Assembly: GCA_919902675.1 (NCBI GenBank)
Contig: CAKKRH010000030.1
Coordinates: forward strand, 1 to 41,880
Length of the DNA stretch: 41,880 nucleotides
DNA from: Omnitrophica bacterium GWA2_41_15
Lineage (GTDB): Bacteria > Omnitrophota > Gorgyraeia > Gygaellales > UBA12090
Direction: 5' to 3'
The notes below the pieces were generated by a model. That model was not told the origin of the DNA. It did no database searches and was given only the letters and a program-made list of their open reading frames with translations. The translations under genes and the position numbers were made by a program. Of this stretch, positions 1 through 41,880 are shown one piece after another; within the stretch, counting starts at the first letter, position 1; the number at the start of each line of letters is the position of its first letter.

Positions 1-1167
1 GAAAGCCGCATTGTTACGCGCACCAAGGAATTGGAATTCGCCAATAAAGGATTAGTTGAGGCCAACTTTATGGCCACGACTCTCTTAGAGGCAATTCCCT
101 TTGTTATGGATATTGTGGATGAGCAAGGAACGGTTTTGCGGGTTAGCCCTAAATTAGAGGCGATAACCGGCAAGGGGGTTTTGGGCGGGAAGTGCTGGGA
201 GTTTTACCGGGATAATAAAAGGCAGTGCCTGGATTGCCCCTTAAGAAAGGAAATAAGAATAGGCCAGACTGCCTTTATGGAAACCAGCGGAGTATTCGGG
301 GGCAGGATATTCAGCGTCAGCCATACCGGAATGATTTATCAGGGGAAGAAGGCGGTCTTGGAAATCTTCCAGGATATTACCGAAAGAAAGCAGTCTGAGG
401 AAGAACTGATAAAGGCCCACGAGGAGCTTAAGTCTGCCCAGGCGCAATTAGTTCAATCAGCCAAGATGGCCTCGGTAGGCCAGCTGGCCGGAGGGGTGGC
501 CCATGAGATCAATAACCCCTTGACCGGGGTATTAAATAATGTCCAGCTGATCAAAATGGAGCTGGCGGATAAAGTTGATTTTAAAATAGATGATTTTAAG
601 GAGCTTTTGGATATTATTGAAGAATCGGCTCAGCGCTGTGCCAAGATAACCCGTTCCCTGTTGGAGTTTTCCCGCTCTCCCAAGGAAACTCTGGCTCCGG
701 TCTCTTTGAATGAGGCAGTGGAAAAGGTGGCGGCCTTAATCAGCCATGAGTTAAAATTGCAGAATATCATAATTGAAAAACAGCTTGAGCCGGATTTACC
801 CCCGGCTTCGGGAAATTTTCAGCTTCTTCAGCAGTGTATTTTTGACATCATCACCAATGCCCGCTGGGCTATCCGCAAAAAATCCGAAAACGCCGGCGGG
901 GTAATCACCATTAAGACTCATTATGACGACCATCTGGGAAAAACGGTGAATATCTCGATTTCGGATACCGGCGTAGGCATTGCCCAGGAAAACTTAGGCA
1001 AGATTTTTGAGCCGTTTTTTACCACTAAACCGGTTGGCGAGGGCACCGGCCTGGGATTATCCATTGTCTATAACATCATCAAGGAGCACAACGGAATAGT
1101 TACCGTGGAAAGCGAGCCCGGCCAGGGAGCGGTATTTAAAATCTCCCTGCCGGCGATAATTATATAG
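1..1167 (+). CDS. PAS-domain sensor histidine kinase (NtrB-like HisKA/HATPase), 5'-truncated by the window edge
   Basis: Frame is open from base 1 (ESRIVTRTKELEFAN...). PAS ends in DITERK; H-box AHEINNPL; G boxes DTGVGI, FEPFFTTK, GTGLGL. Confidence 0.92.
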   Translation, partial: ESRIVTRTKELEFANKGLVEANFMATTLLEAIPFVMDIVDEQGTVLRVSPKLEAITGKGVLGGKCWEFYRDNKRQCLDCPLRKEIRIGQTAFMETSGVFGGRIFSVSHTGMIYQGKKAVLEIFQDITERKQSEEELIKAHEELKSAQAQLVQSAKMASVGQLAGGVAHEINNPLTGVLNNVQLIKMELADKVDFKIDDFKELLDIIEESAQRCAKITRSLLEFSRSPKETLAPVSLNEAVEKVAALISHELKLQNIIIEKQLEPDLPPASGNFQLLQQCIFDIITNARWAIRKKSENAGGVITIKTHYDDHLGKTVNISISDTGVGIAQENLGKIFEPFFTTKPVGEGTGLGLSIVYNIIKEHNGIVTVESEPGQGAVFKISLPAIII

Positions 1168-1302
1168 CCTTGCATAAATATCGCTACATATGAACTTATA
1201 ATCCTGTGTCATTGCGAGGAGCGACAGCGACGAAGCAATCTTACTTTTAAGATTGCTTCGCTTCGCTCGCAATGACACTTTAATTATGCAAAGGTATATA
1301 AT
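1159..1302. mobile_element. MITE-like nested palindromic element (RPE/REP-like)
   Basis: Outer IR ATTATATAGCCTTGCATAA (1159-1177) / TTATGCAAAGGTATATAAT (1284-1302), 17/19. Inner perfect 13-bp stems GTGTCATTGCGAG (1206-1218)/(1266-1278) and CGAAGCAATCTTA (1231-1243)/(1248-1260). Confidence 0.65.
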
Positions 1303-1396
1303 AACCAATAACCAATTTTCAATAATCAAAATATTTGGGTATTGGTATTTGGGTATTGGAATTTATTTGGTTATTGCATCTTGGTGGTTGGTTATT
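1300..1396. repeat. Heptamer-based imperfect palindrome (AATAACC / GGTATTG units)
   Basis: AATAACCAATAACCAA (1300-1315) vs TTGGTGGTTGGTTATT (1381-1396), 14/16 inverted match; repeated GTATTGG units in the right arm. Confidence 0.75.
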
Positions 1397-1417
1397 AAAT
1401 AAGAAGGAAAGAATACG

Positions 1418-3220
1418 ATGACTAAAAAAGCTGTTTCAGGCGGACTAAATACCAGGGTTTATTATTTATTTATTTTTATAACTTTTATCTTTTTCCTCTT
1501 GACCGGAGTTGTGGTTTTTGCCCGGACCAAGGCTATAATCAAGAATTTTATTTTTAATGAGCTGGGCTATTTTATTCAGAATGTTGACGCCAGGATTGAC
1601 CTTTTTATTGAGGCCAAAAAAGGCCGGGCCCTGGATTTTTGTTCCGACGGCATCATTAAAGACGGGCTTACCTATTACGATCCCGACGATAAAGACGTGG
1701 ATAAACTCCGTCAGCAGATTGATGATCATTTGGCTAAAAACAAGGTGGTGCTGGATGCCCAGCTTGAGGACACCCTTATCCTTAACCTTAAGGGAAAGGT
1801 TATTTTTTCCAATAATGAGCGGAATATTGGAAAGGATAAATCGCGAGAAGAATATTTCAGGCAGATCAGTCGTTATTTTAAAGATCAGGCGGTTTTAAAG
1901 AAACTCCGCCGCAATCCTACTTCTACAGTTTATGCCGGTGATGTCTATGTTTCTGAAGACCTGAATGCCCCGGCTTTGGCGGTTTCCAATATTATTACTG
2001 CCCGGGCTACCGGACTTCCTCTGGGGGTCCTGGTTAACCGCTACCGGCTGGATGTCCTGATAAAATCCATAGAGATACGCGAGGCCGCGATGGGAAATAC
2101 AGGCAAGTTTTACCTGATTAATAAAGACGGGCTTTTGCTTAACATACCAAAATTTTTTCCCTCCGGGAAAAAAGAAGATATAATTTTAAAAGAAAGGATA
2201 GATATTCCGGTGGCGATCACCATCTTGGAGGATTCGGTTAAAATGTTAGGCGTATACCGGGATTTCCGCGCCGAGCCGGTTCTGGGAGCGGCAATGTTGA
2301 TGAAAAGAAATAACTGGTTGATTATCGCGGAAAAAGATACCCGGGAGGCATTCGCCCCTCTTTACAGCTTAACCTGGCAGATGATTTTTATCGGCTTGGC
2401 CGCTTTAGTGGTGATTGTCGGGGTATTCTTATTTATTATCCGCCTGCATAAAAAAGTAGATGAAAAAAACCGGGAATTAGAGGATTCCCGCAATAAGATG
2501 TTTCAAAGCGGAAAGCTGGCCGCGGTGGGGCAATTGGCCAGCAGTGTGGCCCATGAGATTAACAATCCGCTTACCGGTGTTTTAAACAATGTCCAGTTGA
2601 TTAAGATGGAGATGGAGATGGGGGCGGATTTTAAGGTTACGGATTTCAAAGAGCAGTTGGATGTGATTGAGGAGTCGGCCTCCCGGTGCGTGAAAATAGC
2701 CCGCTCTTTATTGGATTTCTCCCGTGCCGCCAAGGGGACATTCCAGCCTTTTTCCCTGAATGAGGCGGTAGAGAAGACCATAACCTTAATCGGCCACGAA
2801 CTAAAATTGCGTGATGTCTCGGTAAAAAAAGAGCTGGGGGAAAATCTTCCCCGGATTCAAGGCGATACCCAGCTCATCCAGCAGGTCATCTTTGATATTG
2901 TTAATAACGCCAGATACGCCATAGAAAAAAACCCCAAAAAAGAAGCCGGGCTGATAATCTTAAAAACCCGCTATGATATGGTTAAGGATCTGGTTTTGCT
3001 TTCCATCTCTGACAACGGCACGGGAATCTCTCCGGAAAATCTGGATAAACTTTTCACCCCGTTTTTTACCACTAAGCCGGTTGGTGAGGGTACCGGATTG
3101 GGCCTGTCTTTTATCCAGGACATTGTGAAGAGGCATAACGGTAAAGTTTCAGTGGAAAGCGAATTAGGCAAAGGAACGACTTTTCATATTTCTTTTCCGG
3201 TGATAAAGGAGAATAAATGA
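1418..3220 (+). CDS. Membrane sensor histidine kinase (TM - Cache-like periplasmic domain - TM - HisKA - HATPase)
   Basis: Two hydrophobic segments; Cache-like motifs (IGKDKSREEYF, YRDFRAEPVLGA, WLIIAEKD); AHEINNPL; DNGTGI, FTPFFTTK, GTGLGL. Confidence 0.92.
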   Translation: MTKKAVSGGLNTRVYYLFIFITFIFFLLTGVVVFARTKAIIKNFIFNELGYFIQNVDARIDLFIEAKKGRALDFCSDGIIKDGLTYYDPDDKDVDKLRQQIDDHLAKNKVVLDAQLEDTLILNLKGKVIFSNNERNIGKDKSREEYFRQISRYFKDQAVLKKLRRNPTSTVYAGDVYVSEDLNAPALAVSNIITARATGLPLGVLVNRYRLDVLIKSIEIREAAMGNTGKFYLINKDGLLLNIPKFFPSGKKEDIILKERIDIPVAITILEDSVKMLGVYRDFRAEPVLGAAMLMKRNNWLIIAEKDTREAFAPLYSLTWQMIFIGLAALVVIVGVFLFIIRLHKKVDEKNRELEDSRNKMFQSGKLAAVGQLASSVAHEINNPLTGVLNNVQLIKMEMEMGADFKVTDFKEQLDVIEESASRCVKIARSLLDFSRAAKGTFQPFSLNEAVEKTITLIGHELKLRDVSVKKELGENLPRIQGDTQLIQQVIFDIVNNARYAIEKNPKKEAGLIILKTRYDMVKDLVLLSISDNGTGISPENLDKLFTPFFTTKPVGEGTGLGLSFIQDIVKRHNGKVSVESELGKGTTFHISFPVIKENK

Positions 3221-3957
3221 CAGAAAAGACTAAATTGAAAGTGTTGGTAGTTGACGATGAAAAGGTGATTCGGGACTTCTTGAGCCGTTTTTTAAGCCTG
3301 CAATTGGCCCAGGTGAAGACCGCCGCCGACGGAGAAACGGCCATAGAGCTGGCCAAAACCGAGGAATTTGATTTGGTGTTTTTGGATATCCGGATGCCCA
3401 AGACCAACGGCCTGGAAACATTCGGGGAACTGAAGAAGATAACTCCGGATATAGCCTGCGTGTTTATGACCGGGTATGCCTCAGCCGAAGAGGATTTGAT
3501 TAACAAGATTAAATATGAAGGGATTATGTGCGTGCGCAAGCCCTTTGAGAATTTAAATAAGATAAAAGAGATAGTGGAGAATGTGCTTAAGGAGGCCAGC
3601 CTTGTGCCGGATAAAAAAGAGAGTGATCCTAAGGAGAAAAGGGCCTATCGGCGCTTTGATATGGTTTTAGAAGTAGACTACCGGATAAAAGGTAAGACAG
3701 GCGCTTTTAGCCATTGCCTAAGCAATAATATTTCCCTGGGAGGAATAAGGCTTTTAGCGCCTGATGAGTTTTCTCTGGGGACAAAATTGGATTTGGTTAT
3801 CAAGAGCCCGGACAATAAAAATACCTGCGCGGTTCCCGGCGAGGTGGTCTGGGTGAGAAAATCCGAGAGCAAGGCCGGCCATTACGAGGCGGGAATAAAA
3901 TTCAGCGAAATAAATATTAATCAGTTGTCCGGGCTGATGATGTCAATAACTGAATAA
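3217..3957 (+). CDS. Response regulator receiver fused to a PilZ domain
   Basis: VLVVDDE, FLDIRMP, MTGY, RKPF; C-terminal KRAYRR (RxxxR) and NISLGG (D/NxSxxG), GEVVWVR, AGIKF. ATGA-type overlap with the upstream kinase. Confidence 0.88.
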   Translation: MTEKTKLKVLVVDDEKVIRDFLSRFLSLQLAQVKTAADGETAIELAKTEEFDLVFLDIRMPKTNGLETFGELKKITPDIACVFMTGYASAEEDLINKIKYEGIMCVRKPFENLNKIKEIVENVLKEASLVPDKKESDPKEKRAYRRFDMVLEVDYRIKGKTGAFSHCLSNNISLGGIRLLAPDEFSLGTKLDLVIKSPDNKNTCAVPGEVVWVRKSESKAGHYEAGIKFSEININQLSGLMMSITE

Positions 3958-4087
3958 ACACTAAATTCTAAACTCTAAATCCTAAACAAACCCAAAAGCT
4001 AAAATCCTAAATCCAAAACACATGTTTTGAGTTTTGTATTTATAGTTTTGAGTTTGTTTAGAGTTTAGAATTTCGGGTTTAGAGTTT
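3955..4087. repeat. Family A palindromic heptamer element, copy 1 (133 bp)
   Basis: AAACACT AAATTCT AAACTCT AAATCCT AAACAAACCCAAA ... AAAACA-CA-TGTTTT ... TTTGAGTTTGTTTAG AGTTT AGAATTT CGGGTTT AGAGTTT. Starts at the TAA stop codon. Confidence 0.92.
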
Positions 4088-4115
4088 GTATTAGGGTTTC
4101 ATATGGAGACGCGAT

Positions 4116-4859
4116 ATGGCTGATACGAAAATCAAGGTTTTGGTAGTTGACGATGAAAAGATTATCCGGGATTTTTTTGCCCGGCTTTTATCTTTGCAGG
4201 GATTAGAGGTTGTTGAGGCCGAAGACGGCTATAAGGCCTCAGAACTTGCCAAGGCAGGTAAGTTTGACCTTTATTTTATTGATGTGCGCATGCCCGGATT
4301 GGACGGATTGGAAACCTTCCGCAAGGTAAGGCAGGTTCATCCTGAGGCGCTAGTTGTGATGATGACCGGTTACGCCTTGGATAATATTTTAGAGCAGGCC
4401 CAGAAGGAAGGGGCATCCGGCTCCATCCGCAAACCCTTTGCTATAGGTGAGATAAAAGGCATCGTGGAGAAGGCCTCCCGGGAAAGAAACAAGGGGGCTT
4501 CCAATATTTTAGTCATTGATGATGATCAAGCGGTGCTTAATTTCTTCGGTAATTTTTTAAAGGCCAAGGACCAGAAATACAGCCTGATAAATAATGCCCA
4601 AGGCGCTTTAGAACTTATTCAAAGAGAGAAATTTGATTTGGTCTTCTTGGATTTGGTGCTTAAGAAGGATGATGGTTTAGAGCTCTATAAAAAGATTAAG
4701 GAAGCCATGCCCCAGGCGGAGCTGGTGATAATTACCGGATATCACGATAAAGCTCGAGAAATTGAAGGCAGGCCCGATATCAGCGGTTTTCTTTATAAAC
4801 CCTTTGAGATTGAGGGGATAATCAAATATATTGAAAAAATAAAAAATGACCGAAGTTGA
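4116..4859 (+). CDS. Tandem receiver-domain protein (REC-REC)
   Basis: Two REC motif sets: VLVVDDE/FIDVRMP/MMTGY/RKPF and ILVIDDD/FLDLVL/IITGY/YKPF. GGAG SD upstream. Confidence 0.9.
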   Translation: MADTKIKVLVVDDEKIIRDFFARLLSLQGLEVVEAEDGYKASELAKAGKFDLYFIDVRMPGLDGLETFRKVRQVHPEALVVMMTGYALDNILEQAQKEGASGSIRKPFAIGEIKGIVEKASRERNKGASNILVIDDDQAVLNFFGNFLKAKDQKYSLINNAQGALELIQREKFDLVFLDLVLKKDDGLELYKKIKEAMPQAELVIITGYHDKAREIEGRPDISGFLYKPFEIEGIIKYIEKIKNDRS

Positions 4860-6393
4860 CAGCCTTAAAGAGGAAAACCAGCGCCTGCGCGACGAGCTCA
4901 ACGACCGGATTTTTGAGCTGTCCATACTTTATGATATCTCTAACAGCATCAGCTATACCTTAAATTATGAGGATTTTATGAAGATTATGGCTGATTCCCT
5001 GAATAGGATTATTGATTACGACCTCTGCAGTTCCTTGCTTATACTCGACGGAGAAAAGGCCAGGATGATAATCCGCGCGGCCCATCCCGTAAAGAGGGAT
5101 ATCTTTGAGGAAGTTAAGAATAATGTGATCGCTTCTTTAAATTCGCTTCGGCCAAGAGCTATTTCCGGTGAGGAGATTGAGTTTGAGGTCAGGGGAGAGA
5201 TTCTGGATGATAAGAGAAGCGAAGGCGAACGGATAGTTTCTTCTTTTGACGTGCCTTTGTTTGTGCGTCAGGAGGCGGTGGGGATATTAAATGTGGCCGC
5301 GGTCAGGGACATCGCCTATTCGGATGAGGAGATAAAACTGCTTTATACCCTGGCCTCCCAGGCCTCCGCGGCTATTGAAAGGTTGCAGGCGGTATTATCC
5401 GCGGAAAAGAGCAAGATGAAGGTGATGGTGGAGAGGATGTCTGAGGGGGTGGCGATGTTTGACGAAAAAGATGAGCTGGTGATTGTCAATTCCGCCTTTA
5501 ATGAGATGACCGGAGGCGACTTAAGCCTGTTGGGTGAGCTGGATGAGATAAAGAAGCGCCGCAAACAGCCGAAGGTTCTGGATATTCATTTGGAAAAACC
5601 GTTTCCGCGGGTAATTAACAGCGAATCAGCCTGTATTGAGGACGATAATGGCCGGTATCTGGGGATAGTAATGCTCTTGAGGGATGTAAGCAAGGAGCGG
5701 GAGATTGAACAGATGAAGTCGGATTTTGTTTCGCTGGTTTCCCACGAACTGCGCACGCCCCTGGTAGCCATAAAGGGAGCGGCGGATAATCTCTTAGACG
5801 GCCTGGCGGGTGAGTTAAACGATATTCAGAAGGATTGTCTGGTTCTTTCCAAACGTAACATTGACCGCTTAAACCGGTTGATTTCCGACCTTTTGGATAT
5901 ATCCCGGATTGAAGCCGGAAAGATTCAACTTAACAAACAGCCGGCGGATGCCGCTTCTATAGTTAAGGACGTGTTGGGTTTATTTCAGGCAAGCGCGAAA
6001 GAGAAAAACATCGCTTTGGAGTCATTACTGCCTGAGGAGCTTCCCTTAGTTACGATTGATTCGGATAAGATTAATCAGGTGCTTACCAATTTAGTGGGTA
6101 ATGCCTTGAAGTTTACTCCCGCCCAGGGTAAAATAATGATCAAGGTTTTTCGCGCGGAGAACTTCTTGCGGGTAGAGGTGAGGGATACCGGAGTAGGTAT
6201 CCCTAAGCAGGATCTGGAGAAGGTTTTTGACAAATTTTATCAGGTGGACCGCAATAAGAGTTTTACCTCGGTTAAAGGTACCGGCTTGGGGCTTCCTATA
6301 TCTAAAGGCATTGTGGAAAGGCACGGAGGCAAAATCTGGGCCGAGAGCGAGGCGGGAGAGGGAAGTAAATTCATTTTCACCCTTCCTGTTTAA
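4846..6393 (+). CDS. Cytoplasmic GAF-PAS sensor histidine kinase
   Basis: GAF motifs (VPLFVRQEAVGIL, LLYTLASQASAAIE), PAS (MSEGVAMFD...LLRDVS), H-box SHELRTPL, NLVGNALKFT, DTGVGI, GTGLGL. Confidence 0.92.
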   Translation: MTEVDSLKEENQRLRDELNDRIFELSILYDISNSISYTLNYEDFMKIMADSLNRIIDYDLCSSLLILDGEKARMIIRAAHPVKRDIFEEVKNNVIASLNSLRPRAISGEEIEFEVRGEILDDKRSEGERIVSSFDVPLFVRQEAVGILNVAAVRDIAYSDEEIKLLYTLASQASAAIERLQAVLSAEKSKMKVMVERMSEGVAMFDEKDELVIVNSAFNEMTGGDLSLLGELDEIKKRRKQPKVLDIHLEKPFPRVINSESACIEDDNGRYLGIVMLLRDVSKEREIEQMKSDFVSLVSHELRTPLVAIKGAADNLLDGLAGELNDIQKDCLVLSKRNIDRLNRLISDLLDISRIEAGKIQLNKQPADAASIVKDVLGLFQASAKEKNIALESLLPEELPLVTIDSDKINQVLTNLVGNALKFTPAQGKIMIKVFRAENFLRVEVRDTGVGIPKQDLEKVFDKFYQVDRNKSFTSVKGTGLGLPISKGIVERHGGKIWAESEAGEGSKFIFTLPV

Positions 6394-6487
6394 ACTCTAA
6401 ACTCTAAACCCGAAACTCTAAACAAACTCAAATATTTAAACCTAAAATCCAAAACAAAATAAACATAGAATTTTGTGTTTTGGGTTT
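6391..6487. repeat. Family A element, copy 2 (full left arm, truncated right arm)
   Basis: T AAACTCT AAACTCT AAACCCG AAACTCT AAACAAACTCAAA ... AAAACA-N19-TGTTTTGGGTTT. Starts at the TAA stop codon. Confidence 0.85.
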
Positions 6488-6511
6488 ACTTTTAATTTTA
6501 TAGGTGCTGCT

Positions 6512-6886
6512 ATGGACAAAAAGCCTAAGATTCTTTTAGTGGATGATGAGCCGGATGTTTTGAGTATGACCAAGATGCGCTTAGCCTCGGCAGGTTATGA
6601 GGTTATTACCGCTGAAGAAGGCGTTATGGCTTATAATATGGCCAAGTCCGAAGCGCCGAATTTAATTATCTTAGATGTGATGCTTCCGGGTATGGACGGA
6701 TACCATATCTGCCGGCTTTTGAAATTTGACCAGAAATACCGCGGTATTCCGATAATTATGCTTACGGCGCGGGGGCAGAAAGAAGACCAGGAATTGGGCG
6801 CCAAGGTGGGAGCGGATTGTTATATGGTCAAGCCCTTTGATCCCAAGGAGTTTTTGGATAAAATTAAAGAATTGCTAAAGATATGA
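6512..6886 (+). CDS. Single-domain response regulator (CheY/OmpR-type REC)
   Basis: ILLVDDE, ILDVMLP, MLTARG, VKPF. ATG 6512 chosen over TTG 6473, which lies inside the repeat. Confidence 0.9.
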   Translation: MDKKPKILLVDDEPDVLSMTKMRLASAGYEVITAEEGVMAYNMAKSEAPNLIILDVMLPGMDGYHICRLLKFDQKYRGIPIIMLTARGQKEDQELGAKVGADCYMVKPFDPKEFLDKIKELLKI

Positions 6887-7746
6887 AGAAACCGGGAAAA
6901 CTCTGGTTTTTTAGTCTTTTGGTCCTTTTGTTTTTCGGGTCAATCAACTGCTTTGCCCAGGAGTGGCAGGAGTTAAGGGGAGACCATTTTCTGGTTTATT
7001 TTACCAAGGATGAAGGTTTCGCCAAAGATGTCTTAAATAAATCCGAGCTTTACTATAACCGGATAAGTTCGGATTTGGGCTATGCCCGTTATTCGGAATT
7101 CTGGACCTGGGATAAACGGGTGAAGATTTATATCTATCCGGATAAGGATTCTTTTTTAAAGGCTTCCGGTGAACAAAATTGGTCGGAAGGCCTAGCGGAC
7201 TACAAAAAGAAAGAGATTGTCAGCTATGCCTGGAACCAGGGTTTCCTGGAGAGCCTGCTTCCCCATGAACTGGCCCATTTGATCTTCCGGGATTTTGTCG
7301 GCTTTAAGGGAGAGGTGCCTCTCTGGCTGGATGAAGGAGTGGCCCAATGGGCGGAAGAGGCCAAAAGAAAGCATGTGAAAGAAATTTCCAGACAGCTCTA
7401 TAAAGAGGACACCCTGCTTTCGCTTTCGGATATGATGAATTTGAATATACGTAATATCAGCGATAAAGACGGAGTTCGTATCCGTTCAGCCAGGACCAAG
7501 GATAATAAAGAAGGGGTTTTGTTTTTGAGCGGGAATAATCTGGTCAATGTATTTTATGTCCAGGCGGTTTCTTTGGTGGGTTTTCTGGTGGAAAAATACG
7601 GCGGGTCAAGTTTTATTGATTTCTGCCGCCAGCTTCGGGATGGGAAAGGCCTGGAAGACGCCTTAAGTTCAGCTTACTCCGGATTAGTGGGAAGCCTCGA
7701 GGAGCTGGAAGATAAATGGAGAAGATATTTAGAGGAAGGAGGATAA
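6883..7746 (+). CDS. Secreted peptidase MA-like (gluzincin-type) protein
   Basis: Signal peptide (MKKPGKLWFFSLLVLLFFGSINCFA|QE); HELAH zinc motif; downstream PLWLDEGVA third ligand. Confidence 0.75.
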   Translation: MKKPGKLWFFSLLVLLFFGSINCFAQEWQELRGDHFLVYFTKDEGFAKDVLNKSELYYNRISSDLGYARYSEFWTWDKRVKIYIYPDKDSFLKASGEQNWSEGLADYKKKEIVSYAWNQGFLESLLPHELAHLIFRDFVGFKGEVPLWLDEGVAQWAEEAKRKHVKEISRQLYKEDTLLSLSDMMNLNIRNISDKDGVRIRSARTKDNKEGVLFLSGNNLVNVFYVQAVSLVGFLVEKYGGSSFIDFCRQLRDGKGLEDALSSAYSGLVGSLEELEDKWRRYLEEGG

Positions 7747-7750
7747 AGAT

Positions 7751-8152
7751 ATGAGAAGAAACGGTTTTACCCTGATTGAACTTATGCTGGTAGTCATAAT
7801 TATCGGCGCGCTGGCGGCAATGGTTGTCCCCCGTTTTGCCGGAAGGGGGGAGCAGGCGCGGGTGGGAGCGGCCAAGGCCGATATCCAGGCCAATATCGCC
7901 ACCGGCTTAAAGATGTATGAGATGGATAATGGAGGCTTCCCTACTACGGAAGAGGGTTTAGCCGCCTTGTTGGGTAAGCCATCTTCAGCTAACAACTGGA
8001 ACGGCCCTTACCTGGAAAGAAAGGCTGTTGATCCTTGGGGCCGGGAATACAAATACAAATCTCCCGGTGAACACCGGAGCGCGGATTATGATTTGTATTC
8101 TTTGGGTAAAGACGGCGCGGAAAGCGCGGACGATGTAAAGAACTGGGAATAA
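7751..8152 (+). CDS. gspG: Type II secretion major pseudopilin GspG
   Basis: G|FTLIELMLVVIIIG prepilin motif; PTTEEGL, WNGPYL, DPWGREYKY, YDLYSLGKDG. Confidence 0.92.
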   Translation: MRRNGFTLIELMLVVIIIGALAAMVVPRFAGRGEQARVGAAKADIQANIATGLKMYEMDNGGFPTTEEGLAALLGKPSSANNWNGPYLERKAVDPWGREYKYKSPGEHRSADYDLYSLGKDGAESADDVKNWE

Positions 8153-8164
8153 TTTAAAACTCCC

Positions 8165-8346
8165 TAAACCCTAAATCCAAAATCCTAAACTCTAAACAAA
8201 CTCAAAATGATAAATTCAAAACTCAAATATAATGTTTTGGGTTTGGAAAATTTTTATTTTGGATTTGTTTAGGATTTATGGTTTAGTGTTTAGAGCTTAT
8301 CTTTTATGTTCAGTATTTAAAGTTTTAAATTCAAATTATGAAGAAA
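8165..8346. repeat. Family A element, copy 3, plus 3' tail; direct repeat of 8731-8913
   Basis: Palindromic heptamer element 8165-8299 followed by TCTTTTATGTTCAGTATTT...AAATTATGAAGAAA, shared with the next copy. Confidence 0.92.
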
Positions 8347-8727
8347 GAAGCGCGCGGGTTTACCCTAATTGAGGTATTGGTTACTACCGCGGTTTTATCT
8401 TTAGGTATAGTGCTTATCTACCGGGCATTTTTTACCCTGCTGGATTCCTTTGGTTATTACAGCAATTATTTGAGGGTAGCTGCTTTTGCCGATGAAAAAC
8501 TCTGGCAGGCCCAGGACGCCTTAAGTTGTTTCGGCCCTGATGCCGGGGCAGGGTCCTCGGGCAGGCTGAATATCCAGAATAAGGATTTTAACTGGAGGCT
8601 TTCGGTTAGTCCGATTGAAGCGGAAAGCCTATACAGGATAGATTTGGCAGTAAGCTGGCGCCAAGGCCCCAGGACAAGAGAGCTTTCTAGAAACGGTTAC
8701 GCCTTGTATATCAAGAAAGAATCCTAA
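8338..8727 (+). CDS. Minor pseudopilin, GspI/PilV-like
   Basis: G|FTLIEVLV prepilin motif, 129 aa, FNWRL and LYRIDLAVSW segments typical of GspI-like proteins. Confidence 0.8.
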   Translation: MKKEARGFTLIEVLVTTAVLSLGIVLIYRAFFTLLDSFGYYSNYLRVAAFADEKLWQAQDALSCFGPDAGAGSSGRLNIQNKDFNWRLSVSPIEAESLYRIDLAVSWRQGPRTRELSRNGYALYIKKES

Positions 8728-8730
8728 AAA

Positions 8731-8913
8731 TAAACCCGAAACCCGAAACCCGAAACTCTAAACAAACTCAAAATGATAAACTCAAAACTCAAAATAAAAT
8801 GTTTTAGGTTTGGAAAATTTTTATTTTGGATTTGTTTAGGATTTATGGTTTAGTGTTTAGAGTTTATCTTTTATGTTCAGTATTTAGAGTTTTAAATTTA
8901 AATTATGAAGAAA
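8731..8913. repeat. Family A element, copy 4, plus 3' tail; direct repeat of 8165-8346
   Basis: T AAACCCG AAACCCG AAACCCG AAACTCT AAACAAACTCAAAATGATAAA ... AAATTATGAAGAAA. About 12 differences from copy 3 over about 182 bp. Confidence 0.92.
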
Positions 8914-9480
8914 ACTGCTCCCGCGTTCACCCTCATTGAGCTGTGTTTAGTAAGCCTAATAGCTTCAGTGATCGGCCTGGCGGTGTATTTTACTTTTAGT
9001 AATGGGATGAGAATCTGGCAGAAGGCAAATCAGAAAGTTGTTGAGGAGGATTTAAGCATATTTTTTGACCGATTTGCATCAGATGTAAGAAGCTGCCTGA
9101 AATTTTCCGGCTTGGGTTTTTTAGGGACCAAGGAGAGACTTGAGATTGCTTCTTTAGTGGTGAGCCCTTATTTGAGAAATAAGACTATAGGCCGGGTGGC
9201 TTACTTTTATGAACCGAAGAGTAAAGCCTTATTCAGGGAGGAGAATGACCTCAGCCGGATATTCGAAGGCAAACAAGGAATAGCGAAAGGGATTTTAGAA
9301 AATTTAAATTCTTTGAAGTTCGGGTATTACTTTTATGATAAAGAGAAAAAAGAATATGTCTGGCTTGAGGATGCTACTCTTGAGGGATTGCCGCTGGCGG
9401 TGAGAATAGAATTTGAGCTTGACACTCAGGGTTCAGCCGGCAGGTTTGCCAGGACGGTGAGTATTCCTATCGGCGGATAG
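8905..9480 (+). CDS. Minor pseudopilin, GspJ/PilW-like
   Basis: A|FTLIEL prepilin motif; C-terminal LKFGYY...W...LPLAVRIEFEL typical of GspJ. Confidence 0.8.
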   Translation: MKKTAPAFTLIELCLVSLIASVIGLAVYFTFSNGMRIWQKANQKVVEEDLSIFFDRFASDVRSCLKFSGLGFLGTKERLEIASLVVSPYLRNKTIGRVAYFYEPKSKALFREENDLSRIFEGKQGIAKGILENLNSLKFGYYFYDKEKKEYVWLEDATLEGLPLAVRIEFELDTQGSAGRFARTVSIPIGG

Positions 9481-9482
9481 TT

Positions 9483-9519
9483 TAGTTGACGGTTGACAGA
9501 TGACAGTTCACAGAAAAAA
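9483..9519 (+). repeat. Family B heptamer array (RGTTSAC)
   Basis: T AGTTGAC GGTTGAC AGATGAC AGTTCAC AGAAAAAA. Confidence 0.8.
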
Positions 9520-9575
9520 CATTCTTCCATTACGTGTTTTTGTATTAATTGTTGACTATTTTATATTTTGCGCTT

Positions 9576-10589
9576 ATGTCTTATAATTTAAAAGTAACAA
9601 GGGCAAGTATTTTACTGCTTGCTCTCTGGTCGCTTTCGCTCTTGACGGTATTTAGTGTGGCTTTAGGTTATGGCCTTAGGCAGAAACTCTCTTTAGTTAA
9701 ACGTATTGATGAGAGGGAAAGGCTGCGCCTTATCGCTGAGGCAGGTGTCCGGAAGGCTCTTTTTGAGCTGATAAGGCAGGAAACCGAAGGTTGCAACAGC
9801 CTAAAAGATCCTGTTAGTAATGACCCGGAACTGTTTAAAGACGCGCATCTTGAGGGAGGAAGCTTCTCGGTGTCATATAATTTTATGAACGAGCCGGAAG
9901 GAGTCTTGGAAACGCGCTATGGCTTATCGGATGAAGAAAGTAAAATTAATCTTAACGCCTCTGGACTCGCGGTGTTGAAAAATCTTTTCGCCGCCGTCGG
10001 ACTTGATGAGGTTGAGGCCCAGGAATTGGCGGCTTCAATAGTTGATTGGCGGGATAAAGACAGTCAGCTTTCCATACCCTTAGGCAGTGCCGAAGACCCT
10101 TATTATCACGGATTGCCTTATCCTTATGAGGCCAAAGATTCCGAGTTTGAGTCTTTGGATGAGCTTTTATTGGTTAAGGGAATGAGGCAGGAGATATTGG
10201 AGAAGCTAAAAGATTATGTTACGGTGTCCTCCGCGGGCAGAATAAACATTAATACCGCGAGTTCGCTTGTGCTTATATCACTGGGCCTGGACGAGGATAC
10301 CGCGGATAAAATCATCCGCCACCGAAGCGCGGATGACGGCATCTTAGGCAATGAAGACGATAATGTCTTTCTGAAAACTTCCGATATAGTGCCTCATCTA
10401 AGCCAGGCTTTCCCTTTAAGCGATTCCCAAATCTCAAAACTTACCATTGTGATTGATCAGGGCTTAGATGTCTATTCCAACAATTTTATGATTAAAAGCA
10501 CCGCCGGGCTGAATAATAGGAAGGCAGAACTAAAAGTGGTGTGTATAGCCGATATATTCGGAAAAATCCTCTATTGGCGAGAAGGATAG
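9576..10589 (+). CDS. gspK: Type II secretion minor pseudopilin GspK
   Basis: N-terminal hydrophobic segment; DEESKINLN, LAASIVDWRDKD, FESLDELLLVKG, GRININTAS. ATG 9576 preferred over TTG 9549. Confidence 0.9.
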   Translation: MSYNLKVTRASILLLALWSLSLLTVFSVALGYGLRQKLSLVKRIDERERLRLIAEAGVRKALFELIRQETEGCNSLKDPVSNDPELFKDAHLEGGSFSVSYNFMNEPEGVLETRYGLSDEESKINLNASGLAVLKNLFAAVGLDEVEAQELAASIVDWRDKDSQLSIPLGSAEDPYYHGLPYPYEAKDSEFESLDELLLVKGMRQEILEKLKDYVTVSSAGRININTASSLVLISLGLDEDTADKIIRHRSADDGILGNEDDNVFLKTSDIVPHLSQAFPLSDSQISKLTIVIDQGLDVYSNNFMIKSTAGLNNRKAELKVVCIADIFGKILYWREG

Positions 10590-10591
10590 TT

Positions 10592-10622
10592 TAGTTCACG
10601 GTTCACAGTTAACAGTTCATAG
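10592..10622 (+). repeat. Family B heptamer array
   Basis: T AGTTCAC GGTTCAC AGTTAAC AGTTCAT AG, preceded by the same GGATAGTT (stop codon context) as the 9483 copy. Confidence 0.8.
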
Positions 10623-10634
10623 TAATTAAGAACT

Positions 10635-12104
10635 ATGTTTAAAGCCCTTACTCAGAAATTAAATCACTTAAAGCGTAAGACAGGCGAATTGGTGAGCCTT
10701 AGTCTGGGAAACTCTTTAACCATTGCTTCTGCCACATCCCTCAGCAAAAAGGAAATATCCGGAATCTTCTCTAAGAATATTAACAGCTTAAACGATGATG
10801 AAATCTCCAAGATAATCAAACAAGGTTTCACCGAATTAAAAATTAAGAATCCCAAGATAATATGCGTGATAACTTCGCAGTTGGCTATTACCAAAAACAT
10901 TGAGATACCCTCTACTGACCCCCAGGAAATAAAGGAGATTATCAATCTCCAGGCCGGCCGCCACACTCCTTACGCGCGCGAGGAGATAATCATTGATCAT
11001 ATCAATATCGGAACTTATAAGAACAGCTATACTAAGATTTTGCTGGTGATAGTGGCGCGCGCCGCGGTAAAAAGGCACTACGAAATCTTAGCTAAAATAG
11101 GCCTAAAGCCGGAAAAGGTTTTTTTTGCCCCTGAGGCGCTTGGCCTGGCTTCTTCAAAGATGCTGAAAGTTGAAAGCGATAACAGTCCTTTGAGCCTTGT
11201 CCATATTGATGAGACGGTAACCGATTTTACGGTAATTTTCAAAAGAAAACCGTTGTTTATCCGCAGTATTCCGATAGGGATACAAAGTTTTGAGCTGGAT
11301 AAAGATAAAAATGAGTTAAGATTTGCCGATGAGCTTAAGAAATCCATAGAATCATATCAAAGCGAAGGGATCGCGGATGTCCCCTCCAGGTTTATCCTTA
11401 CCGGAGCTATCGAGAAACTTTCCGGTTTATCCGAGGTGTTGAGCAATTCGCGCGTCCCGCTAAAAACAACCGCTTATCTGGGCGGATTTCATCTGTATCC
11501 GGAGGCCTTGAAATCGCTTTCGCTCACCCCGCGCGTTTCTTTTCTTAATGTGATTGCCGGACTCTTTTTCTCCGATGAATTGAAAGTGGATTTGGTTCCC
11601 GAGGAGGTAAGATTAGCCAGGGCGCTTGAAGAAAGAGGAAGGGAACTTATAAAAATAGGAATTTTTGTCCTGGCGGTATTTGTTTTGGTATTTTTCATAC
11701 TCTTAAGCAACATATTCTTTAAGAGCGCGTATTTAAAAAACTTAGAAGTTAGATACGCGCCGATGATTGGTGAGTCTGATAAATTAGAAAAAGATTATGC
11801 CAGGGTCTCAACCATCAGGCATTATTTAGAAAACCGCGGGTATTCCCTGGAGGTATTGACTGAGCTCCACCGGCTGACTCCGCTGGAAATTGCCCTTACT
11901 GATATTCGTTTGGATGAGCAGAGAAAATTTTCCATCAAGGGAACCGCCGAGGCGATGTCGGTAGTTTTTTCTTTCGTGGATAACATGGAGAAATCCAGCT
12001 ACTTCAAGGATGTAAAAACCAAATATACCACAAAAAGAAGGGATGGCTTGAAAGAATTTACCGATTTTGAGATAACCGCGGCCATTGATAGAGGAGAAGA
12101 ATAG
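10635..12104 (+). CDS. PilM-PilN (GspL-like) fusion protein
   Basis: N-terminal PilM-like region (IEIPS, TPYAREEIIID, LFIRSIPIG, FILTG), VDLVPEE linker, one TM, PilN-like C-terminus (LTELHRLTP, FSIKGTA, FVDNMEKSSYFKDV). Confidence 0.75.
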   Translation: MFKALTQKLNHLKRKTGELVSLSLGNSLTIASATSLSKKEISGIFSKNINSLNDDEISKIIKQGFTELKIKNPKIICVITSQLAITKNIEIPSTDPQEIKEIINLQAGRHTPYAREEIIIDHINIGTYKNSYTKILLVIVARAAVKRHYEILAKIGLKPEKVFFAPEALGLASSKMLKVESDNSPLSLVHIDETVTDFTVIFKRKPLFIRSIPIGIQSFELDKDKNELRFADELKKSIESYQSEGIADVPSRFILTGAIEKLSGLSEVLSNSRVPLKTTAYLGGFHLYPEALKSLSLTPRVSFLNVIAGLFFSDELKVDLVPEEVRLARALEERGRELIKIGIFVLAVFVLVFFILLSNIFFKSAYLKNLEVRYAPMIGESDKLEKDYARVSTIRHYLENRGYSLEVLTELHRLTPLEIALTDIRLDEQRKFSIKGTAEAMSVVFSFVDNMEKSSYFKDVKTKYTTKRRDGLKEFTDFEITAAIDRGEE

Positions 12105-12107
12105 CTG

Positions 12108-12665
12108 ATGCTTAAATTTACACGGTCTTTTCAGGCGTTTTTTTTGCGTCTATCCAAGAGGGAAAAATTTATTTTTTACGGCGCGCTGTTCTTCGTTTCT
12201 CTTACTCTGCTTGATCAGCTGGTGGTGTCTCCGGTATTTTCTAAAATTAAATTTTTGGACGCCGAAATAAAGGATAGAGAAACCTTGATAAAAAGCAGCC
12301 TGAAAATAGTTACTCAAAAAGAAAGGATACTCTCAGCCCGGAATAAATACAGCTACCTCTCCAGCGGTTTCACCTCAAGCGATACCGAGGTAACTTCTTT
12401 ATTGAAAGAGATAGAAGGGATGAGTAATAAAAGTTCAGTGTATCTTGTGGATATGAAACCGGCAGCTATCAAGGGGGGCTCTTCCGAGAAGTTTATGATA
12501 TCCTTAAGCTGTGAGGCCCAGATGGAGCAATTAGTTGATTTTATGTATAATATAGAAAATTCGGATAAACTTTTGATGATTGAGAAATACCAGATCAGCC
12601 CCAAGTCCAAAGAATCAAGCGTGGCCAAATGCGTTATGTCTATATCAAAGATAGTAATACCCTAA
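12108..12665 (+). CDS. PilO/GspM-like assembly protein
   Basis: LSKREK + TM + coiled coil, LLKEIE, QLVDFMYNIE; position after PilMN. Confidence 0.75.
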   Translation: MLKFTRSFQAFFLRLSKREKFIFYGALFFVSLTLLDQLVVSPVFSKIKFLDAEIKDRETLIKSSLKIVTQKERILSARNKYSYLSSGFTSSDTEVTSLLKEIEGMSNKSSVYLVDMKPAAIKGGSSEKFMISLSCEAQMEQLVDFMYNIENSDKLLMIEKYQISPKSKESSVAKCVMSISKIVIP

Positions 12666-12714
12666 AAAAATGAATAATAAATATCGAATATCGAATAAAA
12701 TTTTAAAAAAAAAC

Positions 12715-12742
12715 TTGACAAAAGTTTTTTTTGTATTAAACT
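12715..12742 (+). promoter_or_regulatory. Sigma70-type promoter for the tRNA-Thr/rpmG/secE region
   Basis: Perfect TTGACA (12715-12720), 16-nt spacer, TAAACT (12737-12742), A/T tract upstream (UP-like). Confidence 0.65.
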
Positions 12743-13107
12743 TATGATTCCGCTGTAAATGCTTATCGCTATCGGCGTGGAAAAATAGCCGGCTTTCGCG
12801 GGGTAGAAATAAGCGCAACAAAACAGTCGGGCATTAAAGAGAAAGCCGGACAAGGCCAGCAAAATAAGATCGAATCAACTCCAAGATAAGGATTGCGCGA
12901 AGAAATGTAATTCTTGCAAAGGGTAGGTTTTTGTTTCTTTTGCTCCGCTGGTTATAGCAGGTAAAAAAGGAATTAGGCTTGCGTATAGCAATGCCTATTA
13001 AGTTTAACATGGGATTGCGATGCCAGGGCGGGGCAATGGCTCTACTTATCTCACCATCCTGAGCCTGTCGAAGGAGCCACCCGGAGTGAAAAAGCGGTTA
13101 ACAATCT

Positions 13108-13180
13108 GCTGGAGTAGCTCAGTTGGTAGAGCACGTCCTTGGTAAGGACGGGGTCACGGGTTCGATTCCCGTCTCCAGCT
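13108..13180 (+). tRNA. tRNA-Thr(GGT), CCA not encoded
   Basis: Acceptor GCTGGAG/CTCCAGC, D arm GCTC/GAGC, anticodon stem CGTCC/GGACG with GGT at 13141-13143, T arm ACGGG-TTCGATT-CCCGT. Confidence 0.97.
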
Positions 13181-13209
13181 TAAATTCGCGCCTAAAAGCG
13201 CGAATTTAA
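13180..13209. repeat. Perfect 12-bp hairpin immediately after tRNA-Thr
   Basis: TTAAATTCGCGC-CTAAAA-GCGCGAATTTAA. Confidence 0.7.
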
Positions 13210-13252
13210 TCCTGAGGAGCTACAGTGACGAAGGATCTTAACATTTAAAAAG

Positions 13253-13402
13253 ATGCGTGAAACTATAACCTTGGAATGCTCGGTTTGTAAAAACCGTAAT
13301 TATACTACCACCAGAAATAAGAAGATACATCAGGATAAGCTTCTTTTGAGCAAACACTGCAGATTTTGCCGTAAACATACAGAACATAAAGAAATAAAGT
13401 AG
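13253..13402 (+). CDS. rpmG: 50S ribosomal protein L33 (Zn-ribbon type); not in the ORF track
   Basis: Manual translation [49 protein letters not shown]. Confidence 0.97.
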
Positions 13403-13405
13403 TTC

Positions 13406-13429
13406 TAGTTCACAGTTGGCAGTTCACAG
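13406..13429 (+). repeat. Family B heptamer array
   Basis: T AGTTCAC AGTTGGC AGTTCAC AG. Confidence 0.75.
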
Positions 13430-13463
13430 AGATAGACCGTATCTTTTTTTTAAGGCAAGGCTT

Positions 13464-13534
13464 AGGAGCGTCGGTTAATGGCAAACCACCGGTCTCCAAA
13501 ACCGGGACTGCAGGTTCGAGCCCTGCCGCTCCTG
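13464..13534 (+). tRNA. tRNA-Trp(CCA), CCA end not encoded
   Basis: Acceptor AGGAGCG/CGCTCCT, anticodon stem CCGGT/ACCGG with CCA at 13496-13498, T arm GCAGG-TTCGAGC-CCTGC; canonical rpmG-tRNA-Trp-secE position. Confidence 0.95.
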
Positions 13535-13575
13535 GTAATTTAAGGAAAGAAACCGGATTAGATATAATAATAAGG

Positions 13576-13761
13576 ATGATAAAAAAGACTAAAAAATTTT
13601 TGAGTGAAGTAAAAGTGGAATTAAGCAAGGTTTCCTGGTCAACCCGTACCGAATTGATCGGAGCCACAGGCGCGGTCATGACAGTTACCTTGATTATGGC
13701 GATATATATCGGAGTTGTGGATTTGTGCCTGTCTAAAATGTTTACCTATTTTATAAAATGA
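13576..13761 (+). CDS. secE: Preprotein translocase SecE
   Basis: FLSEVKVELSKVSWSTR motif plus one TM; upstream of nusG. Confidence 0.95.
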   Translation: MIKKTKKFLSEVKVELSKVSWSTRTELIGATGAVMTVTLIMAIYIGVVDLCLSKMFTYFIK

Positions 13762-14285
13762 AAAAGTGGTACGTGGTCCATACCCAGACCGGTGTTGAGG
13801 AAAAGGTAAAAGCAAATTTAGAAAAACGTATATTAAGTTCGCAGGATAAGGATTCTTTTGGCCAGGTAATGATTCCTACAGAGCAGATTTCTGAGATTAG
13901 AAGCGGCAAGAAAAGAGTAACCCAAAGAAAATTCTTTCCGGGATATTTATTGGTAGAGATGGATTTGAATGACGCCAGTTATCTTCTGGTAAAGACTGCT
14001 CCCGGGGTAACCGGTTTTATAGGCCTAGGAAGACAGCCTTCATCTTTACCTGACGAAGAAGTAAAGGGCATTCTTAAGAAATCCGAGGATACGCAGGCTA
14101 AGCCCAGCCCGAAGATTGTTTTCGCCAAAGATGAGCAGGTGAGGGTTACCGAAGGGCCGTTTGTTAATTTCAACGGAACCATTGAAGAGGTTCGTCCTGA
14201 AAAAGGAAAGTTGAAGGTCGCGGTTTCTATTTTTGGCCGGGCAACACCGGTTGAGTTAGAGTATTGGCAGGTGGAAAAAGTATAA
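13758..14285 (+). CDS. nusG: Transcription termination/antitermination factor NusG
   Basis: WYVVHT, FFPGYLLVEM, PGVTGFIG, GPFVNF, SIFGRATPVEL. Confidence 0.98.
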   Translation: MKKWYVVHTQTGVEEKVKANLEKRILSSQDKDSFGQVMIPTEQISEIRSGKKRVTQRKFFPGYLLVEMDLNDASYLLVKTAPGVTGFIGLGRQPSSLPDEEVKGILKKSEDTQAKPSPKIVFAKDEQVRVTEGPFVNFNGTIEEVRPEKGKLKVAVSIFGRATPVELEYWQVEKV

Positions 14286-14314
14286 TACCGAGTAACAAAA
14301 TTAGAGTAAAATTA

Positions 14315-14453
14315 TAAATCCTAAATCCGAAACCATAAACCCTAAACAAACCCAAATGTCAAAACTTAAAACCCAAAACAAAAAATAAGAAATAAACCTT
14401 TGTGTTTTGAGTTTATAGTTTCGGATTTGTTTAGAATTTAGGGTTTAGGGTTT
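14315..14453. repeat. Family A element, copy 5
   Basis: T AAATCCT AAATCCG AAACCAT AAACCCT AAACAAACCCAAA ... AAAACA-N22-TGTTTT ... TTCGGATTTGTTTAG AATTT AGGGTTT AGGGTTT. Confidence 0.9.
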
Positions 14454-14464
14454 GAATTATTAAA

Positions 14465-14890
14465 ATGGCTAAGAAAATAGTCGCGCAAATTAAACTGCAT
14501 GTTCCCGCGGGGCAGGCTAATCCGGCTCCTCCGGTTGGCCCGGCATTAGGCCAGCACGGCGTGAATATAATGCAGTTCTGTAAACAATTCAACGACCAGA
14601 CTAAGGGCAGAGAAGGCCTGATCCTTCCGGCGGTAATCAGCGTATACGAGGATAAAACATTTACTTTCATAATCAAAAGTCCGCCTAGCTCGGTCCTGCT
14701 TAAAAGGGCGGCAAATATCGCCAAGGCTTCAGGCCAGGCGGGAAAAGAAAAGATTGGGACTGTTACCCGTAAGCAGGTGGAAGAAATAGTAAATTTAAAA
14801 TTAAAAGACTTGAATTGCAGCGATATAAAACAGGCGTTCAAGGTAATCGCGGGCACGGCCAGAAGCATGGGCATCGCGGTTGAGGGATAA
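14465..14890 (+). CDS. rplK: 50S ribosomal protein L11
   Basis: [29 protein letters not shown]. Confidence 0.99.
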
Positions 14891-15574
14891 ATGTCAAAAA
14901 AAAGAAGCAAAAGATATGAAGAGGCCTTAAAGCTTTTTGACGCGGATAAATCTTACGGCCTTAAAGAGGCAATCGCTATTTTAAAGAAATTTCCGTCAAC
15001 CAAGTTTGACCAGACGGTTGATTTGATTTTTTACGTCAATGTTGACCCTAAGAAATCAGATCAGCTCATCCGGGGCACGGTGAGCCTTCCCCATGGCACT
15101 GGAAAGACGGTGCGCGTGGCTGTTTTCTGTAAAGGGGAGCAGGAAAAAGAGGCCAAGGCCTCAGGGGCGGATTTCGTGGGAGGCAGTGAACTTATTGATA
15201 AGGTGGCCGCCGGTTTTCTTGATTTTGATGCCGCGGTTGCTACCCCGGATATGATGAAAGATTTAAGCCGCTTAGGAAAAATTTTAGGGCCAAAAGGCCT
15301 TATGCCCAGCCCCAAAACCGGAACCGTAACTGTTAATGTCGCTCAGGCGGTTAAAGCGATCAGGGGCGGCAGGGTAGAATTTAAAGTAGATAAGCAATCG
15401 GGAATCCAGGCGCCCGCGGGGAAGATTAGCTTTAGCGAGGCGCAGCTTCTTGAGAATGCCTCCAAGGTTATTGAGGTTATTACCCAGTCAAGGCCGGGAA
15501 CAGTCAAAGGGAATTTTATTAAATCAATTTTTATTTCTTGCAGTATGAGCCCGGGAGTCCGGCTTACCTTATGA
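14891..15574 (+). CDS. rplA: 50S ribosomal protein L1
   Basis: RGTVSLPHGTGK, LGKILGPKGLMPSPKTGTVT. Confidence 0.99.
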   Translation: MSKKRSKRYEEALKLFDADKSYGLKEAIAILKKFPSTKFDQTVDLIFYVNVDPKKSDQLIRGTVSLPHGTGKTVRVAVFCKGEQEKEAKASGADFVGGSELIDKVAAGFLDFDAAVATPDMMKDLSRLGKILGPKGLMPSPKTGTVTVNVAQAVKAIRGGRVEFKVDKQSGIQAPAGKISFSEAQLLENASKVIEVITQSRPGTVKGNFIKSIFISCSMSPGVRLTL

Positions 15575-16104
15575 AATTAGGCAGTTTTTTTCGTAACTCG
15601 GCTGTTAACAGATTAAAGAAGGATATCGGTGAATCCGACAGCCTTTTTGTGGTTCAATATTCAGGGCTGGACAGCTTTAGGATGAGCCAGCTTAGAATCG
15701 CGCTCAGGGATGGGAAATCCAGGCTCTTTGTCTCTAAGAACAGCCTGATGAAGATAGCCCTTAAGGATTCTAAGATTGATGGCTTAGAAGGATTTTTTGA
15801 GGGGCCGGCGGCCCTGGTCTTTAGCGATAATGATATTGCCGTTGTTTCAAAAATCCTTTCTAAATTTGCCAAAGAGAACGAGAAATTGATTTTGAAGGGG
15901 GCTTATTATAAGGGAAGCTTATTTAAGCAGAAAGATATTGAAAATATAGCCAAGCTTCCCTCTAAAGAGGTATTGATAGCCCAGGTGGTATACGCCCTGA
16001 AGTCGCCGTTGGCAGGTTTGGTTTTTACCCTTGGGGGCGTTTTAAATAAATTAGTGATCGTGCTTAATCAGATAAAAGAGCAAAAAACAATCAAGGGTCA
16101 ATAG
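15571..16104 (+). CDS. rplJ: 50S ribosomal protein L10
   Basis: YSGL, VSKNSL, FEGPAAL, IAKLPSKEVL. ATG 15571 overlaps the rplA stop (ATGA). Confidence 0.93.
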   Translation: MKLGSFFRNSAVNRLKKDIGESDSLFVVQYSGLDSFRMSQLRIALRDGKSRLFVSKNSLMKIALKDSKIDGLEGFFEGPAALVFSDNDIAVVSKILSKFAKENEKLILKGAYYKGSLFKQKDIENIAKLPSKEVLIAQVVYALKSPLAGLVFTLGGVLNKLVIVLNQIKEQKTIKGQ

Positions 16105-16125
16105 TTGATGGTTGATAGTTTATAG
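16102..16125 (+). repeat. Family B-like heptamer array starting at the rplJ stop
   Basis: TAGTTGA TGGTTGA TAGTTTA TAG. Confidence 0.65.
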
Positions 16126-16164
16126 ACTCTTAGTTATTTACTTTCATTTAAGGAGGAACTGAAA

Positions 16165-16545
16165 ATGGCTGTTAAAGATGATGTAATCAAGTCAATTGAA
16201 GGAATGAATGTGCTGGAGCTTGCTGATTTAGTCAAAGAGCTCCAGGATAAATTTGGGGTTTCAGGCCAGATGGCGCAAGCGGCTGTTGGCGCGCCCGGCG
16301 GCACAGCGGCCCCTGCCGCGGCTGTTGAAGAAAAGAGCGCTTTTTCCGTGGTGCTCACCTCATCCGGAGCGAATAAAATCTCGGTTATTAAAGAAGTGCG
16401 CACTATCACTAACCTGGGACTTAAAGAGGCCAAGGATTTAGTTGACGGTGCCCCTAAAACAGTTAAGGACGGACTCCCCAAGGCGGAAGCCGAAGAAATG
16501 AAGAAAAAGCTTGAGGCCGCTGGAGCGACGGTAGAGTTAAAATAG
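16165..16545 (+). CDS. rplL: 50S ribosomal protein L7/L12
   Basis: [34 protein letters not shown]; AAGGAGG SD. Confidence 0.99.
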
Positions 16546-16581
16546 TTTGTAGAGTTTGTTGAGTTATAGAGTTTGTTGAGT
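16543..16581 (+). repeat. Family C 9-mer array (left arm only)
   Basis: T AGTTTGTAG AGTTTGTTG AGTTATAG AGTTTGTTG AGT; reverse complement of the AACTCAACA unit. Confidence 0.75.
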
Positions 16582-16627
16582 GGAATTTGCGAAAGATTCA
16601 TACAAACGTACAAGGATAATAATCAAA

Positions 16628-19600
16628 ATGCCAGAACGTAAAAATTTCGCCAAAATCAAAGAAGTCTATAATATGCCGCATCTCTTGGATATCCAGCGTT
16701 TGTCTTACGCTGAATTTCTGCAGATGGAGGCATCTCCTTCACAGCGTAAGAATATCGGCCTACAGGAAGTTTTTAACGAGATTTTTCCTGTTGAAAGTTT
16801 TGACCGCCAGGTGCGCCTTGATTTTATCGGCTACAATTTAGGAAAACCAAAGTATGATGTGGATGAATGCCGCCGGCGTTCAATGAGTTATGCCGCTCCC
16901 CTGAAGGTCCGCTTCAAACTGGTCAGCCCCGGAGAAATTAAAGAGCAAGAGGCGTATTTCGGAGAAATTCCTCTTATGACCGATACCGGGACCTTTATTA
17001 TTAACGGCGATGAGAGGGTAGTGGTTTCCCAGCTTCAGCGTTCGCCGGGTGTTTCCTTTGAAGAGGAGATGCATCCTACCGGGAAAAAAATATTCCATGG
17101 CCGGGTAATCCCGTATCATGGGGCCTGGCTTGAGTTTAAGTATGATATCTCCGAAGTGATCCTGGCTTATGTGGACCATCGCCGTAATTTTCCGGTGACC
17201 CAGATTTTACGGATTATCGGCTATTCCTCCGATGAAGATATTTTAAACGCCTTTGGTTCAAAACCTTACCCGCAGATTCTCAATACCTTAAAAAAAGATT
17301 ATACTAAAAATAAAGAAGAAGCCTTAGCTGATTTCTACCGCAAGATGCGACCAGCTGAACCAATGACTCCTGAAGCGGCTGAAAATCTTTTTTATAGATT
17401 ATTTTTTGACCCCCGCCGCTATGATCTCTCCCGTGCCGGCAGGTTCATCTTAAACCGTAAACTCGGTATTGATATTTCTCTGGATAAGCGGGTACTTGAC
17501 GCCCCCACGGTAATTAAAGTAATCGAATACTTAATAAAATTAAGAGAAGGAGCCGGACAGATTGACGATATTGACCATTTAGGAAACAGGCGCATTAAGA
17601 GTGTCGGTGAACTGGTTCAAAACCAGGTGCGCATAGGTTTGACCCGTTTAGAAAAATCTATCCGGGAGCGCCTTGCGGTTTTGTCCGAATTCCATACCTT
17701 GAGCCTGCATCATTTGATAAATTCCAAACTTTTATCCAACCAGATCAAGGATTTCTTCGGACGTTCCCAGCTTTCTCAGTTTATGGATCAGGTGAATCCT
17801 TTGGCTGAGATGACCCATAAACGCAGGCTTTCCGCTCTTGGGCCGGGAGGCCTTTCCCGGGAAAGAGCGGGTTTTGAGGTCAGGGATATCCACTCTTCGC
17901 ATTACGGAAGGGTCTGTCCCGTAGAGACTCCCGAAGGACCGAATATCGGTTTAATCGCTTCACTAAGCACTTTTGCCCAGGTAAATGATTTAGGGCTGCT
18001 TGAGACTCCTTACCGTAAGGTTGAAGACGGTAAAGTTACCCGTAAGATTGAATATTTGACCGCTGATATTGAGGAGAATAAGCTTATTGCCCAGGCAAAC
18101 GCGGTTGTCGGCCCTGACGGCCATTTCCAGGAAAAAGGGGTTTCCTGCCGCCATAAGGGTGATTTTCCCAAGGCCGATCCCAAGAAGGTTGAATATATGG
18201 ATGTCAGCCCCAAACAGTTAGTTTCGGTGGCCGCCGCCTTAATACCGTTTTTGGAACATGATGATGCCAACCGCGCGCTGATGGGTTCAAATATGCAGAG
18301 GCAGGCCGTTCCCCTGATGATTACCGAATCTCCTTTTGTGGCTACTGATATGGAATATAAGGTGGCAATCGACTCCGGAGCGACGGTAGTGGCTAAGGAA
18401 GAAGGCAAGGTTAGCGCCTTTGACGGCTCAAGCATTACTGTAGGAAAGAATACTTATAAGCTGAAGAAATTTCAGCGCTCCAATGCCGATACCTGTATAA
18501 ATCAAAGGCCGCTGGTTAAATTAGGAGATAAGATAGAAAAAGGACAGGCTATTGCCGACGGAATGAGCACTGATAAGGGAGAGCTGGCTTTAGGCAAAAA
18601 TCTTTTGGTTGCCTTTATGCCCTGGCGCGGTTTTAATTTTGAGGACGCTATCCTTGTTTCTGAGAAAATTTCCAAAGAAGACATCTTTACCTCTATCCAT
18701 GTTGAAGAATTTCAGATTGAAGCAACTGAAACCCGCCTGGGGAATGAAGAGATTAGCCGGGATATTCCTAATGTTTCCGAAGAAAGCCTTAAAGACCTGG
18801 ATAAGGACGGAATTATCCGCGTTGGCGCGGAGGTGCACCCCGGCGCGATACTGGTGGGCAGGGTTACCCCTAAGACTGAATCCGAACTTTCCTCCGAAGA
18901 ACGGCTTTTAAGGGCGATATTCGGCGAGAAGGCCGGAGATGTCCGGGATACCTCATTGGTGGTCCCTCCGGGAGTGGAAGGCGTAGTAGTAGATATCCAT
19001 GTCTTCCAGCGTAAAGACAGAGGCAGGAAATCCAAGGAAGAAAAGAAACAGGAATTGGCCAAAATCCGCGAGATCAAGGCTTACTATAAACAGGAAATAG
19101 AATTTGTTGAAGAAGAAAAGATTCTTCGCCTGAGCAAGTTTCTGGGTGTGGATAGAAATAAATTAGACCGTATTGATTATAGAGCTAATGAAGAAGCGGC
19201 TGTCCTAACCGCTTCTTTTGAAGAACAGATTAAGGAATTATTAACTGAACAGGAACAGGAAATAGAAAAGGTCCACCGCGGCGATGAGCTCCCTCCGGGA
19301 GTTCTCAAGCGGGTAGTCGTGTATGTCGCCATTAAGAGAAAGCTGGCGGTAGGGGATAAGCTTGCCGGGCGCCACGGCAATAAAGGAGTGCTCGCCCGGA
19401 TACTTCCCGAAGAAGATATGCCATTTTTGGCGGACGGCACTCCGGTGGAAATAGTGCTCAATCCTTTGGGTGTGCCTTCGCGTATGAATGTAGGGCAGAT
19501 TTTAGAGACTCATTTAGGCTGGGCGGCTCATGCCTTGGGGATAAAAATCTCCAGTCCGGTCTTTGACGGCGCCGCCGAAAGCGAGATAAAAGATATGCTT

Positions 19601-20035
19601 AAAAAGGCCGGCCTTCCTGAAGACGGCAAAATTCAGCTATATGACGGTTATAACGGGCTTCCTTTTTCTCAGAAGGCAACCGTAGGTTATATTTATATGA
19701 TGAAATTGAACCATATGGTTGATGAAAAAATTCATGCCCGTTCAATAGGCCCATATTCTTTGGTTACTCAGCAGCCTTTAGGCGGAAAAGCCCAGTTCGG
19801 CGGACAGAGATTTGGTGAAATGGAAGTCTGGGCCCTGGAGGCCTATGGCGCGGCCTATGCCCTCCAGGAAATGCTTACGGTAAAGTCTGATGATGTCAAG
19901 GGCCGGACCCGTATTTATGAAAATATAGTAAAGGGTGAACAGAAGCTCGATTCCAGCACTCCAGAGTCTTTCAACGTTTTGATAAAAGAATTACAGGGTT
20001 TAGCTTTAGATATAAAAACTCAGATTACTAAGTAG
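16628..20035 (+). CDS. rpoB: DNA-directed RNA polymerase subunit beta
   Basis: [51 protein letters not shown]. Start placed at ATG 16628 (MPERKNF), 1135 aa. Confidence 0.99.
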
Positions 20036-20054
20036 TTAACCAGCAACCAATAAT

Positions 20055-20153
20055 CGCTGAACTACGCGGAGCAGTACGCAGAACTACGCACAACTTGTAT
20101 TGCGTGGTTCCGCGCAGAGTTCAGCGTTGTTCCGCGCCCGAGCGGAGCGAGGG
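20055..20153. repeat. Family D (CGCRGAACTA-type) imperfect palindrome plus CCCGAGCGGAGCGAGGG motif
   Basis: CGCTGAACT (20055-20063)/AGTTCAGCG (20118-20126); GAACTACGCA (20081-20090)/TGCGTGGTTC (20101-20110). Confidence 0.75.
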
Positions 20154-20156
20154 TAA

Positions 20157-23100
20157 ATGGCACAAGAAATAGTTAATTTTGATTCTATAACAATTAAAAT
20201 AGCTTCGCCCCAGGTAATCCACTCCTGGTCAAAGGGTGAGATTAGAAAGGCCGAGACTATAAATTATCGTACCCTTAAACCTGAGAAGGGTGGACTTTTT
20301 TGTGAAAAGATATTCGGCCCGGTAAAAGATTGGGAGTGCAACTGCGGAAAATATAAGGGGATAAAGTTTAAAGGTATCACCTGCGATAGATGCGGGGTAA
20401 CCATTGACCGCTCTTCGGTCAGGCGAGAGCGGATGGGCCATATTGAGCTGGCTTGCCCGGTTACCCATATTTGGTTCTTCAAGGCGGTCCCCAGCCGTTT
20501 ATCCGCCATATTAGGCTTAGGCTTAAGGGAGCTGGAGAAAGTAATCTATTATGAAGAATATGTGGTTATTGACCCTCAGGATACACCTTTAAAGAAAAGA
20601 GAATTGCTTAGTGAAGAAAAATACCAGGCCTGTTTAGAGAAATACGGCGCTAGTTTTAAGGCCAAGATCGGCGCGGAGGCAATCCGGGATATGCTTAAAG
20701 AGGCTGACCTTGATGAGCTTTGCGCCAAGATGCGTAAGAGTTTAGACAAAGGCAAGGACACCCCTTCCAACCGCAAGACTGTAAAGATTCTTAAATTAGT
20801 TGAGGATATAAAAAACTCCGGCAATAAGGCGGAGTGGATGGTTTTAGAAGTCCTTCCGGTGATCCCTCCGGATCTGCGTCCTCTAGTTCCTCTAGATGGC
20901 GGAAGATTTGCCACTTCTGATTTGAATGATCTATATCGCAGGGTGATTAACCGCAATAACCGCCTCAAGAAATTAATGGAATTGAATGCCCCGGAGATAA
21001 TCATCCGTAATGAAAAGAGAATGCTTCAGGAGGCAGTGGACGCCCTTTTGGATAATGGAAGGCACGGCCGGGCGGTTATGGGGGCGAGCAGCCGGCCCTT
21101 AAAGTCGTTATCGGATATGCTTAAAGGAAAACAAGGACGTTTCCGTCAGAATCTCCTGGGAAAGCGGGTAGATTATTCCGGGAGATCGGTAATTGTGGTC
21201 GGGCCGGAGTTGAAGATGAATGAGTGCGGCCTGCCTAAACAGATGGCCCTAGAGCTCTTTGAGCCGTTTATCATCAAGAAACTCCGGGAAAAGGGATTTG
21301 TTCACAGTATTAAAGGCGCTAAAAGGATGGTGGAAAGAGCCAAGATTGAGGTCTGGGACATCTTAGATGAGGTGATCAAAGACCATCCGGTGATGTTAAA
21401 TCGCGCTCCTACTTTGCACCGTTTAAGTATTCAGGCCTTTCAGCCGGTTCTTATTGAAGGAAAAGCCATTAAGATACATCCTTTGGTCTGCACCGCTTTT
21501 AACGCGGATTTTGACGGCGATCAGATGGCTGTGCATGTGCCGCTGTCATTAGAGGCCCAGGCTGAGACTAAACTGTTGATGCTTTCGGTAAACAATGTAT
21601 TCTCCCCAGCTGACGGGCGCCCGATTATCAGCCCTACCCAGGATATTGTTTTGGGCTGTTGTTACCTGACCAAGGAAAAGCCTCATGCCAAAGGTGAAGG
21701 AAAGATATTCTCTTCTTGTGATGAGGTTTTGACGGCTCACAGTGATGACGCCGTAGATTTAAATGCCAAGATAAAGGTGAGAATCAGCTCGGTGTTTGAT
21801 TTAGCTCAAACTCAATTGATTGAAGAAAAACAGATAATCGAGACTACGGTGGGAAGGGTTATATTTAACAATACTCTGCCTGAAGGTTTTGGTTTTATTA
21901 ATTTGGAAATGAATAAGAGCCGCATAGGGCAGGTGGTGGCCGACTGTTACAAAAGATTCGGCCATATGGAAACAATCAGGCTTTTAGACAGGCTTAAGAC
22001 ATTAGGTTTTGAATACGCGACACTAGGCGGAATGTCTATTTCCATTGATGATTTGAAAGTCCCCCAGGCAAAAGGCGAAATCCTGAAAGAGGTTATGCAG
22101 GAAGTAGCCAAGGTTGAAGGGCAATACCGTAAAGGCATCATTACCGACGGCGAGAGATACAATAAAGTTATCGATATCTGGACTCATACTACCGATAGGA
22201 TTTCCGAACTTCTTTTTAAGGAAATGGAACAGTTTAATCCTATATTCATGATGGCTGATTCCGGGGCCAGAGGCTCGCGCCTGCAGATCAGACAGTTGGC
22301 CGGGATGCGCGGGCTTATGGCCAAACCATCGGGTGAAATTATCGAGAATCCGATAACCGCTAATTTCCGCGAAGGATTAACCGTCCTGGAATATTTTATT
22401 TCAACCCATGGAGCCAGAAAAGGGCTGGCGGATACGGCCCTGAAGACCGCTGATGCAGGTTATCTCACCCGTAGGCTGGTGGATGTGGCTCAGGAAGTCA
22501 TTATAAATGAGATAGATTGCGGCACCCTTAACGGAATAACTCTTGCTTCGATTTCTGAGGGTGATGATATGGTGGTTTCCTTGAAGGATCGCATCACCGG
22601 AAGAACGGCTTTGGATAACGTGGTGGATATCATTACTGACGAGACTGTGGTGGATGCAGGAAGCGAGGTTACCGAAGAAAAGGCGGATATGATTGAGCGC
22701 TTAGGCATTGAAAAAATTCGTATCCGCAGCGTCTTGACCTGCGAGTCTGAGCGTGGAGTCTGCGCCAAATGTTACGGCAGGAGTCTGGCTACCGGAAGGC
22801 TGGTTGAAATAGGTGAGGCGGTGGGAGTAATTGCCGCTCAAAGTATCGGCGAGCCGGGAACCCAGCTAACCATGAGGACTTTTCATATCGGAGGGACAGC
22901 GTCGCGCGTGGTAGAGCAATCTTCGCTGAAAGCCAAAAATAAAGGTAATGTCAAGTATCATAATTTAAGGGTGGTCCATAAAGATAAGGAATTTATAGTC
23001 TTAAACCGTAACGGCGCGATAAGTGTTAATAATGAGCAAGGCAGGGAACTGGAGAGGTATTCCATACCGCAGGGCGCGTTTATCAGCATTGCCGAGGGTA

Positions 23101-24206
23101 AAGAAACAAATAAGGGAGAGGTTTTTGTCCGTTGGGACCCTTACACTTCACCGATACTTACCGAAGTAAAAGGCAGGGCTAAATTTGAGGATATGCAGGA
23201 AGGCAAGACTATGCGCGAGGAACTTAATCCGGTTACCGGAGTTACCGAGCGCGTGGTAGTCGAGCATAAGGCTGAATATCATCCTCAGATCATCATTCTT
23301 GATTCCAAGGATGAGGTTTTAGGCATATATCCTTTGCCGATAGGCGCGCATATTATGGTTAAGGACGGCGAGACCGCCGAGGCGGGTGAGTTGGTGGCCA
23401 AGATTCCCCGGGTTTCCGGAAAGACGCGCGATATCACCGGAGGTTTGCCCCGGGTAGCGGAGTTGTTTGAAGCCCGTAGGCCTAAGGATCCGGCGGTAAT
23501 CAGCGAAATAGACGGTTTTGTGGAATTTAGCGAGAGCAAGAAAAATCAAAGAGAGATTGTGGTGAGAAGCTCAACCGGGATGAAGCGCGAATACGCTATC
23601 CCCCACGGCAAACATCCTAATGTGTACAAGGGCGACCGGGTCAACGCCGGCCAGCAGCTCACCGATGGGCCGGTGGTTTTGCAGGATATATTGCGGGTTT
23701 CCGGAGACAAAGTTTTGCAGGAATATTTAGTTAATGAAATTCAGGAGGTCTACCGCCTTCAGGGTGTGCGTATCAACGACAAACATATAGAAGTAATTAT
23801 CCGGCAGATGTTAAAGAAGGTGCGCATAGAAGACGCGGGAGACACGGATTTTCTCTCCGGCCAGCATATAGATAAAATTAAGTTTCAGAAGGAAAATTCC
23901 CGGGTGGTTAAGAAGGGCGGAAAGTCGGCTTCGGCAACTCCGCTTCTTTTAGGAATTACCAAGGCTTCGCTGACTACCGAAAGTTTTATTTCAGCAGCTA
24001 GTTTTCAGGAGACTACCCGGGTGCTTACTGAGGCGGCGGCTTCCGGTAAGAAGGATGATCTTCTGGGCTTGAAAGAGAATGTCATCGTCGGTCATCTTAT
24101 CCCCGCGGGGACCGGTTTAAAGATACACCAGAATATTGAAGTGGTTAGGGAAGCCTCTGGCGGGCCTAAGGCGGTAAAGGAAGAGCTTTCCGCGGCGGCA
24201 GCTTAA
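20157..24206 (+). CDS. rpoC: DNA-directed RNA polymerase subunit beta'
   Basis: [25 protein letters not shown] zinc finger, [23 protein letters not shown]. Confidence 0.99.
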
Positions 24207-24239
24207 TAGCGAGTATCGAATAACGAAGAAGGATAGAAA

Positions 24240-24641
24240 ATGCCAACAATTTCTCAGCTTATCAGGCTTGGACGGATAAAAAAAGCAAAAAAATCTAAAT
24301 CGCCGGCGCTTAAAAATTGCCCTCAGCGAAGAGGAGTGTGCCTTCAGGTGAAGACCATGACTCCTAAGAAACCCAATTCAGCATTACGTAAGATTGCCAG
24401 GACCCGTCTCACCACCGGTATAGAGGTTACTTCTTATATTCCCGGGGAAGGACATAATTTACAGGAACATTCCATAGTCTTGGTCAGGGGCGGAAGGGTT
24501 AAGGATTTACCCGGAGTAAGGTATCATATTGTTCGGGGCACCCTGGATACCGCCGGTGTGCAAAACAGGAGAAAATCACGCTCAAAATACGGAGCCAAGA
24601 GACCTAAAGAGGCCGCCCAGGGAGCTGGTAAAACTAAATAA
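24240..24641 (+). CDS. rpsL: 30S ribosomal protein S12
   Basis: [23 protein letters not shown]. Confidence 0.99.
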
Positions 24642-24646
24642 TTTTT

Positions 24647-24707
24647 TTGAGTTGCTCGAGTTATCGAATTAAATCCGAAAATAACTCAACAAACTCGTAT
24701 GAATCGA
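24647..24707. repeat. Family C 9-mer palindrome
   Basis: TTGAGTTGC TCGAGTTA TCGAATTA AATCCGAAAAT AACTCAACA AACTCGTAT GAATCGA. Confidence 0.75.
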
Positions 24708-24713
24708 GGATAG

Positions 24714-25184
24714 ATGAGAAGAAGAAAAGCGCCAGAAAGAGAAGTTCGTTTAGACCCCAAGTATAACAGCAAGACCGTTACCAAATTTATCAATATGGTA
24801 ATGAACAGGGGCAAAAAATCGATTGCCGAGAGAATAGTTTACGGCGCCTTTGAGATAATGAGGCTAAAGCTTAATGACCAGGACGCGCTTAAGCTCTTTC
24901 ATAAGGCCATTGATAACGTCAGGCCGCGTCTGGAAGTAAAGCCGCGCCGGGTGGGTGGAGCCACCTACCAGGTTCCTATTGAGGTGCGTCAAGACAGAGG
25001 GACATCAATATCAATGCGCTGGTTAAGGGACTTTGCCAGAAATAAAAAAGGTAAGGCCATGATTGACAGGCTTGCTGATGAGTTGATTTCAGCTTATAAG
25101 GGTGAAGGTTCGGCGATAAAAAAGCGTGATGATATGCATAAGATGGCAGAGTCTAATAAGGCTTACGCTCATTTCCGCTGGTAG
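24714..25184 (+). CDS. rpsG: 30S ribosomal protein S7
   Basis: [27 protein letters not shown]. Confidence 0.99.
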
Positions 25185-25188
25185 AAAA

Positions 25189-27285
25189 ATGCAAAGACAA
25201 TTTACTTTAGATAAAATAAGAAATATTGGGATAGTAGCCCATATAGATGCCGGTAAAACCACAACCACCGAACGTATTCTTTTTTATACCGGCAGGACCT
25301 ATAAAATCGGCGAGGTCCATGAAGGGACCGCGATTATGGATTGGATGCCTCAGGAGCAGGAGCGCGGCATTACCATTACCTCGGCTTGCACTACTTGTTT
25401 TTGGCAGGATTGTCGAATTAACATTATTGATACCCCTGGGCATGTGGATTTTACTATTGAGGTTGAAAGATCTTTAAAGGTTTTAGACGGGGCAGTAGTC
25501 TTATTTGACGGAGTAAACGGGGTTGAGCCGCAATCTGAAACAGTCTGGCGTCAGGCGGATAGATACGGCGTGCCGCGGATATGCTTTGTGAATAAAATGG
25601 ACCGGCCCGGTTCAAGCGTGAGCGAAACAGTAAAACATATACATGATCGCTTGGGGGCGAATGCCGCGGCAGTGCAGATTCCTTATGGCATCGAAGATAA
25701 CCTCAAGGGAATGGTGGATATAATTGAGGATAAGCTTTATCTCTACGATGATCAGACGGGCAAAGGGTATAGCGCGGTAGATGTGCCTGAGGAATTGAAG
25801 ATAGCCGTAAAAGAGGCCCAGGGTAAATTGATAGAGCATCTGGCGGAAGCCGACGAAGAAATAATGCGGTATTATGTGGAGAATAAGTATCCCGCGAAAG
25901 ATATAATTAAGAAGGCCATCCGTAGGCAGGTTATCAATAATGCTTTTGTTCCTGTATTTTGCGGCGCTTCTTTTAAAAATAAAGGCGTTCAGCCTTTATT
26001 AGACGCGGTGTGCGCTTATTTACCGGCTCCCTCGGATCGGGTGAATATCAAAGGTATAGATCCGGCAACAGACCAATACGAAGAGCGCTTAGTCAGCGAT
26101 GACGCTCCTTTCTGTGGTTTTTCTTTTAAGGTTGCTTCCGACCCCTATGTGGGTAAGCTTAATTTTGTGCGGGTTTATTCCGGGATGCTAAAGGCCGGAA
26201 CCTATATCTATAATTCCAGCAAGCGGGAAAGAGAAAGAGTAACAAAAATAGTTTTAATGCACGCCAATAAGCAGGAAATTGTAGATAGTGTGGCAACCGG
26301 AGACATCTGCGCCCTGGTAGGACTTAAAGACACCAAGACCGGAGATACCCTTTGTGATGAAAAGGACCAGATAGTACTGGAAGCGATGCATTTTCCTGAG
26401 CCGGTTATTTCTCAGGCGGTTGAGCCAAAAACCAAATCCGATCAGGAAAAGATGGGTATGGCCTTAAGGAAGCTGATGGATGAGGATCCGTCTCTGAAGG
26501 TCAAGTATAATCATGAAACAGGTCAAACCATAATGTCGGGGATGGGGCAATTGCACCTGGATATAATTATAGACAGGATGCAGAGGGAATTCAACGTGCT
26601 GGCCATGGTGGGACAGCCCCAGGTTGCCTATAAAGAAACCCTGACCAAGAAGATTATTTCAACCGGTAAGTTTGTTCAGCAGTCGGGAGGCCGCGGGCAA
26701 TACGGACATTGTGTTTTAGAGATGCAGCCGCATGAAACTCCCGGGGCAGGGGTAACTTTTGAAGATAAGCTTAAGGGCGGAGTAATCCCTCGGGAATATA
26801 TTCCAGCAGTCAGGAATGGAGTTATGGCCAGCGCCAAGAGCGGGATTTTAGCCGGCTATCCGGTTACGGATGTGGCGGTTACTTTAATTGACGGCTCATA
26901 TCATGATGTGGATTCTTCAGAGCTATCCTTTCAGATGGCCGGATCTATCGCCTTCAGTGACGGCATGAGGCAGGCTTCTTCTATTTTGCTGGAGCCGATT
27001 ATGGATATGGAGGTTATCGTTCCGGAAGAATTTATGGGCACTATTATTGGCGACTTGAATTCACGCCGGGCAAAAATAGTTTCTTTGGGTCAGCGTGCCA
27101 ATGCCAGAATTATCAGGTGCACCGTTCCTTTGGCGGAGATATTTAATTATGCCACCATTATCCGCTCTATGACCCAGGGGAGAGCGAGTTATTCAATGGA
27201 GCCCTCCTTTTATCACGAGGTGCCTTCACATATAGCGCAGAAGATAACTGAAAGAGGTACCGCTGTCCAGAGGTTCGGTGTATAA
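25189..27285 (+). CDS. fusA: Elongation factor G
   Basis: [37 protein letters not shown]. Start at ATG 25189, after the rpsG stop. Confidence 0.99.
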
Positions 27286-27296
27286 GCAAAATAACT

Positions 27297-27339
27297 CTAC
27301 CTGCTTTAGATGAGCAGGCCTGTCTACTAAAGCAGGTAG
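27297..27339. repeat. 13-bp perfect inverted repeat between fusA and tuf
   Basis: CTACCTGCTTTAG (27297-27309) / CTAAAGCAGGTAG (27327-27339); no U-tract. Confidence 0.7.
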
Positions 27340-27400
27340 GTTCCAGGCTCTAAGTGTGTGATTTGCTTATCGGTATTCATAATTACGAAAGGAGTTGAAT

Positions 27401-28603
27401 ATGGCTAAAGAAAAATTTGTAAGATCAAAACCGCATGTAAATGTCGGAACCATCGGTCATGTAGACCACGGGAAAACCACTCTCACTTCAGCAATTACTT
27501 GTGTGTTACATAAAAAAGGTTTTGCCGAGGCCAGGGCCTACGACAGTATTGATAACGCTCCCGAGGAAAGGGAGAGAGGGGTTACTATTAATATCTCCCA
27601 TGTGGAGTATCAAACCGACGAGCGCCATTATGCTCATATTGATTGTCCCGGCCACGCCGATTTTATTAAAAATATGATTACCGGAGCGGCCCAGATGGAT
27701 GGGGCGATATTGGTGGTTTCCGCGGCTGACGGCCCGATGCCCCAGACCAGGGAGCATATCTTATTGGCCCGTCAGGTGAATGTCCCGGCAATGGTAGTGT
27801 TTTTAAATAAGGTGGATATGGTCGAGGACAAGGAGTTGATTGATTTGGTTGAGATGGAGGTCAGGGATTTGCTTACCAAATACAATTTTCCCGGAGACAA
27901 AACTCCAATCATCAAAGGCTCGGGGTTAAACGCGATGAATTGCGCCTGCGCCAAGGATGATTGCCCTAATTGTAAGCCGATATTTGAATTGATGAAGGCC
28001 GTGGATTCCTTTATTCCGCTTCCCAAGAGAGACCTGGATAAGCCGTTCTTGATGGCGGTTGAAGATGTGTTCTCTATTGAAGGCCGCGGCACAGTCGGTA
28101 CCGGGAGAATAGAGCGTGGCAAGGTTAAGCTTAACGAGAGCGTGGATATCGTGGGCTTGAGGCCTGAGATAGGCAAAACCGTAGTTACCGGAATTGAGAT
28201 GTTCCGTAAGCTTTTGGATGAGGGTATGGCCGGAGATAATGTCGGGCTTCTCTTAAGAGGCGTTGATAAACAAACCTTAGAGAGAGGGATGGTTTTGGCG
28301 GCTCCGGGTTCAATTACTCCTCATACTAAATTCAAGGCCCAGATTTATATTTTGTCTAAGGAAGAAGGCGGAAGGCATACCCCGTTTTTTAAAGGATACC
28401 GGCCCCAGTTTTATTTTCGGACAACAGACGTTACCGGGGATTGTCATCTTCCAGAAGGCGTGGAAATGGTCATGCCCGGGGATAATATTCAGCTTGAGGT
28501 AGAACTGATAATACCGATTGCCATGGAAAAAGAATCCCGTTTTGCCATACGTGAGGGCGGACATACCGTCGGAGCGGGAGTTGTTTCTGAGATTATAAAG
28601 TAA
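27401..28603 (+). CDS. tuf: Elongation factor Tu
   Basis: [44 protein letters not shown] before ATG 27401. Confidence 0.99.
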
Positions 28604-28605
28604 AA

Positions 28606-28697
28606 CGCGCGATTTCGCGCTAATTTTTATTCGCGAATATTCTTGCCTGTTTGTCAGGCTGGATGCGGGTATGATTCGCGAGAATTCGCGCCTAAAA
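28606..28697. repeat. ATTCGCG-rich repeat region between tuf and rpsJ
   Basis: CGCGATTTCGCG, ATTCGCGAAT, ATTCGCGAGAATTCGCG; inner GCCTG-TTTGT-CAGGC hairpin; AATTCGCGCCTAAAA (28683-28697) identical to 13183-13197. Confidence 0.6.
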
Positions 28698-28705
28698 AAA
28701 AGAGA

Positions 28706-29005
28706 ATGCAAAAAATTCGTATAAAACTGAAGGCCTACGATCACCGCGTATTAGATCAGGCAGTGGCAGAGATAGTGGAAACCGGCAAGAGAACAGGGGC
28801 AAAGGTTTCCGGGCCCATCCCTCTTCCGGTTAAGCGTGAGATCTACACGGTGAATCGTTCGCCGGTCATTGATAAAAAATCCAGGGAACAGTTTTATTTA
28901 ATTACCCATAAGCGTCTTATGGAATTGAATGAGCCTACTGCCAAGACAATCGATGCTCTTCGCAAGCTCAATCTTCCGGCAGGCGTAGATGTGGAAATAA
29001 AATAA
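28706..29005 (+). CDS. rpsJ: 30S ribosomal protein S10
   Basis: [38 protein letters not shown]. Start at ATG 28706. Confidence 0.98.
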
Positions 29006-29077
29006 ACGCGGAACTTTCGCGGAACTACGCATAACCTATATTACGTTATTGCGCGTAAAGTTCTGCATAGTTGAGCG
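29006..29077. repeat. Family D imperfect palindrome
   Basis: CGCGGAACTTT CGCGGAACTA CGCATAAC ... GTTATTGCG CGTAAAGTTCTGC ATAGTTGAGCG. Confidence 0.7.
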
Positions 29078-29085
29078 AGAATAAA

Positions 29086-29784
29086 ATGTCTAATTATATT
29101 ATTGGTAAAAAAATAGGGATGACTCAGATTTACGATGAGTCGGGAAAGTTGACTCCGGTTACGGTAATTGAGGCCGGGCCATGTCCGATTCTTGCGGTTA
29201 AGGATAGGAATATTCAGATAGGTTTTGACGCGGTTAAAGAAAAAGCTTTAACTAAGCCTGTCCTAGGTATCTATAAAAAAGCCGGAGTAAGCCCGCGCAG
29301 GATGTTGAAAGAAGTCCCTAAGGTTTCCGGTCAAGAGTATGCGGTGGGAGGAGAGCTTAAGGTAGACATTTTTACTTTTGGCGAGAAAGTGGATGTTATT
29401 GGTGTTTCCATTGGTAAGGGTTTTCAGGGTGGGATGAAGCGCTGGCATTGGCAGGGCGGGCCTAAGACCCATGGTTCAACCAGTCATCGCCGGGTAGGCT
29501 CAATCGGTTCTAGCACCACTCCGGGAAGGGTCTTTAAGGGGCATCATATGCCGGGGCATATGGGAAATGAAAAGGTTACTGTCTTTGGCCTTAAGGTGGT
29601 AAAGGTAGACAGCGTGAATAATCTTTTGGCCTTAAAGGGCGCTGTGCCGGGGCCTAAAAATAATTATCTGGTTATCCGTAAGACTACTAAACATAAACGT
29701 CAGGTAATTAAGCCTATAATTGCCGAACAGAAGGCTGAGGCGGGAAAGAAAGACGCCAAGAAGCAGGCAGCGGCTAAGAAATAA
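29086..29784 (+). CDS. rplC: 50S ribosomal protein L3
   Basis: GKKIGMTQ, PVTVIEAGP, GKGFQG, HGSTSHRRVGSIG, KGAVPGP. Start at ATG 29086. Confidence 0.98.
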   Translation: MSNYIIGKKIGMTQIYDESGKLTPVTVIEAGPCPILAVKDRNIQIGFDAVKEKALTKPVLGIYKKAGVSPRRMLKEVPKVSGQEYAVGGELKVDIFTFGEKVDVIGVSIGKGFQGGMKRWHWQGGPKTHGSTSHRRVGSIGSSTTPGRVFKGHHMPGHMGNEKVTVFGLKVVKVDSVNNLLALKGAVPGPKNNYLVIRKTTKHKRQVIKPIIAEQKAEAGKKDAKKQAAAKK

Positions 29785-29880
29785 ATCAAATATCAAATAT
29801 TAAAATCTAAAATACAGACAAAAATTAAAATAAAATATCAAAATGCAAAAATCAAAAAGACAATCTAAAGACAAAAAAGA
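29782..29880 (+). repeat. Family E A-rich heptamer array (AAAWATC) overlapping the rplD start
   Basis: AAATATC AAATATT AAAATCT AAAATAC AGAC AAAAATT ... AAATATC AAAATGC AAAAATC AAAAAGAC. Confidence 0.65.
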
Positions 29881-30502
29881 CATATCGGAAACCATAGCGG
29901 TATACAATAACCAGGGTAAGAAGATTGAAGAGCTTCCTTCAATCTTTAATGGTCCGCTTAAGCCCGCGGTAGTATCGCAAGCCGTCACGATGTATCTGGC
30001 CAATCAAAGACACGGGTTGGCCTCTACCAAGACAATCGGCGAAGTTTCCGGCGGCGGCAAGAAGCCTTGGAAACAGAAGGGAACAGGCAGGGCCAGGGCC
30101 GGTTCAATCCGTTCACCCTTATGGAGGCACGGAGGTGTTGTTTTTGGCCCGCACCCGAAAGATTTTCATTATACCCTATCGGCAAAACTCAGGGATGCCG
30201 CTTTACGTTCAGTCTTGAACGAAAAAAACCTAAACGGCGATATATTAGTCCTGGAAAAATTAGAAATAGCAAGACCCAAAACCAGAGAGATAAAAAATTT
30301 ATTGGAGAGTCTAAATATAAAAGCAAAAACCCTTTTGGTTTTACCGAAAGCCGATCATAACCTGAAGCTCGCGATTAAGAATATGACGGACGTAGAGTCG
30401 GTATTGGCGCAAGGCCTGAACGCGCTTGATTGCCTTAAAGCCGGAAAGATTATTTTCTCAAAAGAATCTTTAGAGTTATTGAAAAAACGGTTAGAAAAAT
30501 AA
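29843..30502 (+). CDS. rplD: 50S ribosomal protein L4
   Basis: EVSGGGKKPWKQKGTGRARAGSIRSPLWRHGGVVFGP. Confidence 0.98.
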   Translation: MQKSKRQSKDKKDISETIAVYNNQGKKIEELPSIFNGPLKPAVVSQAVTMYLANQRHGLASTKTIGEVSGGGKKPWKQKGTGRARAGSIRSPLWRHGGVVFGPHPKDFHYTLSAKLRDAALRSVLNEKNLNGDILVLEKLEIARPKTREIKNLLESLNIKAKTLLVLPKADHNLKLAIKNMTDVESVLAQGLNALDCLKAGKIIFSKESLELLKKRLEK

Positions 30503-30510
30503 TTAAAAAT

Positions 30511-30798
30511 ATGATGACAAATACTAATTCGTATGATATAATTAAAACTTTGTTACGCACAGAGAAATCAACTCAGTTAGAGCCAGCGAGAAAATATTTA
30601 TTTCTCGTCGATAAAAAAGCGAATAAGGTTCAAATAAAAAAAGCGGTTGAAGAAATTTATAAGGTGAAGGTTTCTTCGGTAAACACAAAGATATCTCCCG
30701 GGAAGCTGCGGGTGGTGCGCCGCGAGGCCGGTTATGAACCGGATAAAAAGACAGCCCTGGTTACCTTAAAAGAAGGCAATAAAATAGAAACTACGTAA
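30511..30798 (+). CDS. rplW: 50S ribosomal protein L23
   Basis: TEKS, ANKVQIKKAVEEIYKVKVSSVNT, KKTALVTLKEG. Confidence 0.96.
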   Translation: MMTNTNSYDIIKTLLRTEKSTQLEPARKYLFLVDKKANKVQIKKAVEEIYKVKVSSVNTKISPGKLRVVRREAGYEPDKKTALVTLKEGNKIETT

Positions 30799-30837
30799 AG
30801 TTTAGTTGAATAAGATATTAAGCGAGAACCAAAAATC

Positions 30838-30986
30838 AAACACTAAATCCTAAACCATAAACTCTAAACAAACTCAAAATGTCGAAAACACAAAACACAA
30901 AAACAGAAAAAAGTAATATAAATATTTCGCGTTTTGAGTTTATGATTTTGAGTTTGTTTAGGGTTTAGAATTTAGAGTTTGAGTTT
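30838..30986. repeat. Family A element, copy 6
   Basis: AAACACT AAATCCT AAACCAT AAACTCT AAACAAACTCAAA ... AAAACA-N24-CGTTTT ... TTTGAGTTTGTTTAG GGTTT AGAATTT AGAGTTT. Confidence 0.9.
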
Positions 30987-31016
30987 TTTTAATAATAATT
31001 CTAAAGAGTAATAGAA

Positions 31017-31850
31017 ATGGGTATAAAAAAACATAAGCCGACAACACCGAGTTTAAGGTGGACGCATACATCGGATTTCCAAGAGTTAACCGCTCAGAAG
31101 CCGCATAAGCCGTTATTGAGACCGCTGAAGAAAAGCGGAGGAAGAAATGTCTACGGCAGGATAACTGTTCGCCATCACGGCGGCGGCCACAAGAGGATGT
31201 ATCGCTTGATTGATTTTAAGCGCGACCGGCTTGATGAGTTTGCCACGGTTTTAACTATTGAGTATGATCCTAACCGTTCAGGCAGAATAATGTTAATTGA
31301 ATATCCGGATCACCAAAAAAGGTATTGTATCGCTCCGTTAGAAACAAAGGTTGGGGATAAGGTCATAAGTTCCTATAAGCCTGATATAGAAATAAAGCCG
31401 GGCAATTGCCTTTCTTTAAGGCATATTCCTTTAGGGGTTCCTATCCATAATCTTGAACTTGCCAAAGGAAAAGGCGGCCAGATAGTCAGGAGCGCGGGAA
31501 ACCTGGCCAATATTACGGCAAAAGAAGGCGATATGGCCCAGGTGAGGCTTCCCTCCGGAGAGGTAAGGTTTATTAATTTAGACTGCCGGGCTACTGTCGG
31601 GCAGGTTTCTAATATAGATCATGAGTCTTTAGTCATAGGTAAGGCAGGCAGAAGCCGCTGGCTGGGAATACGGCCTACTGTTAGGGGTTTGGCAATGAAT
31701 CCGGTTGACCATCCGCATGGCGGCGGTGAAGGTAAATCCGGCCAAGGAAATCCTCATCCGGTTACTCCCTGGGGCAAACCAACAAAAGGTTTCAAAACCC
31801 GCAATAAGAACAAATATTCAAATAAATTCATCGCCAAAAAAAGAAAATAG
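31017..31850 (+). CDS. rplB: 50S ribosomal protein L2
   Basis: [30 protein letters not shown]. Confidence 0.99.
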
Positions 31851-31886
31851 GCTAGCGCGTAGTAAACAGTAAAAAACATATTTCTC

Positions 31887-31914
31887 TTAACTGTTCACTG
31901 TGAACCGTTAACTA
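31887..31914 (-). repeat. Family B heptamer array, inverted
   Basis: Reverse complement reads T AGTTAAC GGTTCAC AGTGAAC AGTTAA. Confidence 0.75.
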
Positions 31915-31936
31915 TCTGAAGCGAAGCGAGGATGTA

Positions 31937-32224
31937 ATGCCGAGATCATTAAAAAAGGGTCCATATATAGACCTAAAGTTATTAAAAAAGGTAGAAAAAA
32001 CAAGGTCCAGCGGTTCACGTCTGCCGATTAAGACTTGGTCCAGGCGTTCTACCATAAGTCCGGATTTTGTGGGTTTAACTATTGCCGTGCATGATGGAAG
32101 AAGGCACATTCCGGTATTTATCGTGGAGAATATGGTGGGGCATAAATTAGGAGAGTTTGCTCCCAGCAGAATTTTCAGGAAACATGGCGGCGTAAAGGCC
32201 AAGAAGGCCGCGGAAAAAACATAA
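31937..32224 (+). CDS. rpsS: 30S ribosomal protein S19
   Basis: [27 protein letters not shown]. Confidence 0.99.
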
Positions 32225-32225
32225 A

Positions 32226-32561
32226 ATGTTAGTAAAAGCAAGCGCTAAATTTATAAGGATATCACCCAGCCGTCTTCGAGAGGTAATGGATTGCGTGCGG
32301 GGAAAGAGCGTGATAGAGGCCGAAGGAATTTTGCTTAATATTGGTAAGCGCGCCAAGGGATATATTCAAAAGGTTTTAAAATCAGCGGCGGCTAACGCCA
32401 AGGTCAAGGGTTTTTCTCCGGAACAGTTATATATCTCTAAAATTAACGCTGACGCCGGTCCGATGTGGAAGAGATTTAAGGCAGCGGCTTTTGGCCGGGC
32501 ATCAAAGATACTCAAACGCACTAGCCATATTAATATAGAACTGGATCTTAAAAATAAATAA
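32226..32561 (+). CDS. rplV: 50S ribosomal protein L22
   Basis: RISP, SAAANA, GRASKILKRTSHI. Confidence 0.97.
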   Translation: MLVKASAKFIRISPSRLREVMDCVRGKSVIEAEGILLNIGKRAKGYIQKVLKSAAANAKVKGFSPEQLYISKINADAGPMWKRFKAAAFGRASKILKRTSHINIELDLKNK

Positions 32562-32573
32562 GATAATGGGCTT

Positions 32574-32706
32574 AAACTCTAAACCCGAAATCCTAAACTC
32601 TAAACAAACTCAAAACCATAAACACAAAACTCAAAACATGTGTTTTGGATTTAGGATTTTAGCTTTTGGGTTTGTTTAGGATTTAGAGTTTAGGATTTAG
32701 GGTTTA
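32574..32706. repeat. Family A element, copy 7 (133 bp; inverted copy of 3955-4087)
   Basis: Matches the reverse complement of 3955-4087 at 128/133 positions with no gaps (manual alignment). Confidence 0.93.
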
Positions 32707-32755
32707 ATTAACAGAGTTTGCTTTAAATAATGTAGTTTACGGTAAGTGAGGGCAC

Positions 32756-33466
32756 ATGGGACATAAAGTAAGTCCGTTATTATTAAGAATAGGTTATATT
32801 GAAAATTGGCGCAGTAATTGGTTTGCCAAGAAACGGGATTATCCTAAATTTATCCAGCAGGATTATGAGATCCGTAAGCTTATAAAGAAGCGTTTTAAGC
32901 AGGCATCTGTTTCCAAGATTATAATAGAGCGGCTTTCAGATAAGCTTAAGATAAAAATACATTCCGCGCGGCCCGGATTAATTATCGGCAGGCATGGACA
33001 GGATATTGAAAGGCTGCGCCAGGATATATTGGCTTTGATTAAGCAGGAAATAACCATTGATATAGTTGAAGTTAAAAATCCCGCTATTGACGCTCAACTG
33101 GTTTCTGAGAATGTCGCTCTCCAGCTTGAGAAAAGAATCGCGTTTCGCCGGGCGATGAAGAGGTCGATTGAGCAGGCCCTGGGAGCGGGAGCAAAGGGTA
33201 TTAAGATTTCGGCTTCAGGACGGCTCGGAGGAGCCGAGATTGCCAGAACCGAGGGTTATCGGCAGGGTAAATTGCCGCTATCCACTCTAAGGGCGGAGAT
33301 TGACTATGGATTTAGCGAGTCGCTTACAACTTACGGGCTTATCGGAGTTAAAGTTTGGATATACAAAGGAGAGGTGTTTAATCCCTCCAAAGTTAAGGCG
33401 ATTATTCCTAAAACAGAAGAATTAAAACGAGATACCGAGGTGGTTAAAAATGCCGTTAATGCCTAA
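32756..33466 (+). CDS. rpsC: 30S ribosomal protein S3
   Basis: MGHKVSP, ARPGLIIG, GRLGGAEIAR, YGLIGVKVWIY. Confidence 0.99.
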   Translation: MGHKVSPLLLRIGYIENWRSNWFAKKRDYPKFIQQDYEIRKLIKKRFKQASVSKIIIERLSDKLKIKIHSARPGLIIGRHGQDIERLRQDILALIKQEITIDIVEVKNPAIDAQLVSENVALQLEKRIAFRRAMKRSIEQALGAGAKGIKISASGRLGGAEIARTEGYRQGKLPLSTLRAEIDYGFSESLTTYGLIGVKVWIYKGEVFNPSKVKAIIPKTEELKRDTEVVKNAVNA

Positions 33467-33863
33467 GAGAGTAAAGTTCCGCAAGACTCAAAGAGGCGCC
33501 CGGGATGGCGTATCTACCCGGGGGTCAGAACTTAATTTCGGCGAGTATGGTTTAAAGGCCTTGGAGAACGGCTGGTTAAAAAATAATCAGCTTGAAGCTA
33601 TTCGCGTAGTTCTGGCCAGGAGGCTGCATGGCGGAGGTAAGATGTGGTTGAGGGTTTTTCCGCATAAATCCGTTACCAAGAAACCGGCGGAAACCCGCCA
33701 GGGAAAAGGCAAAGGCGATCTCGATCATTGGGTGGCGGTAGTTAAAAGAGGCAGAATCCTGGTTGAGTTAGGCGGGGTGCCTGAGGCTATTGCCCATGAA
33801 GCCTTCAGGATGTGCGCCTATAAATTGCCGTTTTCGGTAAAGCTTGTTAAGAGAGCGCATTGA
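33450..33863 (+). CDS. rplP: 50S ribosomal protein L16
   Basis: LMPKRVKFRK, FGEYGLKALE, TKKPAETRQGKGKG. Confidence 0.99.
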   Translation: MPLMPKRVKFRKTQRGARDGVSTRGSELNFGEYGLKALENGWLKNNQLEAIRVVLARRLHGGGKMWLRVFPHKSVTKKPAETRQGKGKGDLDHWVAVVKRGRILVELGGVPEAIAHEAFRMCAYKLPFSVKLVKRAH

Positions 33864-33890
33864 AAGTAAAAAGTTAAAAGGTAAAAGAAA

Positions 33891-34082
33891 ATGAAGTTTA
33901 AAGACATATCAAGCTTAGGCCAGCAGGAATTAATAGAAAAAGAAAAAGCCCTGAAGGAAGAGCTTTATAAATTAAATTACCAGCGTTATAGCGGGAGGGT
34001 GGAAAAACCGCATAACTTTTCTTTAATCAAGAAAGATGTTGCCAGGATAAAGACCGCGATAAGGCAGATTCGTAAACCATAA
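33891..34082 (+). CDS. rpmC: 50S ribosomal protein L29
   Basis: [17 protein letters not shown]; position between rplP and rpsQ. Confidence 0.95.
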
Positions 34083-34084
34083 CT

Positions 34085-34112
34085 GTAGAGACGCACGGCC
34101 GTGCGTCTCTAC
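34085..34112. repeat. GTAG-type REP-like perfect 28-bp palindrome
   Basis: GTAGAGACGCACGGCCGTGCGTCTCTAC equals its own reverse complement. Confidence 0.85.
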
Positions 34113-34122
34113 CCATAAAAAT

Positions 34123-34380
34123 ATGTCAGAAAACAGAAGAAAGATAAGAGTGGGAACGGTAGTCAGTGATAAAATGAAAAAGACTATTGTGGTTAAAACC
34201 GAAAGAATAACCAGGCATCCGCTGTATAAAAAGATCATTAAAAGATACGCGAAGTTCAAGGCCCACGACGAGAATAACAGCGCTAAAATCGGCGACAAGG
34301 TAAGGATCATCGAAAGCCGTCCGCTGTCCAAAGAAAAACGCTGGCGATTGGTTGAGATAATTGAAAAGGCGAAGCTATGA
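34123..34380 (+). CDS. rpsQ: 30S ribosomal protein S17
   Basis: [33 protein letters not shown]. Confidence 0.99.
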
Positions 34381-34745
34381 TATACATGAAGACAATTTTG
34401 GATGTCGCGGACAATACCGGCGCCAAGAAGGCATCAATGATAGGCGTATCCGGCAAGAAGAATTGCCGCTTTGCCGGCATTGCCGATGTAATTACGGTTA
34501 ATATTAAAGAATCCGCTCCGAACGCCGCCGTAAAAAAGGGTGAAAAGGCCAAGGCGGTTATTGTCAGGACCACCAAGGCGATAAAGCGTCCGGACGGTTC
34601 TTACTTAAGGTTTGACCGTAATGCCGCGGTGATTGTGGATGTCCAGGGTAATCCCAGAGGCACCCGTGTTTTCGGGCCGGTAGCCAGGGAATTGCGGGAT
34701 AGAAATTTTATGAAGATTGTTTCTTTGGCCCCTGAAGTTATTTAA
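34377..34745 (+). CDS. rplN: 50S ribosomal protein L14
   Basis: [30 protein letters not shown]. Confidence 0.99.
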
Positions 34746-34797
34746 CACGGATATGCGCAGGTAAAGAATTCGTACTATTTTTTGCCTAAAAAAGAAA

Positions 34798-35109
34798 ATG
34801 CTAAGAATAAAAAAGAACGACATAGTGATGGTAACTTCCGGGAAGGACAAGGGTAAGACAGGTAAGATTGTCCGCGTTTTTGCCCAGGAGTGCCGGGTTT
34901 TAGTTGAAGGGATAAACCTGGTGAAGAAGCATGTGCGTAGGACCCGGGAAGACCAAAAAGGCGGGGTTATTCAGATTGAGAGGCCGATTTCTGTTTCTAA
35001 TGTTATGCCTTTTTGTAAAAATTGCAACCGCCCGGTAAGAATAGGTGTTAATATAAATAAGGATACTACTAAATCGAGAATTTGTAGAAGGTGTAAACAA
35101 AATATATGA
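34798..35109 (+). CDS. rplX: 50S ribosomal protein L24 (with CxxC...CxxC)
   Basis: GKDKGKTG, VEGINLVKKH, ISVSNV; CKNC and CRRC. Confidence 0.98.
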   Translation: MLRIKKNDIVMVTSGKDKGKTGKIVRVFAQECRVLVEGINLVKKHVRRTREDQKGGVIQIERPISVSNVMPFCKNCNRPVRIGVNINKDTTKSRICRRCKQNI

Positions 35110-35651
35110 TACCCAATCTATTAGAAAAATACCGTAAAGAAATTGTGCCCCAGATGCAAGAGAAATTCGGATATAAAAGTCCGATGCAGGTTCCGGCGAT
35201 TAAAAAAGTGGTAGTTAACATGGGGGTGGGGGAGGCGATTGCTGATGTCAAAATCCTGGATAAGGCCCAGGAGGAGCTGGCTATGATTACCGGGCAAAAG
35301 CCGATTAGGCGCTCTGCCAAGGCCGCGATCGCTAATTTTAAGACCAGAGAGGGTGTACCTGTCGGCTGCAAGGTAACCTTAAGAAACAGGATGATGTATG
35401 AATTTCTGGATAGGTTAATTAACGCTACCTTGCCTCGAATCAGGGATTTTAGAGGCATTCCGGCAAATTCTTTTGACCGGCAGGGCAACTATAGCATGGG
35501 ATTAAAAGATCAAAGCGTATTTCCGGAGATAGATATAGACAGGCTTCCCCGGGTTCAGGGTATGGATATTACCATAGTAACCAGCGCTCGCGATAGTAAG
35601 GAGGCATACGAGCTGTTGAAGTTGTTTGGTATGCCTTTTCAGGCAAAATAA
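35106..35651 (+). CDS. rplE: 50S ribosomal protein L5
   Basis: KVVVNMGVGE, ITGQKP, LPRIRDFRG, GMDITIVT. Confidence 0.99.
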   Translation: MIPNLLEKYRKEIVPQMQEKFGYKSPMQVPAIKKVVVNMGVGEAIADVKILDKAQEELAMITGQKPIRRSAKAAIANFKTREGVPVGCKVTLRNRMMYEFLDRLINATLPRIRDFRGIPANSFDRQGNYSMGLKDQSVFPEIDIDRLPRVQGMDITIVTSARDSKEAYELLKLFGMPFQAK

Positions 35652-35672
35652 TAAAATCTGATAAGAGGCTTT

Positions 35673-35858
35673 ATGGCAAAACAATCACAAATAGCAAGAT
35701 GGAAGCGGCCGGCAAAATTCTCAACCCGTAAATACAACCGTTGTTATGTCTGTGGCCGTTCAGGCGGCTATCTTCAAAGATTTCAGTTGTGCAGGTTATG
35801 TTTCAGGGAAATGGTTTGGAAAGGGTTGATCCCGGGGGTAAAGAAGGCAAGTTGGTAG
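35673..35858 (+). CDS. rpsN: 30S ribosomal protein S14, short Zn-binding (type Z) form
   Basis: 61 aa, RCYVCGR...[17 protein letters not shown]. Confidence 0.98.
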
Positions 35859-35862
35859 CATT

Positions 35863-35942
35863 TTGAGTTCATTGAGTTTGTCGAGTGCATTGAGTTTATT
35901 GAGTTGAATCAAAATAACCCGATAAACTCAAGTAACTCAATA
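35863..35942. repeat. Family C 9-mer palindrome
   Basis: TTGAGTTCA TTGAGTTTG TCGAGTGCA TTGAGTTTA TTGAGTT GAATCAAAAT AACCCGATA AACTCAAGT AACTCAATA. Confidence 0.85.
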
Positions 35943-35953
35943 GACAGGAGTAT

Positions 35954-36355
35954 ATGGCAAGCACAGATCCAATAGCAGATATGTTGACCGTGATTCGCAA
36001 CGCGGTAATGGCGCGTAAAGATTCTACGATAACCACGGCATCTAAGATAAACAGGGCTGTTTTAGAGATATTAAAGGCCGAGGGATATATTGAAAATTTT
36101 AAAGAGCAGGCGGCACTGAGCGCGGCTAAAACAATCAAAGTGTATTTAAAGTATAACTCTGATAAGAAACCGCTTGTGAAAGGTTTAAAGAGGGTTTCTC
36201 GCCCGGGTTTAAGGGTTTACGCTAATGCCGCCAAAATACCTTTTGTGCTAAGAGGGTTTGGCCGGGCGATAATTTCCACATCCCGCGGTTTAATGATTGA
36301 TAAAGAGGCCAGAAAGCAAAAATTAGGCGGAGAAGTCATTTGTTATGTATGGTAA
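35954..36355 (+). CDS. rpsH: 30S ribosomal protein S8
   Basis: DPIADML, RVSRPGLRVY, ISTSRG, GGEVICYVW. Confidence 0.99.
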   Translation: MASTDPIADMLTVIRNAVMARKDSTITTASKINRAVLEILKAEGYIENFKEQAALSAAKTIKVYLKYNSDKKPLVKGLKRVSRPGLRVYANAAKIPFVLRGFGRAIISTSRGLMIDKEARKQKLGGEVICYVW

Positions 36356-36360
36356 TTAGT

Positions 36361-36470
36361 TGTTTGAGTTAATTGAGTCTATTGCGTTATCGAGTTAAAT
36401 TCAAGAATAACTCAACAAACTCAACAAACTCAACAAACTCAACAAACTCAACAAACTCAACAAACTCAAA
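36361..36470. repeat. Family C 9-mer palindrome with expanded right arm, (AACTCAACA)x6 + partial
   Basis: Left arm TTGAGTTAA TTGAGTCTA TTGCGTTA TCGAGTTA; perfect tandem 36409-36462 plus AACTCAA to 36469. Confidence 0.92.
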
Positions 36471-36472
36471 TT

Positions 36473-37012
36473 ATGTCACGGATTGGAAAAAAAATAATAA
36501 CAGCAGTACCGGGGGTTAAGGTTACCGTAGTTGACGGTGAGGTTTCTGTGGAGGCACAGAAGGGAATGCTTAAATTCAAGATTCCCGGAAGGATAAGCTG
36601 TGAAGTCAAAGACGGCCAGGTCTTGATAAAATCTCCTTCAAACAGCATTGAAGATAAATCTTTACATGGCCTGACGCGCAGTATTATCGCCAATATGATT
36701 ACCGGCGTATCCGTCGGGTATACAAAAGAATTGGAAATTCAAGGCGTGGGTTTTCGCGCGGCGAGCGCGGGTAATATTTTGACTTTAATCATGGGTTTTT
36801 CTCATCCGGTTAGTTTTCCTATCCCCGCGGATATTAAGATTGAGACGCCAAAACCAACCCAGATTGTTGTCAGGGGTATTGATAAGCAGAGGGTTGGCGA
36901 GACGGCGGCACAGATACGCAGGGTATATCCTCCCGAGCCTTATAAGGGAAAAGGTATCCGCTATCAGGGTGAAATAGTGCGTAGAAAGGTCGGAAAATCC
37001 ACGACCAAATAA
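36473..37012 (+). CDS. rplF: 50S ribosomal protein L6
   Basis: MSRIGKK, GVGFRA, GFSHP, PEPYKGKGIRY. Confidence 0.99.
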   Translation: MSRIGKKIITAVPGVKVTVVDGEVSVEAQKGMLKFKIPGRISCEVKDGQVLIKSPSNSIEDKSLHGLTRSIIANMITGVSVGYTKELEIQGVGFRAASAGNILTLIMGFSHPVSFPIPADIKIETPKPTQIVVRGIDKQRVGETAAQIRRVYPPEPYKGKGIRYQGEIVRRKVGKSTTK

Positions 37013-37014
37013 TT

Positions 37015-37043
37015 CAAATATCAAAAATAAAATATCAAAATGC
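37015..37043 (+). repeat. Family E A-rich heptamer array overlapping the rplR start
   Basis: C AAATATC AAAAATA AAATATC AAAATGC; 37024-37043 identical to 29827-29846. Confidence 0.65.
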
Positions 37044-37402
37044 GAAATACTAAAGAAACAAAAAGAACAGCCCGCCATGTCAGGATAAGGAAGAAGTTGC
37101 GCGGAGTATCAAATCGTCCCCGGCTTTGCGTGCATCGCAGCCTGAAGAATATGCAGGCTCAGCTTGTGGATGACGTTAAGTCCGTTACTATTTTATCTTT
37201 ATCCACGTTGGCTAAAGAGGTGAAGGAAAAAAATTCTTTCGGAGGAAATATCAAGGCGGCGCAAGCGTTAGGTGAAGCCCTTGCCGTTTTAGCGGTAAAA
37301 AAAGGCATCCAAGAGATTATCTTTGACAGATGCGGTTATGTCTATCATGGAAGAGTCAAGGCCCTTGCCGAGGCTTTGCGTAAAGGAGGGTTAGTTTTTT
37401 AA
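37040..37402 (+). CDS. rplR: 50S ribosomal protein L18
   Basis: [26 protein letters not shown]. Confidence 0.98.
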
Positions 37403-37404
37403 GC

Positions 37405-37917
37405 ATGGATTACAAGAGAAGAGAAGCTTCGGAGTTTGTGGAAAAGGTTATTAGCATTAACCGTATCACCAAGGTTACCAAGGGAGGCAAGAAAATGTCT
37501 TTTAGCGCCCTGATAGTGCTGGGTGATCCCGTTAAGGGGCGCGTAGGATATGCCTTAGGTAAGGCTAATGAGGTGGCTGATGCCATACGTAAGGGCCTGT
37601 ATCACGCCAAGAAGAACCTTTTTAAGATTAACCTCAAAGGCACGAGTATTCCCCATGAAGTGATGGGACGATACGGAGCGGCAAAGGTTTTGTTGAAACC
37701 CGCCTCCGAAGGCACCGGAGTTATTGCCGCGGGTTCAGTCAGGGCGGTCTGTGAGGCTGTGGGCATAAGAGATATTCTGGCTAAATCCCTTAAATCCAAT
37801 AATCCCATAAATGTGGTGAAAGCCACGGTAGAAGGCCTTAGGCAGTTAATAAAGGTCGATATTGAAGCGAAAGGCTGTTCGCCACAAGCGGCTGAGGAAA
37901 CAGCAGAAAGTAAATAA
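37405..37917 (+). CDS. rpsE: 30S ribosomal protein S5
   Basis: [36 protein letters not shown]. Confidence 0.99.
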
Positions 37918-37922
37918 TTAAA

Positions 37923-38369
37923 ATGGCTTTAAACGCATTGATATCAGTAAAAGGCGCTAAAAAAAGAAAAAAGCTGGTAGGCCGCGGCCCGGGTTCAGGG
38001 CACGGAAAAACTTCAACTCGTGGCCATAAAGGGCAAAGGTCCCGCTCGGGAAGGGATTTTTATCTTGGATTTGAGGGGGGGCAATCCCCCCTGATTCGCA
38101 GGATTCCCAAAAGGGGTTTCAATCATCGTAAAAGAAATAACTATCAGATAGTAAATATCAACAGCTTAAATAGATTTTCCAAAGATTCGATTGTAGACGC
38201 GGCCTCACTACTCAAGAGTGGCTTAATAGAAGATGCCATGGGTTTGGTAAAGATCCTGGGAGATGGTGATTTAGCTCATCCTTTGACGGTCAAGGCCCAT
38301 AAGTTTTCTAAGGCTGCCGGCGAAAGAATAGAAAAGGCCGGAGGAAAAATAACAGTTATAGAGTTATAG
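37923..38369 (+). CDS. rplO: 50S ribosomal protein L15
   Basis: [27 protein letters not shown]. Confidence 0.99.
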
Positions 38370-38466
38370 AGTTAAATCCAAAAAAACAAACTCAACAAAC
38401 TCAACAAACTCAACAAACTCAACAAACTCAACAAACTCAATAAACTCAATAAACTCAATAACTCTA
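38354..38466. repeat. Family C element with expanded right arm, (AACTCAACA)x5 (AACTCAATA)x3
   Basis: Left arm AGTTATAG AGTTATAG AGTTAAATCC overlaps the last rplO codons; tandem array 38389-38460. Confidence 0.92.
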
Positions 38467-38467
38467 A

Positions 38468-39808
38468 ATGCTGGGCGCTTTTAAGAATATATTTAAGATT
38501 CAGGATTTAAAGCACAAGGTTATAATTACCTTGGCCTTAATAGCGGTTTACCGCGTAGGCGGCTTTATTCCTGTTCCCGGAATTGATTCTCAGGCCTTAG
38601 CCGAGTTCTTTGACAGAATTGCCAAAAGCCAGGGTGGGTCAATCTTAGGGATCATGAATATGTTTTCCGGAGGTTCTCTGGAAAAATTGACTATCTTTGC
38701 CCTGGGGATAATGCCTTATATCTCTAGTTCAATAATAATCCAGCTCTTAACCGCGGTTATTCCGGCTTTGGAAAAAATTTCTAAAGAAGGAAGAGCCGGC
38801 CACCAAAAGATAAATCAGTATACCCGTTATGCCACGGTGGGCCTGGCCCTAATTCAGTCATATTTTATCGCCTTATGGCTGGAGCATCCGGGGAGACTTT
38901 TAGAGGGTTTAAGTATTGTGACTGACCCGGGATTAGGTTTTAGATTCATTACCGTGATTACCCTGACCACCGGTACTATTTTTATTATGTGGTTAGGTGA
39001 GCAGGTCCAGGAAAGAGGTATCGGAAACGGCATTTCTTTGATTATTACCGCTGGGATTATTTCGAGTATCCCGGCCGCTGTTCAGCAGCTAATTATGTAT
39101 GTTTCACCTAAAACTCGCCAGCTTCATCCGGCGACTCTGGTGGTTATGGCGGCCTTGCTGGTATTCGTAGTTTTGGCGGTTATCTTTGTTACTCAGGGCC
39201 AGCGCAAGATACCGGTGCAATACGCCAGACGGGTGGTGGGAAGAAAGGTCTTTGGCGGACAATCAACCTACATACCTCTAAAGGTGGATACCTCAGGGGT
39301 AATCGCGATTATCTTTGCCCAATCTATCATTATGTTTCCGGCAACTCTGGCCTCTTTTATTCCCAATCCGGCATTCCAGAGAATGTCTAATTTCCTTATG
39401 CGCGGGCATATAGTCTATACCGCAATGTACGCTCTTTTGATAATTTTCTTTTGCTATTTTTACACGGCTATTGTTTTTAATCCCAAAGACATTTCGGATA
39501 ACTTGAAAAAATACGGCGGTTTTATCCCCGGGATCAGGCCGGGTTCTCCCACTACGGAGTTTCTGGATTTTGTGATGACCAGGATTACTTTGGCCGGCGC
39601 GATATTTATCGCGGTTATTGCTATTTTGCCGGATTTCGTAATGGCCACCCTGAAAGTTCCTTATTTAGTCGCTTCATTCTTCGGCGGAACAGGAATTCTT
39701 ATTGTTGTCGGAGTAATGCTGGACACCCTTAAACAGATCGAATCTCAGCTTTTGATGCGTAACTACGAAGGTTTTATTAAGAGCGGCCGTATCCATGGTA
39801 GACGTTAG
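38468..39808 (+). CDS. secY: Preprotein translocase SecY
   Basis: IFALGIMPYISSSIIIQL, WLGEQ...GIGNGISL, GFIPGIRPG, GGTGILIVVGV; multiple TMs. Confidence 0.99.
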   Translation: MLGAFKNIFKIQDLKHKVIITLALIAVYRVGGFIPVPGIDSQALAEFFDRIAKSQGGSILGIMNMFSGGSLEKLTIFALGIMPYISSSIIIQLLTAVIPALEKISKEGRAGHQKINQYTRYATVGLALIQSYFIALWLEHPGRLLEGLSIVTDPGLGFRFITVITLTTGTIFIMWLGEQVQERGIGNGISLIITAGIISSIPAAVQQLIMYVSPKTRQLHPATLVVMAALLVFVVLAVIFVTQGQRKIPVQYARRVVGRKVFGGQSTYIPLKVDTSGVIAIIFAQSIIMFPATLASFIPNPAFQRMSNFLMRGHIVYTAMYALLIIFFCYFYTAIVFNPKDISDNLKKYGGFIPGIRPGSPTTEFLDFVMTRITLAGAIFIAVIAILPDFVMATLKVPYLVASFFGGTGILIVVGVMLDTLKQIESQLLMRNYEGFIKSGRIHGRR

Positions 39809-39940
39809 TGCGCTGTTACATAAAATTTTTAATAACAGCGCACAGAGCAATTGAGCAATAGAAAATAGAACAATAGACAAACAAAAGCTCAATTGCGGTC
39901 TAATGCTCTATTGTTCAAAAACTAATTTAACGGTGCGCTA
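39806..39940. mobile_element. MITE-like element with TA-bounded terminal IRs and internal 8-mer palindrome
   Basis: TAGTGCGCTGTTA (39806-39818) / TAACGGTGCGCTA (39928-39940); internal perfect stem 39808-39818/39833-39843; RGARCAAT octamers and their inverse; second copy at 41826. Confidence 0.7.
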
Positions 39941-39942
39941 TA

Positions 39943-40593
39943 ATGATAATAATCCTTCTGGGCCCTCCGGGGGCCGGTAAAGGCACTCAAGCCAAGATAT
40001 TATGCCAGAGATTGAAAATAGTCCATATATCCACTGGAGATATCCTGCGGGAGGCGATTAAAAGCAATACCGCCTTAGGGCAGGAGGCGGCCAAGTATGT
40101 GGAGCGCGGCGAGTTGGTTCCTGATAGTCTGGTAACCAAGATGGCTCAGGAGCGCTTGACTTGCGATGACGCTAAAGAAGGGTTTATTTTAGATGGCTTC
40201 CCTCGGAATCTCTCCCAGGCAGAATCGCTGGATGAGTTTTTTAATAGCAATGGCTTGTTAGATTATTCTGTTATATACTTAGAAACAAGCGAGACCACTA
40301 TAATTAAACGGCTTACCGGGCGCAGGATATGTAAAAACTGCCAGGCGGTTTATCATTTGATTAATGTTCCGTCAAGAAAAGAAGGTATCTGTGATACTTG
40401 TGGCTCAGAGCTTTATCAGCGTCCGGATGACAGCGAATCAACCATAAAAAACAGGCTTCAGGTGTATGAGCGTATGACAGCTCCGGTTGTGGCATATTAT
40501 TCTCATAAGGGCAAGTTGCTTCATATATCCGCGGATAATGAGGCGGAGAAGGTGATAGAAGCTATATTAAAGTTTCTTGGCAAGGATAGCTAA
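39943..40593 (+). CDS. adk: Adenylate kinase (Zn-lid type)
   Basis: GPPGAGKGTQ, HISTGD, FILDGFPR, CKNC...CDTC lid. Confidence 0.99.
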   Translation: MIIILLGPPGAGKGTQAKILCQRLKIVHISTGDILREAIKSNTALGQEAAKYVERGELVPDSLVTKMAQERLTCDDAKEGFILDGFPRNLSQAESLDEFFNSNGLLDYSVIYLETSETTIIKRLTGRRICKNCQAVYHLINVPSRKEGICDTCGSELYQRPDDSESTIKNRLQVYERMTAPVVAYYSHKGKLLHISADNEAEKVIEAILKFLGKDS

Positions 40594-40620
40594 GGGCCTG
40601 ATAAAAAGCTGTAGGCAATA

Positions 40621-40657
40621 TTTTTTCCGTGAACTGTCAACTGCCAACTGTGAACTA
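40621..40657 (-). repeat. Family B heptamer array, inverted, abutting the map start
   Basis: Reverse complement T AGTTCAC AGTTGGC AGTTGAC AGTTCAC GGAAAAAA; same layout as 9483-9519. Confidence 0.82.
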
Positions 40658-40659
40658 AA

Positions 40660-41406
40660 TTGATTCCTGTAAAGTCAGCTTATGAGCTTAAGGCAATGCG
40701 GGAGGCAGGGGCATTGCTGGCCAAGATAGTTGATAAGATACGCGGTAAAATTAAAACCGGAATATCTACCGAAGAAATTGATAAGATTGCTGAGGAGCTG
40801 ATTCTTGGAGAGGGCGCGCTTCCGGCATTCAAGGGATATCGCGGTTTTCCGGCGAGCGTGTGCGCTTCGCTCAATGAGGAAGTGGTACATGGCATACCTT
40901 CGGGCAGATGCCTGAAGGATGGCGACCTGCTTAAGCTGGATATAGGCATCAACCTTAATGGTTTTTTTTCAGATTACGCCTTTACCTTTGCTATAGGTAA
41001 TATCAGTGGACGCGCCAGACGCCTTATTGAAGCAGCTAAAAAATCCCTGGAGCTGGGTATTCGTGAGGCCAGGGTGAATAACCGCCTTTTTGATATTTCC
41101 TGGGCTATACAGAATTATATAGAATCGCAGGGGTTTTCCGTGGTGAGGGATTTTGTGGGACACGGCATAGGCAGGGATATGCATGAGCCTCCTGAGGTGC
41201 CTAATTTTGGCCAGCCTCATAGCGGACCCTTGTTGCGGGAAGGCATGGTTTTAGCGATTGAGCCGATGGTTAATGCCGGAAATTGGCAGGTTAGAATCAG
41301 TGAAAACGGCTGGACCGCGCTGGCTAAAGACGGATTAGAATCCGCTCACTTCGAACATACTGTGGCGATTACCGCCGCCGGCCCTGAAATATTGACTAAG
41401 GTTTAA
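40660..41406 (+). CDS. map: Methionine aminopeptidase type I (TTG start)
   Basis: SLNEEVVHGIP, LDIG...FSD, GHGIG...HEPP, AIEPM, SAHFEHT. Confidence 0.98.
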   Translation: MIPVKSAYELKAMREAGALLAKIVDKIRGKIKTGISTEEIDKIAEELILGEGALPAFKGYRGFPASVCASLNEEVVHGIPSGRCLKDGDLLKLDIGINLNGFFSDYAFTFAIGNISGRARRLIEAAKKSLELGIREARVNNRLFDISWAIQNYIESQGFSVVRDFVGHGIGRDMHEPPEVPNFGQPHSGPLLREGMVLAIEPMVNAGNWQVRISENGWTALAKDGLESAHFEHTVAITAAGPEILTKV

Positions 41407-41421
41407 TCCGTAAAACGTAAA

Positions 41422-41640
41422 ATGGCCAAAGAAGAAGCGATTGAGGTTGAGGGGGTAGTAAAAGAATCTTTACCGAATGCGATGTTTAGAGTGGAATTGG
41501 AGAATGGCCATGTTGTCTTGGCCCATGTCTCAGGTAAGATGCGGATGCACTTTATCCGGATCCTTCCCGGTGATAAGGTAAAAATGGAATTATCGCCATA
41601 CGATTTAACCAAAGGCAGAATAACTTTTAGGGTAAAATGA
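41422..41640 (+). CDS. infA: Translation initiation factor IF-1
   Basis: [31 protein letters not shown]. Confidence 0.99.
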
Positions 41641-41712
41641 ACCCCGCTCTTCCTTCAGGATTTTCCATGCTGAATAAAGAGAAGGGTTATAATAGAAAAG
41701 GAAGGGCGGGGT
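41641..41712 (+). promoter_or_regulatory. 15-bp RNA stem spanning the infA-rpmJ spacer and covering the rpmJ initiation site
   Basis: ACCCCGCTCTTCCTT (41641-41655) pairs with AAGGAAGGGCGGGGT (41698-41712): 14 Watson-Crick pairs + 1 U.G. Confidence 0.6.
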
Positions 41713-41824
41713 GAAAGTAAAATCTTCAGTAAAAAGAATTTGCGACCGCTGTAAAATAATTAAGCGCTGCGGAGTAGTAAGGGTTATCTGCACTAATCCT
41801 AAACATAAACAGAGACAAGGATAG
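41711..41824 (+). CDS. rpmJ: 50S ribosomal protein L36 (GTG start); not in the ORF track
   Basis: Manual translation [37 protein letters not shown]. Confidence 0.97.
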
Positions 41825-41825
41825 C

Positions 41826-41880
41826 TTAGTGCGCTGTTACATAAAATTTTTAATAACAGCGCGAGAGAGCAATTGAGCAA
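41826..41880. mobile_element. Second copy of the secY-adk MITE-like element, cut by the window edge
   Basis: First 37 nt identical to 39805-39841, then AGAGCAATTGAGCAA also shared. Confidence 0.75.

Follow-up and report, generated by a model that had tools for sequence, protein, structure and literature searches.

Repeat-filled gaps of the window

The window is the whole of a contig of 41,880 nucleotides (C30) from the Omnitrophota MAG G000, which comprises 1.74 Mb in 58 contigs and is 80% complete. The source bacterium is uncultured and comes from groundwater. The window contains ribosomal-protein genes together with nusG, rpoB, rpoC, secY, adk and map. Its gene list was made by hand, and the gene map of the genome is a crude one based on longest ORFs. 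A tandem array (TRF, period 6-11, score of at least 30) is present in 21 of the 32 window gaps of at least 20 nt, and the whole window gives 76 TRF rows. Six further gaps (24207, 24642, 29006, 31851, 37013 and 41827) contain palindromes or unit arrays that belong to these families, seen by eye or by family search, which brings the array-bearing gaps to about 27 (Table 1). A preliminary description of this DNA had claimed about 25 such gaps. Its seven family A copies were all recovered, as were the positions it gave for the AATAACC palindrome, for family D (20052-20137 and 29006), for family C (35866, 36353-36469 and 38385-38458) and for the 8-mer family. By eye, 8728-8904 is a near-identical counterpart of the complete gap 8153-8337.

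Table 1. Repeat features of the window, with strand and the basis of each assignment
Position	Strand	Feature	Basis
1205..1275	.	GC-rich hairpin, 71 nt (GTGTCATTGCGAG... family, 11 sites in genome), adjoins AATAACC palindrome	by eye, family search
1298..1395	.	AATAACC/GGTTATT heptamer palindrome, family of 14 sites	TRF, family search
3953..4088	-	family A element, about 136 nt, AAAYYCT units; array takes in stop codon of upstream gene	family search
6391..6489	+	family A partial copy, one arm; begins on stop codon 6391-6393	TRF, family search
8164..8300	.	family A element, upstream of pseudopilin gene	family search
8731..8867	.	family A element	family search
9484..9513	+	family B, single arm, AGTTGAC x4.3	TRF
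10593..10623	+	family B, single arm, AGTTCAC x4.4	TRF
12680..12697	+	short array, AATATCG x2.6	TRF
13401..13429 (hand-counted)	+	family B-like single arm (AGTTCTA/AGTTCAC/AGTTGGC units), 3' of small unlisted gene	by eye
14315..14454	.	family A element, nusG-rplK spacer	TRF, family search
16101..16125	+	ATAGTTG x3.6 array, rplJ-rplL spacer	TRF
16544..16581	+	AGTTTGTAG 9-mer x4.3, rplL-rpoB spacer	TRF
20052..20137	.	family D palindrome, CGCRGAACTA units, 86 nt, rpoB-rpoC spacer; then CCGAGCGGAGCGAGGG ribosome-binding stretch	TRF, family search
24207..24239	+	AATAWCG-type remnant units, under TRF threshold; best 4-unit self-match 0.71, period 7	
24642..24713	.	short family C-type palindrome (TTGAGTT... 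AACTCAA), under TRF threshold	by eye
29006..29070	.	family D-type short palindrome, rpsJ-rplC spacer	by eye
29783..29858	+	family E A-rich array, AAATCAA-type x11, rplC-rplD spacer	TRF
30836..30986	.	family A element plus additional A-rich loop material, rplW-rplB spacer; run contigs bridge	family search
31851..31924	.	family B palindrome, left arm decayed, rplB-rpsS spacer	by eye
32572..32707	+	family A element, rplV-rpsC spacer; reference copy of the analysis	family search
33863..33887	+	AAAGTTA x3.6 array, rplP-rpmC spacer	TRF
35866..35942	.	family C palindrome (TTGAGTTYA x4, then AACTCAAYA; 22 genomic sites), rpsN-rpsH spacer	TRF, family search
36353..36469	.	family C, TAATTGAGT x5, then AACTCAACA x6.8, rpsH-rplF spacer	TRF
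37013..37039	+	family E remnant, AAATATC units, under TRF threshold; self-match 0.79 at period 7	
38354..38458	+	AGTTATAG x2.6 over rplO stop codon, then AACAAACTC x8.2, 5' of secY	TRF, by eye
39806..39942	+	8-mer family element: GC hairpin (GCGCTGTTA...TAACAGCGC) and 8-mer palindrome; ends GTGCGCTGTTACA ... TGTAAC-type	family search
40632..40656	+	family B single arm, AACTGTC x3.6, adk-map spacer	TRF
41827..41880	+	another 8-mer family element, start only (contig end cuts off the rest)	by eye, family search

It is extremely improbable that the repeats were misjoined into the contig during assembly or binning. The contig does terminate in a repeat copy and contigs from sequencing runs break within repeats. 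However, contigs of runs from several studies cover the junctions with 0-16 differences, single contigs (30524-31307 and 34798-36355) bridge whole elements with both flanking genes, and congeners and named public MAGs carry like filler. Independent public-run contigs bridge 30799-31016 and 35859-35953. For the perfect 9-mer arrays at 36409-36469 and 38385-38458 the copy numbers are perhaps unreliable, since run contigs stop inside or beside them.

Period-7 arrays number 417 in the genome against 40, 34 and 40 in three dinucleotide-preserving shuffles, and those scoring at least 40 number 208 against 0 in each shuffle. Similarly, inverted repeats with ungapped arms of at least 22 nt number 124 against 3 in one shuffle, with periodic arms in 66 of the genomic ones and 0 in the shuffle. 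The families were described at the outset as often having four units, which holds: among 316 non-overlapping period-7 arrays, 4.0-4.9 copies are seen in 157, 3 in 72 and 5 in 25, the low side of this distribution being trimmed by the TRF score floor. The arrays are 31 nt long at the median.

Families across the genome and among relatives

A search with nhmmer located 51 sites of family A in G000, 27 of D, 24 of the 8-mer family, 22 of C and 14 of AATAACC, the copies being colinear and dispersed, which argues for mobile elements. Forty of the family A sites are at least 110 nt long, and the copies at 3955-4087 and 32572-32707 are 96% identical in inverted orientation, 28 kb apart. Many copies of the 8-mer family are near-identical with sharp shared boundaries, and at least six contig ends are located within them. 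The repeat families have no sequence match in Rfam.

The congener G001 shows 88.8-97.0% coding identity to G000 over 13 aligned blocks, and each of the 12 places where the alignment breaks is a spacer or the end of a gene, which again favours mobile DNA. Between conserved flanks the rpsH-rplF spacer is 112 nt in G000 against 4 nt in G001, adk-map 82 against 8 and fusA-tuf 80 against about 0. At rplE-rpsN it is G001 that is filled (8 nt in G000, 78 nt in G001). Other spacers differ in their filler: rplO-secY has a 9-mer array in G000 and an 8-mer family element in G001, the 44-nt rpsN-rpsH spacer of G001 is unrelated to the family C palindrome of G000, and rplB-rpsS has a homologous family B palindrome in G002 and another filler in G001. 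The rplW-rplB spacer of 218 nt measures 106 and 76 nt (stop codon counted) in two congeners, and ten order-level genomes have about 2-41 nt there. The rplV-rpsC spacer of 194 nt is about 2-20 nt in 10 of 11 order-level genomes. In more distant relatives these spacers are thus short, in line with what had been claimed.

Copy numbers are sharply unequal between congeners. Counted across genomes as BLAST matches on both strands, family A has 79 in G000, 9 in G001 and 11 in G002, no match in G003 and G006, and 16 and 30 elsewhere in the order, in two other taxonomic families. Family D has 22 in G000, 8 in G002 and 0 in G001, and the 8-mer family 24, 17 and 2 in G000, G001 and G002, respectively.

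Our data indicate, with a probability of about 0.6, that these repeats are several families of small, mobile, non-autonomous selfish DNA elements of 60-150 nt, whose arms are made of about four tandem units of 7-10 nt. An element may have both arms, as an imperfect palindrome, or a single arm. In the course of events proposed for them, it is shown that whole elements are copied to new sites in either orientation, and that families expand and are lost on the time scale of species in one genus. The preliminary description had proposed insertion elements that colonise operons and leave them unbroken. This is supported by the 14-51 colinear copies per family, the inverted family A pair and the congener spacers that are filled, near-empty or taken by another family; the presence/absence variation, the large excess over shuffles and the lack of a sequence match in Rfam fail to refute it. 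On the other hand no target-site duplication or conserved target could be established for families A, C and D, and at the clean filled/near-empty sites the element stands in place of 4-8 nt and is not a simple addition; both observations speak against mobile elements.

Placement, folding and arm sequences

Array loci of at least 50 nt occupy 98 of 615 co-directional gaps of at least 50 nt, 1 of 37 convergent and 1 of 50 divergent ones. Out of 305 arrays, 24% overlap the upstream stop codon and 35% start within 5 nt of it. Eight of nine GARCGRAGYGAGG matches lie 3-4 nt 5' of a start codon and at least five of the nine, by eye, come after a family D element. Predicted fold energies of family A copies are -40 to -57 kcal/mol, and contigs from an RNA library, which can contain DNA, span two elements plus flanking genes. 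This almost exclusive location between co-directional genes, with a ribosome-binding stretch left or supplied, the stable predicted folds and the bridging contigs would suit selected cis-acting hairpins: processing sites (for RNase III or other enzymes), stabilisers of 3' ends through which the relative amounts of operon segments are set, insulators of translation, or site arrays for a protein with a 7-nt footprint. Passages of PMC4679880 make an equivalent proposal for TAACTGA repeats.

Such a function is nevertheless improbable. Co-directional pairs make up 91% of all gene pairs regardless, elements lie in both orientations, similar arrays occur within coding loops, and within one genus orthologous spacers differ in sequence, family and even presence. 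Compensatory arm changes are absent in families A and D, the two largest. Complementarity within a copy scores 26.4 against 29.1 between copies in family A (within higher in 10 of 40) and is higher within the copy in 9 of 23 for family D; left arms are closer to other left arms than to their own right arm. A slight within-copy excess in family C (13 of 16), the 8-mer family (14 of 18) and AATAACC (9 of 13), which counts against mobile elements, was obtained with a split point chosen to favour it. Across 94 co-directional structured loci there is no sense-strand folding bias; sense folds better in 42 and antisense in 52 (p=0.046), so that if anything antisense folds better. Terminator- or promoter-like sites are not in excess at elements. 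The protein-bound DNA or mRNA hairpins suggested earlier thus find no backing in arm covariation (two largest families), folding bias, orthologous conservation or terminator/promoter excess. The repeat set behaves as several families of mobile or fast-turnover DNA rather than as conserved regulatory hairpins.

The arrays fill spacers as was first described, but not exclusively, as stop-free families also occur in frame within genes. This applies to 29 of the 33 loci in the GTCCACA/GCTATCC cluster and to 12 of the 29 in the CAGCTGA cluster, all in frame within ORFs. In ValRS, Lnt and PyrK the in-frame arrays are located in loops that vary among orthologues. In another gene, presumably purD from its motifs, the loop has four GTCCACA units in G000, three in G002 and no array in G001. 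At three of five compared coding sites G000 and G001 have four-unit heptamer arrays in the identical interval with different units (e.g. AGTCCAC x4 against CAGAAAC-type x4 and AAAAGGC x4), which is hard to square with independent insertion and points to in-place turnover or overwriting.

Arrays could accordingly be made and remade in place, without transposition: 7-nt-biased replication slippage would create short arrays where they are tolerated, template switching at hairpins would yield the inverted arms, and ectopic gene conversion between arrays would carry the currently dominant unit through the genome, the families then reflecting concerted evolution. Besides the three sites, one array differs in unit number alone (4 against 3), single-base steps connect units within one array (CTATCGA, CTGTCGA, CTGTGGA), and a common unit is found at four of five G000 sites whereas the G001 arrays differ among themselves. 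In many bacteria no long simple repeats are more frequent than heptamers, for which polymerase slippage was proposed as the cause (Mrazek 2007, as cited in passages of PMC4679880 and PMC4692102). This account is rather unlikely. Colinearity of 40 family A copies extends over about 136 nt and takes in arm-specific differences that are not repetitive, and the inverted pair is hard to obtain in place, as is the 8-mer family, whose GC hairpin is non-repetitive, whose ends are defined and many of whose copies are nearly identical. In families A and D, the two largest, the separate identities of left and right arms show that arms have not been homogenised, the sharp four-unit mode is unlike the prediction for free slippage, and 4-8 nt spacers of one congener are 80-110-nt elements in the other.

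Mobile selfish elements would survive wherever they are harmless, as their distribution suggests. Families containing stops, e.g. A with TAA, would be kept only in co-directional spacers, usually near or on the upstream stop codon with the downstream ribosome-binding site left intact, and families free of stops in the reading strand would remain within variable loops of proteins, in frame with the gene. Once inserted, elements decay neutrally and slippage alters their unit number, as is shown by arms that do not covary in families A and D, the two largest, and by the 4-versus-3 unit difference. The mRNA hairpin would be a by-product with no conserved function.

Candidate copying enzyme and known relatives

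G000 has six strong genes for RAYT-like Y1 transposases (Y1_Tnp), the sole family found of seven sought besides one small DDE_3 (IS630-type) remnant; the five other Pfam families gave no match. Each RAYT-like gene is flanked by its own inverted motif of about 20 nt, and in four of six, and likewise in one RAYT of G001, a short tandem array follows the stop codon (beginning 1 to 45 nt 3' of it in the four). The preliminary description had postulated a trans-acting factor. RAYT-like genes exist, but none of the six has family A, C or D at its flanks and the flank motifs occur only 1-10 times each, so the defining REP-RAYT link is missing. Array density correlates weakly with RAYT hits in an unbiased sample (Spearman 0.49, n=24; 0-4 hits per genome, related genomes not independent), and copies of a 20-nt GC palindrome are not tracked by RAYT counts (59 copies and 1 hit in G007). 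Insertion sequences are frequently missing from assemblies, and with the MAG 80% complete an absent transposase proves little. The expanded set of RAYT-like HUH Y1 transposases is the sole candidate to emerge for the copying enzyme, weakly linked to the elements, and might act on the single-stranded hairpin form. The 8-mer family may alternatively be a TIR-type MITE.

The observation from which this analysis started is confirmed, and its interpretation as a whole is partly supported. The families had been described as unrecognised, which holds for a sequence match to curated families, but the kind of repeat is already known from a few other bacteria, where it is poorly understood, and the Omnitrophota families are a variant of it. 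Comparable unnamed heptamer elements have been published also for Xanthomonas and cyanobacteria. In Beggiatoaceae, according to passages of PMC4679880, heptamer repeats lie inside ribosomal-protein operons, as they do here, and TAACTGA repeats were proposed as targets of S1, cold-shock or CsrA-type proteins. The multicopy elements of Geobacter metallireducens, as presented in part of PMC2700814, consist of four or five heptanucleotides in tandem; a part of them are palindromic, others lie within genes, and they resemble the Omnitrophota elements.

Abundance and dispersal of the tandem-unit families

The contig (C30) belongs to a 1.74-Mb, 58-contig genome rated 80% complete (G000). Its nearest named public records are Omnitrophica/Omnitrophota MAGs, with 81% identity of the L2 protein, and L2 of the same-genus genomes G001 and G002 shows 96% and 95% identity. 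All the genes used in the window lie on the + strand and comprise sensor kinases, response regulators, a type II secretion / pseudopilin cluster and a ribosomal run in the order secE-nusG-rplKAJL-rpoBC-rpsLG-fusA-tuf-S10-spc-secY-adk-map-infA. Pfam supplied the names of the first eighteen genes and of adk and map; for the ribosomal genes from rpsL onward and for rpoB, rpoC, fusA and tuf the names are presumed from order, length and recognition, and tblastn with L4, L23, L2, S19, L22 and S3 found counterparts in the same order in relatives. The 910-nt 'gap' at 12666-13575 holds two tRNA genes (13108-13180 and 13464-13534), and a small unlisted gene between them resembles rpmG (L33) by eye.

A preliminary description of this DNA, made from the sequence alone, had claimed a window-wide system of intergenic palindromes built from short tandem units. 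The system is real and stronger than was claimed. TRF gave 76 rows within the window, and arrays of period 6-11 occupy 21 of the 32 gaps of at least 20 nt; six further gaps carry the same families under the TRF threshold (by eye or by family search), and the described grammar of units and arms is visible when the gap sequences are inspected directly. Genome-wide, the frequency of the repeats is in large excess over three dinucleotide-preserving shuffles, a comparison on which the claim could have failed: 1,362 TRF rows were obtained against 305-321, 417 period-7 rows against 34-40, and 208 period-7 rows scoring at least 40 against none. Inverted repeats with ungapped arms of at least 22 nt number 124, against 3 in one shuffle; their arms are internally periodic in 66 cases against 0, with period 7 in 51 of the 66. 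As in the heptanucleotide class known as LSSR or STRR, the 7-nt tandem repeats are over-represented and mostly intergenic, 260 of the 417 period-7 arrays lying outside ORF calls on a crude ORF map. Merging gave 649 array loci (26 kb), with 388 (18.6 kb) beyond ORF interiors on a crude longest-ORF map. Half of 316 period-7 arrays have 4.0-4.9 copies, 72 have 3 and 25 have 5, the median length being 31 nt; the score floor of TRF trims the low-copy side of this distribution, and despite it the drop from four to five units is genuine.

The preliminary families are genuine dispersed elements. Family A (AAAYYCT, 7-mer) has 51 sites by profile search, about 40 of them full length (~136 nt), and is followed by family D (CGCRGAACTA, 10/11-mer; 86 nt) with 27, an 8-mer family with 24, family C (AACTCAAYA, 9-mer; 77 nt) with 22, the AATAACC palindrome with 14 and a GC-rich 71-nt hairpin with 11. 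The nhmmer search seeded with the palindrome of family B (RGTTSAC, 7-mer) returned only the self-match, and family B was counted by TRF unit tally, AACTGTC and AACTGTG forming 12 arrays each. Clustering of all array loci produced one A-like cluster of 131 and others of 33, 29, 22, 14, 13, 8, 7 and 7. Two family A copies in the window, 3955-4087 and 32572-32707, are 96% identical in inverted orientation, which indicates that whole elements, including their arm-specific differences, are copied to distant places; no target-site duplication was seen by eye at this pair. Single arms in the window appear by eye to be of mixed orientation relative to the genes. It was also observed that the whole regions 5' of two adjacent pseudopilin genes (8153-8337 and 8728-8904) are near-identical up to the start codon; as this likeness extends beyond the family A element, local duplication or conversion is suggested.

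The 8-mer family (window copies 39806-39942 and 41827-41880) is composite, a GC hairpin being followed by an 8-mer palindrome, with 13-nt imperfect terminal inverted repeats at the ends (GTGCGCTGTTACA ... TGTAACAATGTAC in 16 aligned copies). It is the only family with the terminal inverted repeats of a MITE, a feature that does not discriminate for A, C and D because these are palindromic over their full length. TA flanks both sides of most of the 16 aligned copies and is possibly part of the element. Many of the copies hardly differ from one another, and six or more contig ends, that of the window included, lie inside copies. The tandem-unit repeats as such break short-read assemblies of genomes like this one.

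A 20-22-nt GC palindrome of the CCTGCCTGCCGGCAGGCAGG type is a separate micro-repeat, with 5 copies in G000, 62 in G001 and 59 in a further genome, G007, and 0 for a reversed control pattern. Clean insertions of 20, 28 and 42 nt are present in a G001 locus (contig C29, L211) and absent in G000 at C1:151229, 152110 and 152142, and two of them sit within a heptamer palindrome. The CCTGCCTGCCGGCAGGCAGG palindrome sits in heptamer arrays and hairpin loops of G001 whose G000 equivalents are without it.

Turnover among relatives and copies inside genes

Comparison with close relatives would have spoken against insertion, had the orthologous spacers proved vertically conserved. Instead, presence/absence variation was found. 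Window positions 14778-41829 keep their gene order on a single contig of G001, as 13 blocks that are 88.8-97.0% identical. Each of the 12 breaks separating these blocks lies at a spacer or gene end, and none of the fillers there can be aligned; by eye, tandem-unit elements make up 8 of the 12 fillers in G000 and 6 of the 12 in G001, mostly from different families. Four sites with well conserved flanks are filled in one genome and near-empty in the other: rpsH-rplF (112 nt in G000, 4 nt in G001), adk-map (82 and 8 nt), fusA-tuf (80 and about 0 nt) and rplE-rpsN, where G001 is the filled one (8 and 78 nt). At such sites the element substitutes for a few bases instead of being purely added, and no target duplication was seen at the four. 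Three different palindromes occupy rplW-rplB in the three congeners. At rplB-rpsS the family B palindrome is common to G000 and G002, G001 having another filler, and at rpsS-rplV (L083, contig C111) a 130-nt AT-rich filler bearing a terminal inverted repeat is confined to G002, G000 and G001 having 4 nt there. Further out, the rplW-rplB spacer measures about 2-41 nt in ten order-level genomes and the rplV-rpsC spacer about 2-20 nt in eleven, with one exception of 94 nt that also has arrays. Highly expressed ribosomal operons thus tolerate 100-200-nt hairpins between genes that normally almost touch.

Copy numbers, compared as BLAST matches with both strands counted, are also markedly different. 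For family A, 79 matches in G000 compare with 9 and 11 in the two congeners; two genomes of the same taxonomic family have none, whereas matches number 16 and 30 in two further families of the order. Family D gives 22, 0 and 8 and the 8-mer family 24, 17 and 2 in G000, G001 and G002, respectively. Presence/absence within the population was not found in the assembled contigs of four sequencing runs, which break within repeats. For the aquifer samples that contain this organism, runs X1-X6 include 90-94% of the sampled words. Joints at 31849-31920 and 35856-35954 in these contigs were considered as within-strain polymorphism and set aside, since they match G001-type fillers and are read as a co-occurring relative; other element-to-element joints (30922-32617 and similar) are cross-matches between repeat copies.

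Adjacent ORF pairs are co-directional in 91% of cases. Of the gaps of at least 50 nt, those with an array locus of at least 50 nt number 98 among 615 between co-directional genes, 1 among 37 between convergent genes and 1 among 50 between divergent genes. The stop codon of the upstream gene is overlapped by a quarter of 305 arrays, and 35% begin within 5 nt of it, as at 3955, 6391, 36353 and 38354 in the window. Of 9 matches to a GARCGRAGYGAGG stretch in G000 (window 20139-20152 and 8 others), 8 end 3-4 nt ahead of a start codon, often directly after a family D element. Similar CCGAACGRAGTGAGGG stretches terminate many fillers in G001 and in family-level relatives.

Arrays are also found in frame inside genes. 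In the GTCCACA/GCTATCC cluster 29 of 33 loci are in frame within ORFs (peptides STVHSPQ, WTVDCGL and YPLSAIR), and in the CAGCTGA cluster 12 of 29 (SAISCQLSA and KAESRKLKA). On the strand that is translated, the units of both clusters contain no stop codon; those of family A contain TAA. Orthologue alignments place the inserts of ValRS, the Lnt-like protein and PyrK in loops that are variable among relatives; that of ValRS comprises 24 residues coded by a GTCCACA/TATGGAC palindrome, and order-level genomes have a YPLSAIR-type peptide in the same loops. Such lineage-specific peptides added to conserved proteins matter for annotation and for alignment-based phylogeny. In a 9.4-kb coding stretch (G000 C1:151000-160413, L210) that is 90% identical to its G001 counterpart (C29, L211) there are five GTCCACA-type arrays. 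One site has the same array in both genomes; at three, four-unit arrays occupy exactly the same interval with different units; and the fifth, in a gene that is probably purD by its motifs, has four units in G000, three in G002 and an arrayless loop in G001. GTCCACA is the unit at four of the five sites in G000, and at those four G001 has another unit at three and the arrayless loop at the fourth. Arrays of different units in the same interval speak for overwriting or turnover in place, in addition to simple insertion. These same-site arrays, exposed by the sister species, are the main puzzle of the comparison, and overwriting, conversion or very fast in-place turnover may have produced them.

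The best reading of these data is that the arrays are selfish, non-autonomous, fast-turnover DNA elements of short tandem units, which selection would filter into spacers and protein loops. The part of the preliminary description that saw non-autonomous insertion elements in operons is supported, but not their restriction to intergenic DNA, as the in-frame copies in ValRS and PyrK demonstrate.

Structural role and candidate enzymes

The same description had offered protein-bound DNA or mRNA hairpins as an alternative, and this reading has lost ground. If pairing of the arms were maintained, each arm should be matched to its own partner; within-copy complementarity of the arms exceeds between-copy complementarity in only 10 of 40 copies of family A and 9 of 23 of family D, and left arms in both are closer to other left arms than to their own right arm. 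The arm covariation test was thus negative for A and D; in C, the 8-mer family and AATAACC it gave a small positive signal, obtained at a split point chosen to favour pairing. Both strands were folded for 120 array loci of at least 50 nt, and among the 94 structured loci between co-directional genes no folding advantage of the sense strand was found, the sense strand having the lower energy in 42 and the antisense strand in 52. A scan of 24000-41880 yielded 25 promoter-like sites where 33.4 were expected and 27 terminator-like sites where 19.9 were expected, without an excess of either kind, and none of the + strand terminator-like sites there is a tandem-unit palindrome. Contigs of an RNA library bridge two elements with their flanking genes (30524-31307 and 34798-36355), which is compatible with co-transcription, short of demonstrating it. 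On the whole, the balance has moved from 'regulatory site' toward 'selfish, fast-turnover DNA'.

It should be noted that the operon spacers also carry GC-rich hairpins free of tandem units (27299-27340, 28607-28620, 34085-34112 and 41641-41712); the one at 28607-28620, 3' of tuf and followed by a T-rich tail, is the sole terminator-like hairpin among these on the + strand. As to likeness with described classes, which would have undercut the novelty of the families, an Rfam search at E values up to 0.1 gave no match for them: only two tRNAs pass the gathering threshold, and there was no other bacterial family. Family A (3956-4087 and 32574-32705) scored 46.7 and 45.7 bits against the plant MIR9563 precursor (threshold 90), a likeness taken as chance because the units are of the plant-telomere-like AAACCCT type.

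Candidates for a mobilising enzyme were found among Y1 (HUH) transposases of the REP-associated type (RAYT). Six genes exceed the cut-off of Pfam Y1_Tnp (PF01797). The NCBIfam RAYT model NF047646 is the best model for all six and is above its cut-off for two (89.5 and 82.7 bits against 80), and H-hydrophobic-H and YIERNP motifs are visible by eye in the translations, so that the HUH and catalytic Tyr motifs and a curated model match are all present. The protein on C31 has an additional DnaA C-terminal-like stretch (E 2.6e-9). Each gene is flanked by its own inverted motif of ~20 nt, these motifs having 1-10 occurrences each. Families A, C and D are absent from the flanks of all six, and with them the flanking arrangement of REPs and RAYTs. 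A tandem array of 2-3 units does follow the stop codon by 1 to 45 nt in four of the six genes and in one G001 homologue, and by eye this 3' 'stutter' begins in or just after the flank motif. The trans-acting factor that had been supposed to maintain the families is accordingly not borne out: RAYT-like genes are present, and because no major family flanks any of them, the link between enzyme and element is one that we infer.

Hits to the RAYT model are unusually numerous: there are 9 in G000, 15 in G001 and 14 in the same-family genome G006, against 0-5 in each of 28 further genomes that were searched. When sampled without bias, over the first 20 kb of two contigs from each genome, the density of period-7 arrays shows a modest correlation with RAYT hits (rho 0.49, n=24), on tiny counts and with related genomes that are not independent. 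A first correlation of rho 0.82 (n=12) was set aside in its favour, because those loci had been chosen for having G000 arrays.

A search of the 80%-complete MAG for further transposase families did not reveal an autonomous element sharing the MITE ends. Transposases of PF01609, PF00665, PF01548, PF07282 and PF01359 gave no match in it, the blank for PF01359 being uninformative because that model was also silent in all 14 control genomes, and PF13358 (DDE_3) gave one 47-position remnant only, with no full-length parent. This remnant, at C13:32299-32433, is a 94-residue open frame that matches the C-terminal part of IS630-type DDE_3 and has a RAYT-like fragment nearby. It was considered as the parent of the 8-mer family and rejected, none of the searched 8-mer-end words lying nearby.

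Coordinates of candidate enzyme genes, in-frame arrays and a GC palindrome
Feature	Genome	Contig:positions	Remark
RAYT-like gene	G000	C12:51674-52339	
RAYT-like gene	G000	C1:136045-136719	
RAYT-like gene	G000	C20:42424-43128	
RAYT-like gene	G000	C31:2334-3281	
RAYT-like gene	G000	C49:10570-11247	
RAYT-like gene	G000	C49:3294-3986	
RAYT-like gene	G001	C32:137559-137942	
In-frame arrays, valS (ValRS)	G000	C7:8621-8721	ValRS has two palindromes
In-frame arrays, pyrK-like (PyrK)	G000	C12:38090-38237	PyrK has three arrays
In-frame arrays, lnt-like	G000	C6:36209-37756	four arrays
In-frame arrays within conserved genes	G000	C1:151811-160278	
20-22-nt GC palindrome, further place	G000	C6:101579-101678	

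A bolder proposal, which we consider unlikely, is that array sites are stable and their contents are overwritten by the active unit family through the expanded RAYT-like HUH enzymes. Cassettes some four units long (roughly 31 nt) would then be replaced again and again at a given site, in spacers and protein loops alike, and GTCCACA would have swept four of the five compared sites in G000. The 3' 'stutter' inside the flanking hairpin motif would point to the generation of tandem heptamers at hairpin feet. If true, RAYT-like generators would be a mechanistic answer to the question why heptamer arrays abound in some bacteria.

Comparison with known repeats

IS630/Tc1-type MITEs have terminal inverted repeats and a TA duplication; the 8-mer family resembles them in its 13-nt imperfect terminal inverted repeats and perhaps in its TA flanks, which may belong to the element, and no full-length parent was found for it in the 80%-complete MAG. 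Very small dispersed repeats (SDR), the subject of a report by Elhai in 2008, are said to be nested in heptamer arrays of Nostoc, and the CCTGCCTGCCGGCAGGCAGG palindrome within G001 heptamer arrays may be similar to them in its placement. To our knowledge, no STRR unit sequence matches the units of G000.

REPs are described in the accounts consulted as GC-rich hairpins of 20-40 nt, often tagged GTAG/CGTC, with RAYTs that are single-copy as a rule (PMC3116915, PMC3733652, PMC3337134). The present elements share with REPs and REPINs that they are small, non-autonomous, palindromic intergenic repeats whose populations differ between relatives (PMC3116915, PMC3733652, PMC3337134), and a further likeness is the presence of RAYT-like genes with an inverted motif of their own at the flanks. 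However, the arms of A, C, D and AATAACC are AT-rich arrays of 30-65 nt made of 7-10-nt units, unlike the REP unit, and there are 6-9 RAYT hits per 1.7 Mb instead of a single copy. The palindromic elements of Rickettsia (RPEs) comprise several families that are found between genes and also in frame in unrelated housekeeping genes, the latter being their hallmark (PMC10969869). RPEs are about 150 bp long, encode a conserved peptide and are specific to Rickettsia, and tandem heptamers do not figure in the passages of that source on them (PMC10969869). G000, an unrelated organism, shows in-frame palindromic insertion of the RPE kind as a way of working, without membership of that class.

There is a close likeness with heptamer arrays, which have been noted since the cyanobacterial STRR. 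Among long simple repeats, those of seven nucleotides are reported to be the most frequent in many bacteria, and polymerase slippage has been proposed as their cause (Mrazek 2007, cited in PMC4679880 and PMC4692102). The GGGAATC arrays of Xanthomonas and GGGGAYT arrays of Nostoc are described as intergenic, variable between close species and sometimes in inverted pairs, and tandem heptamer arrays are still called uncharacterised there (PMC4692102); in the passages seen, the roles proposed rest on position alone (PMC4679880, PMC2700814). G000 shares with LSSR/STRR the dominant period of seven, the intergenic position, the differences between close relatives and the unassigned function (PMC4679880, PMC4692102). 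It differs in having many unit families in one small genome, a length quantised at about four units, full palindromic elements in 14-51 colinear copies, filled/near-empty evidence and in-frame coding copies.

In Geobacter metallireducens a four-heptamer element has 49 copies, some intergenic and some inside genes, and elements of five tandem heptamers form another class, drawn as looping palindromes (PMC2700814). These elements are absent from the sister species; their units are GC-rich, they belong to a different phylum and they were read there as regulatory RNA or IHF/HU sites (PMC2700814); the filled versus empty comparison made here has no counterpart in the passages of that paper on G. 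metallireducens (PMC2700814). In marine Beggiatoaceae, TAACTGA arrays of 2-6 units are reported just 5' of start codons, also within operons for ribosomal proteins, where fusA, rplC and rpsD are examples of genes preceded by them. Their distribution over the phylogeny is patchy, and that account considers whether a mobile element was inserted at sites internal to operons (PMC4679880). That account concerns one unit sequence in direct repeats, with one inverted case among 170 sets (PMC4679880), whereas G000 has many families, mostly as arm and inverted arm.

A search of the literature on the phylum with repeat terms found no report of such repeats in Omnitrophota. The same grammar of about four heptamers, a spacer or GC hairpin and inverted heptamers, in or near ribosomal-protein operons, extends to unrelated phyla: it was seen in an Anaerolineales MAG (L069), two loci of Oscillospiraceae MAGs (L070, L071), a Clostridia MAG (L059) and other Omnitrophota (L001, L092). 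The G000 elements represent a new and rich form of a type of bacterial repeat that is known but still lacks an explanation. This Omnitrophota genus provides an unusually dense and comparable case of it: eight or more families are present in 1.7 Mb, the genes of three genomes of the genus are 89-97% identical while their fillers differ, filled/near-empty sites are clean, essential genes including valS and pyrK contain in-frame copies, and there are many copies of a candidate enzyme family.

What the first reader, a model, noticed from the sequence alone, without database searches (positions are those of the whole stretch)
3955..32706. Family A: seven roughly 100-150 bp hairpin elements with hypervariable heptamers and an invariant CTAAACAAACYCAAA core
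Seen at 3955, 6391, 8165, 8731, 14315, 30838 and 32574. Every left arm has four heptamers (AAACTCT, AAATCCT, AAACCCG, AAACCAT, AAACACT, AAATTCT and similar, in shuffled order) ending in CTAAACAAAC[T/C]CAAA (7/7 copies). The right arm has TT[T/C]G[G/A][G/A]TTTGTTTAG (6/6 complete copies) followed by inverse heptamers. Left arms are almost free of G and right arms almost free of C. Inference: fixed AAA phasing with free inner positions plus an invariant core suggests recognition by a multimeric protein, or a fold-back structure under selection, rather than simple slippage.
Basis: partly seen in the sequence, partly recalled or inferred. Interest (0 to 1): 0.8.

Follow-up and report, generated by a model that had tools for sequence, protein, structure and literature searches.

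The report
Mobile hairpin repeats between operon genes
The seven look-alike DNA hairpins are gene-less copies of a small selfish element that sits between co-transcribed genes in very different microbes; they are not switches built for the neighbouring genes.

Summary
All seven copies lie at the stated places, with the 15-nt core in 7 of 7 left arms and 6 of 6 complete right arms (13 core hits against 0.03 expected). The genome holds 53 such places, all between co-directional genes.

The same architecture occurs in more than 105 stretches of genomes labelled with about ten phyla. One host is archaeal by marker genes, and host GC runs from 0.34 to 0.69.

The copies are insertions. Family A is absent from 11 of 11 orthologous spacers in a congener and from about 95%-identical strains at all 3 window sites examined.

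In 61 loci elsewhere the same cores frame a ~120-aa four-helix-bundle gene (PF05635, "23S rRNA intervening-sequence protein"), and its start codon overlaps the core. The window copies keep only that gene's two ends, so they are internal-deletion, MITE-like derivatives.

The arms show no compensatory covariation. RNase III was not found in this order. How the element moves is unknown.

Earlier notes of this scan described the same family on other DNA, and I tested their lead here. My eight literature searches found no published description. Verdict: a real, apparently undescribed variant of a known kind; interest 0.72.

The parts
3953..4089 (.). Family A copy 1. It fills the gap between a response-regulator/PilZ gene (3217-3957) and a response-regulator gene (4116-4859). 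Its first heptamer supplies the upstream gene's TAA stop.
   Evidence: nhmmer E=1.3e-33; left core 3982-3996 and right core 4047-4061; heptamers and G/C counts; flanking Pfam families; upstream ORF ends at 3957.
6388..6492 (.). Family A copy 2, truncated. The left arm, core and inner part are present but the right core is missing. It lies between a histidine-kinase gene (4846-6393) and a response-regulator gene (6473-6886).
   Evidence: nhmmer E=9.8e-17; left core 6418-6432 only; no right core.
8162..8303 (.). Family A copy 3, upstream of pilin-like gene 8338-8727. It belongs to a subfamily with copy 4 and three copies on other contigs.
   Evidence: nhmmer E=2.8e-30; cores 8192-8206 and 8258-8272; the five-copy subfamily alignment has 88% mean column identity.
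8729..8870 (.). Family A copy 4, upstream of the next pilin-like gene 8905-9480. It shares core, inner part, right arm and downstream flank with copy 3 but differs in the left outer heptamers.
   Evidence: nhmmer E=6.3e-33; cores 8758-8772 and 8825-8839; 88.7% identical to copy 3.
14313..14456 (.). Family A copy 5, in the nusG-rplK spacer. It is absent in related strains.
   Evidence: nhmmer E=2.4e-31; NusG and L11 Pfam hits; DNA contigs of three runs skip 14282/14284 to 14461/14465, one with only 'GG' between and 255 letters on the shorter side.
30836..30988 (.). Family A copy 6, in the rplW-rplB spacer. The 26 nt after its left core best match the 5' end of the parent element's gene.
   Evidence: nhmmer E=4.0e-29; orientation score +48.3; the spacer is 218 nt here, 103 nt of other sequence in the congener G001, and 0-14 nt in 12 of 22 genomes of the order with a value; a contig of run X12 replaces it by 33 other letters; a contig from an RNA library spans 30524-31307.
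32570..32708 (.). Family A copy 7, in the rplV-rpsC spacer.
   Evidence: nhmmer E=5.2e-37; cores 32600-32614 and 32665-32679; the spacer is 194 nt here against 72 nt of other sequence in G001; a contig of run X16 skips 32551 to 32757 with 255 letters on the shorter side; a contig of run X12 replaces the inner part 32607-32673 by 6 letters.

Best explanation
Family A is a dispersed family of gene-less, MITE-like copies of a small selfish cassette. The full cassette is about 470 nt. [quoted passage not shown] Each arm is about four heptamers (AAAYYCT) followed by the core CTAAACAAAYYCAAA, and the gene's ATG overlaps the last base of the left core. The window copies have lost all but about 26 nt at each end of the gene. 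What remains is a 130-150 nt imperfect hairpin.

Shown here: the elements sit in the short spacers between co-directional genes, from a few bases after a stop codon to just before the next start. They are insertions that close relatives lack. The family occurs in multiple copies in hosts from several bacterial phyla and in one archaeal genome.

Inferred: the elements spread by horizontal transfer and proliferate within genomes. They are carried along in the operon transcript as near-neutral passengers. The conserved C-T-A-A-A pentamers and the core are what the still unknown mobilising machinery recognises, with the element's own pentamer-forming protein as the first candidate. The free YY positions are simply not recognised.
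For: 1. Family size and position. There are 53 places in the 1.74-Mb genome, all between co-directional genes (32 '++', 21 '--'). In 35 full copies the median distance is 13 nt from the upstream stop and 19 nt to the next start, and 5 of 35 contain the upstream stop codon.

2. Distribution. The 80 labelled rows read Omnitrophota 20, Patescibacteria groups 19, Planctomycetota 19, and smaller numbers of Syntrophaceae, Deltaproteobacteria, Thermodesulfobacteriota, Thermodesulfovibrionales, Gammaproteobacteria, Chloroflexia, Acidobacteriaceae, Bacteroidetes and 'Halobacteria archaeon'. All show the same anatomy. Host-locus GC is 0.34-0.69. Core hits number 11-44 in each of 5 of 5 other hosts, against 3-11 for the control. 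One host, G426, carries ribosomal protein S28e and lacks L7/L12, while four bacterial hosts show the reverse.

3. Insertion polymorphism. Family A is present at 0 of 11 orthologous spacers in the congener G001 (2 in the window; 9 on other contigs), and two of those sites are empty (1 nt and 0 nt). Contigs of ~90-96%-alike strains skip the element at all 3 window sites laid.

4. Parent element. In 61 loci the same cores lie 375-405 nt apart (59 metagenome contigs; L107; G015). Of these, 44 hold an intact 119-123-aa ORF, 4 a 98-aa ORF and 13 a shorter or broken one. The ORF starts at offset 14-15 of the core in 42 of the 44 intact cases. The ORF scores 47.2 bits for PF05635 (cut-off 33.8) and 70 bits for TIGR02436. 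It is co-oriented with both flanking ORFs in 40 of 46 loci, and in 99 of 107 flank calls. Long and short forms co-occur in G015, G423, G425 and G426.

5. Origin of the short forms. They match the first and last ~26 nt of the long form's interior, with scores up to +54.
Against: - The cassette encodes no transposase, integrase or reverse transcriptase, and movement itself was not observed.
- Target-site duplication is unresolved. One empty site suggests a TA duplication and the other shows none.
- This 80%-complete genome holds no long form with Family A cores. It has seven PF05635 cassettes with other arm units, two of them of the same protein subfamily.
- Copies within the genome are only 62-89% identical, with a median of 71%. 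That is odd for insertions absent from ~95%-identical strains.
- In G001, 7 of 9 orthologous spacers hold other inserts, at least 4 of them other heptamer-armed hairpins. Replacement in place cannot be told from independent insertion.
- No copy was found in IMG/VR viral contigs or phage records, so no vector for transfer is known.
- The orientation of short forms relative to host genes is uncertain: 15 co-oriented, 5 opposite and 5 ambiguous, from a classifier that misjudges some long forms.
Confidence: 0.75

Rival explanations
1. The hairpins are host cis-acting RNA elements. They would be intercistronic stem-loops selected to process, stabilise or attenuate operon mRNAs, or to couple translation of neighbouring genes.
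For: All 53 places lie between co-directional genes, some inside ribosomal-protein operons. The predicted RNA hairpins average about -41 kcal/mol. A contig from a metatranscriptome library spans rplW, the element and rplB, although the tool warns that DNA may be present in such a library.
Against: The elements are absent at the same sites in a congener (0 of 11) and in ~95%-alike strains (3 of 3 sites). Most genomes of the order have 0-14 nt in these spacers. There is no compensatory covariation. The sense strand folds no better than the antisense strand (mean -41.0 against -42.9; sense better in 12 copies, antisense in 23). No Rfam family matches at gathering score. The same element sits next to unrelated genes in many phyla.
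Confidence: 0.1
2. The hairpins are REPIN-like elements moved in trans by the genome's Y1 (IS200/RAYT-like) tyrosine transposases, which act on folded single-stranded DNA. On this reading the PF05635 gene is cargo and not the mobiliser.
For: The genome encodes six Y1_Tnp (PF01797) proteins. The elements are hairpin-forming, and one of the two empty sites shows no target duplication. From recall, that fits this transposase class.
Against: None of the 6 Y1 genes is flanked by Family A arms. Each has its own GC-richer flanking palindrome. The only gene found between Family A cores in 61 loci is PF05635. I did not test whether Y1 genes and Family A co-occur across genomes.
Confidence: 0.15
3. The arrays are double-stranded DNA binding sites for a multimeric host protein, for example a nucleoid or segregation factor.
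For: The C-T-A-A-A pentamer has a strict 7-bp phase with free YY positions. The two arms vary independently, as expected if each is read as duplex DNA.
Against: The insertion polymorphism and the cross-phylum, cross-domain spread argue against a host function. The copies are derived from a gene cassette. No candidate host protein was identified.
Confidence: 0.07
4. The arrays arose in place by replication slippage of heptanucleotide simple repeats, which are common in these genomes.
For: Unit number varies from 3 to more than 7 per arm, and some arms are runs of one unit, such as five AAACCCT units at C20:78761 and alternating units in L027. Other 7- and 9-nt arrays fill neighbouring spacers.
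Against: A non-repetitive 15-nt core and inner segments homologous to a gene's ends are shared by copies in more than 100 genomes. Slippage may change unit number but cannot create these.
Confidence: 0.03

Closest known systems
ORF-bearing intervening sequences (IVS) of 23S rRNA genes (Coxiella burnetii, Leptospira; PMC4990558, abstract and passages read; PMC11270868, passages read)
   Same: Both are cassettes of about 430-470 nt. A PF05635-family ORF sits in the loop of a stem formed by complementary termini. Distribution is sporadic and is read as horizontal transfer. The ORF is often decaying: 17 of the 61 long forms here are shortened or broken. ORF-less short versions exist in both.
   Different: These copies lie between protein-coding genes and not in rRNA helices. 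The arms are arrays of 7-nt units plus a fixed core and not a plain 28-bp stem. Gene-less derivatives reach 53 places in one genome. RNase III, the enzyme that excises an IVS, was not found in 0 of 21 genomes of this order. No heptamer-armed insert was seen in the four full-length 23S genes compared (G001, G006, G013, G016).
Bacterial MITEs (for example Correia elements of Neisseria and RPEs of Rickettsia; recalled, no paper read here)
   Same: Both are short, gene-less, multi-copy elements with inverted termini. They are internal-deletion derivatives of a longer element with the same ends, lie between genes or at gene ends, and are sometimes co-transcribed. Both show presence/absence polymorphism.
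   Different: The parent encodes no recognisable transposase. The target duplication is unresolved. The same family is found across phyla and in an archaeon. Within-genome copies are unusually diverged, with a median identity of 71%.
REP / BIME / REPIN elements with RAYT transposases
   Same: Both are imperfect palindromes in operon spacers, present in many copies per genome. A Y1 transposase family is present in this genome.
   Different: Family A is 130-150 nt against about 20-40 nt (recalled). It is built of heptamer arrays. It is not found next to the Y1 genes (0 of 6). Its long-form partner is PF05635.
Intergenic heptanucleotide repeat arrays: GGGAATC of Xanthomonas with 70-75 convergent pairs (PMC4692102, passages read) and TAACTGA of Beggiatoaceae (PMC4679880, listing and start of abstract only)
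   Same: Both have 7-nt units, are intergenic, lie mostly between co-oriented genes and closer to the upstream gene, and often occur as convergent pairs able to form stem-loops.
   Different: Those arrays are near-perfect simple repeats, discussed as quadruplex-forming or regulatory. The passages I read describe no fixed core and no link to a gene cassette. Whether they are arms of PF05635 cassettes was not tested here.

Membership tests
MITE (non-autonomous inverted-repeat element) | Short, without a gene, in many dispersed copies | tested here: met
   105-153 nt in the window; 53 places in the genome; no ORF.
MITE (non-autonomous inverted-repeat element) | Terminal inverted repeats | tested here: met
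   43 mirrored positions per arm, 81.4% of cells pair.
MITE (non-autonomous inverted-repeat element) | Derived by internal deletion from a longer element with the same ends | tested here: met
   61 long forms carry the same cores. Short forms match the first and last ~26 nt of the long form's interior.
MITE (non-autonomous inverted-repeat element) | The parent element encodes a transposase | tested here: not met
   The only ORF between the cores is PF05635/TIGR02436.
MITE (non-autonomous inverted-repeat element) | Target-site duplication | tested here: inconclusive
   Two empty sites in G001: one shows a possible TA duplication and the other none.
MITE (non-autonomous inverted-repeat element) | Presence/absence polymorphism between close relatives | tested here: met
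   Present at 0 of 11 orthologous sites in G001; skipped in contigs of related strains at 3 of 3 window sites.
23S rRNA intervening sequence (ORF-bearing IVS) | Inserted in a 23S rRNA helix | tested here: not met
   All copies lie between protein genes. This genome has no 23S. Of the four full-length 23S genes compared (G001, G006, G013, G016), the only large inserts (~370-420 nt in G006 and G013) have no heptamer arms; G015's 23S is at a contig end and matched the model contiguously.
23S rRNA intervening sequence (ORF-bearing IVS) | Complementary termini forming a stem around a PF05635 ORF | tested here: met
   Met for the long forms. The window copies keep the stem only.
23S rRNA intervening sequence (ORF-bearing IVS) | Excised from the transcript by RNase III | tested here: inconclusive
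   There are no RNA ends to read, because the runs are kept as contigs. No RNase III domain was found in 0 of 21 genomes of the order (PF14622, PF00636) or in the own genome (TIGR02191). It is present in 4 of 5 other hosts.
REP/REPIN with RAYT | The cognate Y1 transposase gene is flanked by the repeat | tested here: not met
   There are six Y1_Tnp genes and none is flanked by Family A.
REP/REPIN with RAYT | Short (about 20-40 nt) palindrome unit (size recalled) | tested here: not met
   130-150 nt with heptamer arrays.
Heptanucleotide simple-sequence repeat arrays | Near-perfect head-to-tail 7-nt units with no unique sequence | tested here: not met
   The YY positions vary within arrays, and a unique core and inner part are conserved.
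Integron attC site | Lies at the end of mobile gene cassettes in an array | tested here: not met
   The flanking genes are core genes: nusG/rplK, rplW/rplB and rplV/rpsC. An integrase was not searched for.
Any Rfam RNA family | Match at the family's gathering score | tested here: not met
   Only two tRNAs were found in the window.

The most novel reading that the evidence does not exclude
Hairpin-framed PF05635 cassettes and their gene-less derivatives form a distinct class of mobile element that crosses the bacterial-archaeal divide and carries no transposase. On this reading the element's only protein, an Avd-like pentameric four-helix bundle, recognises the 7-nt-periodic C-T-A-A-A arrays and the core on a folded single strand (DNA or RNA) and recruits host enzymes to copy or insert it into transcribed spacers. 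The classical rRNA intervening sequences would then be merely the subset that landed in rRNA. Intergenic heptamer arrays described in other bacteria, such as those of Xanthomonas, may be relics of the same class.
Probability: 0.3. Interest if true: 0.9.

Novelty: new variant of a known kind. Interest (0 to 1): 0.72.

Why it matters
It gives an origin to a conspicuous kind of 'dark' intergenic sequence in ultra-small and uncultured microbes: these hairpins are passengers and not regulators. That prevents them from being mis-annotated as riboswitches, terminators or telomere-like repeats.

It links the long-puzzling '23S rRNA intervening-sequence protein' family, which is abundant, has solved structures and has no known function, to a mobile cassette that also lives outside rRNA and leaves MITE-like relics. 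This makes the protein's function testable: does it bind its own arms?

An AT-rich 140-nt element with an unchanged 15-nt core sits in hosts from 34% to 69% GC, including an archaeon. That is a clear marker of recent gene flow between distant lineages in groundwater and sediment communities.

The elements also break assemblies, as shown by an NN gap in G002 and by contigs that jump between copies. This matters for the quality of metagenome-assembled genomes.

Tried and rejected
- Sense against antisense RNA folding, oriented by host gene direction, showed no sense bias.
- Counting U-G against C-A in long forms oriented by their ORF gave C-A 213 and U-G 126, so there is no clean strand signature.
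- I tried to orient short forms by a position matrix of the inner segments and by core polarity. Both are noisy. Own arms still paired less than shuffled partners.
- Part of this deficit comes from conserved asymmetric positions such as core CT opposite TC. In addition, mirrored units share YY less often than chance (0.310 against 0.389 +/- 0.015) and units tend to alternate within an arm. I have no firm explanation. Selection against perfect palindromes is a guess.
- Link to rRNA intervening sequences: this genome has no 23S. The inserts in the 23S of G006 and G013 have no heptamer arms and no ORF.
- A viral-contig scan and a phage blastn both returned 0.
- RNase III was not found in this order but is present in 4 of 5 other hosts. 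Neither 'needs RNase III' nor 'tolerated only without it' holds.
- The G002 rplV-rpsC spacer of '0 nt' is an NN assembly gap, and I dropped it.
- RNA evidence is limited to assembled contigs, so no ends, strand or levels can be read. Several joints between different copies (for example 14353 to 32643) are assembly jumps between repeats, and I ignored them.
- A phylum-wide scan for long forms with a 370-400 nt gap found 1 of 401 genomes. The gap range was narrow, so this undercounts.
- NCBIfam scans of genes flanking the copies in the 69%-GC loci did not settle the domain. Ribosomal markers did.
- Literature searches found no description of this element. Supplementary files were not consulted.

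Full report
**Observation.** The window is contig C30 of a 1.74-Mb, 58-contig, about 80%-complete genome. It carries two-component and pilin-like genes followed by the nusG-rplK-rpoBC-S10-spc ribosomal cluster, with all genes on the + strand. The core CTAAACAAACYCAAA, allowing 1 mismatch, occurs 13 times against 0.03 expected. There are seven exact + strand hits, five mirror hits, and one hit in an unrelated 9-mer array at 36456. Each left arm has four heptamers and the core. Six copies have the mirrored core and heptamers, and the copy at 6388 is truncated on the right. Left arms hold 0-3 G and right arms 0-2 C. 'C-rich arm first' is true on both strands of such a palindrome, so it says nothing about orientation.

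**The family in this genome.** A profile search gives 53 places. All lie between co-directional genes (32 '++', 21 '--'). In the background, 94% of neighbouring gene pairs are co-directional, so this is only a weak bias. The elements fill the spacer. In 35 full copies the median distance is 13 nt from the upstream stop and 19 nt to the next start, and 5 of 35 supply the upstream gene's stop codon. Copies are 62-89% identical, with a median of 71%. Subfamilies reach about 88%. No Rfam family matches.

**Elsewhere.**
- Among 41 genomes of the same order, core hits clearly exceed the reversed-pattern control only in the own genome (74), G016 (32), G015 (13) and, more weakly, G001, G002 and G013.
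- The 80 labelled rows name Omnitrophota (20), Patescibacteria groups (19), Planctomycetota (19), Syntrophaceae (3), Deltaproteobacteria (2), Thermodesulfobacteriota (2), Thermodesulfovibrionales (1), Gammaproteobacteria (3), 'Halobacteria archaeon' (3), Chloroflexia, Acidobacteriaceae and Bacteroidetes (1 each) and unnamed bacteria (5).
- These labels are the records' own and may be imprecise.
- All copies show the same anatomy.
- Host-locus GC ranges from 0.34 to 0.69, so this is not one lineage mis-binned.
- In five other host genomes the core occurs 11-44 times, against 3-11 for the control.
- The 69%-GC host G426 has 44 hits on 24 contigs. It carries ribosomal protein S28e and lacks L7/L12, while four bacterial hosts show the reverse. 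By these markers it is archaeal, although contamination of that genome bin cannot be excluded.

**Insertions, not conserved sites.**
- In 24 genomes of the order, the rplW-rplB spacer is 0-14 nt in 12 of the 22 with a value. The own genome has 218 nt there.
- The rplV-rpsC spacer is 14 nt or less in 11 of the 22 others, after dropping G002, whose '0' is an NN gap. The own genome has 194 nt.
- The congener G001 shows about 96% amino-acid identity across 33 proteins of the cluster. It differs from the own genome by 40 nt or more in 11 of 32 spacers, and each genome has its own hairpin inserts.
- For nine further own copies on contigs C16 and C20, G001 has Family A at none. Two sites are empty (1 nt and 0 nt) and seven hold other sequence, at least four of them other heptamer-armed hairpins.
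- Contigs of related strains in other groundwater and aquifer metagenomes skip the element at nusG-rplK. In run X16 only 'GG' lies between, with 255 letters on the shorter side and flanks about 95-96% alike. Runs X3 and X12 show the same skip.
- Related contigs also skip it at rplW-rplB (X12, replaced by 33 other letters, side 30) and at rplV-rpsC (X16, side 255). One X12 contig keeps the arms of the last copy but replaces its inner part by 6 letters.

**The parent element.** I tested a lead from earlier notes of this scan.
- This genome has seven PF05635 genes. Most are framed by inverted arms of about 7-nt units of other sequence, and three lie beside tRNA genes.
- In locus L107, Family A cores frame a 122-aa ORF that scores 47.2 bits for PF05635.
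- A metagenome scan for the cores 375-405 nt apart returned 59 stretches, and G015 adds one more.
- Of the 61 long forms, 44 hold an intact 119-123-aa ORF, 4 a 98-aa ORF and 13 a shorter or broken one. In 42 of the 44 intact cases the ATG begins at the last base of the core or the next base.
- The protein is TIGR02436 'four helix bundle protein' and matches PDB 2rld at E=4.5e-15.
- The ORF is co-oriented with both flanking ORFs in 40 of 46 loci. This fits a promoterless cassette read from the host operon.
- The 26 nt after the left core and before the right core of short forms match the long form's gene start and 3' tail, with scores up to +54. The copy at 30864 is the clearest case in the window.
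- Long forms were verified in three other hosts that also hold short forms. In the archaeal one the element's GC is 0.49 within flanks of 0.69.
- The size and layout match what is published for ORF-bearing 23S rRNA intervening sequences: 428-444 nt, terminal inverted repeats forming a stem, and a PF05635-family ORF, whose Xanthomonas relative crystallised as a homopentamer (PMC4990558, passages). Such ORFs are also reported inside rRNA insertions of Patescibacteria (PMC11270868, passages).

**Structure under selection?** I aligned 108 copies (103 from other genomes and 5 from the window) and tested 43 mirrored pairs. Of the cells, 81.4% pair against 82.7 +/- 0.3% when partners are shuffled (500 of 500 shuffles at least as high). 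The covariation score is 0.110 against 0.131, and double changes number 124 against 230.7. My own counts agree. Only the YY positions and the seventh position vary. Y always faces R, giving T-A, C-G, T-G or C-A in near-random or slightly anti-correlated proportions. Mirrored units share YY less often than chance, and units tend to alternate along an arm. So pairing comes from the conserved five of seven positions, and there is no sign of compensatory evolution. Sense and antisense RNAs fold equally well.

**RNase III.** The enzyme that excises rRNA intervening sequences was not found in the own genome or in 0 of 21 genomes of the order, 13 of them at least 90% complete, using two Pfam models whose controls worked. 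It is present in 4 of 5 other hosts. Excision by RNase III therefore cannot be assumed here, and the family is not confined to hosts without it. One contig from a metatranscriptome library spans rplW, the element and rplB. That is compatible with read-through, but the tool warns that such libraries can hold DNA.

**Mechanism.** Shown: a multi-copy family that is polymorphic for insertion, derived from a one-gene cassette, and shared across distant hosts. Inferred: mobility and horizontal transfer; passive co-transcription; and recognition of the C-T-A-A-A arrays and core by whatever moves the element. The cassette has no transposase. The genome does encode six Y1 (IS200/RAYT-like) transposases, but none is flanked by Family A. 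They remain a possible trans-acting mobiliser. Target duplication is unresolved.

**Comparison and novelty.** The nearest described things are ORF-bearing rRNA intervening sequences, bacterial MITEs, REP/REPIN elements and intergenic heptamer arrays such as the convergent GGGAATC pairs of Xanthomonas (PMC4692102, passages). Family A fails at least one defining test of each (see the membership table). Eight full-text searches found no description of this element. Supplementary files were not seen. Earlier notes of this scan reported the same family on other genomes, and what I took from them was re-tested here. I rate it a new variant of a known kind: a MITE-like derivative of an IVS-type cassette living in operon spacers.

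Noticed in passing
window 36411-36470 and 38390-38460: Tandem 9-mer arrays (CAACAAACT-type units, about 7 copies) fill the rpsH-rplF and rplO-secY spacers. Their unit resembles the Family A core. G001 has 9 nt at the first site and a different hairpin insert at the second.
   Followed up: partly
window 20036-20156, 27286-27394, 40594-40659: Other hairpin or short-repeat inserts fill the rpoB-rpoC, fusA-tuf and a later spacer. They are absent or different in the congener G001, and G001 in turn has its own inserts in spacers that are short here.
   Followed up: partly
whole genome and 20 relatives (G000-G020): No RNase III domain (PF14622, PF00636; TIGR02191 in the own genome) was found in 0 of 21 genomes of this order, 13 of them at least 90% complete, while the control genomes scored.
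   Followed up: partly
G000 C13:93171-93548, C1:57245-57619, C14:35383-35748, C12:33172-33558, C6:96190-96564, C12:41220-41585, C24:1192-1557: Seven PF05635 genes are present, most framed by inverted arms built of other ~7-nt units. Three lie beside tRNA genes. The C6 and C24 proteins share the N-terminal and GANYxEA motifs of the Family A long forms.
   Followed up: partly
L150 (G001 23S rRNA), position about 861; also G006, G013 and others: The 23S rRNA of relatives contains a 14-of-15 match to the Family A core (CTAAACAAACTCAGA). This may be coincidence, and I did not pursue it.
   Followed up: no
L151 (G006) and L152 (G013), 23S rRNA near positions 2570-2674: ORF-less insertions of about 370-420 nt interrupt the 23S rRNA gene. 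They have no heptamer arms. Their kind was not determined.
   Followed up: no
G000 C12:51674-52339, C1:136045-136719, C20:42424-43128, C31:2334-3281, C49:10570-11247, C49:3294-3986: Six Y1_Tnp (IS200/RAYT-like) genes are present. Several are flanked by their own GC-richer inverted repeats, and some are followed by short tandem units.
   Followed up: partly
L214:11996-12145 (G000 C16:28996-29145): Another ~150-nt repeat family matches about 20 places in the congener G001 at 74-92% identity. One of them occupies the G001 spacer that holds Family A in the own genome.
   Followed up: no
G000 C20:88257-88396, C22:20531-20694, C44:29234-29394; also L012, L028, L036, L051: Some copies carry a short GC-rich mini-hairpin inserted just inside or beside one core, in this genome and in other phyla.
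   Followed up: no
G000 C9:14522-14776: A left arm and a right arm are separated by about 120 nt of GC-rich, hairpin-rich sequence instead of the usual inner part.
   Followed up: no
window 8162-9480: There is a tandem pair of 'element + pilin-like gene' units. The two elements share core, inner part, right arm and the downstream flank but differ in the left outer heptamers, as does a third unit on contig C9. This suggests duplication or recombination with a breakpoint inside the element.
   Followed up: partly
L129 (G004) rplW-rplB spacer: This 38-nt spacer starts with two TTTAGGG-type units. It may be a remnant of a heptamer arm.
   Followed up: no

Follow-up and report, generated by a model that had tools for sequence, protein, structure and literature searches.

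Two copies of a 133-nt imperfect palindrome lie in opposite orientation on the 41,880-nt stretch of Omnitrophota DNA analyzed here (the window), and in our judgment they are probably two young, transposition-like copy-and-paste insertions of an already degenerate, gene-less miniature of a small mobile cassette. As far as its sequence allows a judgment, the 133-nt element is most likely the gene-less form of a PF05635 (23S-rRNA-intervening-sequence protein) cassette, because relatives carry the same arms around a PF05635 gene in unrelated contexts. The anatomy of the element, the repeat family to which it belongs, its placement, its lineage-specific presence, and its link to the PF05635 cassette are all established by the comparisons described below.

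The window is the entire contig C30 of genome bin G000, which comprises 1.74 Mb in 58 contigs and is 80% complete. Two genomes of the same genus, G001 and G002 (the congeners), have genes 87-96% identical to those of G000. Copy A (3955-4087, forward strand) consists of two inverted arrays, each of about ten seven-base words, and occupies most of the 158-nt gap between an upstream gene for a response regulator with a PilZ domain (REC-PilZ, 3217-3957, forward strand) and a downstream gene for a response regulator with two receiver domains (double-REC, 4116-4859, forward strand), the two genes being flanked by histidine kinases. REC-PilZ has the first TAA of copy A as its stop codon, and the last codons and stop of this gene differ from those of the congeners because the element starts there. 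Copy B (32574-32706, reverse strand) is the same element in inverted orientation within the S10 operon, in a 194-nt gap between rplV (ribosomal protein L22, 32226-32561, forward strand) upstream and rpsC (ribosomal protein S3, 32756-33466, forward strand) downstream. These are the surroundings that an earlier note, made from the sequence of the window, had described: one copy among signalling genes and the other between rplV and rpsC. The only Rfam matches in the window are two tRNAs.

A MAFFT alignment of 3925-4117 (forward strand) with 32544-32736 (reverse strand) reproduced the match reported in that note, with 3955-4087 and the reverse-complemented 32574-32706 aligning ungapped over 133 nt and differing by five substitutions. 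These fall at 3960, 3967, 4038, 4044, and 4069 (32701, 32694, 32623, 32617, and 32592 in copy B), which corresponds to 96.2% identity or a divergence of 5/133 = 3.8%. The longest identical run covers 70 nt, from 3968 to 4037 (32624-32693 in copy B), and the pair is the longest inverted repeat in the window (133 nt, 96%, with 28486 nt between the arms). The flanks of the two copies were unrelated on both sides in this alignment, and neither copy has a consistent target-site duplication, both as previously observed. A BLASTN search of the element against the whole genome, which had been suggested as a check, gave the A/B match an E-value of 5.7e-58. Terminal inverted repeats that form one long stem are present in both copies (self-reverse-complement identity 0.74-0.78), and the element ends carry heptamer repeats, the arms being about ten phased 7-nt words. 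When folded as single-stranded DNA, each copy yields one long imperfect hairpin, at -28.3 kcal/mol (z -7.05) for copy A and -30.9 kcal/mol (z -7.79) for copy B. The two copies are more alike than the two arms within either of them, with an identity of 0.962 between copies versus a self-reverse-complement identity of 0.776 (A) or 0.742 (B); the asymmetric details were therefore copied as one unit, which bears out the earlier claim of whole-element copying in opposite orientation. Polarising the five substitutions with three sister-genome copies gave mixed signals.

Copies A and B belong to a family of approximately 130-nt imperfect palindromes built of 7-nt words, here called family A, for which two rounds of nhmmer found 50 loci in G000, of which 39 reach a length of 110 nt or more. 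The 741 pairs that can be drawn from these 39 copies (the 11 shorter loci were left out) have a median identity of 0.74 and a 99th percentile of 0.869, and the A/B pair ranks third. An identity no higher than that of arbitrary family members, which would have spoken against recent copying, was thus not what we found. The only comparably close set is a second young group, 92.5-96% identical, made up of the copies at 8166-8297 and 8732-8865 (both reverse strand) and a copy on another contig (C9:96847-96980). The remaining members in the window are a partial copy of 98 nt at 6393-6490, a copy between nusG and rplK at 14317-14453 (forward strand), and a copy in the gap before rplB at 30839-30985 (forward strand). 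The window makes up 2.4% of the genome yet contains 7 of the 50 loci (binomial p = 2e-4).

Co-directional ORFs lie on both sides of 37 of the 39 full-length copies; one further copy lies between divergent ORFs and one has no adjoining ORF call. The copies begin a median of 11 nt past a stop codon and end a median of 25 nt ahead of the next start, and their orientation relative to transcription is 20:17. In several copies, A among them, a TAA word of the element itself is the stop codon of the preceding gene. Small size, terminal inverted repeats, many copies, and presence or absence between relatives are features shared with MITEs (miniature inverted-repeat transposable elements). No target-site duplication is common to A, B, or the group formed by 8166, 8732, and the C9 copy, and no conserved 4-5-nt target motif was found beside family-A copies. 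A phage or viral vector for the element was considered and rejected: 50,697 phage records gave no match, and no viral contig matched the two-core pattern.

As the earlier note had pointed out, the pair would lose its meaning if one copy were a misassembly. An artefact of this kind, with one copy being a chimeric join or a collapsed repeat, is conceivable in a metagenome bin of 58 contigs, given a repeat of about the length of a read. We compared the region 32000-33300 with Logan contigs from four runs of four metagenome studies; among sequencing runs, none of RNA was found to contain the stretch. In each of the four runs, copy B was entered from both flanks by contigs with 0 differences. In run X1, a contig on the rplV side covers 32000-32653 and so reaches into the element with 0 differences, and a 70-nt contig (32624-32693) coincides exactly with the stretch in which A and B are identical; on the other side, a contig from inside the element to rpsC covers 32670-33300, also with 0 differences. 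A second contig type over 32574-32653 has three other letters, including C>T at 32617 and 32623, which are the alleles of copy A, and it runs on into different flanking sequence; none of the four runs lacked it. Samples of several studies thus contain both copies with their respective alleles. Given that five fixed differences separate A from B, and that contigs with B-specific alleles join both B flanks while A-allele contigs stand separate in 4/4 runs, misassembly is unlikely, and we give an artefact next to no credence. No empty-site contig joining the B flanks without the element was present in the four runs, where the contigs drop rare variants and leave minor alleles invisible.

The suggestion that the pair might mediate inversion of the 28 kb between the copies holds in theory only. 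The 70-nt perfect block, the only A/B stretch long enough for homologous recombination, would allow it, and such an inversion would split the S10 operon between rplV and rpsC. However, no inversion was seen, and G001 is colinear across both copy sites (a contig break in G001 at window position 14777 is unrelated to either copy). Because k-mer contigs collapse on the shared 70-nt block, leaving the halves of the element unphased, a rare inverted form would be invisible in the contigs. Two "opposite strands" joints in run X2, each represented by one contig, are what a palindrome yields by itself.

We then compared the copy sites with those of the congeners. At site A, G001 and G002 have an unrelated spacer (82 and 71 nt, respectively) with a GC-rich hairpin. 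The rplV-rpsC spacer had been singled out for comparison in sister genomes; in G001 it contains no family copy but an unrelated 72 nt. We would like to note that the absence at site B rests on one congener and 40 distant genomes, because in G002 the rplV-rpsC spacer is precisely the place of an NN gap. Across those 40 other Omnitrophota genomes, rplV and rpsC are separated by a median of 4 nt, and a gap of 100 nt or more occurs in only one. None of the window's seven family-A loci has a clear family copy at the corresponding G001 site (one gave a weak 15-bit match), and all five of the sister-genome copies examined occupy sites where G000 has none. For the copy at 14317-14453, the nusG stop abuts the rplK start in both congeners. 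This is the only clean empty site, other sister spacers being replaced rather than interrupted; the inserted block is 175 nt and hence larger than the palindrome, and the site is compatible with a TAA/TA repeat, but the sequence is AT-rich there. At the site corresponding to 30839-30985, the congeners have shorter palindromes of other words.

In the four flanking genes, G000 and G001 differ at 56 of 287 four-fold sites (19.5%), and the A/B divergence of 3.8% is about one fifth of this; the copying therefore postdates the split from the congeners. The earlier proposal of recent copying, by transposition or gene conversion, is in this respect upheld, with the pair closer than the family background, absent at these sites in the congeners as described above, and at roughly one fifth of the four-fold divergence. 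"Recent" is to be read as after that split and not as ongoing: the copying is not brand new, because both copies are present with their own alleles in four studies.

The link to PF05635 comes from other genomes of the same order. In one of these, G015, two half-matches to the element lie 335 nt apart and are family-A arms around a 119-aa PF05635 ORF (E = 3.6e-13). This cassette fills the gap between two co-directional genes, and its arms can be aligned with A and B from end to end. Whole-cassette matches were found in at least 6 of 201 same-order genomes (G015, G111, G180, G168, G016, and G162), a lower bound since no more than three candidates were scored per genome. The cassette ORFs of all six genomes are PF05635 and 61-68% identical, and the six cassettes lie in six unrelated contexts, with flank similarity in 0 of 15 locus pairs. 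In metagenomes, 560 stretches encode the PF05635 subfamily of the cassette. Among the best 80 of these 560, 71 had enough flank, and family-A arms were present on both sides of the gene in 37, on one side in 23, and on neither in 11, which leaves at least one arm at 60/71 loci; the best arm among the best 80 is 89% identical to A over 65 nt. G015 also has a gene-less copy, the right arm of which is 94% and the left arm 84% identical to its gene-bearing cassette.

G000 itself has seven PF05635 genes, all flanked by inverted arrays, each with a 7-nt word of its own. None of those in the assembled 80% of the genome belongs to the cognate subfamily, and a gene-bearing parent in G000 was rejected, the best PF05635 gene being just 42% identical. 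The gene-bearing form encodes PF05635 and no known transposase, and so lacks the transposase-encoding parent with the same ends that is expected of a MITE. A and B lie between protein-coding genes and not in a 23S or 16S rRNA helix. We know of no enzymatic activity of PF05635. The family resembles the Avd protein of diversity-generating retroelements, according to the accessible part of one report (PMC10053308). A reverse transcriptase was considered as a G000 function and rejected, none being found in the 80% complete genome. In the literature, supplements aside, we found no paper on PF05635 cassettes between protein-coding genes or on their gene-less copies.

Taken together, these observations suggest a course of events in which the miniature form would retain the two arms alone, leaving an imperfect palindrome of approximately 130 nt, and in which copies would land, in either orientation, in short stop-start gaps within operons, where the TAA-rich end words could furnish a stop codon. 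Operon read-through is probably kept, because the hairpin has no T-run after it. A and B would have arisen in the G000 lineage after its split from the congeners, and would trace back to a single source that had already degenerated. Either copy could have given rise to the other, or the two could descend from a third one, which may sit in the unassembled 20% of the genome. The copying itself would be a transposition-like insertion, presumably driven in trans by a PF05635 protein or by some other host or mobile function. The source was imperfect (arms 74-78% self-complementary), so recognition of a perfect hairpin is not required; this fits recombination equally well.

Transposition-like insertion is favoured because the sites are lineage-specific, the homology stops at the palindrome ends, and gene-bearing relatives occur in unrelated contexts. 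Against it stand the lack of a target-site duplication and of a conserved target motif, and the classical DDE footprint is missing. Gene conversion would instead have older, diverged family copies at both sites, one of which was overwritten by non-reciprocal recombination between inverted repeats. The exact end of identity at the palindrome ends would also be expected if homology ended there, and stray family-like words (GAGTTTG beside B and TAGGGTTT beside A) could be remnants of older copies. Conversion-like homogenisation of spacers moreover appears to operate nearby, at tandem pilin-like paralogues (8338-8727 and 8905-9480) that are each preceded by a family-A copy in G000 and by the same GC-hairpin element in G001. 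Nevertheless, the congeners have no family copy at either site, and conversion therefore needs two earlier insertions as well as the conversion event. Typical family members, about 74% identical with short perfect blocks, are poor recombination substrates. The A/B differences are also spread out, with three in the 50-nt part that follows the 70-nt block on its right versus approximately 13 expected for an old copy, and no short tract inside an old copy is visible. We thus regard gene conversion as rather unlikely; the evidence leans toward insertion, without settling the matter.

A different route to insertion would be an IS200/RAYT-type tyrosine (Y1) transposase that mobilises the element in the manner of REP/REPIN sequences, with the PF05635 gene as a passenger. 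Y1 enzymes act on single-stranded DNA hairpins and leave no target duplication. The absent target duplication at A and B fits such enzymes, and G000 has six genes with a Y1_Tnp domain (PF01797). None of these six genes is flanked by family A, however, and GGGACA-type hairpins precede them; nor does a conserved 4-5-nt target motif adjoin the family copies, and in six unrelated contexts the arms accompany the PF05635 ORF. Mobilisation by a Y1 enzyme therefore seems improbable to us. We are still less inclined to see in the two copies a double recruitment of a selected regulatory or processing RNA hairpin (such as an attenuator, a stabiliser of mRNA, or a nuclease site), with the similarity reflecting function. 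In its favour, the copies belong to operon transcripts, their folds far surpass those of shuffled sequence, and two of the five A/B differences form a compensatory pair, in which positions 3967 and 4069 are T:A in A and C:G in B (rough chance probability approximately 0.025). This pair is suggestive only, and weak as evidence for RNA function because arm-to-arm co-evolution within copies was rejected: the complementarity of an arm to its own partner is 0.724 versus 0.753 to the arms of other copies (permutation p = 1). Selection at the RNA level through G:U pairs was likewise rejected, the sense RNA being the more stable strand in just 12 of 37 copies, and the 20:17 split in orientation is random. 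Further, neither element matched Rfam, no intrinsic terminator (GC-rich stem with a T-run) was found on the sense strand at either element, and the congeners lack the element at both sites, the median rplV-rpsC gap of 4 nt in the 40 other Omnitrophota pointing the same way. An RNA function as the explanation of the pair is accordingly very improbable.

Excision from the transcript by RNase III is what defines rRNA intervening sequences (IVSs). No RNase III domain was found in G000 with PF14622 or TIGR02191, and with PF00636 none was found in 31/31 same-order genomes, 19 of them at least 90% complete. With the domain not found in these genomes, IVS-type excision by RNase III cannot be assumed for family A. 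Across the phylum, RNase III is present in 93 of 151 genomes sampled. The idea that loss of RNase III lets hairpins accumulate was rejected in a comparison of 12-kb ribosomal-protein regions that surround rpsC, taken from 20 genomes in which TIGR02191 has a match and from 20 in which it has none; there, palindromes (at least 45 bits, spanning at most 300 nt) occurred in 6/20 RNase III-positive versus 1/20 negative regions. The genomes were hand-picked for an rpsC far from contig ends; G324, G302, and G267 (near a contig end) and G332 (whose congener has the gene) were left out. Two other detectors, ungapped extension and unbranched minimum-free-energy hairpins, were discarded after failing a positive control.

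Tentatively, and with more doubt than confidence, we also put forward a broader reading, in which the PF05635 (Avd-like, four-helix-bundle) cassette with heptamer arms could be an autonomous element of an undescribed mechanism. The long hairpin or cruciform formed by the arms would be recognised by the protein of the same cassette, which would bring about copy-and-paste into stop-start gaps, and A and B would be a trans-mobilised, degenerate, gene-less copy. This would take place in an order apparently without RNase III, and the rRNA IVSs would then be the rRNA-resident branch of a much larger class.

A young duplicate within a repeat family is by itself an ordinary event; this is known repeat behaviour and no new kind of system. 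What makes the pair interesting is its connection to the PF05635 cassette and the fact that one copy sits inside the S10 operon. The pair provides a dated, clean case of word-built hairpins being copied as whole units and not merely grown by slippage, and it illustrates that such an element can settle in a highly conserved operon, between rplV and rpsC, without visible cost. With this, and with a PF05635 gene between the same arms in many uncultured bacteria, the old question of the nature and movement of rRNA intervening sequences becomes directly addressable. Repeats of this kind have a practical side as well: in Omnitrophota genomes they fragment short-read assemblies and make annotation based on spacers confusing.

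Several known systems resemble family A in part. The ERIC/IRU sequences of enterobacteria and the Correia elements of Neisseria are imperfect palindromes of approximately 100-155 bp that lie in transcribed intergenic gaps in either orientation, are co-transcribed with neighbouring genes, and vary in presence between close relatives; insertion of a Correia element duplicates a TA, and RNase III cleaves these elements. Family A is similar to both in being an imperfect palindrome in transcribed gaps, in either orientation, with variable presence between relatives. It has no sequence relation to them and differs in consisting of arrays of 7-nt words and in having a gene-bearing parent form, and, unlike for Correia elements, no duplication was seen and no RNase III was found in the host. 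The Rickettsia palindromic elements are approximately 100-150 bp long, tolerate insertion at or in genes, and are mostly translated in frame. Insertion at a gene is likewise tolerated in family A, the end word of copy A supplying the REC-PilZ stop codon, but A and B are intergenic whereas the Rickettsia elements mostly lie in frame within genes.

As far as the accessible portions of two reports describe them, REPs are 20-40 bp long with GTAG/CGTC tags, and RAYT genes are flanked by their own REPs (PMC3116915, PMC3733652). Similar to REP, BIME, and REPIN sequences, family A consists of short palindromic repeats between co-directional genes that are thought to be non-autonomous and mobilised in trans. 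In contrast to REPs so described, its element is 133 nt long, AT-rich, and word-built, without a GTAG/CGTC tag, and, in contrast to the RAYT arrangement, the six Y1 genes of G000 are not flanked by the family. The available text of Rehm et al. 2015 (PMC4692102) presents convergent heptamer arrays in Xanthomonas (GGGAATC) and the STRR heptamers of cyanobacteria as repeats of the simple-sequence or G-quadruplex type, "not associated with mobile elements". These too are arrays of 7-nt units, often in inverted pairs and mostly between aligned ORFs, whose length and presence vary between related genomes, according to the same text. Unlike the arrays as that text portrays them, family A is copied whole, including its non-repetitive asymmetric parts, and the same arms flank a gene.

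The closest comparison in structure is with the rRNA IVSs that carry an S23p/PF05635 ORF, such as those of Coxiella burnetii, Leptospira, and Xanthomonas, for which the accessible part of one report (PMC4990558) is our main source. There, the 23S IVS of Coxiella has a stem of 28 bp formed by terminal inverted repeats, together with GACAGAT heptamers repeated in tandem a variable number of times before the S23p ORF, and IVS mobility is described as long suspected and not explained. Family A differs in lying between protein-coding genes of operons instead of in rRNA helices, in having arms of approximately 60 nt of 7-nt words versus the 28-bp stem reported there, in its dozens of gene-less copies per genome, and in belonging to a lineage in which an RNase III domain was not found. 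A second report, likewise as far as its accessible text goes, describes rRNA insertions with and without ORFs at the same sites (PMC11270868), and gene-less short forms beside gene-bearing ones are also what we see in family A. Both systems, to the extent that these sources cover the IVSs, further share a long stem of terminal inverted repeats around a small PF05635 gene, tandem heptamers of variable number at the element end, and a patchy distribution of the kind expected for a selfish element.

The spacer between rplV and rpsC, which in G000 (the Omnitrophica bacterium GWA2_41_15 bin) holds a copy of family A, the imperfect palindromes of about 130 nt, is different in each family-level relative (L004, L007 and L009). 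It measures about 8-25 nt in two family-level relatives, consists of an array of CCTTTCA words in the relative G004, and is occupied by a GC-rich palindrome of 150 nt in G008. From these sequences, the spacer looks like a hot spot into which unrelated hairpins insert. In the same-genus genome G002, an NN join (G002:C111; L003 1499-1500) falls exactly within this spacer, and the rplV stop and rpsC start are missing; the assembly was interrupted at this point, in the manner expected of a repeat.

Relatives of G000 carry a REP-like hairpin rich in GC, GGGGCRGGTTC(N0-1)GAACCYGCCCC. There are 34 copies in G001 (G001:C18:25789-25811, 30510-30531, 31103-31124 and elsewhere; L014 and L025), 8 in G002 and one in G004; G000 and G006 lack it. 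G001 has this hairpin in the same spacers where G000 has a family-A copy: the gap between the REC-PilZ and double-REC genes, and the sites of the family-A copies at 8166 and 8732. Each of the latter two copies precedes one of two tandem pilin-like paralogues (N-terminus MKK..FTLIE), and the duplicated block there is 210 nt long, reaching into the gene start (8165-8373 and 8731-8940). The related copy on contig C9 (96845-97011) has 166 nt in common with the pilin-associated blocks, comprising the palindrome and a 32-nt tail, and thus the copied unit of this subfamily is asymmetric.

Other repeat families also occupy the window. A second repeat of about 130 nt (39805-39931 and 41826-41862), distinct from family A and carrying the hairpin GCGCTGTTA...TAACAGCGC, gives about 15 matches in G000; the congeners G001 and G002 contain many. 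Several spacers are filled by heptamer arrays of GTTCACA/GTTGACA (9481-9523, 10590-10617, 13404-13431, 16437-16464 and 40617-40659); these words also form inverted arms around a gene for a protein of 23S-rRNA intervening sequences (PF05635; G000:C13:93216-93533). That gene has one tRNA gene on each side. Within the ribosomal-protein cluster, a 9-nt unit, AACTCAACA, forms tandem arrays in two spacers (36409-36469 and 38380-38467), with an inverted partner array (35863-35905) at a distance of 0.5-2.5 kb.

G000 gave no match to the RNase III domain profiles PF14622 and TIGR02191, and a search of 31 genomes from the same order with PF00636 likewise found none; 19 of these genomes have a completeness of 90% or more. 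In a phylum-wide sample of 151 genomes, by contrast, TIGR02191 matched in 93. By these profile searches, rnc appears to have been lost across the whole lineage, G000 and its same-order relatives included.

Six genes of G000 encode Y1-transposase domains (225-329 aa; G000:C12:51713, C1:136084, C20:42463, C31:2361, C49:10603 and C49:3363), and upstream of every one lie a TTGACA box and a hairpin of GGGACA type. Judged from sequence, these genes and their GGGACA-type hairpins may constitute a distinct REP/RAYT-like system.
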